Program-made: the position numbers and the translations under genes
Source of the DNA: Candidatus Omnitrophota bacterium
Lineage (GTDB): Bacteria > Omnitrophota > Gorgyraeia > Zapsychrales > JANLHA01
Length of the DNA: 64,000 nt
Assembly (NCBI GenBank): GCA_029560465.1
Contig: JAKQKX010000073.1
Span: forward strand, 79,411 to 143,410
Direction of reading: 5' to 3'
The notes under the pieces: generated by a model
Told to the model about the DNA's origin: nothing
Seen by the model: the letters and a program-made list of their open reading frames with translations, nothing else
Database searches by the model: none
Part shown: positions 1 through 64,000 of the stretch, piece after piece
Layout of the letters: each line of letters opens with the position of its first letter
How positions within the stretch are numbered: the stretch's first letter is position 1

Positions 1-1094
1 GGTATCGCGCTATTTTGGCTTCGGAAAAGAAGATGGATGAAATTATTAAAAACGAGCTGATAGAAGTAAAGAAGATTTATGGGGACGAGAGAAGAACAGA
101 AATCGCCGCCAAAGCCGAAGAAATCGAGCTGGAAGACCTGATTGCGGAAGAAGACATGGCGATCACGATTAGCAACACAGGATATATTAAACGTTTGGGG
201 GTGGGCGCTTATCGTAAGCAGAAAAGAGGGGGAAAGGGCGTCAGCGCCATGGCGACCAAAGAAGAAGATTTTGTGAAGCAGATTTTTGTTGCTTCGTCGA
301 AAGATTATTTGCTGATATTTTCTAACAAAGGAATCGTTCGTTGGCTTAAAGTTTATGAAATCCCGATTGCTTCGCGCAGCGCGAAAGGGAAGGCGATCGT
401 GAACCTTCTTTCATTTGAAAAAGAGGAGTATATCAGCTCTATTGTCGCCGTCAAAGAGTTTCCAGAGGACCGGTATGTTGTTATGGGAACGGCGCAGGGA
501 AACGTTAAGAAAACAACGTTATCGGCTTTTGGGAACCCGCGTAAGGGAGGTATTGTCGGAATTAATTTAGACCAAGACGATTATCTGATTGGGACCGCCA
601 TTAGCGGGGGGAAACACGAAATTTTGCTGGCTACGAAACAAGGGAAGGCCCTTCGTTTTTCGGAAAAGCAGATTCGAGACATGGGCCGCGCGGCACGCGG
701 AGTGAGGGGGATTAATTTATCAAAAGGAGATATCGTTGTTTCTATGCAGGTTTTTCCTTCCGAGATTGACAGGACGGAAAGCACGTTGTTAACGGTCACG
801 GCCCTTGGCTTTGCCAAGAGGTCTTCTTTTGGGGAATACCGCATCCAATCCCGAGGAGGCAAGGGGATTATTAATGTAAAAGTAACCCCGAAAAACGGAA
901 CAGTTGTGAGCGTTTTAGGGGTCATGCCCGATGATGAGGTCATGGCTGTCACGAAGGTCGGAATGATGGTTCGCTGTCCAGTGGTTGATATCCGAGAGTC
1001 TTCGCGGAGCACGCAAGGCGTTAAGCTTATTTCTTTGCAACAAGGAGACGTTGTTATGTCTGTTGCCAATGTTGTTGCCAAAGAGGAAGAATAA
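1..1094 (+). CDS. gyrA: DNA gyrase subunit A, C-terminal domain (5'-truncated at window edge)
   Basis: Frame is open to position 1 (no upstream stop). Contains the GyrA-box 'QKRGGKG' and repeated beta-pinwheel blade segments typical of the GyrA CTD. Stop at 1092-1094. Confidence 0.85.
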   Translation, partial: YRAILASEKKMDEIIKNELIEVKKIYGDERRTEIAAKAEEIELEDLIAEEDMAITISNTGYIKRLGVGAYRKQKRGGKGVSAMATKEEDFVKQIFVASSKDYLLIFSNKGIVRWLKVYEIPIASRSAKGKAIVNLLSFEKEEYISSIVAVKEFPEDRYVVMGTAQGNVKKTTLSAFGNPRKGGIVGINLDQDDYLIGTAISGGKHEILLATKQGKALRFSEKQIRDMGRAARGVRGINLSKGDIVVSMQVFPSEIDRTESTLLTVTALGFAKRSSFGEYRIQSRGGKGIINVKVTPKNGTVVSVLGVMPDDEVMAVTKVGMMVRCPVVDIRESSRSTQGVKLISLQQGDVVMSVANVVAKEEE

Positions 1095-1201
1095 TTCCCA
1101 CGGTTCCGTGGAAACACAGAAACCCTGCGGGGCGTATTTTTTCTTGACCATAAAAGAATCTAGAATATAATAATAAAACTGTATTTTAATTTTTATCTAT
1201 C

Positions 1202-1275
1202 GACCCCATCGTCTAGCCTGGTTAGGACACAAGCTTTTCAAGCTTGCAGCGCGGGTTCAAATCCCGCTGGGGTCG
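1202..1275 (+). tRNA. tRNA-Glu (anticodon UUC)
   Basis: Hand-folded cloverleaf. Acceptor GACCCCA/TGGGGTC, anticodon loop TTTTCAA (anticodon TTC at positions 34-36), T-arm GCGGG-TTCAAAT-CCCGC, discriminator G, no encoded CCA. Strong similarity to canonical bacterial tRNA-Glu (TTCGTCTAG...AGGACAC). Confidence 0.85.
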
Positions 1276-1286
1276 CTTATATTCTT

Positions 1287-1320
1287 GGGGCCGCGAATGG
1301 GCCCCAGTTCGTTTTAAAGG
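1287..1320 (+). terminator. hairpin GGGGCC-(7 nt)-GGCCCC followed by T-rich tract, downstream of the tRNA
   Basis: Perfect 6-bp GC stem at 1287-1305 followed by 'agttcgtttt'. Seen directly in sequence. Confidence 0.4.
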
Positions 1321-1658
1321 GTTTCCAAACTTTTGCCCCCCACATCCTCTCCTCCTCCTCCGGCCCTTTCTTTTAAAAGCACAAAGGCAGAAAACACAAA
1401 AAAAGATGTTCAATCGGTTAAACATCTTATATATTTATATTATAAAAATATTTTACTCTTGGGCTTTGGAAAGACCTTGATGAGAAAGCGTTTGTCAAGG
1501 GAAAGCTGCAAGAGAATAAGTTGTGGTGCGGTTTTTCAGGCCTTTCAATTCCAAAGAGCCCTTGGCGATTTTCTGTGAGATTCTTGCGGATGTCAACGAG
1601 CGCTGTTAGCGGCGGGCCACGACATATAATAATCGTGAAGGTGTTTTATTCTTTGTTT

Positions 1659-2453
1659 ATGCGAGTTGCCGTTCTTCAAATACAGGCTCGGCCTAAAAAA
1701 TCATGCAATCTTAATAAGGTCCTGGATTTTCTTTCCGAAGCTGCCGGGAACAGGGCGGAGCTGATTGCGTTGCCGGAAGTATTTAATTACAGGGGATTTT
1801 TGAATACGAGCGACCTTCGGGAGCATGTTTTTGAAACTGTTCCTGGCCCGTCTACGTTGCCTTTGTTGGCTTTTGCGAAAAAAAAACGAGTTTCCATTTT
1901 GGCCGGGTCTGTGTATGAGAGGTCAGGTTGTTTAGAGAAGGCGTATAATACCTCGATAGCAATCAATCAGAGAGGCGAAATTATTGCCAAGTATAGAAAA
2001 AGGCACCTTTTTGATGCTAAGGTTGAATCCCGGGTTATAAAAGAAACGCAAACGTTTCTTCCTGGAACGCAAAGAAGAGTTTTTCAGATAGCCCGGTTTC
2101 GCTTCGGGATGAGCATTTGTTTTGATTTGCGATTTCCGGAACATTACCGCAAGTACGCGCAGAACGGTTGTCATGTTTTGTGTGTTCCGTCTGCCTTTAC
2201 CCAGGCCACCGGCCAGCATCATTGGGAACCGCTGCTAAAAGCGCGGGCTATTGAAAATTTAAGTTATGTTGTGGCGCCGAATCAATTCGGAAAGGACGAA
2301 TGCGGAATTGTTTGTTTTGGGCACAGCATGATTCTTTCGCCTTGGGGAGAGATTATGGCAGAAGCTTCGGCGGACAAAGAAGAAATTATTTATGCGGATT
2401 TTGATTTGAGGACAGTCCAGGAGGCTCGAGCCCGATTTTCGGGTGTATATTAA
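1659..2453 (+). CDS. carbon-nitrogen hydrolase family protein (nitrilase/omega-amidase-like)
   Basis: E-K-C catalytic triad context: 'ALPEVF' (Glu), 'KYRKRHLF' (Lys), 'GMSICFDLRFPE' (Cys). The ORF track starts at 1521, but the N-terminal 46 aa look non-coding. ATG at 1659 gives 'MRVAVLQIQA', typical of CN-hydrolase N-termini. Confidence 0.75.
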   Translation: MRVAVLQIQARPKKSCNLNKVLDFLSEAAGNRAELIALPEVFNYRGFLNTSDLREHVFETVPGPSTLPLLAFAKKKRVSILAGSVYERSGCLEKAYNTSIAINQRGEIIAKYRKRHLFDAKVESRVIKETQTFLPGTQRRVFQIARFRFGMSICFDLRFPEHYRKYAQNGCHVLCVPSAFTQATGQHHWEPLLKARAIENLSYVVAPNQFGKDECGIVCFGHSMILSPWGEIMAEASADKEEIIYADFDLRTVQEARARFSGVY

Positions 2454-2489
2454 GGAAAAAATATTATTTCAACAAAATGTATTTCTTTG

Positions 2490-2495
2490 TATAAT
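2490..2495 (+). promoter_or_regulatory. perfect -10 hexamer TATAAT 13 nt upstream of the mdh ATG (near-leaderless transcript candidate)
   Basis: TATAAT at 2490-2495. The -35 region is weak (TTCAAC). Seen in sequence. Confidence 0.3.
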
Positions 2496-2508
2496 TTAAG
2501 TATAAAAA

Positions 2509-3507
2509 ATGTATAGAAATGTAAAAATAGCGATAACTGGGGCAGCCGGCCAAATTGGCTATGCTTTTCTTTTCCGGCTTGCTTCTGGTGAAGTTTTTGG
2601 TCCGGACACAGATATTCACCTTTCCTTGCTCGAAATCGAGCCAGCGTTGCCCGCATTGAAAGGAACGGTTATGGAATTGCAGGATTGTGCTTTCCCTCGC
2701 CTGAAATCTATTACCGCCACGTCCGTTGTCCAAGAGGCTTTTTGTGATGCTGATTGGGCGGTTTTGATCGGAAGCGTGCCCAGGAAAGCCGGAATGGAAC
2801 GGGGAGATTTATTAAAAATTAATGGAAGGATTTTTATAGAACAGGGCAAAGCACTTGACCAGTATGCCAAAAAATCTTGCCGCATTTTGGTTGTTGGAAA
2901 CCCTTGTAATACAAACTGTTACATTGCTAAAGCTGTCTGTCGACATATCCCGGCCACTAACTTTTTTGCCCTTATGATGCTTGATCAAAAAAGGGCAGAG
3001 GCCCAGCTGGCTGTTAAGGCCCAAGTAGACAGCCGTTTTATTAAGAATATTGCCGTTTGGGGAAATCATTCTGCGACACAGTTTCCAGACTTTTATCACG
3101 GGGTCGTTCAAGGACGCCCGCTCGTAGATGTCATATCTGATATTAAATGGCTTAAAAATGATTTTATTGATATAATTCGGAAACGAGGGGCAGAGATTAT
3201 AAAAATTCGCGGGCAATCTTCAGCCGCCTCCGCAGCGAACGCTATTGTTGAGACAATAAAAAATTTAATCACCCCGACGGAAACAGGCGAATATTTTTCT
3301 GTTGCGGTTTCATCGGATGGCAGTTATGGGATTAACAAAGGGTTAATTTTTGGCTTTCCAGTTCAATCAGAAGGGACTCATTGGAGTATCGTGACAGGGT
3401 TGGAGCACGATGCGTTTGCTCAAGAGAAAATTGAAACGACAAAACAGGAGCTCTTAAAAGAACAAAAGGAGGTTGAATTTTTGTTCCCAAATATTTTTAA
3501 ATATTAA
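2509..3507 (+). CDS. mdh: malate dehydrogenase (NAD-dependent, LDH/MDH family type 2)
   Basis: N-terminal Rossmann motif 'KIAITGAAGQIGYA', 'VVGNPCNTNC' (cf. VVGNPANTNA), and 'GNHS' catalytic-His region. Length 332 aa. Confidence 0.85.
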   Translation: MYRNVKIAITGAAGQIGYAFLFRLASGEVFGPDTDIHLSLLEIEPALPALKGTVMELQDCAFPRLKSITATSVVQEAFCDADWAVLIGSVPRKAGMERGDLLKINGRIFIEQGKALDQYAKKSCRILVVGNPCNTNCYIAKAVCRHIPATNFFALMMLDQKRAEAQLAVKAQVDSRFIKNIAVWGNHSATQFPDFYHGVVQGRPLVDVISDIKWLKNDFIDIIRKRGAEIIKIRGQSSAASAANAIVETIKNLITPTETGEYFSVAVSSDGSYGINKGLIFGFPVQSEGTHWSIVTGLEHDAFAQEKIETTKQELLKEQKEVEFLFPNIFKY

Positions 3508-3625
3508 TAATAATATTAATATTAAATAAATAAAATTAATTATTAAAAAAATTGGCTTTCCGCTTGTTTTTTGATATTTCAAAGGGTATACTTACATTTG
3601 TAACACAGTAACTTAAGGAGGAGAT

Positions 3626-4639
3626 ATGTTGCATAATAAACAAAAATTGACAATCGTAGTTGGCTTTTTTTTATTTGTGTTTGCTTTTGGGTGTGAAAAA
3701 ACATCATCATCTCAAATCAATAATCCTCAAGCTATTAAAACCAAACCAACCACCCCTGTTCAGCTTGCGCAAAATACCGCCCCTGTTAAACAGGCGGTTG
3801 TGTCCCCTGCTCAAGCGGAAGAAAAAAAACCTGTCGCCCCTGCGGGCCTTACCAAAGAAGCTGCTCTTTCCTCACCTGTTGCCGGGAATGTTTTAGCCAA
3901 AGTCGGGACCTGGACGTTGACCATAGAGGACTTTAATGAACGGCTGGAAGCGCTAAAAGAAGTTGTTCCGGATTATGATGCCACGGATATTGAGCAGAAT
4001 AAAATGATTTTGGAAGAACTTATTCGTCAGCAACTTTTAGTGCAGGACGCAGAGAATACGGGTGTTTCTAAAAACAAAGATATAGCACAGGCTGTTGAAG
4101 AATTTCGACGCACTCTTTTGGTGAGAGAAGTAGCCAATACCCTCACGAAGGATATTTCAGTGACAGAAGAGGAAGCTAAAGAATATTATGAAGCAAATAA
4201 AGAAGAATTTATGGATCAGGCACAGTGGAGGGTTAGAGAACTTGTTTTAAATACAGAAGAGGAAGCTAAGCAGGTTTTGGTAGAGCTTTATCAAGGCGCT
4301 GATTTTGTAGAAAAGGTAAAAGAGAAATCAAAAAGCAACTCGGCTTGGCAAAAAGGAGACTTGGGATTAAAATCCGAGTTTGATTTTCCAAAAATGCAAA
4401 AGGTCGTTGAGGCCTTAGAGGTCGGAGACGTGAGCGGGGTTTTTCAAGGGCCAAATGGCTATTATATTGTTAAATTAGAGGAAAAACAAGGCGGGGAGCC
4501 TCAGGATTTTGAGGATATTAAGGAAGATATAATTACAGGGTTGACTTTATTAACACAACAACAGGCTATTTTGGGGCATTTAGAAAAGTTAAGACAGCAG
4601 ACGGATATACAAGTTAACTTAAAATTATTAGAGGAGTAG
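3626..4639 (+). CDS. SurA/PrsA-like peptidyl-prolyl cis-trans isomerase lipoprotein (parvulin-type)
   Basis: Signal peptide with lipobox 'FAFGC'. C-terminal parvulin/rotamase-like segment 'WQKGDLGLKSEFDFPKMQKVVEALEVGDVSGVFQGPNGYYIVKL'. Strong RBS AAGGAGGAG. Confidence 0.6.
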   Translation: MLHNKQKLTIVVGFFLFVFAFGCEKTSSSQINNPQAIKTKPTTPVQLAQNTAPVKQAVVSPAQAEEKKPVAPAGLTKEAALSSPVAGNVLAKVGTWTLTIEDFNERLEALKEVVPDYDATDIEQNKMILEELIRQQLLVQDAENTGVSKNKDIAQAVEEFRRTLLVREVANTLTKDISVTEEEAKEYYEANKEEFMDQAQWRVRELVLNTEEEAKQVLVELYQGADFVEKVKEKSKSNSAWQKGDLGLKSEFDFPKMQKVVEALEVGDVSGVFQGPNGYYIVKLEEKQGGEPQDFEDIKEDIITGLTLLTQQQAILGHLEKLRQQTDIQVNLKLLEE

Positions 4640-4643
4640 GCAA

Positions 4644-5447
4644 ATGAATTTAGAAAACAAGAAACAAATAGCCATTATTATTTTGGCCGTGGGGCTCGGG
4701 CTTGTGGCTTCTGTAGGAACTGGCCACTATATTCAAACCCGGGTTGACCAGGAAACGGCTAAAATATCTCAAGAATTTGAGAATAAAAAAGTTAAGCCTA
4801 TGATGCGGGAGATTGATTCTTTGCGCAAGGAAATGCAGAAGCTTGCCAGCATGCAGGCGGCCACGGCTACAAAGGTCCAAGAGCAAAAACCCTCGGAATT
4901 ACCAGCCGTTCCCAAGTCATCATTGGCGTTGCGTACTCCTGCGGGGAAGCGGGCTTATACCGTCCGCATCGATTCTTTATCGGCCGTTGGTGGTTTGGTC
5001 AATCCAGGGGATTATATTGATGTGATTGCGCACATGGATATCCCCGACCCGGTTTCTAATTCTAATCAAAATGTGTCTTCCATGGTTTTTCAGAATATTC
5101 AGATATTGGCGGTCGGGACGAACCTTCAGGCGCCGGGCGGGTATGAACAGCAGCAGACCGCAAGGGCGCTTAATATTACGTTTGCGTTAACTCCGGAAGA
5201 AGCCAGTTTGATGTCTTTTATTGAAAAACACGGGAGAATGCAACTTATTCTTCGCGCTCCCGCTGAAACAGAAACGGAAATTATTCAGGCGGCATCCTGG
5301 AGCGCGTTAGCCGATTATGTGTTTGAAAAACAAGGAACGGAGTTAATAATTCCTAAAGAAAGAGCGGTTATTCAGCCTGTTTCTACCGGTCGAGTTGATG
5401 AAGTGAAGCCGTTTATTCAAATCTTTCAGGGAGGCAGAAGCCTTTAA
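4644..5447 (+). CDS. cpaB: Flp pilus assembly protein CpaB/RcpC-like
   Basis: N-terminal TM anchor. Conserved CpaB-like blocks 'AYTVRIDSLSAVGGLVNPGDYIDVIAHM', 'QNIQILAVGTN', 'ITFALTPEEASLMSFIEKHGRMQLILR'. Lies immediately upstream of a secretin. Confidence 0.65.
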   Translation: MNLENKKQIAIIILAVGLGLVASVGTGHYIQTRVDQETAKISQEFENKKVKPMMREIDSLRKEMQKLASMQAATATKVQEQKPSELPAVPKSSLALRTPAGKRAYTVRIDSLSAVGGLVNPGDYIDVIAHMDIPDPVSNSNQNVSSMVFQNIQILAVGTNLQAPGGYEQQQTARALNITFALTPEEASLMSFIEKHGRMQLILRAPAETETEIIQAASWSALADYVFEKQGTELIIPKERAVIQPVSTGRVDEVKPFIQIFQGGRSL

Positions 5448-5535
5448 AACGGCTGGCTTTTTAGAGCATCCCGATGATTTGAGGTTAGTGTGGGGTTTTT
5501 CGGATAAATTATTCTGATGGCAAGGGAGTGATTGT

Positions 5536-7479
5536 ATGCACAAAATAACTAGTACTAAACAATTAATCGTTAGGGGTGTTCTGGTTCTCTGTTTTATTGT
5601 ATCTCAAATTTCCGTGACTCCGGCCCTGGCTCAGGTTCAGGAGGTTTTTGATTCTGCGGAGACACAGGATGTTTATTTGTATAAAGGGGACCTGATTTCG
5701 TTAAAAGTGTATCAACTGACAAGAATCGCCATTAGTACGCCGGGTATAGTAGAGATTGCGAACGCGGATATTGACGAATTGCTTATCGTTGGGCAACAAA
5801 TAGGAGAAACGCGGCTGTTTATTTGGGATGAATATGGGAAAAGACAGGTTTTTGTCCGGGTTTTACCTGAAGATTTGGATGCGATTATGGCGCGCATACA
5901 AAGGCTGTTGGACGCTATCGGGGTCTCGACGGTTAAAATGGAAAAAAATGTTTTTGAACGAAAAATTGTTTTAACCGGGACTGTTCTTAGTCAAAAAGAA
6001 GCGGCTCTTAATAAGGTGTTGGACCCTTTTGAGAGCATTGTCTTTAATTATGTGGACGTATATAGCGAGCTTATACAGATTGATGTGCAGATTTCAGAGT
6101 TGAACACAACGATACAAAAGGCGTTGGGGATTGATTGGAACACCGGCGCTGACGGGATGATTCTGGCTTATGAGGAAACGATGCCCGCCTTTGATGGCAG
6201 CGTTAAGGATTTGTTCAAGATCGGAGATTTTCGAAGAACTTCCGCTATCCAGGCGATTGTGACGGCGCTCATTGCGGAAGGGGAGGCTAGAATTTTGTCG
6301 AAGCCCAGCATTGTGGTTAAAAATGGGGAACAAGCATCGTTTCTCGTTGGCGGGGAAATTCCGGTGAGGAGCACCACAACCTCTACGGGAGGAGCCAGCG
6401 TTCAAGAAAATGTAGAGTATACATCTTATGGGATTGATGTTAAAGTCACGCCGGAGATTGTTGGGGAAAAAATCGAAATTAAATTAGCAGTCGCGATCAG
6501 AGATATTGATGCTTCCAATGCTGTTGGAGAGAACGTGGCGTTTACGAGCAGGAACGCAGACACAACGCTTTTTTTGGATGACGGACAAACCATTGTTTTG
6601 GCGGGGCTTATTAAACACAATAAAGCAGAGACCGTTTCCGGTGTCCCGTTTTTACGAAGGATCCCGATTGTCGGCTTTTTATTCCGCAACAAAAACTGGC
6701 CGACGGACTCAGAGCAGGAAGTGGTTATTTCTATGACGCCCAGGATCGTAACGCAGAAAAATATGAATTTCGAAAACAGGGAGATTCGCAAGAAATATTC
6801 TATAGCGGAAGATTTATATCAAGAAGAAGCCGGGCTGGTGGCGGAAGCAAGTCCGAGGAAGACAGCGGAGAAAAAACAGCCGGTTGATGACGAAGTAAGT
6901 TCTGATAAGCTGGATTCTATATCGGACGAAATTGACGCTATCCTCGCCGAAGATTTAGAAGATGTCGACGACTTTCCTGTTTCGGAAGAGTTAACCGATC
7001 AGGAAATGGACGCGATGGTCTCCGGGGAAGATGCGGTGGTTGCGGACCTGGTGGAAGAGGCTGACGCTGATGCGTCTCAGTCAGAGCCTGAAATCGAGGA
7101 AGAAGCGCCGTTACCCGAGCCTTCAGTTGAAGAAGGCGTGAGCATTGATGAGGCAACGTCTCAAGCCATTACGGAATATGTTCAAACGGTTCAGAAGAAG
7201 ATTTCTAGGGCGATCTCTTTTCCCATGGAGGCCAAAGAGCATGGATGGGAAGGAACGGTTGTTCTTTCGTTGGTTATTTTAAACGACGGCACGCTAAACG
7301 ACGCGCGTGTTCAAACGTCTTCAGGGCACGAGGCTTTTGATAAAGACGCTATTAATACGGCGCGCATTTTAGCCCCGTTTTCCTCTTTCCCCGAGGCATT
7401 GAAATTAGAAGAATTGGTTGTAACCATACCGATTGTTTACAGCCAGGAAGCTGTATTAGAGGGAGCGGGCGCAGAATAA
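5536..7479 (+). CDS. cpaC: Tad/T2SS-type secretin (CpaC/RcpA-like) with acidic linker and C-terminal TonB_C-like domain
   Basis: Secretin core 'ILSKPSIVVKNGEQASFLVGGEIPV...DGQTIVLAGLIKHNKAETVSGVPFLRRIPIVGFLFRN...EVVISMTPRIV'. Followed by a D/E-rich linker, then 'YVQTVQKKISRAISFPMEAKEHGWEGTVVLSLVILNDGTLNDARVQTSSGHEAFDKDAINTA', matching the TonB C-terminal domain consensus (Y..I...YP..A...G.EG.V....I..DG.V.D..V..SSG...LD.AA). Confidence 0.8.
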   Translation: MHKITSTKQLIVRGVLVLCFIVSQISVTPALAQVQEVFDSAETQDVYLYKGDLISLKVYQLTRIAISTPGIVEIANADIDELLIVGQQIGETRLFIWDEYGKRQVFVRVLPEDLDAIMARIQRLLDAIGVSTVKMEKNVFERKIVLTGTVLSQKEAALNKVLDPFESIVFNYVDVYSELIQIDVQISELNTTIQKALGIDWNTGADGMILAYEETMPAFDGSVKDLFKIGDFRRTSAIQAIVTALIAEGEARILSKPSIVVKNGEQASFLVGGEIPVRSTTTSTGGASVQENVEYTSYGIDVKVTPEIVGEKIEIKLAVAIRDIDASNAVGENVAFTSRNADTTLFLDDGQTIVLAGLIKHNKAETVSGVPFLRRIPIVGFLFRNKNWPTDSEQEVVISMTPRIVTQKNMNFENREIRKKYSIAEDLYQEEAGLVAEASPRKTAEKKQPVDDEVSSDKLDSISDEIDAILAEDLEDVDDFPVSEELTDQEMDAMVSGEDAVVADLVEEADADASQSEPEIEEEAPLPEPSVEEGVSIDEATSQAITEYVQTVQKKISRAISFPMEAKEHGWEGTVVLSLVILNDGTLNDARVQTSSGHEAFDKDAINTARILAPFSSFPEALKLEELVVTIPIVYSQEAVLEGAGAE

Positions 7480-7658
7480 AATTTAGTTTGTTTCGAAGCG
7501 TCCGTTGAGGGAAAAATGGCCTGCCCTTTCCTTTTCAAGAGGGGATGCTTCGATTTCCTTCCAAAGAATTCTTGCCAAAAGCAATTTTCGTTTGTATACT
7601 AAAAACTATTAGTTAAAAGATGTTTTTAAAAACAATCGTAGGGAGCTCTTAAAATTTA

Positions 7659-9821
7659 ATGAGTTCAAAAATAGTTACTATTTTTAGCAACAAAGGCGGT
7701 GTTGGAAAAACGTTTGTCAGCGTTAATTTGGCAACCGCTTTAGCCTTGTCTGGAAAGCGGGTTTTGTTGCTTGATATGGATTTTCAGGCCGCGCATGATA
7801 TGGCCCGCATGTTAAATTTGGCGCCCAGAAACAGCTTGGTTAATTTGTTGGCTGAAATAGAAAAGAGCGAAGATGCCGAGGTCATCAAAAAGTACGTGAG
7901 CTCTCATTCCAGCGGGTTGGATTTTCTCCCGGGCGTTTTGCATGCCAAGCAAGCAGGACACATCTCTTCCGATAATATTAAACCTTTTTTTAGAAAGGTC
8001 GGCCAGGTTTACGACTTTATCATTGTTGATGTTGGGAAATTATTCAGTGAGACAATGTTAACGGTTCTTGACCACTGCAATGTTATTTTTCTTGTCGCGA
8101 CGCCTGATGTTTTGGCCGTCTATCAGGTGAAGTGGTGTTTGGAGATGTTGCAAAGCCTGCATTTTCCTTTAAAGATGGTTAAGCTGATTTTAAACCGGGC
8201 AGAAAGCCGAGGAGGTGTTGCTTGGCAGGAGGTCCGGTCTGCTTTGGCCTGCGAAATTTTTTCTCGCATTCCTTCCGACGGGCGCGCTGTCGGCATGGCC
8301 TTAAATCGCGGGATTCCCGTTATTATCGATTCTCCCAAGAGCCCGGTAACCGAAGCGTTTAGCCGGATGGTTAATGACCTGAAAAAAGAAGAACTTTTTG
8401 TCCAGGCTTTTGAGATTGAACGGGAAAGGACCACTGAAGGACTGGATAAATCCGGGAAGTTTTGGGAAAAATTTGGCATTACACCACAAAATATTCCAGG
8501 AGGCGTTTTTTCAAAAGAAGAGGATGAAATTACTTCCCTAAAAAGAAGGATTCATGAAAAATTGGTCAGCAGGCTTAATATTGAAGATTTAAGCCCGGAC
8601 AACCTCAGCGACCCCGCCAAAGCGGCGGAACTTAAGGATGATGCCAGAAAAATTGTCAGCAATTTGCTCATTGAAGAAAAAGGAGCGATGATCTCTTCTC
8701 ATGAAGAACGGCGACGCCTTGTTAAAGAAATTGTGGACGAAGCGTTGGGGTTAGGGGCGTTAGAAGAGTTTTTGGCTGACCCCGATGTTTCAGATATTAT
8801 GGGAAACAATAAAGATGAATTATATATTGAAAAACACGGGAAGCTCATTTTAACAAACAGAAAGTTTGTTTCCGACCAGCAGATGAGGGCTATTATTGAC
8901 CGCATTATTGCCCCTTTGGGCCGGCGTATCGATGAATCAACTCCTATGGTGGACGCGCGGCTTCCGGATGGATCACGGTTTAATGCCATTATCCCCCCGC
9001 TTTCTTTGAATGGCCCGATGATTACGATCCGTAAATTTGGGGCGGAGCGATTAGACGTCGAAGACCTCGAACAAAAATATCGCAGCTTTAGCAAAACGAT
9101 GAGAGAACTTTTGCAGGCCTGTGTCTTGGCGAGAAAGAATATTATTGTGTCGGGAGGAACCGGGTCCGGGAAGACCACCTTGTTGAATGTTATTTCGCAG
9201 TTTATTCCGGACAATGAGCGCATTATTACGATCGAGGATGCTGCGGAATTGCGGTTAAAAAAGAGCCATTGGGGAAGGCTCGAATCCCGCCCGACCAACA
9301 TTGAGGGGAAAGGCGCGGTGACCATCCGGGACCTCTTTATAAATTCTTTACGTATGCGTCCGGACCGGATTCTTATCGGGGAGTGTCGAGGTCCAGAAGT
9401 CCTGGATATGTTGCAGGCCATGAATACGGGCCATGATGGATCCATGACCACCTTGCATGCCAACTCTACCCGGGATGTTTTAGTCCGCATGAGTTCCATG
9501 ATCCTGCTTAGCGGAATCGAATTGCCGGTGAGAGCTATTAATGAAATGATCGCATCCGCCATAGACCTTGTGGTTCATGTGGCCAGATTTTCCGATGGAT
9601 CCAGAAAAATTACAGGGATAACAGAGGTTGTTGGCCTTACCAGTGAACACGCCTTGGATTTGCGGGACATTTTTATTTTTAATCAGAAAGGCATTGATGA
9701 AAACGGAACAATTATTGGAGATTTCGAAGCCACGGGGTATGTTCCGAAATGTTTTGAAGATTTCGTGACGATGGGGCTTTCTATTGACAAGACGATGTTT
9801 GTTAAACCCTCCAAAAGCTAG
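7659..9821 (+). CDS. fused CpaE/TadZ-like (ParA/MinD-family) + CpaF/TadA (VirB11-family secretion ATPase)
   Basis: N-terminal deviant Walker A 'SNKGGVGKT' (MinD/ParA class). C-terminal 'SGGTGSGKTTLLN' Walker A at ~9155-9180, 'RILIGECRG' and 'GHDGSMTTLHANS' typical of TadA/CpaF. One continuous 720-aa ORF. Confidence 0.8.
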   Translation: MSSKIVTIFSNKGGVGKTFVSVNLATALALSGKRVLLLDMDFQAAHDMARMLNLAPRNSLVNLLAEIEKSEDAEVIKKYVSSHSSGLDFLPGVLHAKQAGHISSDNIKPFFRKVGQVYDFIIVDVGKLFSETMLTVLDHCNVIFLVATPDVLAVYQVKWCLEMLQSLHFPLKMVKLILNRAESRGGVAWQEVRSALACEIFSRIPSDGRAVGMALNRGIPVIIDSPKSPVTEAFSRMVNDLKKEELFVQAFEIERERTTEGLDKSGKFWEKFGITPQNIPGGVFSKEEDEITSLKRRIHEKLVSRLNIEDLSPDNLSDPAKAAELKDDARKIVSNLLIEEKGAMISSHEERRRLVKEIVDEALGLGALEEFLADPDVSDIMGNNKDELYIEKHGKLILTNRKFVSDQQMRAIIDRIIAPLGRRIDESTPMVDARLPDGSRFNAIIPPLSLNGPMITIRKFGAERLDVEDLEQKYRSFSKTMRELLQACVLARKNIIVSGGTGSGKTTLLNVISQFIPDNERIITIEDAAELRLKKSHWGRLESRPTNIEGKGAVTIRDLFINSLRMRPDRILIGECRGPEVLDMLQAMNTGHDGSMTTLHANSTRDVLVRMSSMILLSGIELPVRAINEMIASAIDLVVHVARFSDGSRKITGITEVVGLTSEHALDLRDIFIFNQKGIDENGTIIGDFEATGYVPKCFEDFVTMGLSIDKTMFVKPSKS

Positions 9822-10171
9822 TGCGTATCACTAATCAAACAAAAAACACGCTTATTGCCGACCGAGCCCGGTTAGCCGACACGATTGTGTCGCGCTTGGT
9901 GGGGCTTCTTTCCCGGGCATCGTTGTCTTCCCAGGAAGGGTTGGTGATTACAGAGTGCCGGCAAATCCACATGTTGTTTATGCGATTTGCTATAGATGTC
10001 ATTTTCGTCAACAGGGACAACAAGGTTGTAGGGCTGGTCAGAGATATTAAACCTTTCCGAATGAGCCCGTACTTTTTTCGGGCCCAGAAAGCCATAGAAT
10101 TGCCCGTCGGGGTGATTGATTCCTCTCGAACAGAAAAAGGAGACACCCTTTTCTTGAAGGACGAAGAATAG
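9821..10171 (+). CDS. DUF192-like (COG1430) small protein
   Basis: GTG start overlapping the previous stop. Motif 'IDVIFVNRDNKVVGL ... PVGV' resembles the DUF192 family. Weak call. Confidence 0.45.
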   Translation: MRITNQTKNTLIADRARLADTIVSRLVGLLSRASLSSQEGLVITECRQIHMLFMRFAIDVIFVNRDNKVVGLVRDIKPFRMSPYFFRAQKAIELPVGVIDSSRTEKGDTLFLKDEE

Positions 10172-10191
10172 TCTTTTTTCGAGAGGCTTAA

Positions 10192-10476
10192 TTAAACCAG
10201 GTCTTCGGGATCAATGTCTTTGGCCGCCTGCTCGATTTCGTCGAGCCATCGTTTACAATGTCGGCAAATTTTTGCTTCCAGTAGTATTTTTTTCCCGCAA
10301 AACAGACAATGCTTTTTATCAAGGCTTGGAAAGTCTGTTCTTATCACGGTATCAATGATGAATTGTAAACAATGTGGACAACGGAGATTTTCTTCTGATG
10401 GGAGGATTTCGTAGCAATAAGGACATTTAATCATGGCTCGGTGCTTTTCTGTGTCGACGTCCTCTTTCAGCGCCAT
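10192..10476 (-). CDS. zinc-ribbon protein (four CxxC pairs), hypothetical
   Basis: 94-aa ORF with CPYC...CPHC...CLFC...CRHC spacing typical of double zinc ribbons. Sits in a gap between + strand genes, divergent from 10730. Confidence 0.45.
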   Translation of the reverse strand: MALKEDVDTEKHRAMIKCPYCYEILPSEENLRCPHCLQFIIDTVIRTDFPSLDKKHCLFCGKKILLEAKICRHCKRWLDEIEQAAKDIDPEDLV

Positions 10477-10729
10477 GTTTTTGTTTTTTTCTTCGATACA
10501 TTTTTTTGGCGGTCCTTTGTTTATAAAAAGCGGGGGTTCTTGTGTCTATTGCGTGGGAAGACTGAATGATACAATTATATAGACATTTTTACGTTTTTAC
10601 TAATAATACTTATTTTTTTTGGCAGGAAAGAAGTTGGTAATATCTTTGGGTTTTGGACAATAGTTCTTTGCTTTGGCAAGGATTATGTTATACTATTTTT
10701 ATTAATGTCCAATCAAATTTCTTCCATTT

Positions 10730-12433
10730 ATGGGTGTCGTATATAAACTTACACAAAGTGTTATTGATTTTATTCTGGCTGAAAAGGCCGCGAGCCCAAC
10801 CTTAAGTTGCCGGAAACTCGCCGAGTTGGTTTATAAAAATTTTTCGATTAGATTATCAAAATCTTCTATAAGTGCGGTTTTAAAAGAAGCGCATTTGAAT
10901 AGCCCTGTTGGACGAAGGACCTTGCCCGGATCTTCATGCCCCCCCCAGTTAACTAGAAAAAAGCCTAAGAAAGTTTTGATCAACAAGATCGCTTTTCAAC
11001 CTTATCCGCAAGAAGTTTTTGATGTAAAAGCTGGGATTTCTGATCTTTCTTCCTTGCCGGATGAAACTAAAAAAGCTTTTCAAGTGGTTCCTGATATTGG
11101 TTATATGTTTATAAAAGCAGCGGAATGGGAGCTCTTCAGGGAATCCTTTTTAGCAGAAATTTTTTCCGAAAGATTTTCGTTTTTTGATAAGATCCAAATT
11201 AATAGTTTGGTTGAAAAATTGCTTTATATGGAAATTTTTGAAAAAAACGACGCTTCTGAAGGTCTATGGAAAGAGGGCCTTTCTCAGAATGATAAGCGTA
11301 TATTCAACGTAGAAGGGCTTTGGTCCGAATTAAGTGGTATGGACAATTGGGCTGAAACCGTGATGAAATTTGTTGTAAATTTGCAGTATTATATGACAAA
11401 AGTGTCTTTTGTTCAGTTGAAGTTGGAAAACGGGAAAAATCTCTTCTTGGATGCGGAGGTAAGTTCAGTTTGGACAAATGATTCAGATTTGCCATTCTTT
11501 AATACGGTAAACCAAAGTACCAAAGCAATTTCTGACGAAATTATTAATAATGTCCAACCTGTAACGTTTTGTTTTTGTCCAATCTTAAACATCAAAGAAA
11601 ATCTTTCTCAAAAAGTATATTGTGCTCAACAATTTTTAGATTTATGTGCGACCTTTGATAATAAGGAAGGAAAACGAATTCTTCAAATTTCCATGTTGGA
11701 TTCCGAGATGAACGAAATAGCCTGTTTTGGTTCGATTCCACCGAAGAAACGGTATTTCATTACCTGTCTTTGGCCTTGGCAACCAGAATTTCATCCTTTA
11801 TTGAGAGCTATTAGAGCAAACAGATTAGAAAAATTTATGGATCCTTTTTTTGAAACCTGTGTGTATTTTTTTGAAACTTTTACCACCCTTCCTGTTGATG
11901 ATGACTTTCAGCCAAGATTAGGATTGAGGGTCTTTCCTTTAAAAGAAAATCGAATGTCAAGCCCCTTTGGGATTATATTAACGAATGCCCCTAATGATTT
12001 GTATCCTGCTAGTAAGATATTAGAGCGATATTGTCGTCGATGGCCAAATTTTCAACGAGGATTTAACTATTCTGTTGGAAAAATTAAGGCGAAGGATTCC
12101 CAATTTTTGTTATTTCAAGGAAATAATTTTAATATAAATAAAAATATTAATATTAAAAAAATTTTCGCCGACTTTTTAGCTCATTACGCTTGGCATACTT
12201 ATTTTTCATCCGGGAAAAAAAGTCTAATTCCTGTGCACCTGAAAGACATTATCCTTCCTTTGTCTGGAACGATCACGGTTCACCCCGAGTCGAGGCAGAT
12301 CCTTTTGATGCCGAGCAGTGATTATGCCTGCCTCGAGGAACTTAACTCTGCTGTGACTCGGATTAATGAAAGAAACATCGTGGATTTTTATGGCAAGCGG
12401 CTGATGATGAAGATCGTTTCTCGTCGACAATAA
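10730..12433 (+). CDS. hypothetical protein with N-terminal HTH-like domain
   Basis: 567-aa ORF. The N-terminal ~60 aa 'LTQSVIDFILAEKAASPTLSCRKLAELVYKNFSIRLSKSSISAVLKEAHL' resembles HTH domains of IS630/resolvase type. The remainder has no motif I recognise. Confidence 0.5.
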   Translation: MGVVYKLTQSVIDFILAEKAASPTLSCRKLAELVYKNFSIRLSKSSISAVLKEAHLNSPVGRRTLPGSSCPPQLTRKKPKKVLINKIAFQPYPQEVFDVKAGISDLSSLPDETKKAFQVVPDIGYMFIKAAEWELFRESFLAEIFSERFSFFDKIQINSLVEKLLYMEIFEKNDASEGLWKEGLSQNDKRIFNVEGLWSELSGMDNWAETVMKFVVNLQYYMTKVSFVQLKLENGKNLFLDAEVSSVWTNDSDLPFFNTVNQSTKAISDEIINNVQPVTFCFCPILNIKENLSQKVYCAQQFLDLCATFDNKEGKRILQISMLDSEMNEIACFGSIPPKKRYFITCLWPWQPEFHPLLRAIRANRLEKFMDPFFETCVYFFETFTTLPVDDDFQPRLGLRVFPLKENRMSSPFGIILTNAPNDLYPASKILERYCRRWPNFQRGFNYSVGKIKAKDSQFLLFQGNNFNINKNINIKKIFADFLAHYAWHTYFSSGKKSLIPVHLKDIILPLSGTITVHPESRQILLMPSSDYACLEELNSAVTRINERNIVDFYGKRLMMKIVSRRQ

Positions 12434-12603
12434 TATATTTTTACCCCAAGATTCAATCCTTGACATTTTGTAATATATTATGATATACTTCATTCAACGT
12501 TGGGAAATAAATGACAGGTCATTATATGACAAATATTTTAAGAACCATAGTTCAGTCTTTGGTGAGATTTTTAAAAGCGTTGGTTGATAAGCCCGCTTTC
12601 TTT

Positions 12604-12645
12604 AACAGGCTTCTTTATATAAATAAAGAAGCCTGTTTTGTTTTA
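12604..12645 (+). terminator. Rho-independent terminator (perfect 14-bp stem, 6-nt loop, T-tract)
   Basis: AACAGGCTTCTTTA-tataaa-TAAAGAAGCCTGTT followed by TTGTTTT. Lies 170 nt downstream of the 10730..12433 stop. Confidence 0.6.
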
Positions 12646-12833
12646 GCTCTTTCATAATTTTAAAAATTGCTTTTTACCCCTTTGTGGGGTTTAATCCGTT
12701 AGATTTGGGTTGTTTTTTGTGGGCCCAAACTAATGGATACCGGAAATATCCGGTAATATAGCCCGTAGTGAATCCACTCTTTGGTTGCAAGAGTTGGGTA
12801 CGAATCATCTGGGGGCACGGAGGTGAGGGCGCG

Positions 12834-12992
12834 ATGGGGCATAATAAGGGTAAGCAAGAAAAAGGACAAAACATAGTTGAATATGCCATCGTCGTGGCCT
12901 TGGTCGCATCAGCCATGCTTGCCATGAGCACCTACGTGTTTAGATCTATTCAGGCAACACAACAGGTGATTTCAGAAGGATTCAGAGATTAA
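12834..12992 (+). CDS. flp: Flp/Fap-type pilin (pilin 1)
   Basis: 52 aa. 'GQNIVEYAIVVALVASAMLAM' is a G/XXXXEY Flp prepilin processing motif plus hydrophobic helix. RBS GGAGGTGA 7 nt upstream of ATG 12834. The ORF track's longer start at 12768 adds non-pilin N-terminal residues. Confidence 0.7.
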   Translation: MGHNKGKQEKGQNIVEYAIVVALVASAMLAMSTYVFRSIQATQQVISEGFRD

Positions 12993-13056
12993 AATGGCGG
13001 AATGGAAAACCGCCTAGCTTTGAGTGGTATGGATCAAACTATAGGAGGAATTACTA

Positions 13057-13263
13057 ATGGTATACAAGAACAGAAAAAAGAAAGGGCAAAGCACCCTCGA
13101 GTATATTATCCTGGTGACAGGTGTTATTGCCATTCTGATTATTTTCTTAAACCCGACTAATGGTATTTTTAACACAGCGTTTAATTCAACCTTGCGTACG
13201 GGTACGAATGGCATGTTTGATATGGCCAATCGGTTACAAACATCTCGTTATGATAATCCGTAA
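13057..13263 (+). CDS. Flp-type pilin (pilin 2)
   Basis: 'KKKGQSTLEYIILVTGVIAILIIF'. RBS AGGAGGA. Confidence 0.7.
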   Translation: MVYKNRKKKGQSTLEYIILVTGVIAILIIFLNPTNGIFNTAFNSTLRTGTNGMFDMANRLQTSRYDNP

Positions 13264-13302
13264 TTAATTATCAAGAGACAAAAGTAAATGGAGGAAACAT
13301 AA

Positions 13303-13677
13303 ATGTTTAGAAAGTTAATTAAGAATAAAAAAGCACAGCAAACAGCCGAATACGCGCTGTTAATTTCTCTTGTTGTCGCGGCGGTCATTGCTATGCAAAC
13401 TTATGCGCAACGAACCATTCAGGCGAGAATTCGTGACGCTTCTGCCTATTTGACAGACTCTACAAGCGCCTTAGGTAGAACCAACCAGTATGAACCTTAT
13501 TATCTGGAATCTGATTACAATGTCCTGCGTGATGACAGGGAAGAAGAATTGCAAGGGCAAAGAGCCGACTCCTCTGGGTTGTTCCAGTTAGACACAACCA
13601 GCAATAGAACTCGCGCAACCGGCGGTTATCAGACATCCAATTATGACACCAATTTTGGTGTAATTAATGGTATCTAA
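13303..13677 (+). CDS. Flp-type pilin with extended C-terminus (pilin 3)
   Basis: 'KKAQQTAEYALLISLVVAAVIAM' (Ala at -1 instead of Gly), then 'QRTIQARIRDA'. RBS GGAGGA. Confidence 0.65.
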   Translation: MFRKLIKNKKAQQTAEYALLISLVVAAVIAMQTYAQRTIQARIRDASAYLTDSTSALGRTNQYEPYYLESDYNVLRDDREEELQGQRADSSGLFQLDTTSNRTRATGGYQTSNYDTNFGVINGI

Positions 13678-13730
13678 GATCCAGATAACTTAGTGTAACG
13701 AAAATCTGAATTTTAAGGGAGGAATTTTCA

Positions 13731-14051
13731 ATGTTTAAGTTTCTAAGAAAAATAAAAGGGCAAAGTACTTTAGAGTACGCCGTCTTGATTATCATCGTCA
13801 TCGGTGCTCTTTTATCTATCCAGGTTTACATCAAAAGAGGTGTTCAGGGTAGATTAAAGAGTGCAACAGATGACATCGGTGATCAATATTCACCGGGCAA
13901 CTCAAACATCCGTCGTGTTGTGACTACAGTTAGCAATACTGCTGAAACGTTCACCTATGGTGTTTCTTCAACAACCTTGAACACGGATGAAGTTACCGAA
14001 ACATTGCAGAACCAGGTTATCATTAACGCCGAACAGGAATTCTGGGGTTAA
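13731..14051 (+). CDS. Flp-type pilin (pilin 4)
   Basis: 'KIKGQSTLEYAVLIIIVIGALLSI' followed by the conserved 'KRGVQGRLK'. RBS AGGGAGGA. Confidence 0.7.
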   Translation: MFKFLRKIKGQSTLEYAVLIIIVIGALLSIQVYIKRGVQGRLKSATDDIGDQYSPGNSNIRRVVTTVSNTAETFTYGVSSTTLNTDEVTETLQNQVIINAEQEFWG

Positions 14052-14173
14052 TTTTAGTTTATTAGATAACCAGAATGTTTTAAGCTAAATAAAGTATGGC
14101 TTACTTGAGGGGGAGAACAACTTTCGGGTAAGCCATACTTTATTTATAATCAGTTTGAACATTAAAATACTCT

Positions 14174-14566
14174 ATGAAACTTAACAAGAAGGGCCAAAAT
14201 TCTTTTGTTGAATATGCCACGACTTTTTTTCTGGTTGTTTCGATTATTTCGGTGATGGGCACGTATGTCCGTCGAGTATTGCAGGGGCGCACAAGAGACG
14301 CCCTGTATTATATGGCCGGCACCGTGCAGGCGGATTATAATTGCGGTGGAGCCGCAGATTGCGCCCTTCCGAATCATGGCTCTTTTTATTTTCAATATGA
14401 GCCGTATTACAGCAATTCAACGACAACGCGATATACGGACACGACCACGACCATGACAGAACAGGGCGCCTTTCCTCTGGGGTCGGGGATCGTAGAGCAG
14501 ATTTTTAATCACCAGATTAGCGCCATAACAAACCAAACGCAGTTGCCACCGGCTTTGGCTGATTAA
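14174..14566 (+). CDS. Flp-type pilin (pilin 5)
   Basis: 'KKGQNSFVEYATTFFLVVSIISV' then 'RRVLQGRTRDA'. Confidence 0.6.
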   Translation: MKLNKKGQNSFVEYATTFFLVVSIISVMGTYVRRVLQGRTRDALYYMAGTVQADYNCGGAADCALPNHGSFYFQYEPYYSNSTTTRYTDTTTTMTEQGAFPLGSGIVEQIFNHQISAITNQTQLPPALAD

Positions 14567-14586
14567 TTAAAAATTTTAATAAGAAT

Positions 14587-14925
14587 ATGAGAAGAAAGTA
14601 TAAGAATTCCGCGCAAACATTTTTAGAGTATGCTATGCTAGTGAGTGTCGTTGTCGCGGTCCTGATTTCTCTTACCCCGTTATTGCGCAGAGGGGTCCAG
14701 GGGATGATTCGGGTTGTTTCCGACCAAGTCGGCAATCAATCCGGCGCGGAGCAGCCCGGCGGGCTCGATGGGCATTTGGTTGAGCAGATAATAGACGTGG
14801 ATCAAGCCTCCGTCAGGCGGCGGAGGGAAGATTTTGGAGAGACGCGGGTGGATTATGACGGCACGGTGTCACAAACAGTTACGACCACAACCACGAATTT
14901 AGGATTTCAGTATAGAGATAACTAA
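14587..14925 (+). CDS. Flp-type pilin (pilin 6)
   Basis: 'NSAQTFLEYAMLVSVVVAVLISL' then 'RRGVQGMIR'. Confidence 0.65.
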   Translation: MRRKYKNSAQTFLEYAMLVSVVVAVLISLTPLLRRGVQGMIRVVSDQVGNQSGAEQPGGLDGHLVEQIIDVDQASVRRRREDFGETRVDYDGTVSQTVTTTTTNLGFQYRDN

Positions 14926-14950
14926 AAGGCTTTAAAATGAGGGTACGGGC

Positions 14951-15259
14951 ATGAAGTTATTACGAGGGCAAAGCACTTTGGAATATGTGACGCTTATTAC
15001 AATTATTTTAGGGGTATTCCTGGGGATGGGGACTTATTTTAAAAGAGGGGTTCAGGGGCGGTGGAAGGAATCCGTTGACGGAATGGGCGACCAATACGAC
15101 CCGCGGGTGACTAATACAGATATTACTGAGCGGGCGAGTGGGTTTTCCTCCACGCGTATTACCACAATCCCGGTTAACGCCGGGGTCTGGACAATGCGGG
15201 ATGACGATTCCAACATGCTTGAAGAAAAGTACGGGGCGTCAAGAGTGGCCGCCTATTAA
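14951..15259 (+). CDS. Flp-type pilin (pilin 7)
   Basis: 'LRGQSTLEYVTLITIILGVFLGM' then 'KRGVQGRWK'. Confidence 0.7.
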   Translation: MKLLRGQSTLEYVTLITIILGVFLGMGTYFKRGVQGRWKESVDGMGDQYDPRVTNTDITERASGFSSTRITTIPVNAGVWTMRDDDSNMLEEKYGASRVAAY

Positions 15260-15279
15260 TGAAACGTAAATTTTAAATT

Positions 15280-16995
15280 ATGAAATGTGACAAAGGAAAG
15301 ATTCGGAACCCTCGATTAGGCCAATCAGGGACGGAGTTGGCTATCTTTGGGGCCATGCTTATTTTTATAATCGGTTCCATTATTAAAGCGGGACTGCAGG
15401 TTAGTATGCTTAACAATATGCAATTACGAGCTTTGCGCCTTGCCTTGAGCGAATCTTACCGGACGTCCGAAGGCGAGTACATTGGTTTTGCTGGGGACGA
15501 AGGCGCGAACTCCCGGAACGTGGCGTCTATTGTTATTTTGGAAGACAGATTGAATGTGGATGCGGGTAAGAAATTCGGGTCTCGGGACAGGTTCCCGATG
15601 ACAGCCAGCGCCAGCGCTTCTATGACAAAAAATTTATTCCGTCCGACAGATTTTGGAGATCGCCGGGACCTGCCGGTGTCGGATATTTATATTAACGGCC
15701 AACGCTTTCCGTTATTAGGGGCGGATTTCAAAACAGTCACCCTTGCCAACGCTGACGGAAGCCGACCTGCCTGGATACCAGCGTGCAATGGCGCGGCACC
15801 GGCATATTTTAATTCCAGCGCCCCGCCCGCGAATCCTCCCTACGGAATGTGCTGGTGGAATAGCTGTGTTACTTATTCGAGTTGTGTTTATGTGGGATAC
15901 GGGGGCAATTATGAATTAGGTTACATGGGGGAATGTGTTATGGCAACAGGAGGGGCCGGCACGGGAGAGTATGATTTGGTGACAAATTCTGCGGGATGTT
16001 CGTTGCTGTTTACTATATCAGGCAATTATCCTAAGAGTAAAACGTGTTGTTTTGGGACCACATGTCAAAAAAATTGTAATAATCTTCCTCAAGACGTCCG
16101 TTTTGATTATGATTTTGACGGCGTATCTGATGTGCCTGCCGGGAGCCGGGACGGACAATTCTGGCAGTGGTTTTTAATCGCCGGGGTAGTTGACGGAACA
16201 GCGTTAACCTTGCCGTGGGGTGGCGTGCCGGGAATTTATGTTGATCCCAGCGGAGAGAAGGAATCGAAGAACGACAGCGTTGATGTTGACGGCGATTATT
16301 ATGAAGAGTCTATCCTTAGTTATTCTGCCTTGAGTTCTGGCGTTCTTCGAACCGTGAACGTGATTGACGGGGAGGAAGGAGATATGACCAGTTCATTCCT
16401 TTCGGATGCCCGTCAAGCCGGGGAATGGCGTTTTGCCGGGACCATCGGAGGCTCTTGTGGAGTTGAGCCGACAGGGAATTGCGTTATCGGATCAACGACG
16501 ACCGGAGAGAATGCTCTGGGGGTGTGTTCGAATTATAAATGCCTTGCTCGTTCAGTTGGTTTTTCTGAGGGCGCGCAGGTTTATACATTTACGGAATCTA
16601 ATCCAGGCCAAGAAACAGGTCAGGGAATGTATCTTCGGACGGAAGAAGGCCCGATTTTTAATGCCAACATGTCGCAATACACCCGGAGCACGGAAAGGCA
16701 TGACCAGCTAGATGTTGTGGAGCGGTTGGTTCAGCTTACCAAGGACACGGGCAGGTTTTGTGCCGACGATGTTAATCCTCGCGTCTGGGGAACTTCGGCG
16801 TGGGCGCGCGATAATGGGCTGTATGGAATTCAGAATCCGGTCGAAGTTTGTACCCGGCCCAGCACGGGAACCAATTGTTATATGGGGGGCGTCGCACAGT
16901 TGACATGTTTTGACAGGGACAACTTGATGTTGTTTGTCAGGAGCCGGATTGCCGATCTTAGAGGGAGGCGTTGGATAAGAAGATACGCCCCGTAA
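15280..16995 (+). CDS. TadE-like pseudopilin with large Cys-rich extracellular domain
   Basis: N-terminus 'GQSGTELAIFGAMLIFIIGSII' matches the TadE-family signature (G/XXXE[LF]A + hydrophobic helix). The 571-aa body has about 25 Cys in clusters (CWWNSCVTYSSCVYVG, CCFGTTCQKNC). Confidence 0.6.
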   Translation: MKCDKGKIRNPRLGQSGTELAIFGAMLIFIIGSIIKAGLQVSMLNNMQLRALRLALSESYRTSEGEYIGFAGDEGANSRNVASIVILEDRLNVDAGKKFGSRDRFPMTASASASMTKNLFRPTDFGDRRDLPVSDIYINGQRFPLLGADFKTVTLANADGSRPAWIPACNGAAPAYFNSSAPPANPPYGMCWWNSCVTYSSCVYVGYGGNYELGYMGECVMATGGAGTGEYDLVTNSAGCSLLFTISGNYPKSKTCCFGTTCQKNCNNLPQDVRFDYDFDGVSDVPAGSRDGQFWQWFLIAGVVDGTALTLPWGGVPGIYVDPSGEKESKNDSVDVDGDYYEESILSYSALSSGVLRTVNVIDGEEGDMTSSFLSDARQAGEWRFAGTIGGSCGVEPTGNCVIGSTTTGENALGVCSNYKCLARSVGFSEGAQVYTFTESNPGQETGQGMYLRTEEGPIFNANMSQYTRSTERHDQLDVVERLVQLTKDTGRFCADDVNPRVWGTSAWARDNGLYGIQNPVEVCTRPSTGTNCYMGGVAQLTCFDRDNLMLFVRSRIADLRGRRWIRRYAP

Positions 16996-17014
16996 GGATT
17001 ATAGGTGAATTGTT

Positions 17015-17314
17015 ATGAAAACACGGAAAAGGAATCAAAGGAAAAAGCTTTATAAATGGCCGGGACAGGTGTCTTTGGAGTTTATGTTTGGGATGATCGG
17101 TGTCGTTTTGCTTGTGGTCGGGATGATTCAGGTTTTTGCCTGGACAGGCAATGACCTGATGAAACGTTTTAACTCTCATGAAGCTCTTTTGGTTTCTCCG
17201 GTTGGCACTTCTCAACCTGCGGCTCCTTTAGAACAGGTCCGGCCGATGTTTTATTCGGTCACAAAAATAAACGCAACGGTTAATAGCAATATTTTTGGAG
17301 AGGAAGCTCCTTAA
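17015..17314 (+). CDS. small TadE-like pseudopilin
   Basis: 'WPGQVSLEFMFGMIGVVLLVVGMIQ' pilin-like N-terminus. 99 aa. Its 3' end overlaps the next ORF start by 20 nt. Confidence 0.45.
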   Translation: MKTRKRNQRKKLYKWPGQVSLEFMFGMIGVVLLVVGMIQVFAWTGNDLMKRFNSHEALLVSPVGTSQPAAPLEQVRPMFYSVTKINATVNSNIFGEEAP

Positions 17315-20300
17315 TTCTAAATTTATTACCCCGGGGGTCAAGTTGTTGCATGTTTTTTACAAAGGCGTAAGGCGAGTCCGAAGATGGCAACATAAAAAGC
17401 GGAATGCTTTTTTCTTTGTTCCCAACAACAGCGGTGATTCCACAAGAATGCCGCCTCGGCATGTTGCCGGGCAAGTCGGGCTGATCCTGATTCTGGCCGC
17501 GGCCATAGGGCTGATTTTATATGCGGTCACGATTAATATCGGCAGGATTTCTCAAGGCAAAACCTTGACTATTATTGCCGCCAACACGGCGGCATCCAAG
17601 ATGGCGTCGTTTATCGCCAGTTATGGCCAAATGCTTTTTATGACGTCTTTGGGGGGAGAAACAAAAATTTGTGCCTGGACCGGATTTTTAGTAAAGCTCA
17701 TTGCGGCCATTATTGTTGTGGTCATTGTTGTTATTTGCGCCGCTACCGAACAATGTGAGGGATGGGGGTTAGCCGCTGCGATTGTCGCGGCGGTTCTTGT
17801 TGTGGCTGCCGCGGTTATTGATGTCACAATAACCCAGCCGGGCATTACGTCCATGTGGAACAAAATGATGAAGGACTCGATGGGGCCGAAAGAAATGGCC
17901 GTGGAACTGGGGGTGCAAACCGCCTTGATGACAGCGGTGAATGACCCTGCCCAAATTCCGGATTTATTCGACTTTGACACTGACGGTTCTTTTGGCAATT
18001 TAGCGGACCCTCTTAATAAAACCACGGCCCCGGATTATATTTCCCGCTTTGCGTATTATTATACCCGCCGCCTTCAAGGTATTCCTGATTTGAATCTTAC
18101 GATCATTGATGACTTCTTGTCTGCGTTGACGGATTTCTTGTTTGGAGGCGATCCCAATCGCTGTACGGTTTGGGGGTGCGACACGGATGATTGGGGCCTT
18201 ATTGATCCCCTAGATTGCCTGTTAACTCCCGGGCACCCCTGTTGCCCGGCCAATCCCGTTGGGAACATGCGTTTCCCGGCCATGTGTGACCCCTGTTGCG
18301 TCATTAACGATCCAGACCTTCGGCCAGCGTGCTGTGCTACGGGAACTTGCGTGGAGGACGAGGGGTTTGCCGGCGGGGATCCAAACACATGTGATGAGAG
18401 AAGCCCTTACCACACCCCGCTTCCTCCCGCAGCGCCAAACGCAAGCTTGACGTACCCGTATATTTTTAGAGGCATAAATGAAAACTCCACGAACAATAAA
18501 AACAGTTCAGGCGCTTGGGTTCCGGCCAATATTTCTTTTCGTGAATGGCTCGGCTTTGACGACGAGCATCATCAATACGCCGTTAATCCGGCCCGGCCTA
18601 ATTGGCATTATTTAATTGACGGAACCGGGGCGAATTTAGACCACTCGCAGTTGATCCGTTCCGCTCCGTTGGAGTATGATTTTTATATGGAAGACGCAAC
18701 CGGTTATTATTTGAATGACGAGAGGCCGGGGATTTTTCCGTTTTTCTATAAACTGGCGGACTGGGGTATGGATTTACAGGCTTTGACCTATGGCGCCCTG
18801 ACGCCGGATCCGCCTGATCCTCATCCGGTCCGGGATAACCTTGAGTGCCATTTATGCGATGTAGACGGGATTGCCGCGGGCACGGTCCCTGCGGTTTGCG
18901 CCGGAATGACGTATCCTTCTGAAATTGGTGTTGCGCTTGAACTTCCCGAAACTCCGGATACAGCGCTTTATAGCGGCGGCTGGTGTGTGGATGCTGCGAA
19001 TACCGGAGCCGACGGCGACCCACCCCAGTTGTTGGACGTGGTCCCCAATATTGTTGATCTTTTAGCCGATGATGCTGTCTGCGCTCAGGATGTGGGCGGC
19101 TGGAAAAGAGGGGCTGATCAATTCTGTGATCCGCCTGACCAGTGGCCTTATATGGCCGAATGCATAAAAGCCGGTGGTCCTTCCGGCGGGGGGGGGCCAC
19201 CTTGCGTGGAGGTCGATCCCGTAAGTGGGACTTCTTGGCCGGTTGATTGTGCTTGCGGAACCGGCGGGGCTTTGCCTCCGACGCCTCCCGTAGACCGGAC
19301 GTTGGCCGCGAACAACTTTCAATATGTGACCACCAACTGGCCTGATGATAAATTAGATGATTTTATCTATGGATTGCCGGAATTCTATGAATGGGCGACA
19401 ACCCTTTTTGGCAAAGATAAGGATACTTTAGAAGACACTTTCGATGATTGGTATGAGGAAGCCGCTACTTGGATTGAAGCGCCGTGCCCGAGCGGTAATG
19501 CTGCGGATTGTGCGGGAAGTTGTACCGGAGACGTGGATGGCGGATACTGGTATGTCTGGCGCGATGATTTGGGCTCTTTCTATACTCCAATTGTAAATTG
19601 GCTGAACCCACCCGATGCGGATCTTTATGTTGGTTCCGGGTGTTTTACGAACAGCTCCGCAGACCCGGCGGTTTGGTGTGTTCCTCCGCCTCAAGCGGCC
19701 GCTAATAAATATGCGGACCCCACATATCTGGGTTTTCAGTCAGGATATAACGGGTTGGAATGCCCTGGAGTAAGCCAGGAGGAACAGGCGTCTTTTGACA
19801 TTAGCGCAGATGGCCGAGGCGACATTGAAGATGTTATTGCGTGTTTTAATTGGAACCTTTTTGATCCGGCTGAAGATCCGTCCGGGGCCCCAATTATTCA
19901 CCCTGTAACCGGGGCGCAGGCTGTAGGAAATTTTGAAAAATTTGAGGCGTGTAAGTGGGATTGCGACAATAATCCGGTTAATTCCATAAACAGCTGTCCG
20001 ATCTTGCCCAGGTCGCTGGTGCCGGGGTTTGATGCTTTAATATTTACGGTTCCAATGCCCGAAGCAGATTTGATCGCGTTAACATTGTGTTTAGGAACAG
20101 AATCGATTCCAACCTGTAATGATGATTGTTCGTCGTTGCCTGGCGGATATGGCATCCCCGCTTTTGTTCCAACGTCCGATAACGCGGCCCTTCCGGCGCC
20201 AGACACGTCTTTGTTGACCAATTTAAGGGCCCTGTATGCTTTTTGCGAGGCGAATCCAGCTTCAAGTCTTCCAAACCAGTGCCGGGACCAGGGGACAACG

Positions 20301-21341
20301 ATTGCTTGTGCCAGCCCCACCATTTTGTCAGACGCCTTAAACTGTTCCTGCACGTGGTACGGGTTACCGACGGATCTTTTGGGAACCTGTGGACAGCTTT
20401 GCGGTATTGGGGCGACCCCGTTTTTTGATGCCATTGAAACAGCCCTTGATGATAATATAGGCTCGTGCGGAGAAACTGATCCTGGAGAATGGAAAGATTT
20501 GTTAGACCAGAGCGTTTTAGCCGCGGGGAATCAGGCGATGAAAATGTCAAAACGCTTGAATTTGTTGGAGGGACGAGAGGAAGAGGCGATTTCGATAAGG
20601 AATGTGTTGTATAATGCGCTTCTTCATATCGACGCCTTTCTCACGGGCCCGGCCCAGGGGCTTATTGATGCTTGTAAGGCATGGGGGAATATTTATCCTC
20701 CGGCCACCACCTCTTTCGCCATTTATGCCTGGCAGGATCTCCCCAAAGATGTTTATAACACGATTCGGGGGGATTGGCATGTTGTTAAAGTGGAAGTTCG
20801 AACTCCGGGGCGGTGTAACGCCGCGTGTGGAACGGATCGATGGCCGTATATTGACACATACACCAAAAGCTGGGGGATGAAACGCTGTTATGAATTAAAG
20901 GAATGGACAGGCAGGGTCAAAGCCCGGGTGATCCGTTATGACGAGGATACTGTCGGCAGCCGGATACTTTTCCCGGATGGAACTCTATTATGGAAACCAC
21001 AATACTATCATCCGGAAGGGTCAGATCAGGATCCTACGGATTTGGAGCTGACCTGCGCTATTATGATTGATCCCAATATCGCCGCCCAGACATGGGAATG
21101 GGGGTGGAGGAGCGCTTTTATGGTTAATCAGACGCCGACAGCCAGCGCCACGCCACCTAGGGGGTCGCCCGAGTATTTGGATTGCTGGAATTTTCTGCAT
21201 GAAAGTTTGTTAAGATATGGTTATTCAACGGCGACGTGCGCTCAATATTTTCTAGGAGGCGGATCGGGGTACAGTGGAGACCAGGGGTTTCGTGTCCGTT
21301 TTGTGGAGTGTGATAACGCCTTTATTAGTGGAAATAATTAG
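17295..21341 (+). CDS. TadG-like large Cys-rich membrane-anchored protein (putative pilus-associated adhesin/tip protein)
   Basis: 1348-aa ORF. After an in-frame Met at 17448, 'GQVGLILILAAAIGLILYAVTINIGRISQGKTLTIIAANTAASKMA' resembles the TadG N-terminal domain (TM helix followed by D/N.GR...LQ..ADAAALA). Two further very hydrophobic helices follow. The ~1100-aa extracellular region has many Cys clusters (CCPANPVGNMRFPAMCDPCCV, CCATGTC). The true start may be 17448 rather than 17295. Confidence 0.55.
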   Translation: MERKLLNSKFITPGVKLLHVFYKGVRRVRRWQHKKRNAFFFVPNNSGDSTRMPPRHVAGQVGLILILAAAIGLILYAVTINIGRISQGKTLTIIAANTAASKMASFIASYGQMLFMTSLGGETKICAWTGFLVKLIAAIIVVVIVVICAATEQCEGWGLAAAIVAAVLVVAAAVIDVTITQPGITSMWNKMMKDSMGPKEMAVELGVQTALMTAVNDPAQIPDLFDFDTDGSFGNLADPLNKTTAPDYISRFAYYYTRRLQGIPDLNLTIIDDFLSALTDFLFGGDPNRCTVWGCDTDDWGLIDPLDCLLTPGHPCCPANPVGNMRFPAMCDPCCVINDPDLRPACCATGTCVEDEGFAGGDPNTCDERSPYHTPLPPAAPNASLTYPYIFRGINENSTNNKNSSGAWVPANISFREWLGFDDEHHQYAVNPARPNWHYLIDGTGANLDHSQLIRSAPLEYDFYMEDATGYYLNDERPGIFPFFYKLADWGMDLQALTYGALTPDPPDPHPVRDNLECHLCDVDGIAAGTVPAVCAGMTYPSEIGVALELPETPDTALYSGGWCVDAANTGADGDPPQLLDVVPNIVDLLADDAVCAQDVGGWKRGADQFCDPPDQWPYMAECIKAGGPSGGGGPPCVEVDPVSGTSWPVDCACGTGGALPPTPPVDRTLAANNFQYVTTNWPDDKLDDFIYGLPEFYEWATTLFGKDKDTLEDTFDDWYEEAATWIEAPCPSGNAADCAGSCTGDVDGGYWYVWRDDLGSFYTPIVNWLNPPDADLYVGSGCFTNSSADPAVWCVPPPQAAANKYADPTYLGFQSGYNGLECPGVSQEEQASFDISADGRGDIEDVIACFNWNLFDPAEDPSGAPIIHPVTGAQAVGNFEKFEACKWDCDNNPVNSINSCPILPRSLVPGFDALIFTVPMPEADLIALTLCLGTESIPTCNDDCSSLPGGYGIPAFVPTSDNAALPAPDTSLLTNLRALYAFCEANPASSLPNQCRDQGTTIACASPTILSDALNCSCTWYGLPTDLLGTCGQLCGIGATPFFDAIETALDDNIGSCGETDPGEWKDLLDQSVLAAGNQAMKMSKRLNLLEGREEEAISIRNVLYNALLHIDAFLTGPAQGLIDACKAWGNIYPPATTSFAIYAWQDLPKDVYNTIRGDWHVVKVEVRTPGRCNAACGTDRWPYIDTYTKSWGMKRCYELKEWTGRVKARVIRYDEDTVGSRILFPDGTLLWKPQYYHPEGSDQDPTDLELTCAIMIDPNIAAQTWEWGWRSAFMVNQTPTASATPPRGSPEYLDCWNFLHESLLRYGYSTATCAQYFLGGGSGYSGDQGFRVRFVECDNAFISGNN

Positions 21342-21362
21342 AAAAGTATTTAAGGACGAAAT

Positions 21363-21806
21363 ATGTTTCGGCAAAGGAGAAGTGCTCAATCTATATTGGA
21401 GTATATGACCTTGATTGTTTTTTTATTATCAAGCTTGTTTGTCTTTCAAGGTTATATTTTAAGGGGTTATTATGGAAGCTGGAAAAAGGCGGGGGATGCT
21501 TTTGGCTCAGGGCGTCAGTATGACCCCAGGCCTTTTGGGAATTATGGAGATGGCGGCGGGACTTTAGAATGTTTTTTTGATGCCACCCACTGTACGTCAG
21601 GGACCGGCCCGGCCCGGCCGTGTACGTTAATTAACAGATGGATTTCAAAGGCCTGTTATGATGCGACACCCTGTGATTGCACGATGCCAATCGGAACGAC
21701 GGGGTATATCACACAGTGTTTGCAGTGTTTAGAAAATTGTAGCGAGTCTGTAGCTGCGGGAGCGCTTTGTGGGGACGTGACGACATCGAGGGTTTTAATT
21801 GATTAA
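21363..21806 (+). CDS. Flp-like pilin with Cys-rich C-terminal domain (pilin 8)
   Basis: 'RRSAQSILEYMTLIVFLLSSLFV' Flp-type N-terminus. The 100-aa tail has 12 Cys (CTSGTGPARPCTLINRWISKACYDATPCDCTM...CLQCLENC). Confidence 0.55.
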   Translation: MFRQRRSAQSILEYMTLIVFLLSSLFVFQGYILRGYYGSWKKAGDAFGSGRQYDPRPFGNYGDGGGTLECFFDATHCTSGTGPARPCTLINRWISKACYDATPCDCTMPIGTTGYITQCLQCLENCSESVAAGALCGDVTTSRVLID

Positions 21807-21841
21807 TGATTAGGGGTTTATAAGGAGGCATAGGTTAAGCG

Positions 21842-22696
21842 ATGTATGTTTCTCTATTTTGTATATTTATATCTGCGACAATGTTTGGGTATTTTGTCAT
21901 TCCGTTAATTTATAATAAATCCGTAGAAGTTGGCCAAAAACGGGCGCATAAACTTTCTTCAAAACTGGACAGGGTTTTGCCCCGCTCCAAGGTTGAAAAG
22001 ATAACCCGCTTTTATATCATTGCTCCGATTGTTTTTGGAGGGGCTTGCTATATGTTTTTCCCGGAAGACCTGCGGCTTTTCGGTATAGGAATCGGACTGG
22101 TTTTCGGTTTAATTTTTCCAGGAGTTTATAACAACCTCCTTATAGGGCAAAACAGGAGGAAATTTGATGACCAGTTAATAGATGCGCTTATGATTATGTC
22201 AAGCTCCTTCCGAGGGGGGTTGAGTTTGGTTCAGGCCATGGAAGCCGTTGTGGAAGAGATGCCGGATCCGATAAACCAGGAATTTTCGATTGTTTTGGGG
22301 GAGAACAATATGGGGGTTTCTCTGGATGAAGCCCTTAATCATCTTTATAATAGGCAGCCTTCTCCGGCCGTGCAGCAAATGACAACGGCTATTTTGCTGG
22401 CAAGAGAAACAGGGGGGAATTTGCCCAGTATTTTTCAGCGGATTGTGAATGTTATTCGTGAACAAAAAAGAATAAAATCTCAGATAGACACTTTGACAGT
22501 TCAAGGAAAAATTCAAGGTGTTGTTATGTCGGCCTTGCCTATTATGTTTTTTACGATTATTTACGGAACGAATCCGACTTTCTTTGATCATATGTTTAAG
22601 TCCACGGTAGGGAGGGGCATGCTTGTTTATGCGGTTTTTTCGGAAATTTTAGGCGCCATTATGATTTGGAAGATTAGTAGTTTTAAAGATTTTTAA
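21842..22696 (+). CDS. tadB: TadB-like inner-membrane platform protein (T2SS-F domain)
   Basis: T2SSF-domain pattern 'LIDALMIMSSSFRGGLSLVQAMEAV...EFSIVLGENNMGVSLDEAL...TAILLARETGGNLPSIF'. Flanked by TM helices. Confidence 0.7.
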   Translation: MYVSLFCIFISATMFGYFVIPLIYNKSVEVGQKRAHKLSSKLDRVLPRSKVEKITRFYIIAPIVFGGACYMFFPEDLRLFGIGIGLVFGLIFPGVYNNLLIGQNRRKFDDQLIDALMIMSSSFRGGLSLVQAMEAVVEEMPDPINQEFSIVLGENNMGVSLDEALNHLYNRQPSPAVQQMTTAILLARETGGNLPSIFQRIVNVIREQKRIKSQIDTLTVQGKIQGVVMSALPIMFFTIIYGTNPTFFDHMFKSTVGRGMLVYAVFSEILGAIMIWKISSFKDF

Positions 22697-22734
22697 TAAA
22701 TCAAACAAAGCCTAACCTAAGGAAGAGGTATATC

Positions 22735-23625
22735 ATGTTAATGCTGACATTTGTTTTGACGATGTGTTTTTTGGCGGGATTTAGTTTTGTTGTTGGGCTT
22801 TTTCCGATGGAAATGGAGAGCCGGCCTACGTTAAAAGCTTTTGGATATGAGGTGGCCCCGGCAAAGAAGAAAAAGAATGCGACGTCCATGTTGCGTGCTT
22901 TAGCCATGTTTAATAAACCATTGTGTTCAGGGGGCCTTCGGAAGAGAATTTCAAAAGATTTATCTGTGGGGCATGTTAACTTGACGCCGGAAGAATTTTT
23001 CTTAATGAAGGAAATCGGTATTATTTTGGTGCTTTTGTTGACTTTTCAGATGATTCAGCCAGACATGATTCTTTTTTGGCTTTTTATGAGTCTTTCTATT
23101 GGTTATATGATGCCGGAATTTTGGCTTAAGGGAAAAATTAAAAAAGTCAAAGCTGTTATTGTGAAGGAATTGCCGAATGCCATTGATTTGCTTGGCCTTT
23201 GTGTGAATGCTGGGTTGGACTTTATGTTGGCTTTGAAGTGGGTTGTTGAGAAATCAACACCATCGGTCATGATTAACGAGCTTAATATCCTTTTGCAGGA
23301 AATCAACGTTGGAAAGACCCGCCGTGACGCATTAAAAGATTTGGCGGTAAAATTTGACCTTCCGGAAGTTTCTTCCTTTTCAAGGACGCTTCTCCAGGCA
23401 GATAAAATGGGGACCTCTGTTTCCGAAGCCCTGAATCTTTTGTCTGAAGACATGCGCCTTGCCCGATTCCGCAGAGGGGAACAAATGGCCATGAAAGCGC
23501 CTATGAAGCTGTTGGTGCCCCTGTTGTTCTTTATTTTCCCTGTTGTCGGAATTCTTGTCGCCGGCCCAATATTTCTGCAGTTTATTGAGGAGAATCCGTT
23601 GTCAGAATTGGGTGGGAAAAAATAA
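22735..23625 (+). CDS. tadC: TadC-like inner-membrane platform protein (T2SS-F domain)
   Basis: 'LPNAIDLLGLCVNAGLDFMLALKWVVEK...ELNILLQEINVGKTRRDALKDLAVKFDLPEVSSFSRTLLQADKMGTSVSEAL' T2SSF pattern. RBS AGGAAGAGG. N- and C-terminal TM helices. Confidence 0.7.
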   Translation: MLMLTFVLTMCFLAGFSFVVGLFPMEMESRPTLKAFGYEVAPAKKKKNATSMLRALAMFNKPLCSGGLRKRISKDLSVGHVNLTPEEFFLMKEIGIILVLLLTFQMIQPDMILFWLFMSLSIGYMMPEFWLKGKIKKVKAVIVKELPNAIDLLGLCVNAGLDFMLALKWVVEKSTPSVMINELNILLQEINVGKTRRDALKDLAVKFDLPEVSSFSRTLLQADKMGTSVSEALNLLSEDMRLARFRRGEQMAMKAPMKLLVPLLFFIFPVVGILVAGPIFLQFIEENPLSELGGKK

Positions 23626-23971
23626 CCCCTGTTTGGAAAATGAGAAGCAATCCCGTTTTTGATCAATTATCAAAAAGTGTCTTATAAAAACGGTGTTTTT
23701 GTGAAATTTCTAGAAAACCTTGAGTTGTCCATTCTGATTTGTCCATTCTGAGAAAATTGTGTTTTTAATAATTAAATAAATATAAAAATTAAGCAATATT
23801 CTAAAATTATTTTTCAAGCGAATAGAAATTTTTAAGATGTTTTTAAACCATTAAGTTTTTTTTGGAAGCGTTTTCTTGTTTTTTCTCCTGATTCTCAAAA
23901 GACAATTTCAAAAAATATTTCTTTTGGGCTGTAACTATCTGAAAATAAACAACATTTTCTTTAAAAAAAAA

Positions 23972-24000
23972 TTGCATATTCATTGTTGCCCCTCTATAAT
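23972..24000 (+). promoter_or_regulatory. sigma70-type promoter: TTGCAT -17 bp- TATAAT
   Basis: -35 TTGCAT at 23972-23977, exact 17-bp spacer, perfect -10 TATAAT at 23995-24000, preceded by an A8 tract (UP-like). It is 327 nt upstream of the giant ORF start. Confidence 0.5.
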
Positions 24001-24009
24001 AATGCTATA

Positions 24010-24162
24010 CTTATAGGGCAAGTGGTAAAGGGTTGCCTTATAAGAATATCCTGAAAGAGGGCCAACAAAATAATGAGATGCACATCATTTATTAAGCTCT
24101 TCAGAGTATTTGAGTAAACTACTGGGCTACCAAGAGACCACTTGGTAGCTTTTTGTTTTTAA
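24010..24162 (+). ncRNA. structured leader / candidate small RNA: 5' 12-bp hairpin plus 3' terminator-like hairpin with T-tract
   Basis: Hairpin 1 is CTTATAGGGCAA-(11 nt)-TTGCCTTATAAG at 24010-24044 (one G-U). Hairpin 2 is GCTACCAAG-agacca-CTTGGTAGC immediately followed by TTTTTGTTTTT (~24127-24162). Both lie between the predicted promoter and the giant gene ATG. Confidence 0.4.
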
Positions 24163-24326
24163 AAAATGGCAAAAATTATAAAAATTATAGGAGGAGCAGA
24201 AAAAAAACTAAATAGTTTTTTGTTGAATTCTTTCAGCTTGTTTCAAAAAATTCCTTCCACTTGTATTCGAGGGCACCAGTTAGCCCATTGTTTCGTTAAT
24301 AATCTGGTTAATTTCTAGAAAAATAT

Positions 24327-27300
24327 ATGAATTTTAGATTGGACAAAAAACTAGGTGCCGAAACTGTCTCTAAAGGTATATTAGAGAATAGGTTAATTTC
24401 TGCGTCTGAAAGTATTGTCCAAAATGAATTAAAAGAAGAGTCTTTTAAAAGTAGATTTAAGTCTTGGATTCGGCTTGTTGCCCTTGTTGTTGTTTTAATT
24501 TTCCTTCCAGAGCAGGTTAGCTGGGCTTTCAACTACAATCCCGCTGTTCTTTGGGGACACTCGTCTTCGTCTGTTCAGGTGATTGACTTGGATTCTCCCA
24601 ATCCCCAGGTTTCTCAAGAAGAAATGATGGCGATACAGCTTTCCTCCGGTGTCGCCAATCTTTTGGAACAAATTGAGAACAAAGAAAATGCACAAATTAA
24701 ACTCGGGCTGTCTTCAGATATAAATAATTCTCTTTCTAGTGAGAAAAGCGTTTTAATTTCTGCGAAGAGGAAAATCACTCCGGATTATGTCCAATCTGTT
24801 AAATCTTGGATTCGTAATCCTAATATTCACCCATTTAATTGTGGTGTTTATGCTTTAAAAGATTTGTTAGATGGCAACAAAATTTCAACGTCTTTGGCTG
24901 AAATTGCTGTGGCAACTCTTTCCGTCGATCTTTTAAATAATATTATTGAGCCTGGAGAAAAATTCTTAAAAACTTCTCTTTTTGCGATTGAAGAAGTTGC
25001 CCGCGGATATGGTCTTAATGTTCAGGCCGTCAAGGTTGACACGCAAGACATCCTTTATCTGAAAACTCCGTTTATTGCCAATTTTGGTTCGGAACACTTT
25101 GTGACTGTTCGGTCCGTTGATGCTCAGAATGTGTACTTCTCTGATATTGGCAAGCAACAGTCTATGCCACGAGATCAATTTAAAGAGAAGATCAGCGGTT
25201 TTGTTCTTGCTGTCAATTTGGATCGCCAAGAAGATATGGAATACGAACCCATTTCAGACGCCATGAAGGTGTTTGTTTGGGGTAATAAATGGATAGACAG
25301 ATCAGATGATTTGCCCGGGTTGTTGTCTGGGGCGGATGTTTTTGCTGCTGTAATTTCCATGGTGGTTCAGATTGTCATCGCTTATATTATGGGTGGCCCG
25401 CTTGGAGTTATTATTTCTTTAGCTTCTTCAACTTTTGGTTCTGCCGTAGGGGAAGCGTATTATGTTAACTGTGTGAATGATGGCGGAGATGATTGTGAAA
25501 GCAATGCGTTTATTTTAAGCACAGCTATTACAATTGCTGTTTCAGTAGGTTTGAATTATATGGCCGGGATAGGATCTGAGGCCGGAAATGCAGCGGGCGA
25601 GGCTGCCGCCAGTGGTGGGGAAACCGCATTGGAGTCTACTGCCAGTACCGGCGCAACCAGCTCCCTTAGCACAGCTTTACAAAATGCGGCAGTTGGTGCG
25701 GCAGTTGGTGCGGCTCTCGGGTGGGCCGTTGCGAAGATGACGGGAAAAGATGCTACCAAGGCGGCGCTTATTGGTGGGTTAATTGGAGCTGCAGGAGGAT
25801 TAATTGCTGGTTATGGTGGGTTTGGTGAGGGGATTCAAAGCGCTTGGCAGAGTTTGATAACAAAACTTCAGAATATATGGTCTAGTATTAAAGGGTTTTT
25901 TAATAAGGTTTTTGGCGGCGGCGCTGCATCTACGGCAACGAGCACTACTTCCACAACGAGCATGACAGTGACTCAGCGGTTGTGGGATATTGCGAAGGCC
26001 TTTGCCAAAGGCTTTACGGTCGGGATGATTAAGGCTTATGTTCAAGTTAAAATTGCCGAATTTTTAGAAGAGCATTTGGATATTGATAGTGAAATTTTGA
26101 AATCGGTTTTAGTTGGGTTGATTTCTTCTTTGGCTGCGGATTTGGCGGTGGGTGTTGTTGCCATGGGATTGGACGCGGCCGCAGATGCGTTGTTTGACAA
26201 GCCTGCCAGTGGTGATACCGAGGATTTGGGCTGGCGTGAAATGTTGGGCATGAAAGATGACTCGGAAGCGTCAAAGAAACAATATGCCAATCAGCAGGTT
26301 GAAAAAGCGCAAATTAAGGCAAAGGCTGAAGGGAAGGGGCCGCTTACTGGTGATCAAATTGCGCAAGTTAAAGCGGACGCAATGAGTAGCTATAGTTCTT
26401 TTAAGTTAAATCTAGCAGACATGGGAATGATGGCCCTTCAGCGGTTAGCAGGGGGGATGGGGAGTTTTATATTAAGATATATATTTAAAGATAAATTCGA
26501 CCCAAGCTCCATGATGTCTCAAATTCTTGGCAATTTTGGGTCTTTAATCGGGATGACGCTGTTTAATGTGATCGCTTACGGAGACACTTGGGGAACAACA
26601 TATGATATTAAGAAAGAAAAAGACGAAAATGGAAATGATGTATATACTTATGAAAATGTTGGAACGAAAGAGAACATAAAATCTACTACAACTACAACCG
26701 AAGAGGGGAAAACGGTAACGAGTCATTATTCCGGAACGCATAATGTCACCATGCTTGATACGGATGGTAATCTAGATAACGGTTATGAAAAAGCGTTTGT
26801 TCAGGGATCTTTTTTGGGAACGATTTGGCGGGGTGCGGTTCAAACATTGGTATCGATGTTGTTGGCCCTTGCCCTTTTTGGTAAAGAAGATTTTTCAGAA
26901 GCTGAAGGGGCGGATGGGAAGACGCGAGACAAGGATGAGCGAGCCAAGCAATTTTGGACGTGTAGTTTAATTTTCTTAGGGTCTGTTCTTACGCAGGGTA
27001 TATTCGCATCAATAGCCGGAATGTTTAAAACGTCTGATTTGGCTGCTATAGGAACAAAAGATTATGAAAACCAACAAAAAGCAGGCGGAAAAACAGACGG
27101 GGAAGACAAGCAAAGCATAGGTTCTATTTTCTTGAATGTAACAGGAAATGCTTTTCAAGAGTTTGCTTCTAATTTAGTGGGCGATTGGGTTGGAACAGCC
27201 CCCACTGGCGGAAAGTTTGCTAACTTGTCTTCCTTTGGCACCTATGTTGAATCTATGCAAAAAATGGGCGGCATTACTTTAGATACTGTGTTGAAGGCCC

Positions 27301-30300
27301 AGGAAAAAAGAGAAGAGCTTGAAGAGAAAAGAGAAGAAGCAAAAGAGCAAATGGGTGGATATAATGCTCCGGAGGAGTGGTATGCCTGGGGTTGGGATGA
27401 CAGTATGGCAATTCCAGATGACCTGAAAGACGATGCAGAGAAAACAGATGAAGACATGGCCCAGGAAGCGGGGTTGCAGTTTTTGATTATGGCGGAAGAT
27501 AACCGGGTCGGTTTCTGGGTAGACAATTTTTCCCAGGTGGCGGCGATGTCTGCCATTACTAATTTTAAAAATAGTTTTGAATATGTAGCGTCCGCAATTT
27601 CACACGATTCCGGATACATAAAATTTTACCGGGATTTTCTTGGTTTTACCTTCCGTCCCATTGCCAAAGACGGGTCTTTTCTTGGGAAGAATTACATTCA
27701 ACTAAAAAGAAAAACAATCGGAGAGGATTTTGATCCCGAAAAAGAGGCGACAGAGTTGGTTGCCAAAATAGAAGAAGCAAAGGAAAAAGGCGACATAGAA
27801 GCGGACGGTACCCTGCTTACTATCGAGATGGAAGCCGACGTGGACTCGGCAGAAGATGTGGATGCTTTGGTTAGTTTTATGACGCTGGTAGAGGAAAAGC
27901 TGTCTGGAACAGCGGAAGAATCAAAGGGTGAAAAGGGTGATGTGCTTATTAAGGCGAAAGTGTTTTCCTCTAAAACTCAGGAAGAGGGGGGCACCGAAAG
28001 TCTTATTGCTGGTTACGGATCAGGGGATATAAAGCTAGTAGCCGGTTACGGAGCGGGAAGTCAACAGACAAGTGATTTTATGGTTGTGCCAAGACAACAT
28101 ATTCTTATTGGGGCAAATAGTGCGGACTCCGCAAACTATATTTCTTACAATTTAGTCGGAGCGGGAAATAAGGGAAGAGGCTGGGTTCAGACGGATACAG
28201 CCACAGGGGATGTTTATGAGGGGTTCCTTTCGTATAATCCATATACAGGACAATATTCTTATGATGGCCGGGCGTTCACGGTTGAAGAAGCGAATAAATT
28301 AGGCTTGGATCCTTCTATAATGAAGATTATCGCTAAGAAAGAAGAAGGAGATAAATCAGGAGGGGCGGAAGTAGATCTTTTTGGTGAAGGTTTTACGAAG
28401 TCGAAAGAATTGTCTATTATGGAAACAAGCCCCTCGGAATCGGAAAACTTTGGTGGAGAAGCGCAAACCGGTTACAATCGCTTGGTCGCGCTTGGTTTTG
28501 AGGATTTGGGGTTTGCCATTTATGATAAAGATGCGGGAACAGACGGGCAGGTTGATGGTGGGGGGAGTGTTTATCGTAGAGTTTTACAAGGCGGAGTTGA
28601 AGGGTGGCGGGCTAGGGCAGACGCAAGGGCGGAATATGCTGACCAGATGCGTGAGGCCAAAATTAAGCGTATTATTAACTGGCTGGTTCCGTTTGTGGAT
28701 ATTTGGGGAGAAGGCGAAATTCCGAATCCGGAAAAGGTTGTTTCTCCCGACAAGATGATTGAGGAAACGGTGAGTGCTATGCCGCTGACACAAAAGCAGC
28801 GGCAAGGTCAGGCAGAGGCAAAATTTAAAGCTGCCCAGTCGACGCCGATTCGTGTTAAGAATGCTATGTTAGAGAAGATAAAAGAGTTGGATGCGCAAAA
28901 AGACGCTGATCAGATAACGGAAGAAGCTTATACGACAGAGGTCGCTAAGTTGAACGCTTCCATTGCTAAGATAGATGAGCTTTTAAATGTTGACCCGGAG
29001 CAGGGTGTTTATGACACCTTGGCCACTGTTCCTGTTTATGCTGGTTCTTCTAAGCACAGATATATGCAGCTTTTTGAAGCCGGCGTATTTCTGGGAAATG
29101 CAGAAACAAATAAGTTAATAGGAGAATCGACAACTTCGTATGCAAAATATGAAAACGGAATAATCCAAGGTGGCGTTGTTGGTTGGGTTTTGGGAGATGG
29201 AATTGTTAAAAATCAGGGTGAAGTTACTTCTTTAGTAGGGAAAGCAGAAAATGTCCGCGCTGTTATGAAACAACTGGGTTTGGATAACTTTATTAATATG
29301 TCTGAAGAAGAGAAAAAGCAGGTTACGGATAAATTAATTGCGGCGTTGACGGAACAAGGTCAGGACGGGCTTTTGGCGAGCGTGAAGATTGGCTTTGAAG
29401 GCGGGGCCTTGGTTGCTGATAGTCAATTTGAAGGCGAAGGTGAGACCGACCCGGGAACCAAGCTTAGAAAGAGGATGTCAGCTGCGGATGTTGAACTTTT
29501 GAAGGCGCTTATTGCCACTGCCGCCTTAACGAGCGGATTGTCGGAAGAAGAGAGAATCAAGGCGGTAGAAGAGCTTTCTGTTGCCTTAAATGACGTGCAA
29601 AATATGGGTGATGTGGAAGCCCGGCTTATGGATATGACGACCCAGGATAATCCGATTAAAGATTTTCTGATTAACGCCTTGGAAAACACCTATGCTGGAA
29701 GTCCTACCAAGAATGTTACGATTAATGCTATGAATAAGTCTATGACAGAAGATGGGTGGGATCAGTATACCGCCAAAATGGAGGCGGGAACTAAACTAAA
29801 AGCCAGGGCAGAGGCGATTATTTCCGTTATTGAAGAGGTGGGTTTGGGGGATGTGCTTGGTCTTTCCGAAGAAGAAAAGAAAACCAAGGGCGCGGAACTT
29901 ATTGCCGCTTTACAGCAGGCGGGATTATTAGATAAAGATCAAAAAGTTCCAGACCTGTTTGATGCAGCCACATTGCAATCCATGAAGCTTGCGCTTGGAA
30001 CAATGTTGTCTGGCGGGGTTGCCGATGCAATTGTGGCAGATATGTTAAATCATCAGATATTGAATACCCTTATTAATGTGTTTACCAGCGGCCTTTCTGA
30101 AGAAGATAAAAAGAAGGCCGCTGTTTCTTTGCAGGGTGTGGAAACGATATCTGCTCTTAAAGATGCGGTCGTGAATTTTGCCACGAAAGAACCCCTGGCA
30201 GATGTCATCCGCGCTAGTGAAATTGATGATCTTGTCTTCAGTTACCATGGGGCGCTTGATGATGCCGGGAACGTAAGGTCAGATTTTGCTTTTAATTTGG

Positions 30301-33300
30301 ATGCCTATAATCCTGCCGCAACCCTAAAATCCCAGGCAAATGTATTCCTCCCCGGAATTGGTTTAGCACAAATATTAATCAGTGCTTTTGGCGGCGAATT
30401 GAGCGAAGAGGAAACGTCTTCACTAGTGCAGAATATGGCGAAAGTTTTTATAAATGGCCTTTCAGAGGTGGATAAAAAGAAGGCAGCTAGTGCTTTTAAA
30501 GATGTGCAAACGTTTGATGAACTTAAAAATGCGATTATGGGGTTGTCTTCGGGTGTAAGAAAAATTACCTTAGATGAAAATCTTTCTCCGGTTGACCCTG
30601 GATCTGGGCTTATGGTTCGCTCGATTTCCCAGGGAGGGCAGCTCTCTTTGATGAATTTATTACAGGGGGATGTTTTCTCCTCCAAGCTGAAGGGCCGGGC
30701 AGACACCCTTATGTCTATTATTGAAAGTGTCGGGTTGAATGATCTGGCGAACCTCTCTTCAGAGGATAAAAAAGCCAAGAGAGATCAGTTGGTCACCGCC
30801 CTGAAAAATGCCGGGCTTTTTGAAGGAGAAGGAAATGTTTCTTTGTTTGACCCAGCGGTTTTAAATGCCTTGGTTGCCTTGGGTTTTATGTCGCCCGAAG
30901 CCGTTGATACCATAGCATCCGGTATTATGGATACTGAAATGACGAATTTGCTGGTGAATGCGGTGGTGTCTTCCGGATTAACCGAAAGAGACTCAGAAAA
31001 GGCCGTTGCTGCTGTTAAAGGGGTGAAGACCATTGAGGAACTAAAAGCCGCCACAGAAGGTTTTTCTGGTTTTGAGGGCACGTCTTCTTTTATTGCGAAG
31101 GCTATTTATGGGGTTGATTCCCGCACCACGGAAGAATTGCCAAACGGACAAACCCGTGAAATTGCTAATATATCAGGCGGGGTCTTTTCCACCATCGCCG
31201 CTAAGTCTGAGGATGCGCGGTTGTCTAATGTTGTGAGCCTGATCACCTCTAACAAAATTTCAAACGAAGAATTGGAAGCCGCTTATAAAGCAGATTTACC
31301 TGTTATTAAAGGCGATAATTTAAATGACGAGCAAATAAAAATAAATGAAAGGAACGCTTTGGTCAATTCCCTTGTGGATCAAATGGAAGCCATGGGGATT
31401 TCTTTAATTGATTTTGTCAAAGCGGTTCAAACAGAAGGAACTTTATCCCAGCAGCTCTCCACAATGACTGTTGATACCAAAAAGCAGGCTTTGGCCGTTG
31501 CTTTGGATACAATTAAGGCGGAAAAAATAACGGCGGATGAACTGAAATCAGCGTATGAAGGCAAAGCTTCTTCTAAAGATAATAACGGTGTAGAACAAAA
31601 AGAAAGCAGCAGAACGAAATTAATAAAAGCCATTGTTTCTGATTTAAGAGACGTGGGAGCGACTTTTGCCGATGTGGCGGGGCTTTTGCAGGTTGCCGAA
31701 GGCCAAGATTTAAATCAATCTATTGATGCGAAAGCCCAGGAGCTTTTTACAAGGGATTCCTCGGTCTTCAAGGCCGCAGGGTTGATGACCAGTGGTAGAT
31801 CTTTCATTAATCAAGAAGGGCAATTGCAGTTTTCAGATGCATCTGTTTTAGGAGATTATATCCGCTTGCGGCAGGCTGGTGGGCAGGGTGGAACGGAACA
31901 GCCAGAGGGTTCGGTTGTCCGAAGCAAGGTTCTTGTGGGAGGGGTTGCTGATCTTTATACCGCGGATATTGGCGGTGCGCAGTTCCTGAAAGACACATCC
32001 TCCGGCGTATTTGAGATGAGTCCTTTTGTTATCCGTATGGATGAATTTGTTGCCCGTAATCCTAAAGTTGCGGTTTATGGTGATGAATGGGGCGCTCATC
32101 TTGCCAATGATAAAATAGAAGTGAAAAACATGGTTCTTAAGATTTCGGAAAAAGACGGAATCAAAGCCATTGATCATTATCTCACAGGACAAGAAGGCCA
32201 AATGCGTTATACGGGGGACACGCATTTAGCGGATATTATTAAGATTTCAAAGAAGGACTTGGTTAATGATGAAAAGTTGCAGCAGGCGGTAAAATATTTG
32301 GGTTTAACCATACCGGAAGAAGGCGATTTTTCTCTAGAACAAAAAGTGCAAATTCAGGGATATCTTGATGGGTACAGGGTGTCTATTTCCAGCAAGTCGG
32401 GTGATTTGGGATCTGAAGAGTGGGCTTCTAAAGTTCCTGCTGATGAAATATTGCAGAAATTCCTTGGCGGGAGCGGCATGCTTACGGATATGCCGGTTGT
32501 GACCCAGTCTGTGATTAAATACGGGGGAAATGGTGTAGAAACCATAATTGAGCAGAAAGAAATTAAGTTTGAATATAGCGATGACTCGGCTTCCAAAAAA
32601 AGCCGGCTGTCTATTGATGAAGACGGGTCGTTGCGGGTTGTTTTGGCGTCTCCGTATTCCATGCTGAAAACTGAAATGAAAGTTGATGGGGAAACAGGTG
32701 TGCCTTATATAGAGAAGATGAATGAGAAAGACCCTGTTTACCTTTTGGCCAGAATACCCGGGTTGGGGAATGAAGTCCTTGCTCCGAATAATCCTGGTGA
32801 GCAAAATGATAAAAAGACCGTAAGCTCCTATGATGTTATGCTCACTAATATTATAAAAGTCGGCGCCGCGGAATATGCTGGGCAAATGATGGATGTGTAT
32901 GCTGGCAACATCAATGGCGATATTGAAACCGAAACATACACGGCCAAAGGGAAAGATGGGGCTGTAAAGGAGACATACGCGGCTCCTCTTCCGGCAGATA
33001 AGAATGACCGTTATCGGAGAATCAGTTTTCTGGCGATGCCGTTCCTATACGGGAATTTTGGCACTAAAGATAACCCGGTAGGCATGAATCAATCCCTCCA
33101 TAGTTTTTATATTGAAAACAATGTTTCTGATATGGTGGCCGGAGCAACAGCGGCATATTCTACGCAAGATCCAACCGAAAAAGGGCCTGGAACGGTTTCG
33201 ATGAATTCCAGGCAAAGAATTTTGTCCAGGGCCGGGCTTTTGCCGATTAATCGTATTTTATCATCAAACGGCACTATCGTTTCGCGTTTTCTGGGGAATG

Positions 33301-36300
33301 GGGCTTTAACTATTATTGACGGCGTGGTTTCCACGGTGGATGGAAGTCAAACATACTTGATTGCGGAAAGCGTCCCGGGCGTAGCAAGGGATTTGAAAAA
33401 AGGTGAAGAGTTTCAATTAGATGTTTTGGAATCTTCGGATGATCGCGATGGTATGAAGCAGTCTTATGCGTATGATTATAAAGTGACAGATACCTGGGAG
33501 CAGATCGGCTTCGAAGAAGGCGGGAGACAGGAGTATGTGGCAGCGCATCGTTATACCGGACGCACTAACGATGAGACAAATAGGGGAAAAATATTAGTGC
33601 TGGGCGCCGCCTCTGGATTGATGACAGCGAAAGGGAAAGAAAAAGGGATCCCTGAATATCTTAAATTGAACAAAAATGGCGCCACGGTTTATGGGGATTT
33701 TGAGATATTCGCCGATGAACAAACCCCGGCATGGGTTAGAGAGCATTACAAAGATGTCGGCGGCGTTATTACCTTCCAATGGGCGGCTGATGGAGATATT
33801 GCGAGCAGCCGCATGAAGGCTTCGGAAGGGGATATGTTTGTCGAAGAGAATATTTTTAGTGTTTATAATATTGATAAGTCGCTCGCTGAGGCTGTTGAGA
33901 GTTTAGGCGGGTTGGAGAGTTTGGATGCGAGGGATGCCGATAAAATCGTGGCGGCATTGAAAAAAGCAGGCGTTAAGGGTGTAACTAAGCAAGGCTTACA
34001 ACTTGTTATGCGCGGAAATTCGGCGGGTATTGAAGCGAAGCTGAAGAACGCCGGTATTAAAGTAGAAGAAGGTAGCGTACAGGCCCCCGCTTTAACGGGT
34101 TCTGGTTTGTATGAATCGGCTACAGTGTATTATGATTCGGTCTTAAAAGGATTCAAGCACCGTGCGACAGATTTTGTTGTTGATGGTAAAAATATAGAGT
34201 CTGGACATGTTTTTGCTTTGGGTCAGCCAACGGCCGAAGGAATATATGTTATGACAGGGGCGACTCATATCCCGGGAGTTGCCGGAAGCTATTATGCCAT
34301 TGGTCCGACCAAGAAAGAAGCCGGGTTGCCTACACATTTTTATTTTTATGATTCTGAACGTGAATATAAAGCAGATGGCAAGCTGTATAAATCCCCAGAT
34401 TCAAAAGGTTTTGTGGGTATTACGATTAGCCCGGACGGCCAGAAGGAAGGCGTTAATACAAAAAGCATGTATATGCAGGTTGGCGCTGATGCCTCGGTTG
34501 GGTTGGGCAAGTCGTATATGAGGGGTTTATTCGACTTGGCTGCCAAGAGGGAGCAGTTTGATGAGAGCAAAAATATAACAGCAGAACAGGCAGTGGCGAT
34601 TGAGAACGGGATGGAGGCTGCGTTTCAAGACTATTCTAAATTAAGTGATGCCGAGAAACAGGGCATGAGTTTTATGGATTATATTAAGCAAAAGAAAATG
34701 CCCGCGAGTTTTTATCTTTCCTTAATTGCCATGGCAGAGGATGCGGAAATTAAAGAGTCGCACGGGGATTGGCCGGAAATGCAAAAACGGTCGCAGTCAA
34801 AAACCCCAACTTTTAAATCCGAGTTAGCCAATAAGTATTTTGGCAGCCTTTCTCCTGAAGCTAAAAAAGAACTTTTATTCAGGGCTTGGAAACGAGAGGA
34901 AGAGAGGCAAATCCCGCTGTTTTTGGCTAATGACGAATATAAAGAGAATTTTGGGAGTAATGGGTTTACTCGGTTTATTGCCAAGGTGGGTTTAAGACAG
35001 TACCAAGCGCAGGAGGCGCAGTCTGCGGCTTATACTGGTGATTTGATTGAATCGTTAGAGGCAGCAGGGGTAAGTACTATAGTAAACGGGATGACGAGTA
35101 AGGAAGAGATTGCTAAAAGCAATGATTTTCTTATTAATTCGGTTTTAGCTCCGAAACAAACTGAATTATGGCATGGAACAGGAGCAAAAGGAGAGAAATT
35201 TAATATTTATGAGAAACTTTACGGCGCGCAAAAACATGTGGCTTATGTTGATGCGGCGTTTGAAGGAGAGATGCGTTTTATTAGGGACGGAACCTGGGGC
35301 CCTGCTAATTTGACTTTTGGCATAGGAGACAAAGACGGGGATGGCATCCCAGAGGTCTTGGCTCGTATTATTGGCGGATCAGTGGACGGCACCCCGGCAG
35401 TTTTCCTTACGGATGATTCTGGGCCGCAAGGCGGCTTGTTAAGAGATAGATTTGTACGAACCTCTTATATTGATGGAGCATTACAAGTTACTAAGAGCGG
35501 TGGATGGGCGTTTAATGTGATTTCTGGGAGTGCTGTTTTACCTAGTGATTATGGGACTTTGGCGAAAACAGGCGGATTGAACCCGAATTCTTTGATAACC
35601 GGTTTGGGGCTTTCTGATTACAGGGCTGGCCTGATCAATGGTGCAGGGAAAGCTGACTCGCTTCAACAACTATCCCCGGCACAGTTGTTGAAAGTCATGT
35701 CTCTGTTTTCTCAAAAAACGTTAGTGACGGATCTCCTTACACCAGAGGAAGTCGGTAAAGATAATAAATATGTTGGCTCCATCGTTGCTCAATTTGGAGA
35801 CACATCCAAAGGATTTTCTTCATTGATGCTTGAATCGGCCGGGTTTTTCCAGCTTGTTTCCACATTAGGAGAAGGACAGATAGTCCCTGCGAATGAAGCT
35901 CTTGCAGCAGAGGCTGTTTATGACTTGCTTTTGAATGACGATTATGGGGGAGGGTATCAATATTCTTTTCAACAAAATAAGCTTGGCGCTATTATTATGC
36001 CAACCACCCTTTCATCGAAACAAGTTGTGGATGAACTTAAGGCACAATCCAAAGAAGGGGTTCTTGTTAAGTCTGAGACCGGCATGGTTTTTCTTGTTTC
36101 CCCGGAGGAGTTTAAGAATGGACAAAATAGGTATGAAAAGGGGAAGAAAAAAGGAATAGTTGTAAAAGATATAAAGACAGGAAAGGTCGCCATAATTGAT
36201 AATGACGACATGATGACCGCGTCAGATTTTTATGTCAATGGGGTAATTAATGACTATAGAATTGGCTCGGAACGCGTAGATGGAAAATGGAAAGAAATTC

Positions 36301-39300
36301 TAGGAGACTTGCCTGTAAGAATAAAGGCGTTGAAATGGGAAGAAAAGAGACCCATTGCCAAGGGGAGTACCCGTTCTGGTTTTGAGCTGACCATTAATGG
36401 CGTAACGAAACATTTAGATTCTTCCCAGGAAGTGCAAGTTTTGGTTACACTTGACGACGGCAGACAGGGGTGGGTGGATTTGGCGGATGCTTTCTCTGGT
36501 AGTTCTTCTAAAGACTGGTATGGTGGGCCAGCGACCCTTACCGATGCAGAGGGTAGAACCTTTACCAGAAGAGTGTTGTATTCTAATGTGGAAGAGCTTT
36601 TTGTGACTGCGGAAGTGTATGAAGGAAAAGATTCAGCAGGCAATGATATTGTTAGACAAATTCAGGTTCCTTATAACAAATATAAAGCGGGCCACGAATA
36701 TAAAGGAGAAGAAGGCAAGAATCTTTGGACGGGGAAAGACCATGGATGGGCCATAAGTTTTCGTAGTGCGGGGTTGGCTGGATGGGATGATTATGTGGTG
36801 CGGGTACAAACAGGAGAAAATGAGTTTACTTATATTAGAGTAGACAATAAATACGCCGATGCGCCTGTAGATGGAAAAATAGGAGACAGGTCTTTTTGGA
36901 AGGGGACTATTGATGCGCGTCCTTATTATGATGGCTTTTTCCAGGGAGTAGTAGGAAACTATGCTGTGGATGATGCGTTAGGTCTGTTTATGCGAAACGG
37001 CAAGGTGTTTTTTGCTAATTTTGATAATGAGGATGATGGCCCTATAGGCATGTTAGTTAGGGACGAAGTTCTTAATAAAGACGGGTCGGTGTTGTTGCCG
37101 GCGGGGATTGGAAGTCGTAACAGCGATGCTCGGCAATTATTTAGAGTAGGAGAATCATTACAGACAGCGGCCAACATTCAAGGGACTTTAGATGCTGTTA
37201 CAGGGATTGTTACTGTTGCCACGATTCCTTTGACGTTTGGTGGAAGCAGCGCTGTAGGCGGGGCGGCTGGAAAATTTGCTGCGAATCTTGCAACAAAAGG
37301 TCTCGTTGGGAAAATTGCGGCTGGGGCAGTTAGACTTGCCGCACAAGCTGGAAAGACGTATCTTACCAAAGGGGTTTTGGTTTCCTGGGGGTTGGGAGAA
37401 GCCTTGGCATTCGCACAGAGTGGTGAAATTAATGTTGGTCAGTCAGCTAAGAATCTGTTGCTTTTGGGTGGATTGGCCAGGGGCTTGGGCTTTGTTGGTT
37501 CTTTGGCCAAGGGCGCCACGATGGCCGAAGCCATGGCCGCCGGGTCGATAGGTACTGGGACAGCAGCCGGTGGTTTTAAGTCATTGATGATCAAAGAGGC
37601 CATTGCTGTGGGTGTTCCGAATGCGATTTCAATTATGCAGGGCAATGGTTTGTTGGCTCCGGAAACGAACATGGTTTTAGTTGCCTTAGGTTTCTTCAGT
37701 CCGGGTGGGGCCTCCATCGCCAATGTTGGTAAGAATATTTCCACCGCCGCCCGACTTGGCGCTATGTCTTTATCTGCCGGTTTGGGGTTTGTGTATTGGG
37801 GTGGCGCTTCAATTGCGTCTCTTGGCGCTTTTCACGGCAATACCCAACCGGGTTGGGATGTTATTAAGTCCGTTCCGTCTAATTTCCTTATGGGTTTTGG
37901 CTTCGGCGGAGCTTTTGGTTTGGCTGGCATGGGCTTTGCCAAAGCCGGACAATCTGCGTTCTTTTCTAATTTTTCAACAAATTTCCCGAGAGTATACAAA
38001 TTTTTATCTAATCCCATTACGGTAAACGCCGGAGTCGCAACCGCAGGAGCGGTTGGATTACCGACCATAAGAGGCGTTTTAAAGACATTTGAAGCCAGAA
38101 CGGTTGCGGATAAAAATTTAATGGATAATATAGGAAGTGAATTCACATTAGCCAACATGGTAACTGGAGCTTTTATTGCGTTGGCTTATAGAGGATTGGT
38201 TGGGAAGGGATTGACCAGTAAAGGGCCGTTATTAAAAGCCCCGGCAGCAAGCACAGTAGAACAAAGTGCTTTAGCGGCACAGAAAGCCGGACATACTGCC
38301 AAGTATGGAATGGATGCTGTCAGTATTAAGTATGGCTTACAAAAGATTGGGATTGGTGCCGGGATCGGTGCCAGTGCGAAAGTATTAAATACTGCGATCA
38401 AAGATATTTCTGGAGAAGATGTTAAATGGCAACAGTATGGGTTGGATGTGTTGTCCGGCGGTGCTTTAGGGGCGTTGACCGTTGCTTTTATGGTTCAGCC
38501 CAAAAATATAACAGGAACAGCGCAAGGGAGTCCGGGGTATTATTGGGCGAATCCTGAGAAGCTATTCGCAGCTATGGAACATGGGGCGGCAAAATGGGTT
38601 TATGTTTCTCCCACCTTTGAAACAATGGGGGCTTTTTGGAAAGGGGTTTCCGCGCGGATAGAGAATGCTATTTTAGGAGAAGATTCCCGCTATGCCAAGC
38701 AAACAGGAAAAGAAATGCCCTGGTTCGCGGTGGAAAATGTGGATGAAGAAGGCAAGTTTAAAAATGAAGACAAAAAACTGATTTCAGTTTTTAGAGATGA
38801 TAAGGGGAGGTTCACACCAGATCGTTTAATAGATGCTAGTTTGCAAGGGCCGCAATCTGGTCTTTGGATGGCGCCATTGTTTGGGGCAATCCAAACCCAG
38901 GGGTTAAACGGCGGGCTTGCTCAGCGGGGATGGCAAAAAGCTCTGGCGGTTGTTCAGAACCCGTTTTCCGCCTCTCCCACGCTTATGAGTTTGGCAGAGG
39001 GCAAAGTGGGGATGGTGCTTTCGACTCTTTATCGGGACGCGTTATACATGCCGGGATTAGTTACAGGGTTAAAAGAAGTCGCGTCTTTTTCCAACCAGGC
39101 CGCGAAAGCTTGGACCGGAGAGGACTCGGTTGTTGTCTTTGACGCAGCCGAGGCTTCGGGATTTGGATGGTTGGGGATGCTGGCTTTGCCGACATATACT
39201 TTACTACCGAAGCCGGTCACAAAATTGTCCTCCAGTGACGAAACTAAAAAAGAAGTTATGGAGTTGAGCGGAAAAACAGAGGCGGATATTACCGCGCTTT

Positions 39301-42300
39301 CTAAGGGAGAAGCGGGCGATGGCAAAGGTTCTTCTTCTCCTGTTGCCTATACGAAAGACGGGACCAGGATTTATTTGGTTGAGAATGCCGATGTGATTAA
39401 AAAAGGAAGAAATGTTATCGCTTATCAGCACAATGCTGGTGTTGATGGGAAGTCCATCATTGTGGCGGTATATTCCGGATCCGCGGAAGCTGCTTTGGGC
39501 CAGATATCAAAACAGCTTTCCGCCTATAACGCAGCCCAGTTTAACAGCGCCGGTGTCAAAACTGGGAAAAAGAATGTCTTCTCTTCTAAGGGAGGGTGGG
39601 TTAATAGAGTGTTTTCTCGCTTGGGGGGAGGGGAAGTCTTAGTAAATGGTGAAACAGCCAGGGGGGCTGTTGTATCTAAAATTTTAGGTATGTTCGTTGG
39701 TAAAGGTGCTAAAGCTGAAGCAAATATTTTGATCGGCAAGTATGAAAATCTTAAAGGTCAGACACCGTCACAAATTTTATTTAAATATGCAGAGAGCAGG
39801 GGGGGAAAGAGAGGGATAACGAGTGCTGAAAAGATAGCGACCGTTTATTCCTCTATTTATTCCGCAACTGCAGGTGATCGCACAGCCGTGATAAATAAGT
39901 CAAAGTTGACGTCTGGGCAGAAAGAGGTGTTGAAGAGCATGTTATCTGCTTATGATCGTGTGCAGGCTGATCTTTCCTCGGTTCAAAGCACCAGTAGATT
40001 TTTTAGAAGTAAGAAAAGCGCGGCTCTTCAGAGTGTTTTGCTCTCCATGTTGGATATAAACGACTCGATCCTGAATCCTACCAATCCATATGGGAGCAAG
40101 AAAGGGTTGGAAGTGAGACCAGAGCAGGTGGCGGTCCAGATTTTGACTGAGAAAGCCGGCCGTATGCTCGGCGGTGAAGTTTCGCTTGGTAAAACAATCG
40201 CCACAATAAGCGGTATTTTGCAGGATATAAGGGGTGGCCGTGTTTCTTCTTCTAAAGGGAAGACTGTGGTTATTGAATATATATTGAGAGAAGACTTAAT
40301 AGGGCGGTTAAATATAGAGGCCGCCCAGGGGACATTAGATATTTTGAGCGGAAAGGGGAAATTAGGTCTCTCAAACGGAAAAATAGTTATCCGTGACGGC
40401 AAGAATGCGGGCAAAGAGGTTAAAGTTAAGGTTAAAGTTTTTGAGCCACCCACAGAAGGGTCGGCTAATGCCGAACAATACAAAGATTTAGTCGATGTCA
40501 GTGGTGCAGTGGATGCTTCTGGCCGCCGAAGATTTGCTTTTGCAGACGCTAGCCCGGTGGAAGCGGGCGACATTGTTCTGGCGATTCTGGGGCCGAGAGC
40601 ATTTCAGCACAGAGAGTTAGGAATGAAGTATCATTTTAAAGGCGCGCCTAAGAAAGGAATGTTTGGGGCAGGCGAAGGGGTGCAATGGACCCGAGTTAAG
40701 GCGTATGCGGATGATATTGACCGTTTGGTCGCGGAACCCGGGATGCGTTATGCCGGCCGTATGAATATGTCGGCGTTGGCGGATGCGGGATTGAATAAAG
40801 AAGCTTTGGATGGTTTAGCGGAACTGTTGCTGGGGGTATATACTCGGTATGATGCGGCGAAAGGCGGCAAGGTAGGAGGAAACAAAGAAGAAGCCGCCAT
40901 TGGCGAAGCCATGGATCCGGCTTTAAAGCTTTTGGATCCTTCTTCAAGAAAAATATTGCAGACTGCCCAAATTCAGCAATTATATGGACAATTAGTAAGA
41001 GAATTTTATGACAGCGTTACCGGGCCTAACGGAAAAACTAAATTGGTGGCTAACAAGAAAACCCAGTTGTTGGAGAAATTGTTAAATATATCTTCGGAAT
41101 ACCGGGATTTCTCCAAGGCCATGGGAAAAAGGCAAGACGCGGCTTTGCTTTATCTGACGCAGAGTTGGGCTCAGGCGACGTCTGGAACAAAGGACACCCC
41201 TGGCCTTTATAAAACAGGGCGGGATGTGTTCAGTTCTTTCATAGATCGGCATGTTTCTGATTGGGGCGAAGGGTTGATTCTTAATATGGGCGGCGGCGGG
41301 CTTCGTAATCCGGGAACTATGCCCGGGCATAAGGGTTTGGAAATTATGCTGGTCATACGTATGATACTTGAAACAAACCCGAAGAATCAGTCTGCGGAGC
41401 TAAAAGAGTACGTAAAGTATCTTGAGGAAAATATGGGTGTTACGCCGCAGACAATCAAATTAAATACAAAGGCCGGTAAAGCGGAAGCTGTGCAGTATAT
41501 TGTTAACGCCATGGCTTCCACCTCCCAGTTTGATATGAGTTTTGGGGAAGCTTTGCGCGGGAAAGCCGGAGGGGTAAAACCATGGAAGTATCTTGTGGGG
41601 CTTACCGGGACCCCGAGGTCAGCGAAAATAGGGTTTAGTGAATTAGGTTTGGTGTCAGCCATTGTCAGCCAGAGAGCGCCCTTGAGAACCGATTCTCAAC
41701 AAGGGCAGGTGGCTCGTGCGGATGTGGTTGCCTTGACCGGAAAACAACCGGGCAAGGGCTGGGAAGGGATTTTTACAAATAAGAATTTGAACGATAGCCA
41801 ATTGTATTTTGTTGCAAATGCCAAAGACGCAATTAAGGCCTCTTCTCTTCCTGATAATGTAAAGCTCAAACTGATAAGTTTGGCGGAAAAAACCACCACC
41901 TTAACGTTGGCAGGAAAGGAAGGGGTCGTTGGTACTTTAAAACAGAAAATTCAATATGTGGTTAAATTAGCTCAAGGTCTGGAAAAAATTAATGGAGAGG
42001 ATCGTTCCGGGTCCCGGGTTATTTTGGTGTCCCCGTCTGGCGACACCGAGGCGGCCATGATAAACAAGACCTTTAAAAACATGAAAGGGGTTGAGGTTAT
42101 CGGAGTCGGGTTCGGTAGCGACAAGGGTTCCCGTGATGCGGTTATAGAAAAAGTTACGGAGAGAGTCAAAGGCATGACAAAAGACGAGAACAAGGTTTTT
42201 CTCGTCGTAATTGCCGGCGAGTTGTCCGGGTCAAACTTAATGCCCATCGCCAAAGATTTGTCTAACGAGGGGGTCAGAGCTATCCCGGTTTTTACGGACA

Positions 42301-45300
42301 TCAGAAGTGAGGCCGCTTTGCTTCAGTTTATCGGTCGCGCGAGCATGCCCTGGAACCGCTCCGGGCGTGTAATAATGGATGATATAGGGAGCATGGGTAT
42401 TTTTGATATGATGAATACCGGGCTTACGACAGATTTGAGAACAGAGATTAAAACTGTTCAGGCCCAGACGGTGTTGGATCTTTCTAAGGCCAAGGCCGAT
42501 GGAGCCTCCTTTGTTAAGCAGGCGGCAATAGTTGCTAAGGGCGAAGCGAAAGTAGAGCAGATTTTTCTTAAAGCAATTGCGAGGCAGGAAGCTTTTGAAG
42601 CCCGGAACATACGCGGGTTGATCGTTCAGAACAATTTGATGTCGGCGGCCCAGACCACGGAAATTTTAGCCATGGCTGAAAAAGCCGGTTCTGGAGACCG
42701 GACTGGACAGATGAAGGGACAAAAAATAGCGCAGTTGATTTCCAACCGTGCTGCCGAGATCGCCAGCGGTAATACCACCATGGCAAACATAGGTTTTATG
42801 CCGGTTGCGGATTCTAATGTGTTGGGTGGAAATTTTGTGGGGACAGGAGACGGAAGCATCGCGTTATCTCAAATAGGGTCTTGGACACAGAATTTAGGGG
42901 GGCAAGAATCTTTTGATGTAATCCGAGAAGGTTTCAATATAGAGGTATTAGAAGCTGGAATTGGGACGCAGACAATAAATACAAAAGGTGGGAAGGTCTG
43001 GACGATTCCCGGCTTGTCTTTCTCTTTGTTCACTCCTGCGGAGGACAGCAAGAAGCTTTATGCCGTTTATACTGACAGCACAGGAATCGTGACTTCTAAA
43101 GTTGAGCTTGATCAGGATTGGGCGGCAACGCTGAATAAAGAAGGTGGCAGTATCACAATCCCCACAGGAAACAAGAGCGAGACCATGACCCTGACAAAAG
43201 GGGCGAGAGCAGATACGTTTAAGTTGGCGTATGCCTCCACAACAGGCTTCCAAAAAGATTCTTGGACTTTAAAAGCCCAGGACGCCTATACGATGAATGT
43301 GGAAGGTTTTGGCGTCATGCCGATTGCCACGGAGCAAGATCTCCTGTCAGCCCTGAAGAGCACCGACGTGCGCAAATATCAGACAGGCGTGTTGCAGCCT
43401 GTGAGCAGACAAGCGGTTGTCGCTTTGCTGGGTGAGAAATCGATGGGTGACCTGGAAGATATTTTTGAAAAAACAGGGAATCAGGGAACAGAAGTAACCT
43501 TTACGCAAAATTATCAGGCAGGAATTGACCGGGCGGTGAGTGAAGGCACGATAGAAAAGAGCCAGGGTGACGCTTTAAAGAAGATGGCTAAAACTAAAAA
43601 GGTGGCTAATTTGAGCCGTCAGTTCCTGATGCCTGGCAGCGGTGAAGATACTGCTCAGCAGGAGCCGCGGGTGCAGAATCTTGATATAACGGTTCAGTAT
43701 AAAGGGAATAATATTTTGACTCGTAACAAGAGGGGCGGTTTGGAAATTGGGGTGACCCCGATGATCGGTAGATTTGCGAATGCGTCCACGCGTGCCCGGG
43801 CCTACCGTATGATGGCGCAAACGCTCATGTTGAACAATAATTCTCTGGGCGTGGTCAGTCTTTTAGATGCCGTGATAGCGCAGCAGACGACAAAAGAGTA
43901 TTATGGATACACAGCGGATGAAGATATTGACCAGGAAACACGGTTAGCTATTAAGCGGGCGACATTGCTTTCTTCTCGGAGCGCAGAGGCAAAGGCTCAA
44001 ATTAGTGAATATTTGTCAGCAGGTTCTGGCGAAGGGGTAGCAGAGACGGCTGGAAAACAAATTCAGCAAAAAATGGCTAATGCGACCGCCCGGAGATTGC
44101 TGTCCTCTTATGAAACCATGGTGGATATTTATGGGTATATCGCCCCCAGTTTTGTTTATAATGATGCTTATGCGCAGGATTTTGCACAACAGGTAGAGCA
44201 AATTCGTCAAGAGCAGGGAACGGACGCGGTGGCGCGGGTATTAGCGATTGCTCAAAACGCGAAGAAAATAATCAACGATGGTGTTACTCCTTTAAATTTC
44301 CGGCAGAGATATATATTAACAAAGTTGGCGGAATTGGCCGAACCGGAGAACGAATCGAAAGTCAGGAATTTGATCAGTGCGCCGGTTAGTCTGGGGGAAG
44401 GACTGTATTCCAAAGAGTCCGGTGCTGGCATAAGATTGTTATTGCCTGAAGAAATGACAGACCGGGATCAGGGGCGCGCCGCTTATAGCTCGGATAGACA
44501 TGAAGTTCAGGTTTCCATGATCAACCTTGACCTGACCGGAAAGATTAGTGATAAGACATTTTGGGGGTATGATTTTTGGCATGAGAGCGTGGATCACCCT
44601 GGCTTGGACATTACCAATACCATATTGATGACAAGAGTCAATCTGAACGAAGTCGGCGCTCAATTATTATCTAATTTAAGAATGCAGGACGCCACCCTCG
44701 CTGATACAGAAGAAGGGAAGGATTTGCGGCAGTCAACAGACGTGTTTAATAAGATTTTTGGTAATCTTATGGACATTAAGACAGTTAAGAAATTACAGGA
44801 AACATCATTGCCGGAAATGGCGGATATAGCCTTTAAGAAATATAGTCTCATCCAGCCGGAAGGCGTTAAAAGAGAATTAGAAGCTGAAAGATTTGCTTTT
44901 ACCGCTATTAATTTGATGCAGACCGCTTTAAAAAAGGGCGGAGTGGATGTTTTATATCAGCTGGACGATGAACTCAACGCTTCCAATAATAGAGAAGGGG
45001 TCTACACTCCGAATATCTTGGCTAATTATAGTGAAGCTGAGCATGGGGCAAAAATTTATGTGAAAAAAGGTGGCGTGATTGGAATGGGCAAGGAAGTGTC
45101 TCATTTGATGGCGCTTTTCCATGATGGCAACCATGCTTTAAGCGAAAAGAAAGAAACCGCGTCTCCGGGGTATATGTCCGCCAAGGTCGCTGAGTTGCGC
45201 CAGATTGTCAGTGAAATGAATGACCCGAACCTTACGGAAGCCGTGGGCAGGCTTTTGGATCGGTTCCAGGCTATAGGAAATAATAAATATGACCATCCCG

Positions 45301-48300
45301 TAGAGGATTTGATAGTTGCGCTGAATGATACCAGCCGGACAGATATTACTCCCGCGACTATAAAAACCGAATTGGGTCATATTAAGGACCGCGTTTCTGG
45401 AAGCCGGCAGTTTGATCAAACAGCGCAAAGCACACAAGATTTTGTGGTGGCAGTAGATCAGTTATTAGGTCAGGATACTGTCAGCTCCGATGACCTGAGT
45501 CGCCTGGCATCCATGCCTTTGGCTAAAACCGAATTCGGGGCCGGGGTTGAGCTTATGGGACATGTAGCGCCATTTTTATTCATGCCAGCAGAGGCGGGTC
45601 AGTTCCATGGCAATGACGCAGATTTGTTGACCGTCGCTAACGCCATTATTTCCAATGACCAGTTGGGGCAATTTATGCGTCAATATAATGCCGATATCGG
45701 TGTGCCGGTTGAAGCTATTGCAAAAGCTAAGCAAGCTGAAACTTCTTCTCCGATTAGCGGCACAGAAACAACGGCCGCGTCCTCCAGTTCTCCGATTCAT
45801 GTTATAGGCCAAGATAGTATTTTGGCTTTGAATACGGAAGATGCGCAAGAGTTGTTTTTAGGTATCGCAAATGCGAGCCTTGCGGTTCCGCCGGCGTATA
45901 AACAATATGCGCCGCTTATTCCTGATAACTATCAAGGAACTCTTCCTCCGGATGCAGCCTCGGCGGGTGGTTCTGATGGTAAAAAAAGAAAAACATCTAG
46001 AATTACACGAAAGATCCTTTTTGAAGAAGAGGTTACTGCCGGAGAAACAAGAGATAAAGGAGATTCCGGGGACGGTCTTTCTCATAGTTTAGGTCGTCTG
46101 CAGAACAGCAGAGGAGAAAGAAAAGGTCGGACTCGCAGTGGCTTGGAATCAAAAGAACCAACGACAGCAGTGGCAGGGCGCTTTGCTCCGACTTCTTCTG
46201 CGCCCAGAACTTCTTCTTCGTCAAATCAGGGGGTTACGGCGCCATATGCTTTGGATATTATGATGCCGGTTACCTCTGCGTATTACTCGAATCAGTCCGG
46301 ACAGATTTCTTCTGTGTCTTCAAATATAACCCAGCAGCCTTTGGGGAATATCGTTTCCTCTCCGGTTGCCGGTGAAATGCGGCAATTTGGCTCCGTGTCT
46401 TCGGAGTCTATTGTAGATATGACGACCAGAGACCTTTCTGTTTCTTCTGGTTTGGCGCCTCCGGTCAATATGCCAACGCCGACGTTTAAGCAGCCCGCGG
46501 TATCTTCGTCGATTGTTCCGGTGTCCCCTGTTTCCCCTGTTTTATTGCCGTCTTTCCATGTTTCTTCCACTCCGAAAATTACAACCACTGGTTTTAGCGC
46601 CAGCAATATATCAAGCTCTCCGATTAATTATAATGCGAATATCCAGCAGCGGCCCAGTGCGATCGTTAAGTTACCCACGATTCAGGCCATGGCGTTATTT
46701 AACAACCAAAACGAATTGCGGAATATTATCCGTAGTGAAGCGGAAAATGACTATAACCAGTTAGATAACGCCGGGCTTATTGATCTTTTTGTTGACACCC
46801 TGAAAGATAAGAAGATGGGTGTTGACTCGGAGATTTCCGGCCTGCAGAGCATTGAAGTCGAAAAAGCGGACAGTATCTTAGACCGAGTATTGTATGTTGT
46901 TGCCGGTAAAACGTCATCTGAAGTTAAGAGTTTGGGGCTTACGAGCAATGAAGGGTATCCTCAACAGGGTTATCGTATTGGGCAAGCTGGGCCAAAAGAG
47001 ATGCGCGTTGAGTTGGACGTTATGACTCCGGAAGTCGTTATGCCGATGCTGGACCAGGTGAAGAGTAAGGCGGAAGTCAAAGAATGGTTGATTCAGCAAT
47101 TCAGCGTTCAGAGGATGGCAGAGAGCCTGCCGAAGATGGTTGGCGAGGAAAACCTGCAGGCCGGAGTCGGGAGCCATTATCATCACAGTCGCGCCGAAGA
47201 TTATGACCAGGAAACAGCGCAGGCCATGGAAGTTTACCAGATTTCCACGGAATTTTATCGAAACATCCTCGAGGGGATGGCGACGGATAATGTGCAGTTG
47301 TCAGCGATGCCTTTGTCCCCCAGCCCGACGTCCATTGTCGGCCATCTGCAGGATTATCGTCGTGTTTCGACGGGGAAAGATTTCACTAGCAAACAAAAAG
47401 GCATTGCTGGCCAATATCATTCCGAAGAACGCGTCCCGTATTTGACGAAAAGCGCCCGCGCTTTTGTCGAGACCGCCGTTGTGACGGCCAAGATGAACGA
47501 AGTCAATAGAAGAGTGCTCGAAGATAAAGGGTACAGGGAAGGCATTAAGAAAGATGTTTTGACAAAAACAGTTGTTAAGATGAAGCAGGCGGGCAATTTG
47601 ACGGATGAGCAAATCAAACAAAAAGTCGCTGTTTTGGATAAAGTGATCGGAGACGACGCTTTCTTCCCGGCGGACTTCAATGTTTCTTATACAAAAGATG
47701 CGGGCGCGTTTAAAGAAGTGTTAGAAGCCAGTTATGAAGTTTTTGTGGGTGAGCTTGATTTGCCGGAAAGCATGTCCAGCCGCGCTTTGGCCGCATACCA
47801 GGAATACAATGCCACCGTAGACAAAGTTAAATCTTTATCGGCGAATGACAGCACCCAATTAACCGAAACTCAACAATCCTTGGTCAGCGCGGTAAATAAC
47901 TGGGCCAATGTTTCCACTTTGGATTTCGTTCAGGCGATTAACAATAAGAAGCAAGCCATTGATTTTTCTGGAATTCAAAGCAACCTCTCTGCCCAGAGCG
48001 CATCTTCTCCTGTTAGTATTGAGCAAGCCAAACAGGAATTTAATAAAGCCGTTCGGAGTTATAACGAAGCGGTGGAAAGCGGAAACCGCCTCTATGATGT
48101 GCGTCCGATTGTTAAGGGGATGGCGGCGGCAAACAGGGAATTGAATGCCCTCCCCACCAGCAAAGAAAAGACCGAAATTAGCAAGAAGATCAATCAGGGA
48201 AGTCAGCAGATGTTATTAGAGGGCATAGAGGGCGCCCCGTCGGTCATTAATCGGTTAGGCAAGGCGATCAGTCGTGACGAATATACCCCGAAGGGTCAGG

Positions 48301-51300
48301 AAAAAGCGCAGGTTCAGGAAATTATAGAAATGGCCGCAGTTCAAATGAAGCAATTGGAAGCAGAGAACGGCAAGGCGGCGGTGGCTAATATTCGCCGGGA
48401 CTTCAATGACAGTGTCCGTTCGATGATGGATAAGATTGAAGTTAGCCCGGAGGTCAAGAAAGATATAAGGTTAAGCAGCTATGAACAGAAAAATCCGGCG
48501 ATGTACGGATGGCTGACACAGGCGATCAACGAAGTGGATGAAGCAGCGAATGATGCTCAAGGGCCTTTGTCACACGGGATTACTTATGTGGTCAAAGGTG
48601 GAAAGATATACACGGATGGAACAAAGGCCCCGCACGCCACCTTTATGAATGAGAAGAATTATCCGGAGTTGGGTGGCTTGAAGACCGGCGGCGCCGATTA
48701 TATAGGGTATATGCGGGTCGGCAAACAAAACGGGAAATTGGTATTGGCGGTTGACAAGGGGTCTAATACGGCCAACAGCAGTGCCCAATTGAGAGACTTC
48801 TCTCGTAAGATTGGCGAGTTAAAACGGGTATTAAATGACTTGGGAATTCAAGCCATTGTTTCGGTCAATGGCCGCGGGTTAGAAGCCGATGGTACGTCCT
48901 TAAACGGCCTGAGAGCCCAGAATTATATAACCGATGCGCCCACTAATATTGTTGTTTCTTCCGCGATTACAAAGATGGCGGCCGGTGATGTTTTACGGAC
49001 TCAGGGCAAAAATCTTTGGGCTAACCCGGCGGTGCAGGATACGGCCGTGTATCTGTCGCAGAACGGGTTGGATGAGAGCTTCCAGCGTGTGGAAAAATCT
49101 TCTCTTCCGGCTTACATGGAAGTCTACGAGAAAGACGGGATTCAGATTATTCGTAAGGAATTAACCCGTGAAAACGCCAATGAAATTAGGCAATTAGCGC
49201 AGGCGCAACGCCAGTCGAATGTCCCTGTTTTCTTTGCCAAGGGTGACACGGAGCATTATTATGAAGTTAATCTTGCTCCCGAGGGATATACGACAGCTTA
49301 TCAGGTTGTCCGGAATTCTCCTGATAGATTGGCGAAACTAGCTGAGATTCAGCCGTATATTATGGCGGCGGCTGACGACGGGTTGAGATTTGACAACAGC
49401 CAGTGGTTTGTCCATAATCACCTGCATCCTAAGAATATTATGATCAAACAGAACGATGCCGGTGAAATTGAAGATGTGAAATTTATCGATTGGAAAAAGT
49501 TAAGTAGCTTTAACCCTGCGGCGAAACCAGAAACAGCGCTTCTTCAGCAGGGCGACCAGAACGCGTTAAAAGGCGTCAAGGTTGAGGATGTGGGGTTAGA
49601 GTGGTTTGATTTCACGGATTACGATTTGAGTGGCACTGACTTTACAAAGACCGCCAAGATTTTCGGGTCTTATGTGGATCAGGCCAAGACATCTCAAGAA
49701 ACCAATGTGCCGGAGATGGAAGTTGGTTTGAACTTTGTGGCGTTGGTTCCAGCTATCCCGGCTAACAGGAAAGACGCTACGCCGCGTTTAAGAGGCGGAA
49801 TTCAATCGTCTCCTGTTCAGTTGACCCAGAAGCCGACCGCGGAACAATTCTTGGCTATTAAACAGGCGGTTGCCAAGTCTGATTTCTTCAAGGAAAAGAG
49901 CATTGTCAGCATAAGATCCAATGCCTCTGAACAAGATAAGGCTATTTATGAAGACGGGAAATTAAATGTTAACTTAAATAATTTTGATCTTAAAACAGTT
50001 AATGCCCTCCAGTCTTCCATGGGGGTTGGCGTGGAGCAGGCTTATACGGAATACGCGACGGTTGTTTATAACCATGAAAAATTCCATCGCGAAACGATCA
50101 GTAACGAAAAGAAACAGCGTAGTGCTCAGCCGAGAAAATCCGGCGATTATACCCAGCGCGAGTTGCAGGGCATTATTAGTGAGGCAAGAAAATCCGAGGA
50201 TGATAATATCCGGACGGCGGTTGCAGAAATTGATAAGATTATGTCGCAATCTTACCATTACTCTCCGCAAGACGCAGATTTCGGCGAAGAGATGTTCGCT
50301 AATTATATAGAGAATGGCGGATTAATGGTAAGAGGGGTTTCTGGATCTGGAACCCGGGACGTAAAATTCGTGCTGGCGGCCAACGCTTTAATGCAGAATT
50401 TGGTTAAGCAGAATAAGATTTCCAGGGCTTTTGTTGATCGGATCGCGGAGAAAGCCGAAACAAAGGACACGGCCTTTGATCCTATGGCCACGGATGCGGC
50501 CCGTTTCGTCGCCAATCCCGAATCTTATGCTAAGACGATGTTGGTTGCGGCCAAGAGCAGTTCTGTTTCTTCTCCGATTGAAAGTGATGATTATTCTGAC
50601 TTTGAAGCGGATCGGCCGTATCAGCCGTATACGAACGTGGCGGCTCGGGATGTTTTACAGCCGTTATTCGCCGGAACGCCCGACGCTAGTTCCTTGTCAT
50701 TCCTGGATGTAGGGTCTGGTTCCGGCATTAACACGGTTGCAGCTGCTTCCGAATATAAGGTGAACGCGATTGGTATAGATCCTCAAGCCAGCAATGTGCA
50801 GTTCGCGCAGAATTTGGTTAAATCTTATGCCGGCAATTTAAAAGAGCAGGGCGCTTTTGAAAAACCCGGGGTTGTGGATACCCAGATTGAAGATTTTGTC
50901 GCGCAGGGTGTTCAGCCGAAATCGGTTGAAAACGCGAATTTTGTCGAAGGCAGCGCTACGGATCTCCCGTTCTCCGATAATTCCATTAACAGAATCGTTT
51001 ATACGGATGTTGAGCCTTTCATCTATGATCAAGAAGGTAAAGATAAAGCTATTGATGAAATTTTAAGAGTGGTCAGTAAACAGGACGGGAAGATTATGGC
51101 CCGACCTAAAGCTGGGGCCAAAGAAAATGACGTGGCTGTCTTTGTCGACCGCTTCCGGAATACCGCCGCCCAGAGAGGGCTTGCCTTAGACGTCCAGCGA
51201 ACGGAGATCGCTGGGTCGAACAATGGTATTCTGTTCACGGTTCGGCAGTCAACCCCGGCTTCTTCTCCGATTAACGTGGCTCAAATAGACTCCTTAGAAA

Positions 51301-54300
51301 CACTTCTTAAAGGGGATCTGAAAGGGAAGAGAATTCTTGAAATCGGGCCGGGCGCCAAGACCGATTTGATTGAAGCTTTGGTGGATGCCGGTGCGGAAGT
51401 TTGGGCGGTTGATTCCAGGATTATAGGTCGGGGTGAAGAAGCGCTTATTTTTAACAATCCTGATAAGCAGAGCGGAGTGGTTGCTGGTGCTCAGGCGCAA
51501 ATAGCCGACATGACGCAGTTTCTTAAAAATTATATGACTCAAAATCCGGACAAACCTTTTGATGCCGTTATTTCAAGAGGGGGCTTTGAGATCGGTTATG
51601 TGACGCAGGAAGGGAAAGCGCAGTTCTTAGAGAAAGATCAAGTTAAGACTTTGACGGACACATTAAGCCTCTTAAAAGGTGGCGCGCTTAAAGAAGACGG
51701 CGTGTTGGTGGCGGAAATGCATTGGCCGGAAATGTCCTTGGCTGCGATGGCTCCAGGAAAGATCGAAGAGGCAGGGTTCCGTAATAGATCTGTGACAGAT
51801 AAAGTGCTTGTCCTTCAGCCGGCTCGGGTGAGCGAGGCGAAGTCTTCTCCGATTTCTTTGGGTGATTCTGAAAAGCGTTCCGCCCCTGCTCAAATGACTC
51901 GCGCCCAATTGGAAACAGAGGTTCAGGCTTTGAGGAGTTTAGTTATTACCGATCCATTAACGAAAATTTATAATCGTGCCGGTTTTGAGAAACGTTTGGC
52001 AGAAGATGTTTCTGTTGTGAGTCGCGACCGCCGTCACCGGCTACAGGTTGTTCTTCAGGATTTGGACCATTTCAAGGCAGTAAACGACCTCTTTGGACAT
52101 CAGGTCGGGGACAATGTTTTGGCAGGCGCGGCTCGCATTATGCAGGAAAGTATTCCGGAAACCGCGACGGTTGGCCGTTGGGGTGGAGAAGAATTCACGC
52201 TTTCCTTGCCGGGCATGAGCGCTGTCCAGGCAGTAGAAGTGGTTGATGGTATTCGGAGCAATCTCGTGAACGGCGTTTTGCCGGGTGAAGACCAGTTGAA
52301 TGACCGCGAGTTTGTCCAGAATGCTATTACCAGCATGGTCAAAGCTGCTGAAACGGGCCGATTGACTAAACAGGAAGCAAATAATTTTAAAGCGGCGCTT
52401 ATTCATCAGTTTGAAGAGCAAGGGCTTTCCGGCGTTACTCCTACGACGGCAGCGGGAGAAGACGGATTAAAGGTCTTTTTGGTTGGCATGGAAGGGATTT
52501 CTAACATGCCGACTGCGGAACAGATGCGGCAAATGCCGTTGGCCGAATTGCCGTATGAACAGTTGAGCCGTTGGGTGAGTACCAGTGGACAGGAAGGGGA
52601 AGACTTCGCCATTTCCATCCCTGGCGTGAGCGCGGCCGAGGCCCAGAAGATTGTCGGGGATATCCGGGTGAAATTGAGCTCCGAGAGCATCCCGGAATTC
52701 GTCCAGTTGAATGACCGAGATTTTGTCCAGCAGAAAATTCGCAGTTTCGTGGATGATGCCGTTGCCGGTAAGCATACGCAGAAAGAAATCAGTAAGGTCA
52801 GGTCTGCTATTGTTCACCAATTTAAGGTGCAGGGAATCGAAGTTGAGGGTTCTCCAACCCCAGCGCAGATGATGCAGATGCCGCTGGCCGAGTTGCCTTA
52901 TGAAAAATTAGACCGCTGGGTGGTGACAAACAGCGCGGGTGTGGCGACGTTTGATCCGAAGGAAGACACCATTAATACGGCAATCTTGCACGCGGATGTG
53001 GCTTTGGCGCAGGCTAAGTCGGAACGCGCTAAGACCCAGATTATTAAGAATGCCATCGGGGAACGCGACGCCGGTATTGAATTTTCACACAGTTATAGTC
53101 AGGGTGAAGCGATAGTTGAGCAGATGACCCGTGAAGACCTGGAAAAAGAAGTCGCGGTATTAAGAGATCTGGAAAGTTTTGATCAGTTGACGAGGGTTTA
53201 TAATCGCCGCGCTTTTGATAAAAAAGTTGAAGAGGCCGTGGCCTCCGTAAGAGCTCCTGGCGAACGCCGTAAACGTTTGAATTTTGTTATGGTGGACATT
53301 GATTATTTCAAGTCCATCAACGATTTGTTTGGGCACGATGTGGGCGATGATGTTTTGCGCGGGTTGGGTGTCGTGGCCAAGGCTTCTGTCCGGGACAGCG
53401 ACAAAGTAGGCCGCTGGGGCGGAGAAGAATTCGGCATAGTTATCCCCAATGCCAGTGCCATGGATACGGTCCGCATTGTGGATAGAATCCGGGCAGGGTT
53501 AAGAAATGCGATGATTCCGGAATTATCAGCTTTGAATGACCGGAACTTTGTGCAGGGGAAATTAAGAGAGTTTGTTGATGCGTCCCTGTCCGGGAAAAAG
53601 ACCGAAGATGACGTCACGGCAACTAAGGTCGCCTTGATTCATCAGTTCCGCGTTCAGGGTTTTAAAGATTTGCCTTCTAATGAAGCGATGATGGACATGC
53701 CTCTTGTCGAGCTTCCTTATGATCAGTTGGACCGTTGGGTAGTGACGCATAGCGCCGGAGTCAGCGACTATAATGCGGCTCAGGAAAACCCGACAGAAAA
53801 CATGGTTTTGAAGGCGGATCTCGCTTTATATTCGGCAAAAGAAACCCGTAGCAACACCCGCGTTTATGAAACCAATGTCCAGCAGGCAGTTAATAAATAC
53901 GCTAAAGAATTAGCGCATAGTTCCAAGCATTTTATTTGGCAGTTGGAAACCGTTGCTGACACTGCCGTGCAGGGAGCTCCACAGAGCCGGGAGGCAAAAA
54001 GCGCCTTTAAGATCGCCCAGGCCCATGGCCGGAAAGTGTTGGCAACGTATGGTGTCACCGAAGGGCATGAAGATTTTCAGCCGCTAATGGATTCTTTTAT
54101 CCAGACTCTTGCCCAGGAGCGCGGACGCGTTTCTTCGTCTCCGGTGGAACAAACTTTGGGGAGCGTAAGTTCTCCTGTTCCTGTCGAACCGTTCAAGGCG
54201 CAGCTTTCCTTTGGGCGCGGCCGGAAGAGCGATAATGTTGTTAGAATTCTTGGGGAACTCGATAAGACCGATTTGAAAGAACAGCCGCAGCAATATCTTG

Positions 54301-57300
54301 GTTTGTTGGTTTCTTATTCTCGTGAAGTTAATGATAAGCCCGAGCGGGCGATTGAGGCTAGGGCGGAAATCACCCGGGCAAAGACGTATATTAAAGAGAA
54401 CTATATCGCCTCCGCCGATGATTTGGTTAAATACAGCGATGCTTTGGACATATCGCCTAAGGGCCAGGCTTTGGTTGCGGCTTATACCAGGCTTCGTGAT
54501 GATGAAATTCACATTACTTTGCCGCGCATGGCTGATGTCGCTAAGATTTCCAACACCGAAGCGCAGGAAATATTCGACGCAGAAATCCGGCCGGTAATAA
54601 AGATTGCTGAGCAGAAGCTCCCCGCCGATCAGGAAATCATGGCGATTATGGATAGTGCGGAAGCGGATGACTTGGAAGAAAAGGCTTTTGCGAGCCTTGA
54701 GAGCGATATCCGGGACGCGGTTAATAAAGGCGAGTTTGCGACGTATGATGATGTGGTGGCTGTCACGCAGGGCATGACACAGTCGACGAAGCACCGGGTG
54801 TTGGGTAAGCTGCAGAGCTGGCAGTTGTCCGGCAGAGATTTTAAGAATATCCAAGAGGCGGCCACGCAAGCCGAGGCCGTGGCGCCGCGGCCAGTCCAAG
54901 TGATGGGGCATGTGGTCAGAGTTCATAATCAAGTTAAATCGTCAAAGTTGCAGAATTTACAGTCTAACGACGATTTGGTGCCCAGGATCCAGGAATTTTA
55001 TGCCGGGATTGAAGGCTTCCACTTAAAAGGTAATTTAAAAGGGCTTGAAAGAGCGCACATAGGCAATCAGCGGGCTATTTTCAGGCAACTTAATAATGGC
55101 GGAGTTGTCCTCCTCGGCGTAGAAAACAGGGGTGACATTGATTATGGTGCTTATGAAAAATTCACTCCGGCTAACATGTCAGACGAGGAGTTGCTGGCGA
55201 AGTCTTATGAGTTAACAGAAAAAGTTTCGTCTCCGATTGAATCTCAGGATAGAATTGCCGTGGTTGTCTCCCGGGATTCTAAAGATATTGATTATGAAGA
55301 TCTCCGTACCTTGACCGGCGCAGTAAATAATGCGTCCCCAGATCAGCGCTCTGTGGTTTTGGCTAAGATTTCCGATGTGATGAAGTCGAATCCCAAGATA
55401 GAGAGCGAAATTCGATCGCAGGGTGAAGTCGTTCTTGATGTTCAGCCGCCGGCCGGGTATAGCGAACTCGTGACTCTCACGCCGGAACAGGTGCAGAATC
55501 TTTCTCCGAAGATGGCAAACTTGAGTCCTTACCGTACCGAAAGAGCTATCTTGGCGGTTGTGGCGCAGGATCCGGTTGTGTTAAAAGGTGACGGGACTGC
55601 TTATGATGGAAACAACCGCATTATTTGGGCGCAAAAAATGAATGCGCCGTTGAAGGCATACGTTCCTAAGGGGCAGAAGGAAATGCTTTTGGCGTCGTTA
55701 TCTCAGTCCAGCAGAGATAAGGGAACAGCCAGCAGCAGTCCGGTTGCGTGGCAATTAACGCAGAGTCCGGCTCGTCAAATGCCGTTAACTTCCCAGGAAA
55801 GAGCGCATTCTTTAGAAACAAAAGAGATCGTTAAACGAGGCGGTATGTTGCAGGTGTCCTCTTCTGTTGTGGCACGGCCATCGCCCATGGCTATGGCGCA
55901 GGCTCAGCCGGGCGGTATGATGCAGGTTTCTTCCGCGGTTGTCGAAAGGCCGTCACCGGTGGCTATGGCGCAGGCTCAACCAGGTGGATTGATGACCGTC
56001 TCTTCAACGGTTGTTAAAGAACAACAACAGTTTCCGGCGATATCCGTGCCGACCATAGAATCGCCAAAACCGTTTGAAGTGACAGCGCCTGCGATTATTG
56101 CGACACCGGAAGCCCCGGCCGTTACTTTGCCGATCACAACAATGCCGGTTTTCATGCCCTCTCCTTTAAGTGAAGCGCCGCGGGTTGAGGCTCGGCCGGC
56201 TGAAATAGCCTCGGCTTCGCGCAAAGAGGGCCGTTCTTCTCGTCAGAATAGTGAGTCATCAAGCGCAAAACCGGAAAAACGCGGTGGCATGATGCAGGTG
56301 TCCTCTTCTGTTGTGGCACGGCCATCGCCCATGGCTATGGCGCAGGCTCAACCGGGCGGCATGATGCAGGTTTCTTCCGCGGTTGTTGAAAGGCCGTCAC
56401 CGGTGGCTATGGCGCAGGCTCAGCCGGGCGGCATGATGCAGGTTTCTTCCGCGGTCGTTGAAAGGCCGTCTACGCAGATGGAAATAACTCAGCCGGGCGG
56501 CATGATGACAGTATCCTCTTCGATTATTGAGAAACCTCAAATTGCCAGTCTTGAGGCCGAAACATCTAGACCGTTTGAAATGACGGCCGTCGCTCCGGCC
56601 CTTTCAGCGCCGGTATTTCCAGTTCTATCTTCTCCGTTAAGTCAGAGCCTTATGCAACAAACAGAACAACCTTCCGTCCAATCTGCTCAGGCGGCTGATT
56701 TTATGGACAGGTCGGCTATTCAGCAGCAAGAACGCTTATCCGTTCCGTCCCAAACAACGATGTCTGGTGTTCGCCCGACGCCATCACCCGTGCGTAATCT
56801 TAATCTGACCAGGCCTGAAATGAACTTTGCGGCTATTCCTAAACCGGAAAAACGAGGCGGGATGCTTACGGTGTCTTCTACTGTTATTGACCGCCGGTCA
56901 TTGCCGGTTTCCGCCCAAGCCAAGGTTTCCAATCCTGAAGAAGATGCGGGCTTGTCTGCGGCAGAGATGGTTACTGAATTGCCGGTTAGTGCGCCCTTGT
57001 CTGCACCGATGCCGGTTCTTTCTGCTCCTATCGTTCTTCCCGCGTTCACAGGTGGCCCGTTTGCTTCTGAACAGCGGACTTTGACTACGGAGATTTCAAA
57101 AGATTTAGCGCAAGCAAATACTTATTATGATGCTCGCAGCCAGATCCAGCAGGAACAAGAAGGCGAGATACAAGATTTGTCATTCTGGGACATCACATCT
57201 GGTGCTATGAGCCAGGCTGTTTCCTTGGATGAGAAAGTCCGATTGGCTCATGATGCGAATAAATCCGTTGTGTTGTTTGAGCAAGGAAGAACCCTTCCTG

Positions 57301-60300
57301 AATTGTTGTCTGCCGCTAATAAGACAGTTGCCGAGACATCCCGGCCAGTCTATGTTTATGTTCCGACAATGGAATCCATGGAAGTGGAGCGTGTCGCCAC
57401 TCAGATGGGGATAAATTTACCGAAAGAGACTTTGGGGCAGATTTCACAACTTATGGCTGAAAAACCGCTTGTTTTGGGCGGCTTGGATACTTTAATCAGC
57501 GCTGTGCCGGAATTGGAAAAATACGATATCGTGCTGGTCAGGAATTTCATGATGGCTCTTCAGCAGGCCAGAAAAGCCCCGTTTGTGTCTTACCAGAAGA
57601 GCCTTGATGGAGAAATAATTTCTCAACGATTAGCGTTTGAGCAGTTGCCTAAGAATTATCCGATAGTTTTGTTAGGAAACGACGAGACCCTTAAACCGTC
57701 TTCCGAAGAGTTGCGTAAATATATCGTTGCCCGTAAACCATATTTGGATAATGAGCTGGTTCAGCATATTTTGCCGACAACAGAGCGGCTTCAGTTGGCT
57801 AAAGGGGAAATTTTGGAAATTGCACCGGTGTCGTCATCCATTTCGACAACTGCGGCAGAGAAAGAAGGGGCGGCGATTATTTATGCGGCCAGCCTTTCGG
57901 TTTCTGAGAAGATGGGTGTGATCGATTTTATCGGAAGATATCCCGAATTTAAAGATGGGACAACGAAGGTTGAGATAATTCGCGGGAAGGATCTTGAGTC
58001 AAAAATTTATATGGCTGATGACACGGGGAAGACCCGGACGGTTCTTATTCCCGAAGATGTGTTCTATAGTGTGATTTCTAACCCGGTTTTGGGAGAAAAG
58101 AATCAGCGGATTGGCATAGAGAAGAGCGACAGGGTTGATCTGGCCATGAAGACCGGGAAATATGCCCATTCGTTGCCATCGGAATATCATACAGTTGATT
58201 TAGGTCAGGTTTTGAAAAAGCATGACTTGACCTCCGGGTTGCAGATTACCGATGAAAATCCGCTTTTGGTTGCTTATGATCGCCGCGATTTTGACGTAGC
58301 TCAGGATCAGATGGAGAATATTTTGGTCTCTTTGGCGAAGACGGTTGATGTTTCCGATTTATCGCAGATCACCCGTCTCCAGGTTGTTCCTTCTGACATG
58401 AATCTGCCGGCGAAAATTATGTTGACGGACATGAACAAGCAAGGACAGCCCAAGACATTGATTTTGGCACAGTCTTTGATACAGAATCCCCAGGAGATTC
58501 AAAACGCTTCTTTGATGGTTGATAGTCGGAGTTCTATCGTGAGATTGGCAGAAAAGCAACGGGCAGAGACGATTGCCCGGAATCAGATTGATCCGGACGC
58601 AATTACGGTCGTACGCCTGCCGGGCGGGGACAGGGCTTATATCGAGAAGAATTTTGTTAGATTTGTCGACGACCGTGGCCGGGTCCGTAAACAGCAGATG
58701 GAGTTTAAGGGCGTTAATATTATTGAAGTGGGGCGCATTATTGCCGGGTTGAGCGATCAGCAGCGCAGGAGCTTGTACTTGATCGAGGCGGACAAAACAG
58801 CGGATATTTATGTGGATAAGGCTTCTGGAGAAAAGTGGCTTCCGGTTTCAGTTCATCTTGGTAGCACGAGATATTTGGCTTGGGCCAGATTTGATGAAGA
58901 GATGGAGTTGGCTGTGCCGGTTAACGGAAATCAATTGATTTACGCTGAGAAGATGGTCATGTCCGCGGTCAATGAAAGTGGCCGTCCACAGTTTAAGCCG
59001 GTCGGGTTTGATAAGCGCATTGATTTCGATACGTTAATGCCCGGCGCCGACTATTCGGTGGGTGACTATGTGGAATCGTTAACAAGGCAATTAGCGATGG
59101 AAGAAAACATTTCTATCGATTTTGTCAAAATTGATGATTTCAATTATTTTGTTAAGCCCACAGGCGTTCGGATTATTAAGAATGATAAAGGCCAGACGTA
59201 TTTGATTCTTGGAACCGAGTATGTTAAGGCCCAGAACGACCGGATCGCAGAGGCCCAGAAATATGATTTGGCCATCACAGATCCGTTAGGGATGTATCGA
59301 GCATTTATCGAAGAATCTCAGGCGAAAGAGCTTGAGGTCAAAGATGCGTTCGGTGTTTTTGTTGTGGCTGTGACGAACAAAGTCGGTCAGATTTTAACCA
59401 GAGATTCGAGATCTGGTGGGCAGGATCAAATCGCGTTGAAAGATATTCCGATCCTTTATACCACATTAACCGGGGAGCAAATTATTGTGGCTTCTACCAA
59501 GAAGTCTGATATTGAGCAATATCAGTTTGATATTGCTATTGATCGCGGCATCACGACACGTAAGGAACAGTTGGCCGAACCGAAGGTGTTCGAAGCAGTT
59601 CCGAGTTCAGCTCCTGTGACCACACTGCCGTTGTTGCCGGGCACAGATACTTCAATTATGCCTCCGATCGGCCTGTTGTCTCAGGCTGTTCCGGTTCAGG
59701 CAAGTACGACAGAAACAGTAGAAACAGCACAGATTGAGAAATTGGCTTTAGCCAGTATCCCGATTAGCGATGAAGAGCTTAATGGGCAATTATCAAAGGT
59801 GGGCAGTACGGTTGAGATGCTGGATATAGAAACAAATGAGGTTGGAAGAATCGTTTCTAACGTTCAGTTCAAGAATCCGTTCAGCGGTCAAGAAGTCCGG
59901 TTGGCCAGCGTAGAGATGAAGAATGGGGATGTCCAATCGTTTACTTTTGATGAGTTTAAGAAAAAGAATATTCGTATTGTTCGTCCTTCTGCCGAGCAAC
60001 CTTTGTCAGAAAAGACTAAAATCGCTTCGGCTCAAAAACAGCTTTCAAAACCGACTGCGGTTGAAATTCGACCGGCAGCTTCACCAGTACGTAATTTGCC
60101 GTCGACTGCTACGGAACGAACATGGGTAGATGCTCAGGCGACGAGAAAAGACCGGATGAAAGAACGCCAGTCTGGCGGGTTGTTAATGATGTCGGCTATG
60201 GTTATTATGAATCCGGCTGACGCGGCTGTCCAGGAAGGACAGTTTGAAGAGGCTAAAGATTCGTCATCGCCGATTATGGTGGCGTTAACCAATCCGATGG

Positions 60301-63300
60301 TGTTGCCGGAAGATGCTAGGGCTGGCGGTGTTCGAAAAGACAGCGTAAAGTATGTTGAGGTAGCCCGAGTGTCCTCTTCTCTGAAGCAGGCGGCTCCCGC
60401 GAAGATCACGGAAGTTCCTATGTTGGCAAAACAAATGCCGAATATAGCCACGATAAGTAGTTTGTCTCTTAATAATCGTGCAGCGTATGATATTTTAAGA
60501 ACCGCCATGACGCAGACCATGAATTCTCGGCAGGATAGAGCGGACTTATCTAGGGAAATGAACACTATTTTGGCAAGGGCGGCTCAGGAAGGGCAGCGAG
60601 TCATTAGCCCCGAAGGCTATCCGTTAACTGAAAAAGCCTTACAACAGTTATCAAAGCTCAAAACTAAAGAAGATCTTGCCGCTTTGGTTGGGAAAGACGG
60701 AGCTGAAAGCCTGTGGGATCAATTAAAAGACGCCTTGAAGATGCTTTTCGGCGGAGAAATCAAAGCGGATGAAAAAGAAGAGAGTGTTCACCTGGCTAAA
60801 GTCGACCAGGAGGCCATGCAGGGTGAAGGGGTGTTGACATCACCACAATATATAGAAGAAGGAACGGTGTCGACAGAAACAGGCGTTCTTAAGTCTGACG
60901 TGACTGTATTGAAGGAAGCTTCGAGGGCTCCTCCGGAGGAAATGAAAGCCGATGTAACGATTGCTGAAACAACGGTTAAGAAAGAGGATCAAGAAGCAGC
61001 TCCGACGCTTGCAACAGCGCCTCCGTTAGCGCCGCCGATTGTTAGTCCGGAAACATTGGTACCTCAATTACCAGCACAAACAGCCCCGTCTTCACCGATA
61101 TTTGTGCCTGTATTGCCTATTGCCGCATTTACTCTGGGTAAGGCGACGACCTTGCCGTCTAACCAAAAGAATCCGATAGAAGGACGTAAAGAAACCGGAA
61201 CAAAGGGCATTCCTGTTACGAGTATGCCATTTAGTTCCTCAGTTCCTGTTGAGGAAGAGCCTGTGCCTGGAGGCGGATCAACAGGGCCTGTGAGTGGCTC
61301 TACGAAAGCCAAGACTGCTTTAGTTATTGCGTATGTCAGGGATATGGCAGCGAATAAGGGAGCTGTTGCCAGCGCTCCGGTTGTTAAACCCGAAGCGAAG
61401 CGACAGCATGTAGATTTAAGTACTGACAAAGAATCTAAAAAGAATTTTAGAAGTTCTGGTTCTAGTCCTACGCCGTGGGGCGCTGCCGAGACTTCCTCAA
61501 GTCTCCAGGCAGGAAAATCCGAAGAGAGGACAAGACTTGAACGTGTTGTAATGGTTGTAACGGTTGGTGTGCGTACGGCTGAAACGATAGCAGGTAATGA
61601 AGAGTTAAAAACTAATTGGGTGAGAAACGCCAATCGCGGTAACGATAACGCGAACGGTGTAAGCAGCGCAATCGTTGAATCGGCTCGTGTGACCATCGCT
61701 GCATCGAAAGCGGTCACATCAGAGTTAAAAACTGGTTGGGTGAGAAACGTCAGCCGTAGTGACGATAATACGGTTGGTGGTGGCAAAGAAATCGTCAATA
61801 TTGTAACTAGCAGTACGGTTCTCTCGGCGAAGACAGAAGCCGAGGATGAGTTAGAGACTCGATGGGTGAGCGCCGATCGCGAAGGCGTTAGCGCGATAGG
61901 TGTAGAAGGTGCATACGCCAAAGCCGGTTCTTTGAGAACGTCTGGTATTAATGGCTTAGCTGCCATCAATTGGTTTGGCCTCTTCGGAGGTTTTGCCAAG
62001 GCAATTAAGGCTGTTTTGACTGGATGGTTACAGAGAATTGCTAGATCTGGGTCTGGTAACGGGTCTAGAGAGGGTACATTACCGGAAGCTGTGCCTGCAG
62101 CCAGCTATAGCCTTGAGGGTTCTATCGTCAAGGTGGCTGAAGGAATATTCGTGGCTGCCAAGTCTACGCTGACGAAAGTTGGTGAGTGGCTGAAGCAGTA
62201 TGCGAACCGTGTTGTAACGATTCTTAGAACGTACGACAGCAAATGGACTAATCGCTCTGTACTTATCATTGGCGTTGTCGAGGATACGACTACAAGTGAA
62301 GGTGTGCATGCATCTGCGCTTGGAAGCGAATCTGGTAGCATGGCTGGTGATAGGTCTGGTACACATTCAAATGATGTGTTTGGTGTGTCCAGTGTAATCA
62401 GTAATGGATATGACTATCTGTATAGTCGTATTGATTCCATTGCTGGTGTTGAAACAGTTGTATCTCGTTCTGTTAAAGGTAGTGCTGACAGATTAGCGGT
62501 ATTGCTTAGTGCCAATGCTGGTAGTGTGGCTGACGTAACAAGCGATTCTGGTGTTCTGTCCAACAATGCTCTCAGGGGTTCGGCTGTAAGTGTTGCTGAT
62601 GTCTCTGAGAAAGAGTCCTTTGGTGCGCTTGATCAAGAGATTGGTCAAGGATATGTAGCTGTTGATGTAAGCTATATCAAAGGTTTGCGGTTTGATGGAT
62701 GTGTAGCTTCTGTGCTCAGTAATGGGTATGGATTAAGCACATTGGCATCAACTTCGATTCTTGGCGCTTTGGTCAGTGATGATCTGAGTTCTAAGAATGT
62801 GACCTTTGTGTTAGGTTATGTGAATAATCTGACTGCTACATCTAAGGTTGCGTATGTAGGTGCTATAAAGGGTATTGCTGGTAAGGCTGCCATATCGTTA
62901 GTTGCGCTGAAGCAGTTACATGAGGTTGAGGCGTTAAGCGGTTCTGTGGATCTGTATAGTAGAGTTCTTGGAGTGTCTGCCTCTATAAGGGTAAGTACTT
63001 CCAAGGATAAAGCCTTTACGCAAAAGCTTGATCGAAGTAACGTTCAGGCCATTGTTGCTGAAGCAGTATTAACTGAAGGTGTGTTGGCTGGAGAAGGTGT
63101 CCTGGCTGAAGGAACTGAAGGTGTTCTGATGCCGGTTGAAGCTATATCCAGTCCGGTTCTTAGTATACAGCCTGAAAAGGTCGAAGGTGCTAAGAATGCT
63201 GCCTTTGGTGTGAGGCTTGGTCAAGAAATTGATCAGGTAATACCTGCTGAAGATGCGTTCAATGTATCTGCTGAGGTTGTGCTTAGCAGCGTTAATGAAT

Positions 63301-64000
63301 TGCTGAGAGCTTGGATTGCGAAAGCGATCGAAGTGATTAGTGGTTCTGAAAGCTTGTTGAGTAAGGTTCTTGGTGTGTTGACTGCTGGTAAAACAGCAGA
63401 AGCCGCCGAGAATAATGCCTTAGTAGAGAAGCTTGATCAGAATGTCGCTCAGGTTGGCAGTAGTGCGAAGTCTGACAAAGGCTCTGTTCGTATACAGTAT
63501 GATTATGTGAAGGAATTGCTTGGTGCCGAAGTTGTGGATGTGAGAACGGCCATAAGCGGTTCTGGATTAGTTTATACTAAAGATCTTGGTGTGTCGGTAA
63601 ATACGGCCGCTAAGAGCAATGCTGTTAGAACAGACAGAGATGCGGATGAGAATGCGGTAACTGTTACAGACGATAGAAGCACCTTTAGAACTGTTCTTGG
63701 GTCTCGTTGGATGGCTCGAGAAGGTTCTTTGAGTGCTGAGAAACCATTGGCTGCTACGGAAACTCCGATTAGCACGCCTGTATACTTTGTTGTTCCGGTT
63801 TCATTCTCTAAGAGCATTAGCCTCTTCATTCAAAACTTTAAGCGAGTAAATCTCGCCAAAGCCATTCGTGTTGTCTCTAAAGACATATTTGAGACATATG
63901 TCTTCATAAGGACAGCTCTTGCCTTAAACAAGGCTAAATATGTCATCTCTCCGAGAGCGGCAGGATTAACTTCTGTTGCCTCTACTACTATTTCTAATAC
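24327..64000 (+). CDS. giant multidomain protein, 3'-truncated by window edge (at least 13,224 codons)
   Basis: ATG at 24327 follows an in-frame TAA at 24309-24311. Frame (position mod 3 = 0) checked at ~24.8, 25.3, 52.1 and 53.4 kb and is continuous. The track shows no long + ORF here only because no stop occurs before 64000. Only short antisense or alternate-frame shadow ORFs are listed across 39.7 kb. Uniform coding character throughout. Confidence 0.85.
   Translation, partial: [13224 protein letters not shown]
24780..25230 (+). other. C39/papain-like cysteine peptidase-like domain inside the giant protein
   Basis: '[17 protein letters not shown]' (Cys in an xxCGxxALxxLL context) and, downstream, '[14 protein letters not shown]' (HFVxV His motif, then Asp). 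Cys...His...Asp order and spacing resemble peptidase C39 bacteriocin-processing domains. It follows the N-terminal TM anchor (~24465-24520). Confidence 0.45.
29250..31800 (+). repeat. in-frame tandem protein repeats (~170-180 aa unit, 'LSEEEKK...LIAAL..G' signature), at least 4 copies
   Basis: Recurring blocks '[26 protein letters not shown]', '[26 protein letters not shown]', '[27 protein letters not shown]', '[26 protein letters not shown]', '[26 protein letters not shown]' read from the translation. Confidence 0.6.
48700..49560 (+). other. protein-kinase-like (APH/Kdo-kinase-type) domain with non-canonical catalytic loop
   Basis: '[15 protein letters not shown]' (~49406-49450) aligns to the PKL catalytic loop H-G-D-L-H-P-G-N, but with His in place of the catalytic Asp. 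'VKFIDWKKL' (~49480-49505) aligns to the IDWE/DFG-equivalent metal-binding motif. Confidence 0.4.
50600..51250 (+). other. class I SAM-dependent methyltransferase domain 1
   Basis: Motif I '[14 protein letters not shown]' (~50698-50740). Acidic residue at end of beta-2 'IGIDPQ'. Motif IV-like '[17 protein letters not shown]'. Confidence 0.6.
51270..51830 (+). other. class I SAM-dependent methyltransferase-like domain 2
   Basis: '[30 protein letters not shown]' (motif I + beta-2 Asp, ~51328-51420) and '[11 protein letters not shown]' (post-II). More degenerate than domain 1. Confidence 0.45.
51945..53050 (+). other. GGDEF (diguanylate-cyclase-type) domain 1 with ~250-aa internal insertion
   Basis: '[18 protein letters not shown]', '[25 protein letters not shown]' (metal-binding D), '[13 protein letters not shown]' (GGEEF at 52182-52196). 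The C-terminal GGDEF helix '[19 protein letters not shown]' appears only at ~52985-53045. The insert contains duplicated 'LNDR(E/D)FVQ...' and 'M(R/M)QMPLAELPY(E)(Q/K)L(S/D)RWV' units. Confidence 0.7.
53190..53870 (+). other. GGDEF domain 2 with internal insertion
   Basis: '[16 protein letters not shown]', '[24 protein letters not shown]', '[13 protein letters not shown]' (GGEEF ~53418-53432). Insert with '[15 protein letters not shown]' and '[25 protein letters not shown]'. C-terminal '[21 protein letters not shown]'. Confidence 0.7.
55800..56900 (+). repeat. Met/Gln-rich in-frame tandem repeats (~25-aa unit '[24 protein letters not shown]') including a near-identical ~140-nt duplication
   Basis: About 7 copies of the unit. 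The nucleotide segment ~55841-55980 is almost identical (about 3 mismatches by hand count) to ~56299-56438. Direct reading. Confidence 0.7.
61560..63700 (+). repeat. C-terminal in-frame tandem repeats ('ELKTxWVRNxxRxxDN' ~40-aa units, then longer 'GS(V/E)(D/S)L(Y/L)S(R/K)VLGV...' units)
   Basis: Three consecutive ~120-nt units at ~61590-61900 ('agagttaaaaactaattgggtgagaaacgcc' / 'agagttaaaaactggttgggtgagaaacgtc' / 'gagttagagactcgatgggtgagcgccgat'). Two longer related units at ~62930-63060 and ~63340-63450. Confidence 0.55.

Follow-up and report, generated by a model that had tools for sequence, protein, structure and literature searches.

The 39.7-kb open reading frame (ORF) that begins at position 24327 of the analysed stretch of DNA (the window, 64,000 nucleotides) is the 5′ part of a real giant gene. 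It is considered real because it has been assembled independently, is under purifying selection relative to a related genome, and has a codon-position signature that is uniform along its length. It is highly likely, in our judgement, that it represents the 5′ 39.7 kb of a genuine Omnitrophota giant gene of the published class starting with a C39 peptidase, that it lies directly 3′ of a Tad/T2SS-like operon, and that its product would work in the way proposed below. The locus is a further example of an already published Omnitrophota giant-gene class, and it is striking in size. The preliminary description of this DNA stressed that proteins above 10,000 aa are extremely rare in prokaryotes. This argument does not apply in Omnitrophota, because proteins of at least 10 kaa have been found in 93.8% of complete genomes, with 5,761 of them catalogued (Nielsen & Lui 2026, 10.64898/2026.06.07.730766).

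Giant genes take up several percent of the small genomes of Omnitrophota, and the roles given to them are proposals. The present locus is one more example, and a well-supported one; its clade occurs in several independently assembled metagenomes, and the organism itself is contained in samples such as JGI 3300010355 and 3300009780 and ENA ERZ761564. Judged by its proteins, the DNA comes from an uncultivated member of the Omnitrophota: proteins of the window are identical to entries named “Candidatus Omnitrophota bacterium” in NCBI, and the label that the closest MAG carries in NCBI, “uncultured Planctomycetales”, is an imprecise PVC label.

Extent and Authenticity of the Giant Open Reading Frame

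The window contains 0 N and has a GC content of 45.7%. An in-frame TAA at 24309 lies 5′ of the ATG at 24327, and the plus-strand frame from 24312 to 63998 is open for 13,229 codons, 13,224 of which are counted from the ATG.

24327..64000, + strand: giant ORF, 5′ part, aa 1-13,224; 0 stops within the window

The proposal that the frame runs from this ATG to position 64000 without an in-frame stop is borne out over all 13,224 codons, and the landmarks fall where they had been placed: Cys172 of the C39 domain (NCGVYALKD) at nt 24840, a transmembrane (TM) segment of aa 329-356 at ~25.32 kb, and GGEEF motifs at nt 52182 and 53418. The other two plus frames contain 729 and 1,100 stops in the same stretch, and the computed probability of the giant frame staying open by chance is P ~1e-326. 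Of the other ORFs in the span, which had been taken for shadows, the longest is a 346-codon antisense shadow (61067-62104), for which Pfam gives no match.

The purine fraction at codon position 1 lies between 0.62 and 0.72 in each of 13 segments of 3 kb, and composition along the ORF is even, without a break. Positions 14594-33625, which take in the first 9.3 kb of the ORF, are matched at 99.97-100% by six independent metagenome assemblies. Aa 1-3120 are 92.3% identical to the relatives L011/L012, with one gap, and positions 51291-64000 are colinear with the relative L007, a congeneric MAG. Compared with L007, dN/dS is 0.18 and 0.125 (aa 8989-12508, ~3,500 codons) and climbs to ~0.6 over the last ~800 aa. 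The earlier view of one giant gene running off the window is upheld by the independent assembly, the purifying selection and the codon signature, and by relatives in which the gene continues further.

The Conserved N-Terminal Head

The features recognised in the head of the protein are the following:

24327..27671, + strand: conserved N-terminal module, aa 1-1115; no other part can be aligned across all orthologs
24465..24524, + strand: TM1 or signal anchor, aa 47-66 (Kyte-Doolittle 2.08)
24624..25286, + strand: C39 double-glycine-type cysteine peptidase, aa ~100-320 (PF03412, E 4e-10)
25311..27026, + strand: hydrophobic Gly-zipper-rich multi-helix membrane region, aa 329-900 (Kyte-Doolittle peaks 1.6-2.4)

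The module shares 60-73% amino acid identity with L009, L010, and L016, and beyond it identity is 24-35% or lost. A homology search with the N-terminal 1,200 aa returns 19 Omnitrophota homologs (33-46% identity); among the 13 with a named source, 12 are given as Omnitrophota or Omnitrophica and one as Elusimicrobia. TM1 is preceded by a basic tail of 46 aa and followed by a nearly invariant SWAFNYNP motif, in which W66, A67, F68, Y70, N71, and P72 are each conserved in at least 90% of sequences.

In 20 sequences, the catalytic residues C172 and H257 of the C39 domain are invariant, and D273 is conserved in at least 90%. The AF2 model of the domain has a pLDDT of 77-93, and its best Foldseek match is LahT150 (6mpz; E 3.9e-5, TMt 0.71), followed by the peptidase domain of PCAT1. 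The domain is thus predicted to have a papain-like fold with its catalytic residues intact, and it is probably extracytoplasmic because it is placed after the signal-anchor helix. The fold and the Cys/His(/Asp) catalytic residues are shared with the C39 peptidases of the PCAT/AMS type (LahT150, 6mpz; PCAT1, 4ry2), in which ABC TM and ATPase domains follow the peptidase, whereas the C39 domain of the giant ORF lacks them and stands after a signal-anchor helix. ABC_membrane and ABC_tran gave no match in the giant ORF with Pfam and NCBIfam, which places it outside the PCAT family, and the NCBIfam PCAT models match the peptidase part only, scoring 22.5 bits where the cut-off is 853.

Between aa 329 and 900, 6-8 candidate TM helices are found, together with the conserved C382/C390 and a weak match to Gly-zipper_YMGG; the AF2 model of this region is all-helical with low pLDDT. 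The number of helices in this region sets the side of the membrane on which the body lies. By Kyte-Doolittle, which is not a dedicated TM predictor, aa 44-900 hold 7-9 candidate helices in total, and later in the window there are weak ones only.

The Giant Body

The body comprises ~12,000-12,300 aa; it is largely non-repetitive by self-BLAST and mostly without annotation, more than 90% of the giant ORF having no detectable family. Its features are listed here:

28914..31400, + strand: degenerate helical repeats with recurring “GLSEEEKKK”, aa 1530-2358 (self-BLAST, 21-41% identity, family D3)
31764..33116, + strand: conserved unannotated core, aa ~2480-2930, with many invariant residues in a five-ortholog alignment
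37176..39131, + strand: weakly hydrophobic Gly-rich cluster, aa 4284-4935 (Kyte-Doolittle 1.3-1.65; 1.6 reached at aa 4705 only)
49278..49505, + strand: kinase-like (EcKL/APH-type) segment, aa 8318-8393 (PF02958, E 1.4e-4)
50703..51089, + strand: SAM-dependent methyltransferase, aa 8793-8921 (Methyltransf_25, _31, _11, _23; E 7.5e-11 to 5e-8)
51945..52262, + strand: GGDEF domain 1, aa 9207-9312 (E 1e-19 to 1e-28; GGEEF at aa 9286)
53178..53519, + strand: GGDEF domain 2, aa 9618-9731, with GGEEF at aa 9698 and an RDSD I-site five residues before it
55824..56534, + strand: in-frame 72-nt (24-aa) tandem repeats, including a 186-nt duplication

The kinase-like segment, the methyltransferase, and the two GGDEF domains form an island at aa 8300-9750. 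The kinase-like match is borderline (21.8 bits against a cut-off of 22). The RxxD I-site is absent from GGDEF domain 1. The GGDEF profile matches end at ~106-113 of 161 positions, with an insertion after, and the full domain is spanned in some PDB alignments only. A HMMER/Pfam scan of the ORF in tiles, one of the checks proposed in the preliminary description, and its NCBIfam counterpart give matches to C39, kinase-like, methyltransferase, and GGDEF families only, and a search of the body against PDB sequences returns nothing except GGDEF. The combination of TM anchors, some repeats, and enzymatic domains in a single chain, which had been put forward from the sequence, is in this way confirmed, with C39, kinase-like, methyltransferase, and two GGDEF domains matched. 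The Gly-rich cluster at aa 4284-4935 is a possible second membrane-associated region.

The fold of the conserved core was searched with a five-ortholog profile against PDB sequences, with a best E of 0.25, and phmmer of aa 2401-3600 against 1.84e9 representatives recovered a 72-aa self fragment only. The lack of homologs for the body is weak evidence, because the sequence libraries seem to be without giant ORFs: the known orthologs L009 and L010 were missed by the N-terminal search too. A single-sequence AF2 model of aa 2430-3200 was uninformative (pLDDT 30.7) and was discarded.

Internal near-identical repeats had been regarded as a risk for the assembly. One such unit does exist, of 186 nt, at 55833 and 56277 with 89% identity; it is the sole near-identical duplication in the ORF, so that the concern was overstated. 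The resulting risk of mis-assembly is small, and the repeats are in frame; the copy number of the 72-nt repeat differs in L007.

Cysteine is nearly absent from the body, which contains 1 Cys in 12,324 aa, and this near-absence is kept in all lineages examined. Cys codons are strongly avoided in frame and make up 2.8-6% of the other frames. A Cys-free giant body across the examined lineages is possibly a new observation.

Continuation of the Gene in Relatives

In the closest relative, L007, the same ORF stays open for at least 3,333 aa past the equivalent of the window end. A strong TM cluster occupies +214 to +650 aa of this extension, counted from the window end, and the extension also holds an SLT lytic transglycosylase domain (E 8e-21) and a weak M23 match (E 0.0065); SLT and M23 belong to L007 and are not seen in the window ORF. 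Along the chain, the GGDEF island comes first, then the TM cluster, and then the SLT domain. On contigs of 3.35 Mb, syntenic orthologs have called lengths of 74,508 and 60,566 aa, and ORFs of at least 16.9 kaa and at least 23,934 aa are also seen among the relatives. The end of the giant gene was sought by homology, using the far end of L007, and in two metagenome scans; both found nothing.

Comparison is possible because the relatives range from 92% to ~25% identity. It reveals a C39/TM “head” of ~1,100 aa that is conserved while the body evolves fast, a single unannotated core (aa 2480-2930) that is also conserved, and a TM cluster that separates cytoplasmic-type enzymes from a peptidoglycan-cleaving domain. 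The giant gene is broken into pieces in some relatives (L008, L013, L014, and L018). Gene fission in distant relatives, giving a stand-alone C39 gene and a separate giant gene, was rejected as unsafe because the breaks in L018 and L008 resemble frameshift errors: in L018 the junction of the two frames falls exactly on a G9 run, and the successive ORFs of L008 overlap in frame.

The Upstream Tad/T2SS-Like Operon

The giant gene is preceded on the same strand by these genes:

3626..9821, + strand: PpiC/Rotamase_2 PPIase, RcpC/CpaB, secretin with TonB_C fusion, and TadZ(ParA-like)-TadA(T2SSE) fusion ATPase
12837..15259, + strand: seven genes for Flp/TadE-like pilins bearing the G/xxxxEY class-III signal motif (Flp_Fap E 1.5e-5; Class_IIIsignal E 1.9e-7)
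15280..21806, + strand: three conserved Cys-rich orphan proteins of 571 aa, 1348 aa, and 147 aa (3.3-6.8% Cys)
21842..23625, + strand: TadB-like and TadC-like platform proteins (two T2SSF matches; JGI “tight adherence protein B/C”)

Nine related loci and four distant ones have the genes of the operon in the same order. The Cys-rich orphans are syntenic in all relatives, and the 571-aa protein has a pilin-like N-terminus. The operon shares with the Tad/Flp type IVc pilus RcpC/CpaB, an RcpA-type secretin, TadZ-like, TadA, TadB, and TadC proteins, and Flp and TadE-like pilins with G/xxxxEY. It differs in the fusion of TadZ with TadA, in the TonB_C domain of the secretin, in the insertion of three conserved Cys-rich orphans, and in the giant gene that comes after tadC. 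The prepilin peptidase (TadV/CpaA) was not found among the window ORFs and may be encoded elsewhere in the genome.

Relation to Known Giant Proteins

The closest published counterpart is the “Archaeovorin” type of Omnitrophota giants (West-Roberts 2023, 10.1101/2023.11.21.568195), the type member of which is the 39,678-aa protein of V. archaeovorus LiM. Members are described as having an N-terminal C39 near signal peptides, with GGDEF, methyltransferases, and SLT, and they are delimited by an ORF of at least 25 kb, C39 or S8 near the N-terminus, and numerous TM helices. Their enzymes include methyltransferases, glycosyltransferases, glycosyl hydrolases, peptidases, and NUDIX, often GGDEF and sometimes SLT; a divergent SecA_DEAD is usually located towards the C-terminus, small PilZ genes lie directly downstream, and gspD/E/F, rcpC, a Rotamase_2 PPIase, and class-III-signal genes lie upstream (10.1101/2023.11.21.568195). 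Seymour 2023 has described the Tad complex together with giant ORFs in Omnitrophota; in V. archaeovorus, the 39,678-aa protein has 42 TM helices, and its peptides are three-fold up in attached cells (Seymour 2023).

In the present case, the genome is that of an Omnitrophota bacterium, the ORF is at least 39.7 kb, the C39 domain is N-terminal and beside a signal/TM segment, and a secretion/pilus locus lies upstream. This locus has the Rotamase_2 PPIase, rcpC, a gspD-like secretin, a gspE-like ATPase, two gspF-like genes, and class-III-signal genes. GGDEF and methyltransferase domains are present in the window ORF, SLT is present in the continuation of the relative, and the body is mostly unannotatable and poorly conserved, as in the Archaeovorin type. 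In contrast to that type, no glycosyltransferase, glycosyl hydrolase, or NUDIX domain is matched by Pfam or NCBIfam in the first 13.2 kaa, the candidate TM helices of the window ORF are, weak ones apart, confined to its first 900 aa, and for its body, phmmer with aa 2401-3600 detects no relative beyond the clade. SecA_DEAD is matched neither in aa 1-13,224 nor in the L007 extension of 3,333 aa.

Another group to which the ORF can be likened, by architecture, is the PF03412 architecture cluster of a catalogue drawn from groundwater and Baltic genomes, in which secretion/pilus genes flank 13/14 giants (Nielsen & Lui 2026, 10.64898/2026.06.07.730766). The window ORF shares with it a length of at least 10 kaa, C39 as the only or main Pfam signal, a membrane anchor, and flanking Tad/T2SS genes.

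Giant repetitive surface adhesins of other bacteria are also Cys-poor. Adhesins of the RTX/T1SS kind and the “Think big” giant genes (Reva & Tummler 2008, as cited by West-Roberts 2023) share with the giant ORF an extreme length and a probable surface role. They differ from it in their repeats, the giant ORF being essentially non-repetitive, without RTX or Ig-like repeats, and provided with an N-terminal multi-TM anchor and cytoplasmic-type enzymes.

Proposed Function and Alternative Explanations

From these features, we infer that the giant product would be a membrane-threaded mega-protein. Its nucleotide-dependent domains (GGDEF, methyltransferase, and kinase) would face the cytoplasm, whereas later segments would cross the membrane and expose cell-wall-degrading domains. 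The protein would cooperate with the adjacent Tad-like pilus when the cells attach to and attack a host or prey, along the lines proposed for Velamenicoccus archaeovorus. The substrate of the C39 domain is probably the giant chain itself or a partner protein, and c-di-GMP made by the GGDEF domains probably serves for local signalling. The current picture of a predation/attachment machine linked to a Tad-like pilus is left unchanged.

It is also conceivable, if somewhat improbable, that the giant ORF encodes a polyprotein, that is, a precursor cut by its own C39 domain into units of ordinary size. This possibility, which is compatible with the membrane-threaded protein, has been raised by West-Roberts 2023 (10.1101/2023.11.21.568195), and it draws on the conservation of Cys172, His257, and Asp273 in a double-glycine protease fold and on enzyme domains that are scattered through long unannotated sequence. 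However, the double-glycine-leader patterns L..EL..I.GG and EL..[ILVM].G[GA] have 0 matches in the body, and the looser [ILVM].GG is observed 28 times against ~23 expected by composition and is not enriched.

Less likely still is the export of the Cys-free body in unfolded form, possibly via the Tad-like secretin, as a coat, an adhesin, or a set of prey-delivered enzymes using host nucleotides. A “coat” has been proposed for V. archaeovorus (Seymour 2023). So low a Cys content (1 in 12,324 aa), kept in all lineages examined, is characteristic of chains that are exported unfolded and would suit an exported segment more than one in the cytoplasm, and an operon with secretin, ATPase, and platform proteins lies directly upstream. 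Against this, the substrates on which GGDEF, SAM-methyltransferase, and kinase domains depend are those of the cytoplasm, and the position of the L007 TM cluster between the GGDEF island and SLT argues for membrane threading. Moreover, pilus assembly is the known role of Tad systems, and the export of a 10^4-aa chain is not.

Turning to the gene itself, an artefact of metagenome assembly, in the form of a chimera or of a collapsed or expanded repeat, is very improbable and has been largely refuted. The source is a metagenome, aa 3121-8988 lie outside the coverage of independent assemblies and orthologs, one 186-nt repeat of 89% identity is present, and the gene is in pieces in some relatives. 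Yet six independent assemblies agree over the first 9.3 kb, relatives are colinear at both ends, the coding signature and composition are unbroken, and the 72-nt repeats preserve the frame. It is implausible that a chance fusion would leave 13,224 codons without a stop, and orthologs of 60-75 kaa are found on Mb-scale contigs. There is scarcely any chance that the frame is decaying or non-translated and kept open by compositional bias, a reading suggested by the >90% without detectable family and the very fast divergence of the body between relatives and already contradicted by the selection signal (dN/dS 0.13-0.18 over ~3,500 codons), the conserved catalytic motifs, the core at aa 2480-2930 conserved in five lineages, the strong in-frame avoidance of Cys codons, which make up 2.8-6% of the other frames, and the giant-ORF peptides published for V. 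archaeovorus (Seymour 2023).

The Leader and the Upstream Open Reading Frame

Between the operon and the giant gene lie the following elements:

23972..24160, + strand: conserved leader with a TTGCAT-17-TATAAT promoter-like site, a 12-bp 5′ hairpin, and an invariant AAAGAGGGCCAACA
24124-24160, + strand: intrinsic-terminator-like hairpin with U-run, in the leader
24166..24318, + strand: 50-codon upstream ORF, separated from the giant ATG by 8 nt

Identity is 88-94% in the leader, against 77-88% in the flanking coding sequence, and the leader structure is accompanied by four compensatory pairs. A c-di-GMP or other Rfam riboswitch was rejected, as no Rfam match was obtained at E <= 1. The length and position of the 50-codon upstream ORF are conserved in six lineages; it has no database match and no Pfam match, and its substitutions have no third-codon-position bias, so that it is regarded as a candidate ORF. 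Its reading as a canonical double-glycine leader was rejected, since ~8 residues precede the GG and no conserved hydrophobic pattern is found.

We tentatively and rather speculatively suggest that the promoter, the ~155-nt structured RNA with its terminator, and the upstream ORF gate expression of the giant gene in a riboswitch-like or attenuation-type manner with translational coupling, and, separately, that the near-absence of Cys from the body may reflect a still-unrecognised constraint on export or folding of the chain. If true, the leader switch would be a previously undescribed cis-regulatory element for a gene of 10^4-10^5 codons. The Cys-free body, the leader with its terminator, and the upstream ORF could inform gene regulation and protein handling. 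The conserved structured leader with its terminator and the 50-codon upstream ORF are possibly new observations.

The open reading frame

The frame of the ATG at 24327 is open from 24312 to 63998 (13,229 codons, 13,224 counted from the ATG) and is preceded in frame by a TAA at 24309. The single uninterrupted giant ORF claimed in the preliminary description is therefore borne out, with 0 stops. The window contains no N and has a G+C content of 45.7%. Over the same stretch, the other two forward frames hold 729 and 1,100 stops, so that the chance of the giant frame staying open is about 1e-326. The ORFs listed within the span had been regarded as shadows, and the longest competitor is indeed an antisense shadow of 346 codons without family match. 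The landmarks by which the frame had been followed were recovered, namely Cys172 of NCGVYALKD in the C39 motif at nt 24840, a hydrophobic helix (aa 329-356) at about 25.32 kb, and GGEEF motifs at nt 52182 and 53418. The gene runs off the window, as had been stated; in the closest relative, the frame remains open for at least 3,333 further codons, up to the end of the locus of this relative (L007). The earlier observation is confirmed and its interpretation supported.

The giant ORF is a real gene on four lines of evidence. Six independent contigs of other metagenome assemblies (JGI 3300010355 and 3300009780; ENA ERZ761564, ERZ27257431, ERZ795059, and ERZ27257428) match window 14594-33625, including the first 9.3 kb of the ORF, at 99.97-100%. 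The relative on contig CAZAXH010000003.1 (348 kb), whose locus recurs unchanged in Logan SRR15237810, aligns to aa 1-3120 at 92.3% identity with one gap and is colinear with window 51291-64000. Against this relative, dN/dS (Nei-Gojobori) is 0.18 at aa 8989-10944 and 0.125 at aa 10503-12508, and it climbs to about 0.6 over the final 800 aa within the window. The purine content of codon position 1 is 0.62-0.72 in 13 of 13 3-kb windows of the giant ORF, and GC and skew show no break along the stretch. Near-identical internal repeats had been named as an assembly risk; a single one exists, a 186-nt unit (89%) at 55.8-56.9 kb, lying among in-frame tandem repeats of 72 nt (24 aa). A collapse there would alter the copy number and not the frame. 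Residual uncertainty on the reality of the gene concerns aa 3121-8988, a segment with no independent copy among the sequences compared.

Window 61671-63998 (aa 12449-13222), just before the next TM cluster, has a nucleotide identity to L007 of 92-94%, higher than the rest, and a dN/dS of about 0.6 as compared with 0.13-0.18. Selection may be relaxed or diversifying here, or the segment may have been exchanged recently.

Domain organization

The combination of TM anchors, repeats, and several enzymatic domains described earlier was found again, as listed here.

Features of the giant ORF
aa 1-46, +, basic N-terminal tail (from sequence)
aa 47-66, +, strong hydrophobic helix, then nearly invariant SWAFNYNP
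aa ~100-320, +, C39 peptidase (PF03412, E 4e-10)
aa 329-900, +, candidate membrane anchor of 6-8 hydrophobic, Gly-zipper-like helices
aa 1530-2358, +, degenerate GLSEEEKKK helical repeats (self-comparison)
aa 8318-8393, +, EcKL/kinase-like segment, borderline family match
aa 8793-8921, +, SAM methyltransferase (family match)
aa 9207-9312, +, GGDEF domain 1, with GGEEF
aa 9618-9731, +, GGDEF domain 2, with GGEEF and an RxxD I-site

In the C39 domain, C172 and H257 are invariant in 20 sequences and D273 is nearly so. Its AlphaFold model (pLDDT 77-93) finds its best structural matches in the double-glycine protease LahT150 (6mpz, E 3.9e-5, TMt 0.71) and then in the PCAT1 peptidase domain. Profile searches of the giant ORF revealed no ABC transporter domains behind the C39 domain, and for this reason the identity as a PCAT was rejected. 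The substrate of the C39 domain may be the giant chain itself or a partner; self-cleavage of the chain, though conceivable, is unsupported, because double-glycine-type sites are not enriched in the body.

Most of the body has no Pfam, NCBIfam, or PDB-sequence match, and its internal repetition is minor, consisting of the GGDEF duplication, the GLSEEEKKK repeats, and the 24-aa tandem array. When five orthologs are aligned, a conserved core emerges at aa ~2480-2930, in which many residues are invariant. Neither PDB sequences nor 1.84 billion representative proteins contain a detectable relative of this core, and single-sequence AlphaFold on the region was uninformative.

The body is depleted of cysteine. 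Window 27027-63998 (aa 901-13,224) encodes 1 Cys in 12,324 residues, against the 108-224 expected from the composition of 19 neighbouring proteins, and in the other two frames 2.8-6% of codons are TGY. Four of the five Cys of the window ORF lie in the head, as the catalytic C172, C382, C390, and C879. The same depletion (0-2 Cys per 2,200-7,900 aa) is present in every lineage examined, distant ones included (the window and related loci L007, L008, L009, L010, L011, L013, L016, and L018). The word “cysteine” is absent from both key preprints (West-Roberts et al.; Nielsen & Lui).

In the first 650 aa past the window end, strong TM helices (Kyte-Doolittle up to 2.3) cluster in the ORF of the relative; they are followed by an SLT lytic transglycosylase domain (E 8e-21) and then by a weak Peptidase_M23 match (E 0.0065). 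By this order, a membrane-crossing block parts the nucleotide-dependent domains (GGDEF, methyltransferase, kinase-like) from the peptidoglycan-cleaving domain.

Host, length, and orthologs

The neighbouring window proteins are identical to NCBI entries from “Candidatus Omnitrophota bacterium” MAGs, on contigs of up to 159,928 bp. The N-terminal 1,200 aa retrieved 19 C39-domain proteins at 33-46% identity; 13 carry a source name, which is Omnitrophota/Omnitrophica for 12 and Elusimicrobia for one. The giant gene of the closest relative encodes at least 16.9 kaa, and its contig has room for no more than about 22.2 kaa. For a syntenic locus on a 127-kb JGI contig (L016), gene tables indicate a protein of 23,934 aa or more that is cut off by the contig end. 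Syntenic genes inside 3.36- and 3.35-Mb contigs reach 74,508 aa and 60,566 aa (gene tables). These are orthologs of the window gene: nucleotide identity is 71-77% over the Tad genes and leader, and the first 1,115 aa are colinear at 60-63%. Past aa 1,115, identity falls to 24-35%. The L016 lineage retains 73% identity in the head, and its body can no longer be aligned. The family thus consists of a conserved head of ~1,100 aa and a very fast-evolving body.

Several assemblies hold the giant gene in pieces (L018, L008, L013, and L014). In L018 (JGI 3300009777, contig Ga0105164_10000021), a 1,251-aa C39 gene and the next gene (at least 4,628 aa) switch frame exactly at a G9 homopolymer (13740-13748), and in L008 successive ORFs overlap in the manner of frameshift errors. 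The L014 gene ends at 10,337 aa; the same species in L016 reaches at least 23,934 aa. These splits could reflect sequencing error or slippage (slipped-strand switching). The window ORF contains just one G7 run, at 39799.

Comparison with known giants and proposed mechanism

Omnitrophota giant genes have N-terminal C39 domains near signal peptides, together with GGDEF, methyltransferase, and occasional SLT domains, and lie downstream of gspD/E/F-like genes, rcpC, a Rotamase_2 PPIase, and class-III-signal genes (West-Roberts et al., 10.1101/2023.11.21.568195). The C39 head, GGDEF, methyltransferase, and upstream locus all recur here, and the SLT domain in the continuation of the relative, whereas the glycosyltransferase, glycosyl hydrolase, and NUDIX domains of the published class were not seen in the window part. 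The published class also has a SecA_DEAD domain and downstream PilZ genes, which would lie beyond the window. Proteins above 10,000 aa had been taken as extremely rare in prokaryotes, a premise that fails in Omnitrophota: 5,761 proteins of at least 10 kaa are catalogued, at least one in 93.8% of complete Omnitrophota genomes, with a PF03412-only architecture cluster and lengths up to 147,155 aa (Nielsen & Lui, 10.64898/2026.06.07.730766). Given the match to the published genes and the catalogue, the window gene belongs, with high probability, to this already described class of Omnitrophota giant genes.

Domain content, catalytic residues, synteny, purifying selection, and the SLT domain farther along the ORF of a relative are direct observations. 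In the proposed mechanism, the head would anchor the protein in the inner membrane and the chain would thread through this membrane at least twice. The island of GGDEF, methyltransferase, and kinase domains would be cytoplasmic, and the segments past the next TM cluster would be extracytoplasmic and act on cell walls. We give this threaded topology and cell-wall attack an even chance. The mechanism agrees with the proposals for Velamenicoccus archaeovorus and those of West-Roberts et al. and Nielsen & Lui. V. archaeovorus has a 39,678-aa protein with 42 predicted TM helices, whose peptides are three-fold up in prey-attached cells, with the Tad complex co-expressed (PMC10066038).

Upstream operon and leader

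All genes at 3.6-23.6 kb lie on one strand.

Features upstream of the giant ORF
1202-1275, +, tRNA gene (RF00005 in Rfam, 64.8 bits), flanked by the gyrA 3′ end and a carbon-nitrogen hydrolase gene
from 3.6 kb, +, PpiC/Rotamase_2 PPIase, then RcpC/CpaB
5536-7479, +, secretin fused to a C-terminal TonB_C domain (unusual fusion)
7659-9821, +, TadZ/CpaE-like ParA ATPase fused to TadA/T2SSE ATPase (unusual fusion)
after the TadZ-TadA fusion, +, DUF192
10730-12433, +, 567-aa orphan, weak N-terminal HTH_32 match (E 0.097)
after the HTH orphan, +, seven Flp/TadE-like pilins with the G/xxxxEY motif
15280-21806, +, three conserved orphans (571, 1,348, and 147 aa) between pilins and TadB
last in operon, up to 23.6 kb, +, TadB and TadC
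23972-24160, +, non-coding leader, more conserved than flanking genes
24166-24318, +, 50-codon upstream ORF MAKIIKIIGGAEKKLNSFLLNSFSLFQKIPSTCIRGHQLAHCFVNNLVNF, stop 8 nt before the giant start

This order is conserved in close relatives and in distant Omnitrophota whose C39 heads are 25-37% identical; the window showed no gene for a prepilin peptidase. The 567-aa orphan, between DUF192 and the pilin genes, lies in a low-GC stretch (0.37-0.39 at 10-14 kb) and may be a mobile-element-derived insertion. None of the three conserved orphans has a Pfam match, and the 571-aa one has a pilin-like N-terminus (GQSGTELAIFG). Their Cys content is 3.3% (571 aa), 4.0% (1,348 aa, 54 Cys), and 6.8% (147 aa). 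In contrast to the giant body, the large orphan upstream of TadB has a high Cys content (3.0-4.7%) at all of the loci, related and distant.

The 460 nt 5′ of the giant start codon are conserved. The leader comprises an A-tract, a promoter-like TTGCAT-17-TATAAT, a 12-bp 5′ hairpin, the invariant AAAGAGGGCCAACA, and an intrinsic-terminator-like hairpin with U-run about 170 nt upstream of the giant ATG. It has no Rfam match, occurs in every close-clade locus, and is missing from distant loci. The upstream ORF, whose substitutions show no third codon position bias and whose translation is therefore only putative, has no database or Pfam match. It keeps its length in six lineages, stops 8-10 nt ahead of the giant start codon in each, and shares among them an invariant GG near residue 9-10 and conservation of its C-terminal half. 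It might function as a coupled uORF, encode a small partner protein, or belong to the RNA leader. The leader itself may act as an attenuator or riboswitch-like element or be a small RNA; its promoter and 5′ domain are 88-94% identical, as compared with 77-88% in adjoining coding DNA, and four base pairs carry compensatory changes.

Follow-up and report, generated by a model that had tools for sequence, protein, structure and literature searches.

A predicted membrane-anchored, periplasmic C39 peptidase domain at the head of an Omnitrophota giant protein

The window (the whole stretch of DNA that was analysed, 64,000 nt) contains a giant ORF with an in-frame stop five codons 5′ of its ATG and none from there to base 64000. 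An open frame of at least 13,224 codons at 46 % GC cannot be chance. The ORF is preceded by a secretion locus, and its 5′ end encodes a tail, a hydrophobic helix, a peptidase domain and a second hydrophobic helix. The features are as follows.

3626–23625, + strand: Tad/type II-like secretion locus upstream of the giant gene (Pfam matches; pilin leaders read from the ORFs)
24327–64000, + strand: giant ORF, ATG at 24327, open at the window end, at least 13,224 aa
24327–24464, + strand: N-terminal tail, aa 1–46, predicted to be cytoplasmic (charge, hydropathy, homologue alignment)
24465–24509, + strand: first transmembrane helix (TM1) or signal-peptide hydrophobic core, aa 47–61, WIRLVALVVVLIFLP (Kyte–Doolittle, AlphaFold)
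24507–24557, + strand: conserved membrane-adjacent motif PEQxSWAFNYNPxxLWG, aa 61–77 (alignment of 65 sequences)
24612–24806, + strand: family-specific N-terminal extension of the protease domain, aa 96–160 (AlphaFold, pLDDT 80–90)
24807–25226, + strand: C39 peptidase core, aa 161–300 (Pfam, Foldseek, pLDDT 84–96)
24840–24842, + strand: codon of the putative catalytic Cys172, Cys in 65/65 sequences, aligned with Cys27 of LahT150
25095–25097, + strand: codon of the putative catalytic His257, His in 65/65 sequences, inside the Pfam-aligned block
25143–25145, + strand: codon of Asp273 at His+16, Asp in 64/65 sequences and Glu in one
25272–25322, + strand: conserved post-domain motif FVWGxKWxDxSxxLPGL, aa 316–332 (homologue alignment)
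25338–25394, + strand: second predicted transmembrane helix (TM2), aa 338–356, closing the protease-bearing loop (Kyte–Doolittle mean 2.37)

The upstream locus encodes a Rotamase_2 PPIase, RcpC, a secretin, a TadZ-TadA-like ATPase, TadG-like large proteins, two T2SSF proteins and at least seven Flp-like pilins. Of the 53 loci for which 3 kb or more of upstream sequence was available, 50 have the same order, p571-p99-p1348-p147-TadB-TadC-giant. Among GTDB species representatives, 67 genomes carry the N-terminal module of the giant protein. Most of them bear the label Omnitrophota/Omnitrophica, and many others the label ‘uncultured Planctomycetales’; the named database homologues all come from metagenome-assembled Omnitrophota/Omnitrophica genomes. 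In 61 of the 67 the module heads a very long ORF that runs past the end of the DNA analysed (up to ~3,700 aa). In clustering at 50 % identity, 201 clusters match at E ≤ 1e-30; they are up to 7,820 aa long, and the aligned region almost always begins in the first ~120 residues. The giant proteins of Omnitrophota rank with the largest predicted in any organism. Their N-terminal protease, being one of the few parts that are conserved and recognisable, gives practical access to the questions of their synthesis, membrane insertion and possible cleavage.

This architecture has been described before. An N-terminal C39 domain beside a predicted signal peptide was reported in Omnitrophota giant proteins, together with an upstream Rotamase_2 gene, rcpC, gspD/E/F and small class III signal-peptide genes (West-Roberts et al. 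2023, preprint, 10.1101/2023.11.21.568195), and a 24-protein PF03412 architecture cluster is present among Omnitrophota long proteins (2026 preprint, 10.64898/2026.06.07.730766). The ORF described here shares with those proteins a length of more than 10,000 aa, the N-terminal C39 domain and the type II-like upstream locus, with no essential difference, and is a rediscovery of that arrangement. Most members of the published group carry a SecA-like ATPase domain (10.1101/2023.11.21.568195); no SecA match at E ≤ 0.001 was obtained in the 13,224 aa inside the window, beyond which the ORF continues. What is added here is the residue-level conservation, the bracketing of the domain by TM1 and TM2, the negative double-glycine tests and the synteny counts.

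The domain was assigned to the C39 (papain-like) peptidases from both profile and fold. Pfam PF03412 (Peptidase_C39) matches aa 216–297 with 42.8 bits against a gathering score of 22 (E 5.8e-11; profile positions 45–129 of 133), and 28 of 31 homologues carry a precomputed PF03412 label. The NCBIfam matches were all partial and fell on the peptidase end of PCAT-type ABC transporters. An AlphaFold model built with 26 homologues has pLDDT block means of 80–96 across aa 95–320, and a Foldseek search of the PDB placed nothing but C39 and C39-like domains among its best 27 matches. The best of these is LahT150 (6MPZ; E 1.3e-6, target TM-score 0.73); 6MPZ, PCAT1 and ComA together span E-values of 1e-6 to 1e-4 and target TM-scores of 0.68–0.74, and the matches also include the 9L5U toxin and the C39-like domain of HlyB (3ZUA, 7SGR). 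A search of PDB sequences with the family profile returned 6MPZ as its sole match, aligning LNCG of the family with the LECG that holds the nucleophile Cys27. The extension of ~65 residues, modelled as a helix (97–115), a beta-hairpin (123–128/140–145) and a further helix (152–163), lies outside the ~140 columns that align with solved C39 domains. By profile and model, aa ~96–320 are assigned a C39 peptidase fold, as the preliminary description had proposed from its reading of Cys and His contexts, and the profile searches assigned the region to no unrelated fold.

The top PDB matches of a single-sequence search were designed armadillo-repeat proteins, matched over many individually non-significant stretches. 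An armadillo-repeat identity was rejected as an artefact; C39 is indicated by fold search and family profile alike.

Conservation was read from 65 sequences, comprising the window and 64 species-representative genomes, with identity down to ~36 %. All of the strings quoted in the preliminary description are reproduced by translating 24327–25230 (aa 47–61, 171–181 and 256–265), and the two it had singled out as catalytic contexts, NCGVYALKDLL (aa 171–181) and EHFVTVRSVD (aa 256–265), do hold the invariant Cys172 and His257. Cys172 is the sole Cys within aa 1–336. Cys172, His257 and Asp273 are invariant in 26 database homologues too (36–83 % identity), and W161, D201, K215, E256 and F258 are invariant in the 65 sequences, with N171 in 64. 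The triad of LahT150 is Cys27/His101/Asp117 (PMC6363468), so that the His-to-Asp spacing of 16 is the same in both proteins. At Cys−6, where classical C39 domains have Gln, this protein has Asn166 and the family varies between N, S, D, E, G and A. This loss carries little weight, since the LahT150 study treats the equivalent Gln21 as a debated residue and questions its oxyanion-hole role (PMC6363468). Given the invariant Cys172 and His257 and the near-invariant Asp273, the domain is probably an active enzyme rather than a Cys-less C39-like domain.

The preliminary description had placed a Lys/Arg-rich tail and a signal-anchor before the domain. The tail as a whole is only mildly basic, with 9 K/R against 7 D/E in aa 1–46 and K+R at 20 % versus 10.7 % protein-wide (binomial P ~0.05); what stands is a basic cluster, KSRFKSWIR, beside the membrane. 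Among homologues the tail is variable except for M-x-x-R-L-D at its start and FxSRFxxWIR next to the membrane. The helix that follows is well supported: TM1 has a Kyte–Doolittle mean of 2.08 (19-residue window), is spanned by a modelled helix at aa 44–68 and is predicted in 47 of 47 long homologues. The proposed hydrophobic helix with basic residues on its N-side was thus found. Since a conserved S-W-A↓F site comes after it, the helix may act as a signal peptide that is cleaved off and not as a lasting anchor. Position 65 is S, A or C in 64/65 sequences and position 67 is A or S in 64/65, so that S65-W-A67↓F, judged by the −3/−1 rule, is a possible signal peptidase I site.

A second hydrophobic segment follows the first by ~270–330 residues in most of the 47 long homologues. 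Further helices vary from 2 to 8 among homologues in crude predictions; the giant protein has six predicted helices at a stricter hydropathy threshold and, past aa 900, a single weak hydrophobic segment by hydropathy. There are five K/R in the 18 residues up to the start of TM1 and none in the ~30–32 after its end, K119 being the first. From these basic residues before TM1, the lack of K/R until K119 and the conserved small-x-small site, the protease is most likely periplasmic, in a ~275-residue loop held at the inner membrane by TM1 and TM2, an orientation derived from simple charge and hydropathy rules. To our knowledge, the transporter-borne C39 domains that have been structurally characterised are all cytoplasmic, which counts against this placement. 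With the N-terminus inside and six helices, the remaining ~12,000 residues would be cytoplasmic. Two GGDEF stretches and a SAM methyltransferase lie beyond aa 900, and a cytoplasmic bulk fits them because they need GTP and SAM. A cytoplasmic bulk and a periplasmic protease would leave most of the giant protein beyond the reach of the protease.

Taken together, the giant protein is probably headed by a membrane-anchored, periplasmic and active C39 endopeptidase that makes limited extracytoplasmic cuts. A short cytoplasmic tail would lead into a signal-anchor or signal peptide, a catalytically competent C39 domain and TM2, and the endopeptidase would make one or a few cuts outside the cytoplasm. 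Its target may be exposed segments of the giant protein itself, for example to release or activate them, or alternatively proteins of the co-encoded secretion or pilus machine, and its specificity need not be that of the classical double-glycine leader. Such action would resemble that of FapD, the periplasmic C39 protease of Pseudomonas Fap amyloid secretion, whose catalytic Cys is needed for secretion and for which no canonical GG substrate is known (PMC5557850). The likeness is that of an intact, extracytoplasmic C39 protease encoded with a secretion system, the placement in the giant protein being predicted. FapD is a small free-standing secreted protein, whereas the C39 domain here is part of a membrane protein, and the two have next to no sequence similarity (12.7 bits with NCBIfam C39_FapD, whose cut-off is 330); the resemblance, drawn by analogy, is limited to the way of working.

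A more specific version, in which the C39 domain acts as a protease dedicated to maturing a combined Tad-like machine and giant protein and cuts an exposed loop of the giant or a co-encoded TadG-like large protein with non-double-glycine specificity, is speculative and rather improbable as it stands. If true, the maturation cut would switch on an attachment or predation apparatus; the domain would then parallel FapD while being tethered to the membrane, and its specificity would be new among C39 peptidases.

The classical C39 cleavage site follows Gly-Gly (or GA/GS) in a leader whose positions −4, −7 and −12 are hydrophobic. Autoprocessing at such sites, or processing of a partner with a double-glycine leader, had been raised in the preliminary description together with a check of the giant and its neighbours for GG or GA motifs, and the sequences lend the idea no support. 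Counts of double-glycine sites in the 13,224 aa stay at chance level when compared with shuffled sequence: 5 full leader patterns versus 2.7 ± 1.6, 34 core patterns versus 28.8 ± 5.2 and 100 GG dipeptides versus 94 ± 9. No conserved GG/GA/GS site adjoins the C39 domain across 47 homologues, and self-cleavage at LPGLLSGA↓D before TM2 was discarded as not conserved, G-[GAS] occurring there in only 13 of the 47. Among 219 ORFs in the 24 kb upstream there is no credible GG-leader ORF; the scan matched solely pilin membrane segments or spurious ORFs. On these counts classical double-glycine chopping of the giant protein is probably to be regarded as unlikely.

The same counts bear on polyprotein processing, in which the C39 domain would divide the giant protein into separate polypeptides by cutting it at numerous internal positions. 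This has been proposed for the Omnitrophota giants by West-Roberts et al. (10.1101/2023.11.21.568195), and it has a parallel in StbD-CT, a C39 domain that auto-processes the large CdiA-like protein carrying it (10.64898/2026.05.07.723447). It is nonetheless unlikely here, as leader-like sites occur at chance frequency, the bulk past aa 900 carries domains that need cytoplasmic substrates, and the predicted topology puts that bulk across the membrane from the protease. StbD-CT and Cpe1 (9L5U; PMC12136450; 10.64898/2026.05.07.723447) are also instructive as C39 folds fused to very large non-transporter proteins, as in the present case. They are C-terminal toxins delivered into other cells and have an immunity partner, whereas the domain here is N-terminal and membrane-tethered, with no immunity gene apparent. 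Together with FapD (PMC5557850) and the giants already published (10.1101/2023.11.21.568195), these precedents mean that a C39 domain outside an ABC-transporter context, notable in the preliminary description, is not unusual.

Less probable still is a PCAT-like role, in which a cytoplasmic C39 domain would remove the double-glycine leader of a cargo and hand the cargo to the following helix cluster for export. The C39 domains of transporters are the closest relatives in sequence and structure, the helix cluster after the domain is partly glycine-zipper-like, and the SecA-like ATPase domains reported in related giant proteins (10.1101/2023.11.21.568195) could be counted in its favour. The peptidase domains of PCAT/AMS transporters (LahT150, 6MPZ; PCAT1, 4RY2/6V9Z; ComA, 3K8U) indeed have the same fold, the Cys/His/Asp triad and the His–Asp spacing of 16. 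However, they are fused to an ABC membrane domain and an ATP-binding cassette, whereas Pfam finds neither ABC_membrane nor ABC_tran anywhere in the 13,224 aa, nor is a SecA domain detected there, and a GG-leader ORF is absent from the 24 kb upstream. In addition, their C39 domain lies at the extreme N-terminus in the cytoplasm, whereas here a hydrophobic helix with a basic cluster on its N-side comes first and the domain is predicted to be periplasmic. The ~65-residue extension, the lack of a conserved Gln at Cys−6 and the lack of an evident double-glycine substrate are further differences. A search with the family HMM found no second C39 copy in the 13,224 aa.

An inactive C39-like domain serving as a tether or chaperone in the fashion of HlyB is very improbable. 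The HlyB domain (3ZUA, 7SGR) has the same fold and is among the structural matches, and the Gln at Cys−6 is not conserved; but HlyB-type domains lack the catalytic Cys, whereas this family has an invariant Cys and His, and Asp in 64/65 sequences. There is hardly anything to recommend a substitute prepilin peptidase, with the C39 domain removing the leaders of the upstream Flp-like pilins: it is the sole peptidase seen in the locus, and no A24 prepilin peptidase was found among the scanned proteins of the 24 kb upstream despite an otherwise full Tad-like set, but such an enzyme may be encoded elsewhere in the genome, the pilin leaders have no Gly at −2, and their sites are at the cytoplasmic face, opposite a protease predicted to be periplasmic. 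The leaders, as read from the ORFs, end in K/R/S-G/A↓Q-S-T-x-E-Y (also written G/A↓Q-S/T-x-x-E-Y), which is a prepilin-peptidase site and not a C39 site. The limited, extracytoplasmic cutting described above is accordingly the preferred reading, with exposed parts of the giant protein or partners from the secretion machine as its putative target.

A small ORF at 24166–24318 (MAKIIKIIGG↓AEKK...) was considered separately as a substrate. It has 50 codons and ends 8 nt before the giant gene, in a gap that has no Rfam match. The ORF is missing beyond the two closest relatives, its substitutions show no preference among codon positions (11/9/12 and 17/21/20), and it was rejected as a substrate. On the same two grounds the segment is probably an untranslated leader.

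In the 1 kb preceding the giant gene, the 14-nt motif AATGTCCAWTCTGA shows about 14-fold enrichment (68 loci; 1.54 versus 0.11 per kb; 48 loci). Its usual form is a pair with 14–24 nt spacing, located 500–700 nt upstream of the giant gene. The occurrences in the window, with the other elements of the leader region, are as follows.

23726–23749, forward strand: AATGTCCAWTCTGA motif, also found among the upstream regions of the homologous loci L001–L066
24124–24151, forward strand: terminator-like hairpin of 11 bp followed by a T-run, about 175 nt before the ATG of the giant gene
24166–24318, forward strand: 50-codon ORF with an N-terminal GG, directly before the giant gene
24336–24345, reverse strand: reverse complement of the AATGTCCAWTCTGA motif, inside the start of the giant gene

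The reverse complement overlaps codons 3–6 of the giant gene (‘RLD’ of MNFRLDKK) and in at least 13 loci its offset is identical, +10. Given this overlap at a constant offset, the first residues of the giant protein may be conserved as part of a DNA operator or of a long-range RNA pairing, and not because of a constraint on the protein.

The hairpin is kept in L001 and L002, the two closest relatives, where the 3′ arm has an A-to-G change that leaves the pair intact as G-U, and a conserved TTGCAT-17-TATAAT element lies upstream of it. Similar hairpins were found in 18 of 62 upstream regions versus 2 of 112 coding controls. The structure may act as an attenuator within the leader of the giant gene, or may just mark the end of the Tad operon. 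The 50-codon ORF is likewise open in L001 and L002, yet it has no coding signature and is therefore probably untranslated leader.

The Tad/type II-like secretion locus that precedes the giant gene contains at least nine small genes, at 12768–15259 (forward strand), 17015–17314 and 21363–21806, that encode Flp/Tad-type class III signal peptides, their products starting with a short basic leader, then G/A|Q-S/T-x-x-E-Y/F, then a hydrophobic helix. Among the proteins of window positions 1–24326 scanned with Pfam, no A24 prepilin peptidase was found, and the Tad-like set is complete apart from this enzyme. Two composite proteins and a small ORF on the opposite strand are also encoded in this region.

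5536–7479, forward strand: secretin (Pfam PF00263) with an N-terminal T2SS-T3SS_pil_N and a C-terminal TonB_C domain (PF03544)
7659–9821, forward strand: single 720-aa protein combining a ParA/MinD-like domain (TadZ/CpaE type) and a T2SSE ATPase (TadA/CpaF type)
10192–10476, reverse strand: 94-aa ORF with four CxxC pairs, zinc-ribbon-like

The secretin–TonB_C fusion is unusual. The CxxC ORF is flanked by a DUF192 gene and a 567-aa protein, the latter with no Pfam match.

Beyond the C39 domain, no Pfam match at all was obtained for the giant ORF from 25527 to 39326 (4,600 aa), nor for its last 3,224 aa within the window. Recognized inside it are a SAM-methyltransferase domain and two GGDEF stretches.

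50703–51089, forward strand: SAM-methyltransferase domain (aa 8793–8921)
53178–53519, forward strand: the better of two GGDEF stretches (aa 9618–9731)

Additionally, residues 338–470 (25338–25740, forward strand), which open with the second hydrophobic helix (TM2, aa 338–356), include, beyond that helix, more than 100 consecutive residues free of Lys and Arg. Gly, Ala and Ser are abundant in this region, which contains glycine-zipper-like segments (weak Pfam match to Gly-zipper_YMGG, E 0.0086).

Follow-up and report, generated by a model that had tools for sequence, protein, structure and literature searches.

The locus analysed here raises the question of why a predicted protein of more than 13,000 residues should carry a hydrophobic, Gly/Ala-rich stretch some 4,300 residues from its N-terminus, and in which membrane, if in any, that stretch would lie. 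The stretch is part of a conserved module of about 770 residues without a known-family match, and we put at about an even chance the reading that this module serves as an anchor or re-entry element in the cytoplasmic (inner) membrane of the producing cell itself. Its embedding in a membrane, the number of bilayer spans and the side on which each flank would lie are what we infer from the sequence. The window referred to below is the whole analysed stretch of 64,000 nucleotides from a Candidatus Omnitrophota contig, and residues are numbered from the codon at nt 24312 (aa 1). The features of the upstream locus and of the 5' part of the giant gene are as follows:

3626-23625, + strand: upstream Tad/T2SS-like locus (Pfam)
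24327-63998, + strand: giant ORF, open from nt 24312, first ATG at 24327, running off the window end
24474-24530, + strand: N-terminal signal-anchor or signal-peptide-like hydrophobic segment LVALVVVLIFLP..., preceded by a basic stretch (Kyte-Doolittle, KD, 2.08; Wimley-White octanol, WW, -7.9)
24972-25217, + strand: Peptidase C39 domain (Pfam PF03412, E=4e-9)
25311-27026, + strand: first hydrophobic Gly/Ala-rich cluster, aa 334-905 (hydrophobicity scans)

The giant ORF (frame 3) contained 13,229 open codons from nt 24312 to the window end, corresponding to more than 13,224 aa within the window and lying above the 10,000 aa by which giant genes are delimited in Omnitrophota genomes. Its start ATG (nt 24327) agreed with the gene calls on three other contigs, L010 and L011 among them. 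The N-terminal hydrophobic segment (aa 55-73) was located near the C39 peptidase, as in other members of the giant class, and the peptidase has kept both its Cys motif (NCGVYA, nt 24837-24854) and its His motif (EHFVTV, nt 25092-25109). The upstream genes recognised with Pfam encode a PpiC/Rotamase_2 isomerase, RcpC/CpaB, a secretin with a TonB_C domain, a fusion of a ParA-like protein with a T2SSE ATPase and two T2SSF proteins; a class III signal-peptide match was weak (E=0.037, below the Pfam cut-off). The conserved giant-gene locus described in Omnitrophota contains a Rotamase_2 PPIase, rcpC, a gspD-like secretin, a gspE-like ATPase, gspF-like genes and class III signal-peptide genes (10.1101/2023.11.21.568195). 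On their annotated content, the upstream locus and the architecture of the protein match the published Omnitrophota giant genes (West-Roberts 2023; Seymour 2023, PMC10066038; Nielsen & Lui 2026): the ORF exceeds 13 kaa, a C39 domain lies N-terminally beside a signal-like segment, the Rotamase_2/RcpC/secretin/ATPase/T2SSF locus is upstream, GGDEF domains are present, hydrophobic clusters occur at a great distance from the N-terminus, and a putative P-loop/SecA-like domain comes directly after one of them. One difference concerns the divergent SecA_DEAD/SecA preprotein-binding domain of the class: Pfam SecA_DEAD was not detected in the part of the protein within the window.

A second membrane module so far from the N-terminus had been described as topologically puzzling in the initial annotation; it is in fact an already published feature of the class. 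The giant ORF of V. archaeovorus has 42 predicted TM helices (PMC10066038), Omnitrophota proteins of at least 10 kaa have a mean of 22 (10.64898/2026.06.07.730766), and TM regions adjoining SecA-like domains have been described in Omnitrophota giants (10.1101/2023.11.21.568195). In the protein of the window, a GES-type scan returned dense clusters at aa 334-905 and aa 4290-4966 plus scattered peaks, and the KD, Hessa and WW scales returned far fewer. Segments of the N-terminal cluster mostly scored -5 to -8.7 kcal/mol (WW). Homology between the two hydrophobic regions was rejected after BLASTP comparison (E>=0.86); the second is a distinct, hydrophobic, low-charge and probably helical module unrelated to the first.

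The five hydrophobic peptides quoted in the initial annotation were all present (frame 3, aa 4298-4547), and the region that contains them is the compositional extreme of the whole protein. In a core of 451 residues (aa 4290-4740, nt 37179-38531), charged residues (D/E/K/R) accounted for 11.1%, the lowest value of all, vs 24.0±2.7% in all other 451-aa windows (z=-4.7), G+A for 32.6% vs 17.7% elsewhere (z=+5.7) and ILVFMW for 31%; the GRAVY was +0.47 vs -0.30±0.16 elsewhere, the highest other window reaching 0.26. Of the 32 uncharged runs of at least 20 aa in the whole protein, seven fell in aa 4290-4970. The flanks have the charge content of ordinary soluble sequence (27-29% upstream, 23% downstream), as had been proposed; the label "beta-rich" given to them has only low-confidence AlphaFold2 strands behind it. 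The hydrophobic runs are real and only marginally hydrophobic (KD 19-residue peaks of 1.56 and 1.65; WW -0.07 to -2.8 kcal/mol). The GxxxG/AxxxA spacing that had been singled out is no more than the composition yields: in 2,000 shuffles of the core, 12.0±2.9 GxxxG and 69.5±5.2 [GAS]xxx[GAS] motifs were obtained, vs 10 and 72 seen (z from -0.7 to +0.5), and there was no tandem excess of small-xxx-small motifs.

The feature extends beyond the boundaries originally drawn, and a hydrophobic tail lies wholly outside them. The conserved module (nt ~36969-39281) was divided as follows:

36969-39281, + strand: whole conserved module, aa 4220-4990, about 770 residues, single copy (HMMER and BLAST homology to P0001-P0006 and L002-L008)
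37191-37271, + strand: TM-A, first conserved hydrophobic peak, AVTGIVTVATIPLTFGGSSAVGGAAG, with 26 uncharged residues (15-residue KD, KD15; GES)
37272-37601, + strand: Lys/Arg-rich Gly/Ala stretch, +11/-4 (charge table)
37602-38081, + strand: low-charge core, aa 4431-4590, 5.6% charged, GRAVY +0.63 (composition, GES scan)
38082-38438, + strand: middle stretch, aa 4591-4709, of mixed charge, with one hydrophobic helix candidate, FTLANMVTGAFIALAY (charge table, hydropathy scans)
38439-38501, + strand: TM-Z, second conserved hydrophobic peak, LDVLSGGALGALTVAFMVQP (KD15, alignments)
38502-38861, + strand: best-conserved sub-domain, about 120 residues, normal charge (invariant columns, dN/dS 0.09)
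38862-39221, + strand: conserved hydrophobic tail (WW, GES scan, alignments)

The module was found once in the giant protein (masked and chunked self-BLAST). TM-A reached a KD15 of about 1.7 in the window, vs about 1.6 in its distant homologues, with a GES peak of 1.77, and the KD15 of TM-Z was about 1.8 in the window and homologues alike; two Gly (in GxxxG spacing) and one Leu of TM-Z are invariant in the alignment. The low-charge core holds four to five uncharged runs of 21-34 residues and begins with the conserved motif E-A-x-x-x-G-V-P-N (nt 37596-37622), of which the Glu is invariant and GVPN nearly conserved. The sub-domain is marked by the motifs NPxxLF...GAxKWxYVSPxFxxGGAxWxG (nt 38595-38618) and GPxSGxWMAP (nt 38847-38876), and the tail by YMPGLVTG (nt 39045-39068) and GFGWLGMLALPTY (nt 39159-39197; WW -5.7).

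At least six other Omnitrophota MAGs encode giant ORFs to which the module could be aligned, at 24-31% identity. A full HMMER scan of 1.8e9 representatives retrieved P0003 (E=1.4e-23) and P0004 (E=5.4e-8), and BLASTP alignments to homologues gave 26-27% identity across 580-620 columns. The carriers, six GTDB loci and one metagenome locus, all have the module inside a giant ORF; where labels exist they are Omnitrophota (L003 to L007 are "Candidatus Omnitrophota bacterium" MAGs), except for the near-identical L002 ("uncultured Planctomycetales"). Among the matches listed by word-indexed searches, in which compositionally similar sequences may crowd out true relatives, the region alone returned P0001 only, the alignment profile P0001 and P0002 only, and the downstream domain no homologue. 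The hydropathy profile was shared with distant homologues (r=0.74), including the TM-A and TM-Z peaks, and the residues E, F, K, W, VSP, F, W and GP were invariant in the alignment. Most homologues had a net positive charge in the stretch following TM-A (+29/-7 in L004), as did the window (+11/-4), and the charged fraction of the core was higher in homologues (about 10-15%). The module is under strong purifying selection: compared with L002, dN/dS was 0.06-0.14 over aa 4412-5011, with no indels, vs 0.21-0.36 in the flanks. In BLAST comparisons with the 20-kb loci L003 to L007, only the C39 N-terminus and the module were detectably shared with the window. The module is among the small number of regions that can be aligned between giants of divergent lineages. 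Published work on the class reports bulk TMHMM/DeepTMHMM output with no definition of such a module, whereas here it is a delimited, conserved, single-copy family with named motifs. Omnitrophota giants are almost unannotated and their predicted topology is openly called unreliable; the module and its motifs are a concrete handle on them, usable as an anchor to align otherwise unalignable proteins. This refines the known picture and overturns nothing, with the glycine-zipper toxin and linker readings removed.

Whether the module spans a membrane depends on the scale that is used. A GES/TopPred-like scan of aa 4290-4966 called 10 "certain" and 5 "putative" segments; in the same region KD gave the two borderline 19-residue peaks, a simple Hessa sum gave one segment, and the WW values stayed within those of background hits in parts of the protein that are clearly soluble. 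Loop charges, read directly from the sequence, gave no consistent positive-inside topology beyond TM-A. The idea of interfacial amphipathic helices was dropped because helical periodicity was weak (z=0.8, not significant, in the basic stretch; z=2.7, modest, in the core).

A rival reading, which we regard as rather unlikely, takes the module for a helical domain, soluble or attached to the membrane at most peripherally, with Gly/Ala/Ser packing and no spanning segment. Uncharged Gly/Ala runs would then mislead predictors that work from hydrophobicity. On the KD, Hessa and WW scales most segments score marginally, and comparable WW values are found in soluble parts of the protein, for example in VFLVVIAGELSGSNLMPIA at aa 5962, which looks like an NTPase motif V. 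The charge of the homologue cores and the shortness of the tail motifs (GLWMAP, YMPGLVTG and GWLGMLALPTY, with proline) would also suit a soluble fold, and West-Roberts et al. called TM predictions on such giant proteins unreliable (10.1101/2023.11.21.568195). On the other side, a GRAVY of +0.47 across 451 aa, and of +0.63 with 5.6% charged residues across 160 aa, is far outside the rest of this 13-kaa protein, seven uncharged runs of at least 20 aa are present, and TM-A and TM-Z have been kept as hydrophobic peaks. GRAVY values of +0.47 to +0.63 are far from those of ordinary soluble domains.

Searches for a known family or fold were negative. None of the nine members of the module matched a Gly-zipper or VacA model in Pfam at E<=5, and with Pfam and PHROG no member had a known-family match, pore, holin and toxin-translocation families included. 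These libraries should include Gly-zipper, holin, colicin, VacA and TcdA/B-pore models. PHROG gave two weak matches, in one member each, to families with no name or function. The module had no match in a PDB sequence-profile search. Structure prediction with AlphaFold2 yielded an almost all-helical model (about three-quarters helix) whose pLDDT was low (37.9; below 50 for 588 of 641 residues), as is to be expected from an alignment of 6 sequences; with this low-confidence model, the best Foldseek match in the PDB had an E of 0.4.

The region that follows the module contains three further features:

40074-42461, + strand: P-loop domain with SF2/SecA-like motif order (motifs conserved in L001, L002, P0003 and P0005)
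about 50703-51089, + strand: SAM methyltransferase (Pfam)
about 51912-53879, + strand: three GGDEF domains (Pfam, internal repeats)

More than 8,000 residues with ATP-, SAM- and GTP-dependent domains follow the module. This dependence of the downstream domains on ATP, GTP and SAM favours anchoring in the producer's own inner membrane. With such anchoring, TM-A and TM-Z would be two conserved hydrophobic helices that bracket a Gly/Ala-rich, nearly uncharged bundle of marginal helices, followed by the conserved, normally charged sub-domain of about 120 residues and then the short hydrophobic tail. The module would tether the P-loop (SF2/SecA-like) motor to the inner membrane face, together with the kinase-like, methyltransferase and GGDEF run, and would set the downstream domains apart from the 3,400 residues upstream.

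The same downstream domains bear on the proposal, made in the initial annotation, of a pore-forming or membrane-insertion element aimed at another cell. Such a module would be conditional, remaining soluble until contact with a prey or host membrane, by analogy with the hydrophobic delivery regions found in large toxins that are secreted, and we consider it improbable. In pore-forming toxins, marginally hydrophobic Gly/Ala-rich helices suit the switch between soluble and membrane states, and by analogy the marginal helices of the module might fit such a switching protein. The Tad/secretin locus lies upstream, the C39 peptidase could process the protein, and a role at prey surfaces has been proposed for Omnitrophota giants, as has pore formation for comparable giant ORFs of other ultra-small symbionts (PMC10066038). 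Against this stand the lack of any pore, holin, glycine-zipper or toxin-translocation match in Pfam and PHROG, the lack of glycine-zipper periodicity, the absence of evidence for cleavage sites beside the module, and the downstream domains themselves, which would most simply be cytoplasmic in the producer.

Some large secreted toxins have hydrophobic regions for delivery or pore formation, such as the delivery domain of TcdA/TcdB and the glycine-rich repeats of MARTX toxins. Like them, the giant protein is very large and multidomain, carries a cysteine peptidase and has a helix-prone hydrophobic stretch in its middle part. Unlike in them, the module has no Pfam match (the library should include TcdA/B pore and RtxA-repeat models) and no repeat structure, the C39 peptidase is 4,000 residues away and the downstream domains look cytoplasmic. 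The module gave no match to toxin translocation domains in Pfam or in the PDB sequence-profile search, nor in Foldseek beyond the E of 0.4 given above. Glycine-zipper peptides and toxins (VacA N-terminus; Gly-zipper_Omp, Gly-zipper_YMGG, Gly-zipper_OmpA) share its high Gly/Ala hydrophobic runs and have a counterpart in the one conserved GxxxG of TM-Z, but the spacing counts of the module equal the shuffle expectation, it matched no Pfam Gly-zipper model, and it is hundreds of residues long with invariant motifs other than glycine. The suggested likeness to holins also failed: holins are small stand-alone proteins of 1-4 TM in lysis cassettes, whereas this region is inside a 13-kaa ORF and had no Pfam holin match.

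The P-loop domain starts about 300 residues downstream of the module and contains the motifs GGEVSLGKT (nt 40170-40196), DDID (from nt 40710), GLTGT (from nt 41598), AGELSGSN (from nt 42213) and QFIGRAS (from nt 42324). Their order (Walker A, Walker B, long insertion, TGT, motif V, motif VI) resembles the NBD1-PPXD-NBD2 order of SecA, and about ten hydrophobic segments precede the domain, recalling SecA/SecYEG. From this motif order, we infer that the domain may be a SecA-like ATPase. Pfam and PDB sequence searches with the domain gave no match, and its AlphaFold2 model had a pLDDT of 35.3 (3 sequences). With this model, the best Foldseek match had an E of 0.015, and SF2 helicase lobes stood out in the upper part of the hit list; neither the module nor the P-loop model had a Foldseek match at E<=0.001. 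An hhalign comparison with the DEAD region of L004/L005 gave a probability of 1.1%, with two motif-V-like strings paired, and L004 itself had a Pfam DEAD match (E=1.3e-5) just under the gathering cut-off.

In a bolder reading, which we consider very improbable, the module and the P-loop domain would together make up a self-contained unit for translocation within the giant polypeptide, to which it would be fused. The roughly ten marginal helices, the invariant Glu with GVPN and the W-x-Y-V-S-P-x-F sub-domain may form a channel or insertase, and the SecA/SF2-like ATPase may be the motor that threads or exports parts of the giant polypeptide or partner proteins. If true, such a unit would account for the conservation of the pair, which belongs to the few pieces that these otherwise fast-diverging giants have kept. 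The system differs from SecA/SecYEG in that neither SecA nor SecY was matched significantly in sequence or fold and in that motor and hydrophobic module would be one fused polypeptide.

An intrinsically disordered Gly/Ala low-complexity linker, which the low pLDDT and the high G+A content would suit, is scarcely tenable and is largely refuted by the 24-31% identity and invariant residues across divergent lineages, the low dN/dS with no indels over aa 4412-5011, the ILVFMW content and position of the core on the folded side of the charge-hydropathy boundary, and the mostly helical model. The only variable-linker-like part is a patch in the basic stretch (aa 4316-4348), which is hypervariable and indel-prone in the DNA alignment to L002; for the basic stretch (nt 37272-37601), dN/dS was 0.25, with 6 gap columns.

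The Gly/Ala-rich hydrophobic region of the giant protein belongs to a conserved domain and is not filler. The initial annotation had placed the region at nt 37150-38560 (aa 4280-4750); that interval contains the hydrophobic stretch and the five peptides quoted for it were all found, but it is shorter than the conserved unit, which spans roughly nt 36969 to 39281. For this module, composition, conservation, selection and context are direct observations. It is present as a single copy, and no relationship was found between it and the first hydrophobic cluster of the giant protein (aa 334-905). Residues were numbered from the codon at nt 24312 (aa 1), and the main features are:

nt 36969-39281 (approximate): the module, ~770 residues
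nt 37257-37355 (aa 4316-4348): its only hypervariable, indel-prone patch
nt 38502-38861: highly conserved sub-domain of normal charge, part of the module
nt 40074-42461: P-loop domain with, in order, GGEVSLGKT (Walker A), DDID, a 290-residue insertion, GLTGT, AGELSGSN and QFIGRAS

In charge, G+A and GRAVY the stretch stands well apart from the rest of the giant protein. Within aa 4290-4740, D+E+K+R was 11.1% (24.0±2.7% in all other 451-residue windows, and below every one of them), G+A was 32.6% (17.7±2.6% in the other windows) and GRAVY was +0.47 (-0.30±0.16; highest elsewhere in the protein 0.26). The flanks, initially described as soluble, have a composition normal for soluble sequence. The reported GxxxG/AxxxA spacing did not exceed chance: GxxxG was observed 10 times in aa 4290-4740 (12.0±2.9 in shuffled sequence) and small-xxx-small 72 times (69.5±5.2), so that composition alone accounts for the 'glycine-zipper spacing'. 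The hydrophobic runs are present, but their hydrophobicity is marginal on the Kyte-Doolittle, Hessa and Wimley-White scales. Kyte-Doolittle 19-residue peaks were 1.56 and 1.65, only FLMGFGFGGAFGLAGMGFA matched the N-terminal segments in strength in a simple Hessa sum, and Wimley-White octanol sums were -0.07 to -2.8 kcal/mol (most N-terminal cluster segments: -5 to -8.7), values as weak as these also being found in plainly soluble parts of the giant protein. A GES/TopPred-style scan, which counts Gly, Ala, Ser and Thr as favourable, gave 10 'certain' and 5 'putative' segments in aa 4290-4966; whether the region counts as 'membrane-embedded' is thus decided by the scale chosen.

Among 1.84 billion representative proteins, scanned exhaustively with HMMER, only six relatives turned up: P0001 and P0002 are fragments of one gene, the same giant gene in a close relative (contig L001), and P0003 and P0004 come from other giant proteins, also as fragments (26-27% identity over 580-620 columns aligned with the query). 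Six loci emerged when GTDB genomes were scanned with a pattern, L002 (95% identity) and L003 to L007, the latter all from 'Candidatus Omnitrophota bacterium' MAGs, and each match sits within an ORF occupying most or all of the 20-kb locus. One more locus (L008) came from a metagenome scan, bringing the homologues to a small set of about 10 lineages; the taxonomic placement of the window was taken from these relatives. Invariant non-glycine positions in a nine-sequence alignment include the Glu of E-A-x-x-x-G-V-P-N, a Phe, a Lys, W-x-x-V-S-P-x-F...W and G-P; the module also includes a further hydrophobic tail, which carries the motifs GPxSGxWMAP, YMPGLVTG and GWLGxLxxPxY. Smoothed hydropathy of the window copy correlated with the mean of the distant homologues (r=0.74), with peaks common to all at aa 4295-4312 (TM-A) and aa 4715-4727 (TM-Z). 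In a codon-level comparison with L002, dN/dS was 0.06-0.14 with zero indels over aa 4412-5011, and 0.21-0.33 immediately before and 0.36 immediately after this segment. Between the whole window protein and the homologue loci, the shared pieces were only the C39 N-terminus (in L003) and the module; P0003 and P0005 additionally share ~400 residues upstream of the module and one domain downstream.

The P-loop domain starts ~300 residues after the module and is conserved in L001, L002, P0003 and P0005. We take its motif order to be that of SecA NBD1-PPXD-NBD2 and SF2 helicases. L006 carries MGGGKS...DEIH...GLTGTMNE ~650 residues after the module, and L004 a Pfam DEAD match (E=1.3e-5, just under Pfam's cut-off) ~1,230 residues after it. 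For a SecA/SF2 identity, Pfam, PDB sequence, hhalign and AlphaFold2 + Foldseek results were all non-significant; SF2 helicase lobes were prominent among the weak Foldseek matches, mixed with other P-loop ATPases. The AlphaFold2 predictions of the module and of this domain were both low-confidence. Within the domain, the hydrophobic run VFLVVIAGELSGSNLMPIA (aa 5962-5980) would represent the motif-V strand rather than a TM helix.

The best-supported reading, to which we give an even chance, has the module acting in the cytoplasmic membrane of the producer itself, as an internal anchor or re-entry element. Before TM-A lie 3,400 residues whose composition is ordinary; after it comes a stretch of net positive charge (+11/-4 in the window, reaching +29/-7 in L004), the polarity expected if the C-terminal side of TM-A is cytoplasmic. 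The Gly/Ala-rich, nearly uncharged core would pack tightly into a helical bundle within the bilayer or on its surface, followed by TM-Z, the conserved sub-domain and the tail, and the cytoplasmic side would carry the P-loop motor together with the domains that depend on ATP, SAM and GTP. In this picture we infer membrane insertion, span number, the side on which each flank lies and what kind of motor follows.

The main rival, possible but distinctly less probable, is a helical domain, soluble or peripheral, that misleads the hydrophobicity scales. A prey-directed insertion or pore module, the alternative suggested initially, is improbable: toxin-family signal is absent, and 8,000 residues of cytoplasm-type domains lie downstream. 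Searches with the nine module members gave no relevant family in Pfam (E<=5; only unrelated single-member matches) and two weak single-member matches to unnamed families in PHROG; the module profile found nothing among PDB sequences, and Foldseek with the low-confidence model found nothing with E below 0.4. Because these searches gave nothing relevant, membership in the glycine-zipper, holin, colicin, VacA or TcdA/B-pore families is unsupported. We regard it as very unlikely that the module and the P-loop motor form a built-in translocation unit of the giant protein. The disordered Gly/Ala linker, which the initial annotation had set against its own proposal, is rejected in view of the conservation, the dN/dS of 0.06-0.14 and a charge-hydropathy value on the folded side of the dividing line; the low pLDDT of the AlphaFold2 model (37.9) does not rescue it, because the model was built from six aligned sequences and is about three-quarters helix.

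Hydrophobic clusters deep in Omnitrophota giant proteins are already known and are no surprise to a specialist. The published locus and architecture of Omnitrophota giant genes are the same as those of the window, and TM regions followed by SecA-related domains, possibly anchored by them, were described in these giants, with a warning that TMHMM and DeepTMHMM disagree on such proteins (10.1101/2023.11.21.568195). Predicted TM helices are numerous and spread along such proteins: the 39,678-aa ORF of V. archaeovorus has 42 (PMC10066038), and for proteins of at least 10 kaa the mean is 22, TM segments taking up about 2% of residues whatever the length (10.64898/2026.06.07.730766). What is new is a specific conserved, unannotated module, delimited and with its motifs named, the evidence that few other parts of these giant proteins can be aligned, and its position just ahead of the P-loop domain.

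The giant ORF is open in frame 3 from nt 24312 to the window end (13,229 codons); its first ATG is at 24327, the start also used in gene calls on three other contigs with the same upstream gene. At its N-terminus the protein has a hydrophobic, signal-like segment and a C39 peptidase; further along come a SAM methyltransferase, three GGDEF domains (window 51912-53879) and a weak kinase-like match. The C39 peptidase (24837-25109) retains both its Cys (NCGVYA) and His (EHFVTV) motifs and, because the hydrophobic segment before it is basic on its N-side, may lie in the periplasm, whereas the C39 domains of ABC exporters are cytoplasmic. The upstream Tad-like locus encodes a PpiC/Rotamase_2 isomerase, RcpC/CpaB, a secretin with a C-terminal TonB_C domain (5536-7479), a pilus ATPase that is a fusion of ParA/CpaE-like and T2SSE/CpaF-like parts (7659-9821), two T2SSF proteins, a product that weakly matches a class III signal peptide, and three large ORFs without Pfam match (10730-12433, 15280-16995 and 17295-21341; 567, 571 and 1,348 aa).

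Internal repeats of the giant protein comprise a 130-aa duplication (aa 1827-1957 and 2124-2252, 42% identity; window 29790-31067) and four copies of the 21-residue SP(M/V)AMAQAQPGG(M/L)M(Q/T)VSS(A/T)VV in a duplicated block (about 55833-56924, aa 10508-10871), besides the three GGDEF copies. In L007, a decapeptide repeat region (about 8590-8810; Pfam PF25296, E=4e-16) lies directly upstream of the module. In L001 (9376-11673; ENA ERZ21869516 contig_25) the giant gene is called as four ORFs (>3,751, 206, 545 and >9,409 aa), with frame changes within the module and just after it that reflect either long-read indel errors or a disrupted gene. The hypervariable patch is flanked by near-identical sequence in the window, L002 and L001, and the L002 and L001 versions are alike and differ from that of the window. 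Synonymous divergence (dS) from L002 jumps from 0.2-0.35 in the preceding 2,000 residues to ~0.85-1.24 at aa 3416-4267 (about 34560-37110), which suggests that the segment immediately before the module has a mosaic or recombinant past; another dS spike lies at aa 7830-7979.

Follow-up and report, generated by a model that had tools for sequence, protein, structure and literature searches.

Results

Two methyltransferase modules in one giant frame

Does the multi-enzyme part of a giant Omnitrophota gene carry two working methyltransferases ahead of its GGDEF domains, or one enzyme accompanied by a degenerate partner? The question arose from an initial annotation of the window, i.e. the whole stretch of 64,000 nucleotides analysed here, in which all the parts of the giant gene and of the upstream locus listed below lie on the forward strand (+). 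Our analysis argues, with good confidence, for two independent class I SAM methyltransferase modules, both probably active, in a giant protein of an uncultured Candidatus Omnitrophota bacterium; on this reading the protein is anchored in the membrane, is of the Archaeovorin-like or 'multi-enzyme cluster' kind, and houses both modules in its long multi-enzyme part. Behind it stand the fold and motifs of the modules, the purifying selection on them, their modular distribution and their genomic context.

The giant ORF (24327..64000) is preceded by a stop at 24309, begins at the first ATG (24327) and is then stop-free up to position 64000 (39.7 kb), which amounts to at least 13,224 codons. Since the gene extends past the end of the window, the visible part of the protein comprises 13,224 residues. 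The flagged region (50568-51854) lies inside this single open frame and consists of two modules, MT1 and MT2, each bounded by SSPI. A collinear orthologue, with 87% amino-acid identity and the same module order, was found in an independent MAG (L001), whose orthologous stretch of 21.3 kb is likewise devoid of stops. The frame is truly coding, because dN/dS values against this collinear orthologue are 0.12 overall, 0.046 for MT1 and 0.137 for MT2. Also, residues 8639-10523 are 100% identical to HPN56380.1 (P0001, 'diguanylate cyclase, partial [Candidatus Omnitrophota bacterium]'), which comes from an independent 5.7-kb contig with the same MT1-MT2-GGDEF order; the domain order first seen in the window thus recurs in both L001 and P0001. 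Concerning the host, the malate dehydrogenase and the T2SSE ATPase of the window each have an identical counterpart among the NCBI proteins from Candidatus Omnitrophota MAGs.

MT1 (50580..51260) is clearly a class I SAM methyltransferase, as judged from its sequence. Three Pfam families match it above their gathering cut-offs with E-values from 9e-12 to 1e-9: Methyltransf_25 (E 9e-12; 46.0 bits vs. a cut-off of 27), Methyltransf_11 (40.5 vs. 21.2) and Methyltransf_31 (42.4 vs. 27). The nearest solved structure is YcgJ (PDB 1xxl, E 1e-5). Motif I, LDVGSGSG (50703-50726), already recognised in the initial annotation, is borne out by its conservation: D47, G49, G51 and G53 are invariant among six homologues, in which the post-I position (GID in the window, 50772-50780) is always D or E (GID, GLE, GVD), so that the predicted SAM-binding acidic residue is also conserved. 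The usual acidic residue of 'GDA' after beta-4 is replaced by a Ser, and MT1 differs from other class I methyltransferases in carrying an insert peculiar to its family, in which the motif YAGNL (50826-50840) is conserved. Among NCBIfam models, only generic or far sub-threshold ones (ArsM, UbiE-like) matched MT1, and no substrate can be assigned from them. By family, MT1 is a Methyltransf_11/25-like module, recurring in many large Omnitrophota proteins and also on its own as a stand-alone protein: it is present without MT2 in at least seven other large proteins (P0003-P0005, P0007, P0009, P0011 and P0016), and its stand-alone relatives (P0008, P0010 and P0012-P0014) have about 195-356 residues.

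As for MT2 (51273..51842), it is best described as an orphan module with a predicted class I methyltransferase fold. Its motifs, which we take to follow the Kagan and Clarke consensus, are ILEIGPGA (motif I, 51333-51356), VWAVDS (post-I, 51399-51416), PFDAVIS (motif II, 51555-51575) and LLKGGA (motif III, 51669-51686). The only Pfam match, Methyltransf_23, stays below threshold (E 5.4e-4; 20.2 bits vs. a cut-off of 27), although this weak match is present in all three members of the MT2 family; no NCBIfam model matched MT2, and a PDB profile search with it gave nothing significant. An AF2 model built from a two-sequence alignment (pLDDT 62, pTM 0.64) is built of strands and helices in alternation, with a beta-hairpin at the end. 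Searched with Foldseek against the PDB, this model gave a best E-value of 6.2e-6, and all 33 matches at E ≤ 1e-3 were class I methyltransferases, as were nearly all the matches listed, with TM-scores of only 0.34-0.46; the nearest solved structures are XrdM (8rdl) and ToxA (5je6). The methyltransferase-like character first proposed for this domain is thus supported at the level of the fold, by structure prediction, Foldseek and motifs, with a model of moderate quality and a Pfam match below the cut-off. Judging by its detectable relatives, the MT2 family is a rare orphan, with one distant member (P0002) among 1.84 billion representative proteins, which sets it apart from other class I SAM methyltransferases.

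Taken together, the modules share with the class I enzymes the GxGxG-type motif I loop, the acidic residue ending beta-2, motifs II and III, and the alternating strand-helix order of predicted secondary structure with its final beta-hairpin; they differ in lying inside a giant protein as internal modules. The initial view of two SAM-methyltransferase-fold modules directly upstream of the GGDEF pair is therefore confirmed.

Ser-Ser-Pro junctions delimit the modules

The newer point of this analysis is that MT1, MT2 and most other modules are bracketed by a short Ser-Ser-Pro-Ile/Val junction. The SSPI linkers noticed earlier ahead of each methyltransferase domain are indeed there, before MT1 (50568..50579, TCTTCTCCGATT) and before MT2 (51261..51272, TCTTCTCCGATT), and a third one precedes the GGDEF region (51843..51854, TCTTCTCCGATT). 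SSP[IVLMF] occurs 18 times in the window vs. 0.9 expected, 17 times vs. 0.57 in P0002, which is an independent giant, and seven times vs. 0.1 in P0001. The junctions coincide with module borders and are conserved in L001, and homology blocks mostly end within about 20 residues of them; P0007, and P0004 at the 3' end of its block, depart from this rule. Constraint on the seam acts on the peptide across lineages and, within single genes, also on the codons: synonymous sites of the motif are strongly constrained, with a codon choice specific to each gene (TCTTCTCCGATT in the window, TCCAGCCCGATA in P0002). Its flanking residues evolve faster than average (pN 0.10 vs. 0.06). No copy of the motif occurs in the first 5,000 residues of the giant protein or in other giants, e.g. 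P0004.

One reading of these junctions is that the giant product is a polyprotein, in which SSP[IV] would mark processing sites for the C39-like peptidase of the N-terminus (see below) or for another protease, releasing MT1, MT2 and the diguanylate cyclases as free enzymes instead of tethered modules. The excess of the motif, its place at module borders, its conservation in L001, the fast, linker-like flanks and the candidate catalytic Cys and His of the C39 domain are in keeping with it. So are the twin-arginine-signal-like sequences found directly after junctions in P0002 (SSPLKVTRRSFIKSIGGLGAAF and SSPTISRRSFIRITAF). However, known C39 peptidases cleave after Gly-Gly and not after SSP, the motif is missing from a large part of this protein and from giants such as P0004, and a synonymous-site constraint is unexpected for a purely peptide-level protease site. 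Published analyses of giant proteins do suspect cleavage, at points stated there to be unknown, which blocked structure prediction module by module (bioRxiv 10.1101/2023.11.21.568195 / 10.64898/2026.06.07.730766); the SSP[IV] junction is not mentioned in the text of either. All in all, processing at these sites is possible, yet we hold it to be rather unlikely.

More broadly, and just as tentatively, the junctions might be a functional seam of one of two kinds, either processing sites that free enzymes or in-frame recombination or insertion seams at which whole modules pass from one giant gene to another. In stringing complete enzymes together with a short recurrent junction, the giant resembles viral and eukaryotic polyproteins and modular NRPS/PKS megasynthases, whose inter-module linkers are conserved, with modules here shuffled between proteins at the junctions. 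It differs from them by a junction with a four-residue SSP[IV] core and gene-specific codons; the likeness implies neither cleavage nor assembly-line chemistry. SSP[IV] is nevertheless a useful by-product as a concrete module delimiter: it provides natural cut points for dissecting the protein in silico and a handle on the shuffling of whole enzymes between giant genes, and if the junctions are processing sites, neo-termini are predicted between SSP and I/V.

MT2 is not favoured as a dead partner of MT1

The initial annotation had considered MT2 as a possible pseudo-enzyme partner of MT1. In such a scheme, a catalytically dead MT2 would play a structural or regulatory role, as in METTL3-METTL14 or DNMT3A-DNMT3L, and several features could be taken that way: the Pfam score under the cut-off, the third Gly of GxGxG replaced by Lys (Glu in P0002), a dN/dS of 0.137 vs. 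0.046 for MT1, and the direct adjacency of the two modules. Even so, 0.137 still denotes purifying selection, and motif I, post-I (VWAVD) and motif II are invariant in P0002 at an overall identity of only 51%; motif III (LLKGGA) is kept in the window and in L001, although it differs in P0002. Because the SAM motifs are invariant in the sole distant homologue, pseudo-enzyme status is not favoured for MT2 on present sequence evidence, and the dead-partner scheme appears distinctly improbable.

The distribution of the modules also speaks against a dedicated pair. P0002 possesses MT2 and no MT1 module, and the large proteins listed above possess MT1 without MT2; since each occurs without the other in other giant proteins, the two do not form an obligate pair. 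Tandem duplication was considered as well and ruled against: BLASTP found no similarity between MT1 and MT2, and the hhalign comparison of MT2 with the MT1 family (E 5.9e-4, probability 29%) indicates distant fold-level relatedness only. The earlier view that MT2 might be dead is thereby corrected.

An artefact, i.e. an assembly chimera or separate genes misread as one frame, might be suspected from the MAG source and from the frequent fragmentation or misassembly of giant ORFs, but it is largely refuted, and extremely improbable, in view of the 39.7 kb without any stop, the collinear and stop-free 21.3 kb of L001, the dN/dS of 0.12 throughout and the identical module order on the independent contig of P0001.

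Kinase-like and GGDEF neighbours

Upstream of MT1, a kinase-like module (49011..49694) matches EcKL with an E-value of 1.9e-4 and 21.3 bits, slightly under the cut-off of 22. Its catalytic loop is non-canonical, with a His replacing the Asp (HNHLHPKN, 49413-49436), and is followed by FIDW (49482-49493). The PDB matches of the module are insignificant, all are protein kinases, and they align on the catalytic loop; two homologous copies are present in P0004 (E 2e-17). The kinase-like label given initially is therefore retained as a weak one: the EcKL match holds, but it lies below the cut-off and the catalytic Asp is a His.

Downstream of MT2, the two GGDEF domains reported earlier were both found, and both carry GGEEF (at residues 9286 and 9698). 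Pfam GGDEF matches two stretches (E 3e-69) and TIGR00254 gives an E-value of 4e-72. The first domain (51936..53021; GGEEF at 52182-52196) has no RxxD I-site and differs from PleD/SiaD-type diguanylate cyclases by a long insert with a partial internal duplication. The second (53175..53876; GGEEF at 53418-53432) keeps, like those enzymes, an RxxD I-site, here RDSD, five residues upstream. Neither has a directly attached receiver or sensor domain.

N-terminus and probable location of the enzymes

The N-terminus holds a Peptidase_C39-like domain (24804..25226; PF03412, E 4e-10, residues 216-297), which sits after the first hydrophobic segment (residues 44-62). Cys172, in NCGVYAL (24837-24857), and the His of HFVTV (25095-25109) are presumably its catalytic residues, as we assume from the C39 consensus; Cys172 is one of only five Cys in the 13,224 residues. 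A crude hydropathy scan placed candidate membrane helices between residues 44 and 897 only, plus one weak segment at 4705, about eight in total.

The initial annotation had pictured a cell-surface or secreted protein, and the seven N-terminal segments would formally put the C-terminal part outside the cell. SAM, GTP and ATP are cytoplasmic cofactors. Because of this, and because the membrane candidates are confined to the N-terminal part, the methyltransferase and GGDEF part is more likely cytoplasmic, and the enzyme array, judging by cofactors and hydropathy, is probably not surface-exposed.

In the two-enzyme reading that we prefer, each module would be one complete small enzyme with a Ser-Ser-Pro-Ile/Val junction on both sides. 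In both MT1 and MT2, motif I and the post-I acidic residue would bind SAM, and each of the two would methylate some acceptor, acting on the cytoplasmic side beside two GGEEF diguanylate cyclases and the kinase-like module. Their fusion may serve co-expression and co-localisation near a Tad-like apparatus rather than the formation of an MT1-MT2 heterodimer.

Comparison with known Omnitrophota giants

Tad/T2SS-like genes, i.e. RcpC/CpaB, a secretin fused to TonB_C and an AAA_31+T2SSE ATPase, lie upstream (4644..9821), and two T2SSF (TadB/TadC-like) genes immediately precede the giant gene (21842..23625). The enzymatic array had been called unusual, but Omnitrophota giants with an N-terminal C39 domain, methyltransferase and GGDEF domains have already been described (bioRxiv 10.1101/2023.11.21.568195; 10.64898/2026.06.07.730766), and the present protein belongs to that class. 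Within this literature, West-Roberts et al. (2023; bioRxiv 10.1101/2023.11.21.568195) presented the Archaeovorin-type giants, and bioRxiv 10.64898/2026.06.07.730766 the 'multi-enzyme metabolic cluster' class and the Pfam 'Module 1'; 137 long proteins are reported to have PF08241 as a hub domain (bioRxiv 10.1101/2023.11.21.568195 / 10.64898/2026.06.07.730766). The methyltransferase pair is thus one further example from these recently described and poorly understood giant multi-enzyme proteins.

With the Archaeovorins, the window giant shares the Omnitrophota host, a C39 peptidase at the N-terminus close to the first membrane segment, the methyltransferase and GGDEF domains dispersed along a polypeptide that is largely without annotation, and a neighbouring T2SS/Tad-like secretion locus, here upstream. 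Archaeovorins also have PilZ genes downstream, a side that in the present gene lies beyond the window. Whereas Archaeovorins typically carry divergent SecA-DEAD, NUDIX and glycosyl-transferase domains, Pfam detected none of these, nor any glycosyl-hydrolase domain, in the visible 13,224 residues. Their transmembrane regions are also numerous, compared with the few hydrophobic segments in the visible part of the window giant. Finally, the MT1-MT2-GGDEF-GGDEF order distinguishes this protein from them, as it was found only within its own species-level clade.

The giant gene and its neighbourhood

The frame covering positions 50600-51830, which holds two SAM-methyltransferase-like modules (MT1 and MT2) and two GGDEF domains, is preceded by a stop codon at 24309, has its first ATG at 24327 and remains open to the window end, with at least 13,224 visible codons. 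A collinear orthologue is present in an independent MAG (L001, CAZAXH010000003.1), with 87% identity and 21.3 kb without a stop. The dN/dS ratio against this orthologue is 0.12 overall, 0.046 for MT1, 0.137 for MT2 and 0.055 and 0.047 for the GGDEF domains. In a third assembly (P0001, HPN56380.1), the MT1-MT2-GGDEF stretch is identical (100%). Given the uninterrupted orthologue, the low dN/dS and the third assembly, the giant gene is real. Proteins encoded in the window are identical to Candidatus Omnitrophota MAG proteins.

At its N-terminus, the giant protein has a hydrophobic segment and, after it, a Peptidase_C39 domain (E 4e-10) whose candidate catalytic residues are Cys172 and a His. Cysteine is scarce, accounting for 5 of the 13,224 residues (172, 382, 390, 879 and 12792). 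Upstream of the gene are found RcpC/CpaB, a secretin-TonB_C fusion, an AAA_31+T2SSE ATPase, three unannotated ORFs and two T2SSF genes. Within this Tad/T2SS-like locus, ORFs of 567, 571 and 1,348 residues (10730-21341) have no Pfam match; a GC dip (0.37-0.39 vs. ca. 0.46) was also observed at 10-14 kb.

Giant ORFs are widespread across the phylum Omnitrophota. N-terminal C39 domains, as well as methyltransferase and GGDEF domains, have been described "in many Archaeovorin sequences", together with T2SS-like neighbours (West-Roberts et al. 2023, bioRxiv 10.1101/2023.11.21.568195). In the published Omnitrophota giant-gene work, PF08241 is a hub domain, present in 137 long proteins, and a C39 architecture cluster comprises 24 proteins. 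The window gene shows the same arrangement, and its methyltransferase/GGDEF array, considered unusual in the initial annotation, therefore belongs to an already described class of Omnitrophota giants.

The methyltransferase modules

The presence of the methyltransferase pair was confirmed, while its initial interpretation was partly supported. All the sequence strings on which it was based were recovered on the plus strand: the motifs I LDVGSGSG (50703-50726, MT1) and ILEIGPGA (51333-51356, MT2), VWAVDS (51399-51416, MT2), and the SSPI tetrapeptides preceding MT1 (50568) and MT2 (51261), with a third one ahead of the GGDEF region (51843).

MT1 (50580-51260, plus strand) matches Pfam Methyltransf_25, _11 and _31 above their curated cut-offs (E 9e-12 to 1e-9) and, among PDB entries, B. 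subtilis YcgJ (1xxl, E 1e-5). Relatives of both modules were searched for with HMMER among 1.84 billion representative proteins. Those of MT1 reside mostly within large proteins of 1,343-6,156 residues (P0003, P0004, P0005, P0007, P0009, P0011 and P0016), a few standing alone with ca. 195-356 residues; P0003 is named an Omnitrophota class I methyltransferase at NCBI. Motif I keeps its D, G, G and G throughout the family alignment, and the putative SAM-binding acidic position (post-I) is always Asp or Glu, so that the proposed identity of MT1 as a SAM methyltransferase with a textbook motif I stands. YAGNL is conserved in a family-specific insert. As for the substrate, NCBIfam gave only ArsM-, UbiE- and MenG-like matches, far below threshold, and no substrate-level assignment. 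In three other Omnitrophota proteins, MT1 is followed by a shared C-terminal domain of ca. 130 residues starting with GGIDLRxLPIVTQ (P0003 1722-1862, P0005 1192-1343 and P0006 130-257), which the window protein lacks over its visible length.

MT2 (51273-51842, plus strand) had been read as a more diverged methyltransferase, possibly a pseudo-enzyme. All three members of its family match Methyltransf_23, but below the cut-off (E 5.4e-4, 20.2 bits vs. 27). Searches against the PDB with the single sequence or a three-sequence profile returned only chance matches (ankyrin designs and ribulose-phosphate epimerase), and metagenome scans gave no match. In a homologous-protein index, apparently devoid of these giants, the sole match of the MT2 profile was an insignificant one to RsmA, sharing LEIGPG, and the MT1+MT2 query had none. 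The representative proteins yielded one distant relative, at residues 2405-2592 of the giant protein P0002 (6,364 residues), with ca. 51-52% identity; ILEIGPGA, VWAVDS, IADM and PFDA..SRG are invariant between the two, and a motif III (LLKGGA) is present in the MT2 of both the window and L001. The AlphaFold model, with a pLDDT of 37 from the single sequence, reached a pLDDT of 62 and a pTM of 0.64 with a two-sequence alignment, displaying alternating strands and helices and a terminal beta-hairpin. When this model was compared to the PDB with Foldseek, each of the 33 hits with an E of 1e-3 or lower was a class I SAM methyltransferase (including XrdM, ToxA, PrmC-like, TehB-like, NNMT and MnmM), with a best E of 6.2e-6 and TM-scores of only 0.34-0.46. 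From the predicted structure and the motifs, read against the Kagan and Clarke consensus, we conclude that MT2 adopts the fold of class I methyltransferases and carries an essentially full set of SAM motifs. The proposal of a diverged methyltransferase is retained at the level of fold, the Pfam match remaining sub-threshold; the pseudo-enzyme reading is not favoured, motifs I, post-I and II being kept in P0002.

A tandem duplication giving rise to MT1 and MT2 was ruled out, BLASTP detecting no similarity between them; hhalign of MT2 vs. the MT1 family gave an E of 5.9e-4 (probability 29%), the alignment placing motif I and beta-4 in register. At least seven other large proteins contain MT1 but no MT2, the neighbours of MT1 there being LysM, GT87 or unannotated sequence, and P0002 carries MT2 without MT1. 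Among the proteins found, the order MT1-MT2-GGDEF-GGDEF is confined to this species-level clade; orthologous giants sharing it do exist there, but elsewhere the modules occur apart. MT1 and MT2 are most likely two autonomous, putative SAM-dependent methyltransferase modules.

Associated domains and topology

Both GGDEF domains expected downstream of the methyltransferases are present with their GGEEF signature, the RxxD I-site being found in the second only. The first (51936-53021) contains a long insert in which its own C-terminal half seems to be partly duplicated (…GEDFAISIPGVSAAEAQKIVGDIRVKL…). In the kinase-like module at 49011-49694, the catalytic loop reads HNHLHPKN, with His replacing the catalytic Asp of protein/APH-type kinases, as also seen in two copies in the giant protein P0004 (6,156 residues); judged from this loop, the module would be either a pseudokinase or an enzyme of variant chemistry.

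Hydrophobic segments were detected only at residues 44-897, plus a weak one at 4705. Since SAM, GTP and ATP are needed, we infer that the methyltransferase/GGDEF part is cytoplasmic rather than exposed at the cell surface or secreted, as first proposed, with the reservation that the hydropathy scan is crude and that an odd helix number would argue otherwise. MT1 and MT2 would then be tethered with diguanylate cyclases in a cytoplasmic multi-enzyme part of the giant protein.

The SSP junctions

The Ser-Ser-Pro-x motif found at module borders is of higher interest than the methyltransferase pair itself, whose interest is moderate to low. The window protein contains 18 SSP[IVLMF] sites vs. 0.9 expected, a ca. 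20-fold enrichment, with all sites past residue 5000 (39333-63158, e.g. 45744, 50568, 51261, 51843 and 55227). P0002 has 17 sites vs. 0.57 expected (10001-29095 of L002, the DNA carrying its gene), P0001 7 vs. 0.1, and P0004 none. SSPI is the commonest 4-mer of P0002 and, outside a local repeat, of the window protein. The window sites are kept in L001, and most MT1/MT2 homology blocks in other giants end within ca. 20 residues of an SSP junction. Twin-arginine-signal-like sequences and two receiver domains of P0002 begin directly behind junctions; no twin-arginine-like signals were found after those of the window protein.

The junction flanks evolve faster (pN 0.10 vs. an average of 0.06), and the synonymous sites of the motif codons show a pS of 0.10 vs. 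a background of 0.376, this conservation not extending past ca. 14 nt. Of the 18 window sites, 14 have TCT for the second Ser (p = 8e-5) and 14 have CCG for the Pro. The codon set is gene-specific and uniform within each gene, TCTTCTCCGATT in the window and TCCAGCCCGATA in the P0002 gene; TCCAGCCCG occurs 11 times in L002, exclusively on the plus strand.

The junction may be a processing site, a recombination/insertion seam or a translational signal. A purely peptide-level signal would not account for the biased codon choice and the low pS, and a purely nucleotide-level signal common to the lineages is ruled out by the different codons of P0002. Internal translation starts after SSPI are excluded, as an SD-like sequence is missing and neither GTT nor GTA is a start codon. 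The SSP junction motif is not mentioned in the text of the two key papers on these giants (bioRxiv 10.1101/2023.11.21.568195 and 10.64898/2026.06.07.730766), one of which calls the cleavage points in these proteins unknown.

Positions 3-39095 of L002 are occupied by three very long ORFs arranged head to tail (>3,318, 6,364 (P0002) and >3,316 residues), the one downstream of P0002 having no SSP[IVLMF] site. Finally, a local repeat of the window protein (PGGMMQVSSAVVERPSPxAMAQAQ, ca. 24 residues) is present in about five copies at 55911-56570, a region aligning ambiguously with L001, which suggests that the copy number varies.

Follow-up and report, generated by a model that had tools for sequence, protein, structure and literature searches.

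Does a catalytic-loop motif with His at the position of the kinase Asp mark a genuine kinase-fold domain in this Omnitrophota genome, and could such a domain be active? Few residues are as strongly conserved across the entire kinase superfamily as the catalytic-loop Asp. The window (the whole 64,000-nt stretch of DNA analyzed here) had been read from its letters alone, and a loop resembling HGDLHPGN, followed by IDWKK as the counterpart of a metal-binding IDWE, had been proposed, along with two readings of the loop, a pseudokinase or an altered catalytic mechanism. Both motifs were found to be real and were encoded on the + strand in one frame (Table 1).

Table 1. Coordinates of the kinase-like module and of its host open reading frame (ORF) in the window.
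Feature	Position (nt)	Strand	Basis or detail
Giant ORF hosting the kinase-like domain	frame open from 24312, likely ATG 24327, past 63998	+	at least 13,229 aa, leaves window end
Peptidase C39-like domain, near ORF N-terminus	24972..25217	+	PF03412, E=3.4e-9
Protein-kinase-like core, 185 aa, ORF aa 8232-8416	49005..49559	+	AF2, Foldseek, profile vs PDB, Pfam EcKL
N-terminal helix before N-lobe, family consensus DLxxxGLxNF	49026..49064	+	model helix 8-20; conserved alignment columns
Candidate ATP-binding β3 Lys K8282, in IQIIRK	49155..49157	+	model strand 46-52
αC-like helix, aa 8289-8298	49176..49205	+	model helix 58-67
β5 and hinge, YYEVNLAPEGY	49257..49289	+	family consensus YELNLxPxGY
FVHNHLHPKNIMIK	49407-49448	+	translated window, same frame as IDWKK
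Catalytic loop H-N-H-L-H-P-K-N	49413..49436	+	alignments to HRD (HMMER) and HGD (hhalign)
Loop codons	His CAT 49413, Asn AAT 49416, His CAC 49419, His CAT 49425, Asn AAT 49434	+	
IDWKK	49485-49499	+	translated window, same frame as FVHNHLHPKNIMIK
I-D-W, equivalent of DFG/IDW Mg-binding motif	49485..49493	+	Asp codon GAT 49488; HMMER-aligned to IIDFG of CDPK1
Predicted degenerate pentapeptide-repeat β-helix, aa 8417-8469	49560..49718	+	directly after core; 271-aa AF2 model
SAM-methyltransferase-like domain, ~320 aa downstream of kinase module	50688..51089	+	Methyltransf_25, Methyltransf_11 near/below cutoffs
GGDEF (diguanylate cyclase) x3, total span 51939..53669	51939-52427, 52593-52838 (partial), 53163-53669	+	PF00990, E=1.5e-65; coordinates by self-search

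The kinase-like core and its fold

The proposed replacement of Asp by His was upheld by two alignment methods: HMMER placed HNH/HGH on the HRD of CDK7 and CDPK1, and hhalign placed it on HGD. His 8370 (CAC, nt 49419-49421) stands where kinases have their catalytic Asp. Two details of the sequence-only reading were revised. The spacing from loop to IDW, given as ~16 residues, was measured as 18 (catalytic-loop Asn to IDW Asp), and the extent, given as 48700-49560, was reduced to a conserved domain at 49005-49559; the preceding stretch, modelled from 48924, was a low-confidence linker.

A structure prediction and a profile search had been put forward as checks, and both favoured a kinase fold. 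The prediction gave a confident AF2 core model (pLDDT 95.8, pTM 0.89), in which the core would comprise an N-terminal helix, N-lobe, αC, hinge, αD/αE, catalytic loop and Mg-binding loop. Past the Mg loop the AF2 models contained only one short helix; helices αF-αI, an activation segment, an APE motif and a helical substrate-binding C-lobe were absent from them. The best 50 Foldseek matches in the PDB were all kinases (prob 1.0, TMq 0.36-0.54, rmsd 4-5 Å), led by ULK2, IRE1, CaMKII, Wee1 and CDK2, which points to a moderate structural likeness of the model to kinases (TM ~0.5). The family profile matched solved protein kinases in the PDB over ~120 residues, best CDPK1 (E=3.4e-5) and then MSK1, RSK2, PLK4 and DAPK; single-sequence phmmer against the PDB was borderline (E ~0.6-1.4).

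In the Pfam search EcKL (PF02958) narrowly exceeded its cutoff for the window copy (22.2-25.1 bits against 22, E=1e-5 to 1e-4), the match spanning profile positions 166-249 of 294 only and not keeping the HGD Asp; support from APH, DUF1679, Kdo and Pkinase was weak. Among 52 relatives, EcKL was matched by 28, DUF1679 by 11, Kdo and Pkinase by 2 each and RIO by none. APH (PF01636) scored 13-16 bits on the window copy against a gathering cutoff of 23.2 (E=0.009-0.08) and was reached at E<0.01 by 1 of 52 relatives. For the window copy, Pfam returned no match to Kdo/WaaP (PF06293) or RIO at E<=10 and none to Pkinase (PF00069), and NCBIfam returned no match. APH membership was rejected: the hhalign match to APH(3')-IIIa, which set His8370 on Asp190, covered 17 catalytic-loop columns only, at 61% probability. 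Nor was the module assigned to the Hanks-type kinases (PF00069), as it lacks a Pfam match, an activation segment and helices αF-αI.

Of the upstream elements sought, the conserved Lys was located (IQIIRK, nt 49155); the Gly-rich loop was absent from the window copy, and the usual acidic position of αC (8294) holds Gln, with Glu at 8291. We infer that K8282 is the equivalent of the VAIK Lys; the HMMER alignment to CDPK1 places the register 4 residues off. A Gly-rich loop was present in 19 of 52 relatives and absent in 33. The hinge was well conserved (Glu 52/53, Leu 51/53, Tyr 52/54 relatives). With Asn for the loop Gly, Gln in αC and no Gly-rich loop, the window copy is a somewhat degenerate member of its family. 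The core has the fold of the PKL superfamily, its C-lobe ending after the Mg-binding loop; of the catalytic residues of that superfamily, Lys, Asn and Asp were present and conserved, and the catalytic-loop Asp was His. Profiles and models thus showed nt 49005-49559 to encode a predicted compact, minimal protein-kinase-like domain.

The module was compared with known kinase families. Kinases of the APH/EcKL/choline-kinase type (PF01636, PF02958, PF07914), which gave the best Pfam matches of the family, share with it the loop H-G-x-L-H-x-x-N-I-L, an I-D-W/F ~18 residues on and the hinge YELxL.P.G; the module differs in its His for Asp, in matching only from αE to IDW, in lacking the helical C-terminal substrate-binding subdomain and in being pentapeptide-fused inside a giant protein. 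Hanks-type Ser/Thr kinases (CAMK-like) gave the best profile and Foldseek matches and resemble it at D-[IV]-K-I-I-D-[WF] (compare DIKIIDFG), but the module has HGH for HRD, lacks the activation loop, APE and αF-αI and reaches a TM of only ~0.5. The minimal atypical kinases RIO, Bud32 and Kdo likewise have a very small core without an activation segment; unlike the module, to which RIO gave no Pfam match, they retain a catalytic Asp together with some of the helices of the C-lobe.

Relatives and conservation of the catalytic position

Related loci were scanned for with a profile built from a 12-sequence core alignment. Exhaustive HMMER search of representatives returned 53 proteins and gave ~50 diverged relatives; the domain and its motif were shared by ~45 homologous proteins, and some proteins contained 2-3 copies. 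Relatives with a taxonomic label belonged to Omnitrophota or to bins labelled Planctomycetes. Pseudomonadales L019 was rejected as a member, being an ordinary Hanks-type kinase with an independent HGH. A word-indexed protein search gave no match for a 600-aa fragment or for the family alignment; exact-sequence look-up found all 8 queried proteins (P0001, the ORF fragment, and 7 homologs) in the collection, and the empty search reflects a limitation of the index, not an absence of relatives. NCBI labels such stretches 'hypothetical' or 'pentapeptide repeat-containing', and names the fragment of the giant ORF, by exact-sequence look-up, hypothetical protein, Candidatus Omnitrophota bacterium. 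The search thus showed a previously unannotated family in large Omnitrophota proteins.

Conservation was counted over 52-54 domain copies or relatives, the denominator varying by column. The family consensus of the catalytic loop was H-G-H-L-H-x-x-N. Across 54 copies the catalytic position held His in 46, Asp in 5, Asn in 2 and Glu in 1, and was never hydrophobic or small; in the other loop columns the first H was kept in 49, G in 39, L in 48 and the following H in 44. The Mg-binding Asn (54/54) was the sole invariant column of the family. The IDW Asp was kept in 52 of 53 relatives, the β3 position was Lys in 43 of 52 and Arg in 8, and the acidic residue of αC was semi-conserved (31/52). Conservation among the polar residues therefore peaks at those for catalysis and metal binding (Asn, IDW Asp, β3 position), a pattern that a decayed site would not show. 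Against the ortholog L005 (91.6% aa identity), in which H-N-H is kept, dN/dS was 0.10 over 2,100 codons and likewise 0.10 in the core. The His has been maintained by selection as a trait of the family and does not reflect decay. Copies bearing Asp, including one with a canonical HGDLHPCN, fell in three separate places of the tree among His-bearing copies, a distribution which suggests that His and Asp may be functionally interchangeable at this position.

The predicted pentapeptide β-helix and the giant host protein

Pentapeptide (Rfr) helices consist of tandem A(D/N)LXX repeats that form a right-handed quadrilateral β-helix. Directly after the core, the 271-aa AF2 model contained single-residue strands every 5 residues (pLDDT 83-93); PF00805 gave no sequence-level match in the window copy. 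Recognisable pentapeptide repeats followed 39 of 50 homologous copies, and the family's repeats matched solved pentapeptide proteins (E=1e-19). Models and homologous copies together showed that the helical C-lobe is absent from the predicted structure and that, in the family, a pentapeptide β-helix follows the core. A fixed partner domain was considered and rejected, as the neighbours vary (DOT1-like and other methyltransferases; GNAT; a helicase with PAS-GGDEF-EAL) and pentapeptide repeats alone are constant.

Since the frame is open from 24312 to the window end, the motif is part of a giant gene and not of one of ordinary size. This setting had escaped the sequence-only reading, from which neither it, nor the family-wide His, nor the missing C-lobe with its β-helix could be seen. 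Hydrophobic segments were confined to the first 620 aa, and no second copy of the kinase-like domain was found within the visible 13,229 aa. Cys occurs 5 times in these 13,229 aa, a paucity that could point to a site outside the cytoplasm, with little ATP available.

By its length, C39 domain, N-terminal TM segments, methyltransferase and GGDEF domains, the host ORF belongs with the giant Omnitrophota proteins of the 'Archaeovorin' type (PF03412 C39 cluster), with which it also shares an adjoining secretion/pilus locus, here Tad. The C39/methyltransferase/GGDEF architecture of these giants has been described (bioRxiv 10.1101/2023.11.21.568195, 10.64898/2026.06.07.730766; PMC10066038). Term search of these three sources returned no APH/EcKL-type kinase-like or pentapeptide module; the kinase terms in them refer to PPDK, HATPase_c and ROK.

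Possible activities of the module

Resemblance by chance, in a stretch that is non-coding or does not encode a kinase, would fit the borderline single-sequence scores (Pfam 22-25 bits, PDB phmmer E ~0.6-1.4) and the empty NCBIfam search. It was refuted by ~45 homologs with the motifs, the family-profile matches to kinases in the PDB, the purifying selection seen in dN/dS, and a confident AF2 model for which Foldseek returned kinases only; its probability is negligible, and the motif is confirmed to exceed chance resemblance. We tentatively favour, at close to an even chance, a catalytically competent Mg-nucleotide-binding domain in which His would take the role of Asp and the β-helix would replace the surface of the C-lobe. 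Such a module would still bind Mg-nucleotide and would act as a phosphotransferase, or else as an ATP-hydrolysing switch. His8370, in place of Asp, would take a proton from the attacking hydroxyl or water, or orient it, and the β-helix would provide the substrate or partner surface normally given by the C-lobe. Activity is favoured by the fold evidence, the conserved Asn, Asp and Lys, the restricted substitutions of His, the dN/dS of 0.10 and precedents in PI3K and RIO: among lipid kinases with a kinase fold, PI3K has a DRH motif whose His has been proposed to act as the catalytic base (PMC8930771, PMC4170646), and RIO kinases are ATPase switches working through a phospho-enzyme (phospho-Asp) intermediate (PMC4117770), a plausible functional analogy for the module. 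Activity is disfavoured by the αC acidic residue (kept in 31/52), the Gly-rich loop (missing in 33/52), the missing C-lobe, the TM of ~0.5 and the 5 Cys in 13,229 aa, with their possible extracytoplasmic site and scarce ATP. Loss of the HRD Asp alone also counts against it, as it makes a pseudokinase by an operational rule under which a kinase fold lacks at least one of β3 Lys, HRD Asp and DFG Asp (PMC12599244).

With the HRD-position Asp replaced by His, the module is a pseudokinase by that definition, which is silent on real activity; the Asp is missing in 49 of 54 copies. That it is truly non-catalytic, a kinase fold that perhaps binds nucleotide and serves as scaffold, conformational switch or ligand sensor, its His being structural and without chemical role, is a serious possibility. 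The poorly conserved αC Glu and Gly-rich loop, the lack of an activation segment or substrate-binding C-lobe, and tandem arrays of 2-3 modules, which resemble scaffolding repeats, would agree with this. However, an invariant Mg-binding Asn, an Asp kept at 98% and a His replaced by D, E and N only are difficult to account for unless the active site has a function, and bacterial pseudokinase families usually lose several motifs together. Those known in bacteria (ActPs1-3, GLW, DLHK, DYD, CP1) also combine a kinase fold with a non-canonical catalytic triad, but they are derived from PF00069 and have typically lost the β3 Lys and/or DFG Asp too, whereas the HGH family has kept Lys, Asn and Asp; for none of these pseudokinase families is HGH, fusion to pentapeptide repeats or occurrence in Omnitrophota described. 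Some enzymes with a kinase fold carry out other chemistry, such as SelO (AMPylation) and SidJ (glutamylation). On these precedents and that of the phospho-Asp intermediate of RIO kinases (PMC4117770), the fold could have been repurposed for a ping-pong or ATPase cycle through phospho-His8370, for a transition-metal site of H8370, H8372 and D8393, or for nucleotidyl or other group transfer, and the alternating H-x-H-x-H loop does adjoin the conserved Asn and Asp. We consider this improbable: its support is purely inferential, only one His is new because equivalents of H8368 and H8372 are common to ordinary APH/Kdo-type loops (HGDLHPGN), and the Asp-bearing members speak against a phospho-His mechanism in all copies.

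Extended to the whole family, the favoured reading of an active enzyme becomes a bolder proposal, and a rather doubtful one. The HGH modules would be active enzymes in which Asp has been permanently swapped for His (serving as a general base or, within an ATP-driven switch, forming a phospho-histidine intermediate) and a β-helix stands in the place of the C-lobe. Shuffled as a cassette, with tandem copies in some cases, the module would have been distributed among the giant multi-enzyme proteins of Omnitrophota, and it might act upon, or within, cells that these ultra-small bacteria attach to.

The HGH module is a well-supported annotation with a tentative mechanism. A whole family has selected His at the catalytic position with metal and ATP ligands retained, and could therefore be used to probe how strictly phosphoryl transfer needs Asp. 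The finding also bears on fold architecture, with a pentapeptide β-helix after the core and the usual kinase C-lobe missing. The giant proteins of Omnitrophota are mostly unannotated, and a recurrent signalling-type module can now be recognised in them beside GGDEF, EAL, PAS and methyltransferase domains, which supports the view of these giants as multi-enzyme signalling or regulatory assemblies.

The giant open frame and its surroundings

Both motifs of the sequence-only reading, FVHNHLHPKNIMIK (from nt 49407) and IDWKK (from nt 49485), were found encoded in one frame of the + strand (third-frame translation), with H-N-H-L-H written CAT-AAT-CAC-CTN-CAT, the loop Asn AAT at 49434 and the IDW Asp GAT at 49488. 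No gene was present at the motif in the ORF listing because the frame is unbroken from nt 24312 to the window end, which puts the motif near residue ~8,370 of a giant gene's product. This ORF likely starts at the ATG at 24327 and continues past the window edge; the open frame spans at least 13,229 codons. Exact-match look-up returned a 1,330-aa piece of its product (HPN56728.1; 'hypothetical protein, partial'). Strongly hydrophobic segments were confined to the first 620 aa, and the layout is that of the Omnitrophota 'Archaeovorin' / C39-architecture giant proteins; an APH/EcKL-type kinase-like domain was not found by term in publications on those proteins.

The GGDEF copies follow the kinase-like module at a distance of ~750 aa, and two of the three keep GGEEF (nt 52182, 53418). 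Upstream of the module, a separate conserved region (nt 47925-48500; ORF aa ~7872-8062) matched a protein of 5,039 aa (P0005, E=2e-23) and had no Pfam assignment. Only 5 Cys (0.04%) were counted in the visible codons of the giant ORF, one of them (aa 177) the likely C39 catalytic Cys, compared to 0-4% in neighbouring genes. At beta4 (window 49218-49226), most relatives carry C-C-P-T-F-F versus N-V-P-V-F-F in the window copy, a difference that fits the Cys depletion of the whole protein.

Genes upstream on the same strand were the gyrA 3' end, tRNA-Glu, CN-hydrolase, malate dehydrogenase, PPIase and Tad/Flp pilus genes, the last including a CpaE(ParA-like)-CpaF(T2SSE) fusion of 720 aa. Exact matches of upstream proteins (HOY09665.1, HPN55753.1) were named 'Candidatus Omnitrophota bacterium'. 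Three large ORFs just upstream of the giant gene (567, 571 and 1,348 aa; 10730-12433, 15280-16995, 17295-21341) had no Pfam match and, unlike the giant ORF, were Cys-rich (1.9-4%). All sizeable genes of the window were on the + strand, and GC skew was positive in all its 2-kb bins.

Features of the window and anatomy of the module (residues numbered on the 271-aa model; ORF position = model + 8204)
Feature	Location	Strand	Detail or source
Tad/Flp pilus cluster	window 4644-9821	+	RcpC/CpaB; secretin-TonB_C fusion; CpaE-CpaF fusion
C39 peptidase domain	near giant-ORF N-terminus	+	
Methyltransferase-like domain	nt 50688-51089	+	
Three tandem GGDEF copies, one partial	nt 51939-53669	+	
N-terminal helix, conserved	model 35-47		AlphaFold2
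beta2-beta3 hairpin, ends IQIIRK	K78		AlphaFold2
alphaC	model 85-94		AlphaFold2
beta4, beta5, hinge YYEVNLAPEGY	E114		AlphaFold2
alphaD, alphaE	after hinge, before catalytic loop		AlphaFold2
Catalytic loop	H164-N165-H166-L167-H168-P169-K170-N171		
beta7-beta8 hairpin, then I188-D189-W190	D184 in hairpin		
One short helix, then directly beta-helix	predicted beta-helix at model ~213-265		5-residue periodicity

Fold assignment of the kinase-like domain

Evidence from the window copy by itself was borderline. EcKL was matched at 22.2-25.1 bits, just above its Pfam cutoff of 22 (E=1e-5 to 1e-4), and solely over profile positions 166-249, APH and DUF1679 scored below their cutoffs, and NCBIfam gave no match. 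PDB sequences searched by phmmer were matched at E ~0.6-1.4, all of them protein kinases with HRDLKPNN opposite HNHLHPKN. HMMER, run exhaustively against 1.84 billion representatives, retrieved 53 proteins versus none by word-indexed homology search; ~45 of the 53 align to query positions ~430-660, the domain itself. Domain copies (n=54; 2-3 in several proteins) were extracted and aligned. Members scanned singly with Pfam matched EcKL (28/52), DUF1679 (11), Pkinase (2), Kdo (2) and APH (1).

Family-level evidence for a kinase fold was decisive. Against solved structures, the family profile matched CDPK1 best (E=3.4e-5, ~120 residues, beta3 to the DFG position), followed by MSK1, RSK2, PLK4 and DAPK. 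AlphaFold2 with the family alignment gave pLDDT 87.8 and pTM 0.85 for 271 aa, and 95.8 and 0.89 for the 185-aa core. The top 50 Foldseek matches in PDB were solely protein or choline kinases for both models (probability 0.99-1.0, E down to 7e-6; core TM up to 0.50-0.54, rmsd 4-5 A). By fold the domain belongs to the protein-kinase-like (PKL) superfamily, as the motif had suggested, and a fold other than that of kinases is very improbable.

The models contain no activation segment and no alphaF-alphaI helices. A clear pentapeptide repeat was found C-terminal of the domain in 39/50 relative copies (Pfam Pentapeptide match in 25/52 members), and the relatives' C-terminal part matched solved pentapeptide proteins at E=1e-19; the beta-helix of the window copy was too degenerate for sequence-level detection.

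Active site and possible activity

HMMER placed His166 opposite the Asp in the HRD motif of CDK7 and of CDPK1, and hhalign placed it opposite Asp190 of APH(3')-IIIa, in agreement with the proposed loss of the catalytic Asp. Among the 54 copies, this position is H in 46, D in 5, N in 2 and E in 1, which makes His a trait of the family. His and Asp codons differ by a single base. Asp-bearing copies, including P0050 with a canonical HGDLHPCN, fall in three separate places among His-bearing ones (neighbour-joining tree, no support values). The sole invariant column is N171 (54/54); position 164 is H in 49, 165 G in 39 (Asn in the window copy), 168 H in 44 and 184 D in 53, with D189 in 52/53 and the hinge Glu in 52/53. 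The beta3 column is K in 43/52 and R in 8/52; an I-x-K pattern and conservation suggest that its Lys is the VAIK equivalent, the HMMER register being 4 residues off. Two other features depart from the canonical pattern: alphaC's usual acidic position (acidic in 31/52) is Gln in the window copy, with Glu three residues earlier, and the G-x-x-[FY]-x-G loop before beta2 (19/52 copies) is absent from it.

The domain may be an active enzyme or switch, a reading we favour tentatively. Retention of both Mg ligands and the Lys, with position 166 replaced only by D, E or N, points to a working Mg-nucleotide site, where the role of the Asp would pass to His166. A catalytic-loop His has been proposed as base in PI3K-type kinases (PMC8930771, PMC4170646), and minimal RIO kinases are ATPase switches acting via a phospho-enzyme intermediate (PMC4117770). 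The main rival, an inert nucleotide-binding pseudokinase, is somewhat less probable; it is plausible given the weakly conserved alphaC Glu and G-loop and the missing C-lobe, and an operational definition would class the domain so (PMC12599244). Other chemistry, such as phospho-His or an alternative metal, is purely speculative and unlikely.

Distribution, constraint and novelty

A scan of a genome collection yielded 15 loci, all but one in long open frames; they belong to Omnitrophota MAGs, to Ca. Omnitrophus magneticus and to bins labelled as uncultured Planctomycetales or Planctomycetia. An ortholog (L005; CAZAXH010000003.1, 348-kb contig) keeps HNH and is 88.8% identical in nucleotides and 91.6% in amino acids over 2,095 aa. 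The low dN/dS against it (0.10 overall, 0.10 kinase core, 0.03 beta-helix) shows purifying selection: the giant ORF is a genuine gene under constraint, and the domain is not decaying. Locus L019 (2737-3600 of JAESSY010000113.1, Pseudomonadales MAG) encodes a Hanks-type kinase (288 aa, membrane-anchored; PF00069 at E=3e-18) with HGHLHPGN where HRD is expected and TDFG intact. It is not a family member, and its Asp-to-His change is an independent one.

Flanking domains vary among homologs (methyltransferases, one DOT1-like; GNAT; or helicase with PAS-GGDEF-EAL), and the kinase + pentapeptide unit behaves as a mobile cassette. In five large Omnitrophota proteins (P0003, P0004, P0007, P0023, P0027), the module occurs 2-3 times in tandem at ~330-540 aa spacing. 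NCBI titles such proteins 'pentapeptide repeat-containing' or 'hypothetical'.

Assignment of the domain to APH, EcKL, Kdo, RIO or Pkinase failed or was just marginal, neither Pfam (2025 copy) nor NCBIfam has a family for it, and two surveys published recently on bacterial kinases and pseudokinases make no mention of an HGH loop, of pentapeptide fusion or of Omnitrophota. We therefore regard the domain as a new PKL family in which the Asp-to-His change is conserved and a beta-helix stands in for the C-lobe. Pseudokinase-like variants are common; the domain is a clean, testable oddity among giant proteins that are themselves poorly understood.
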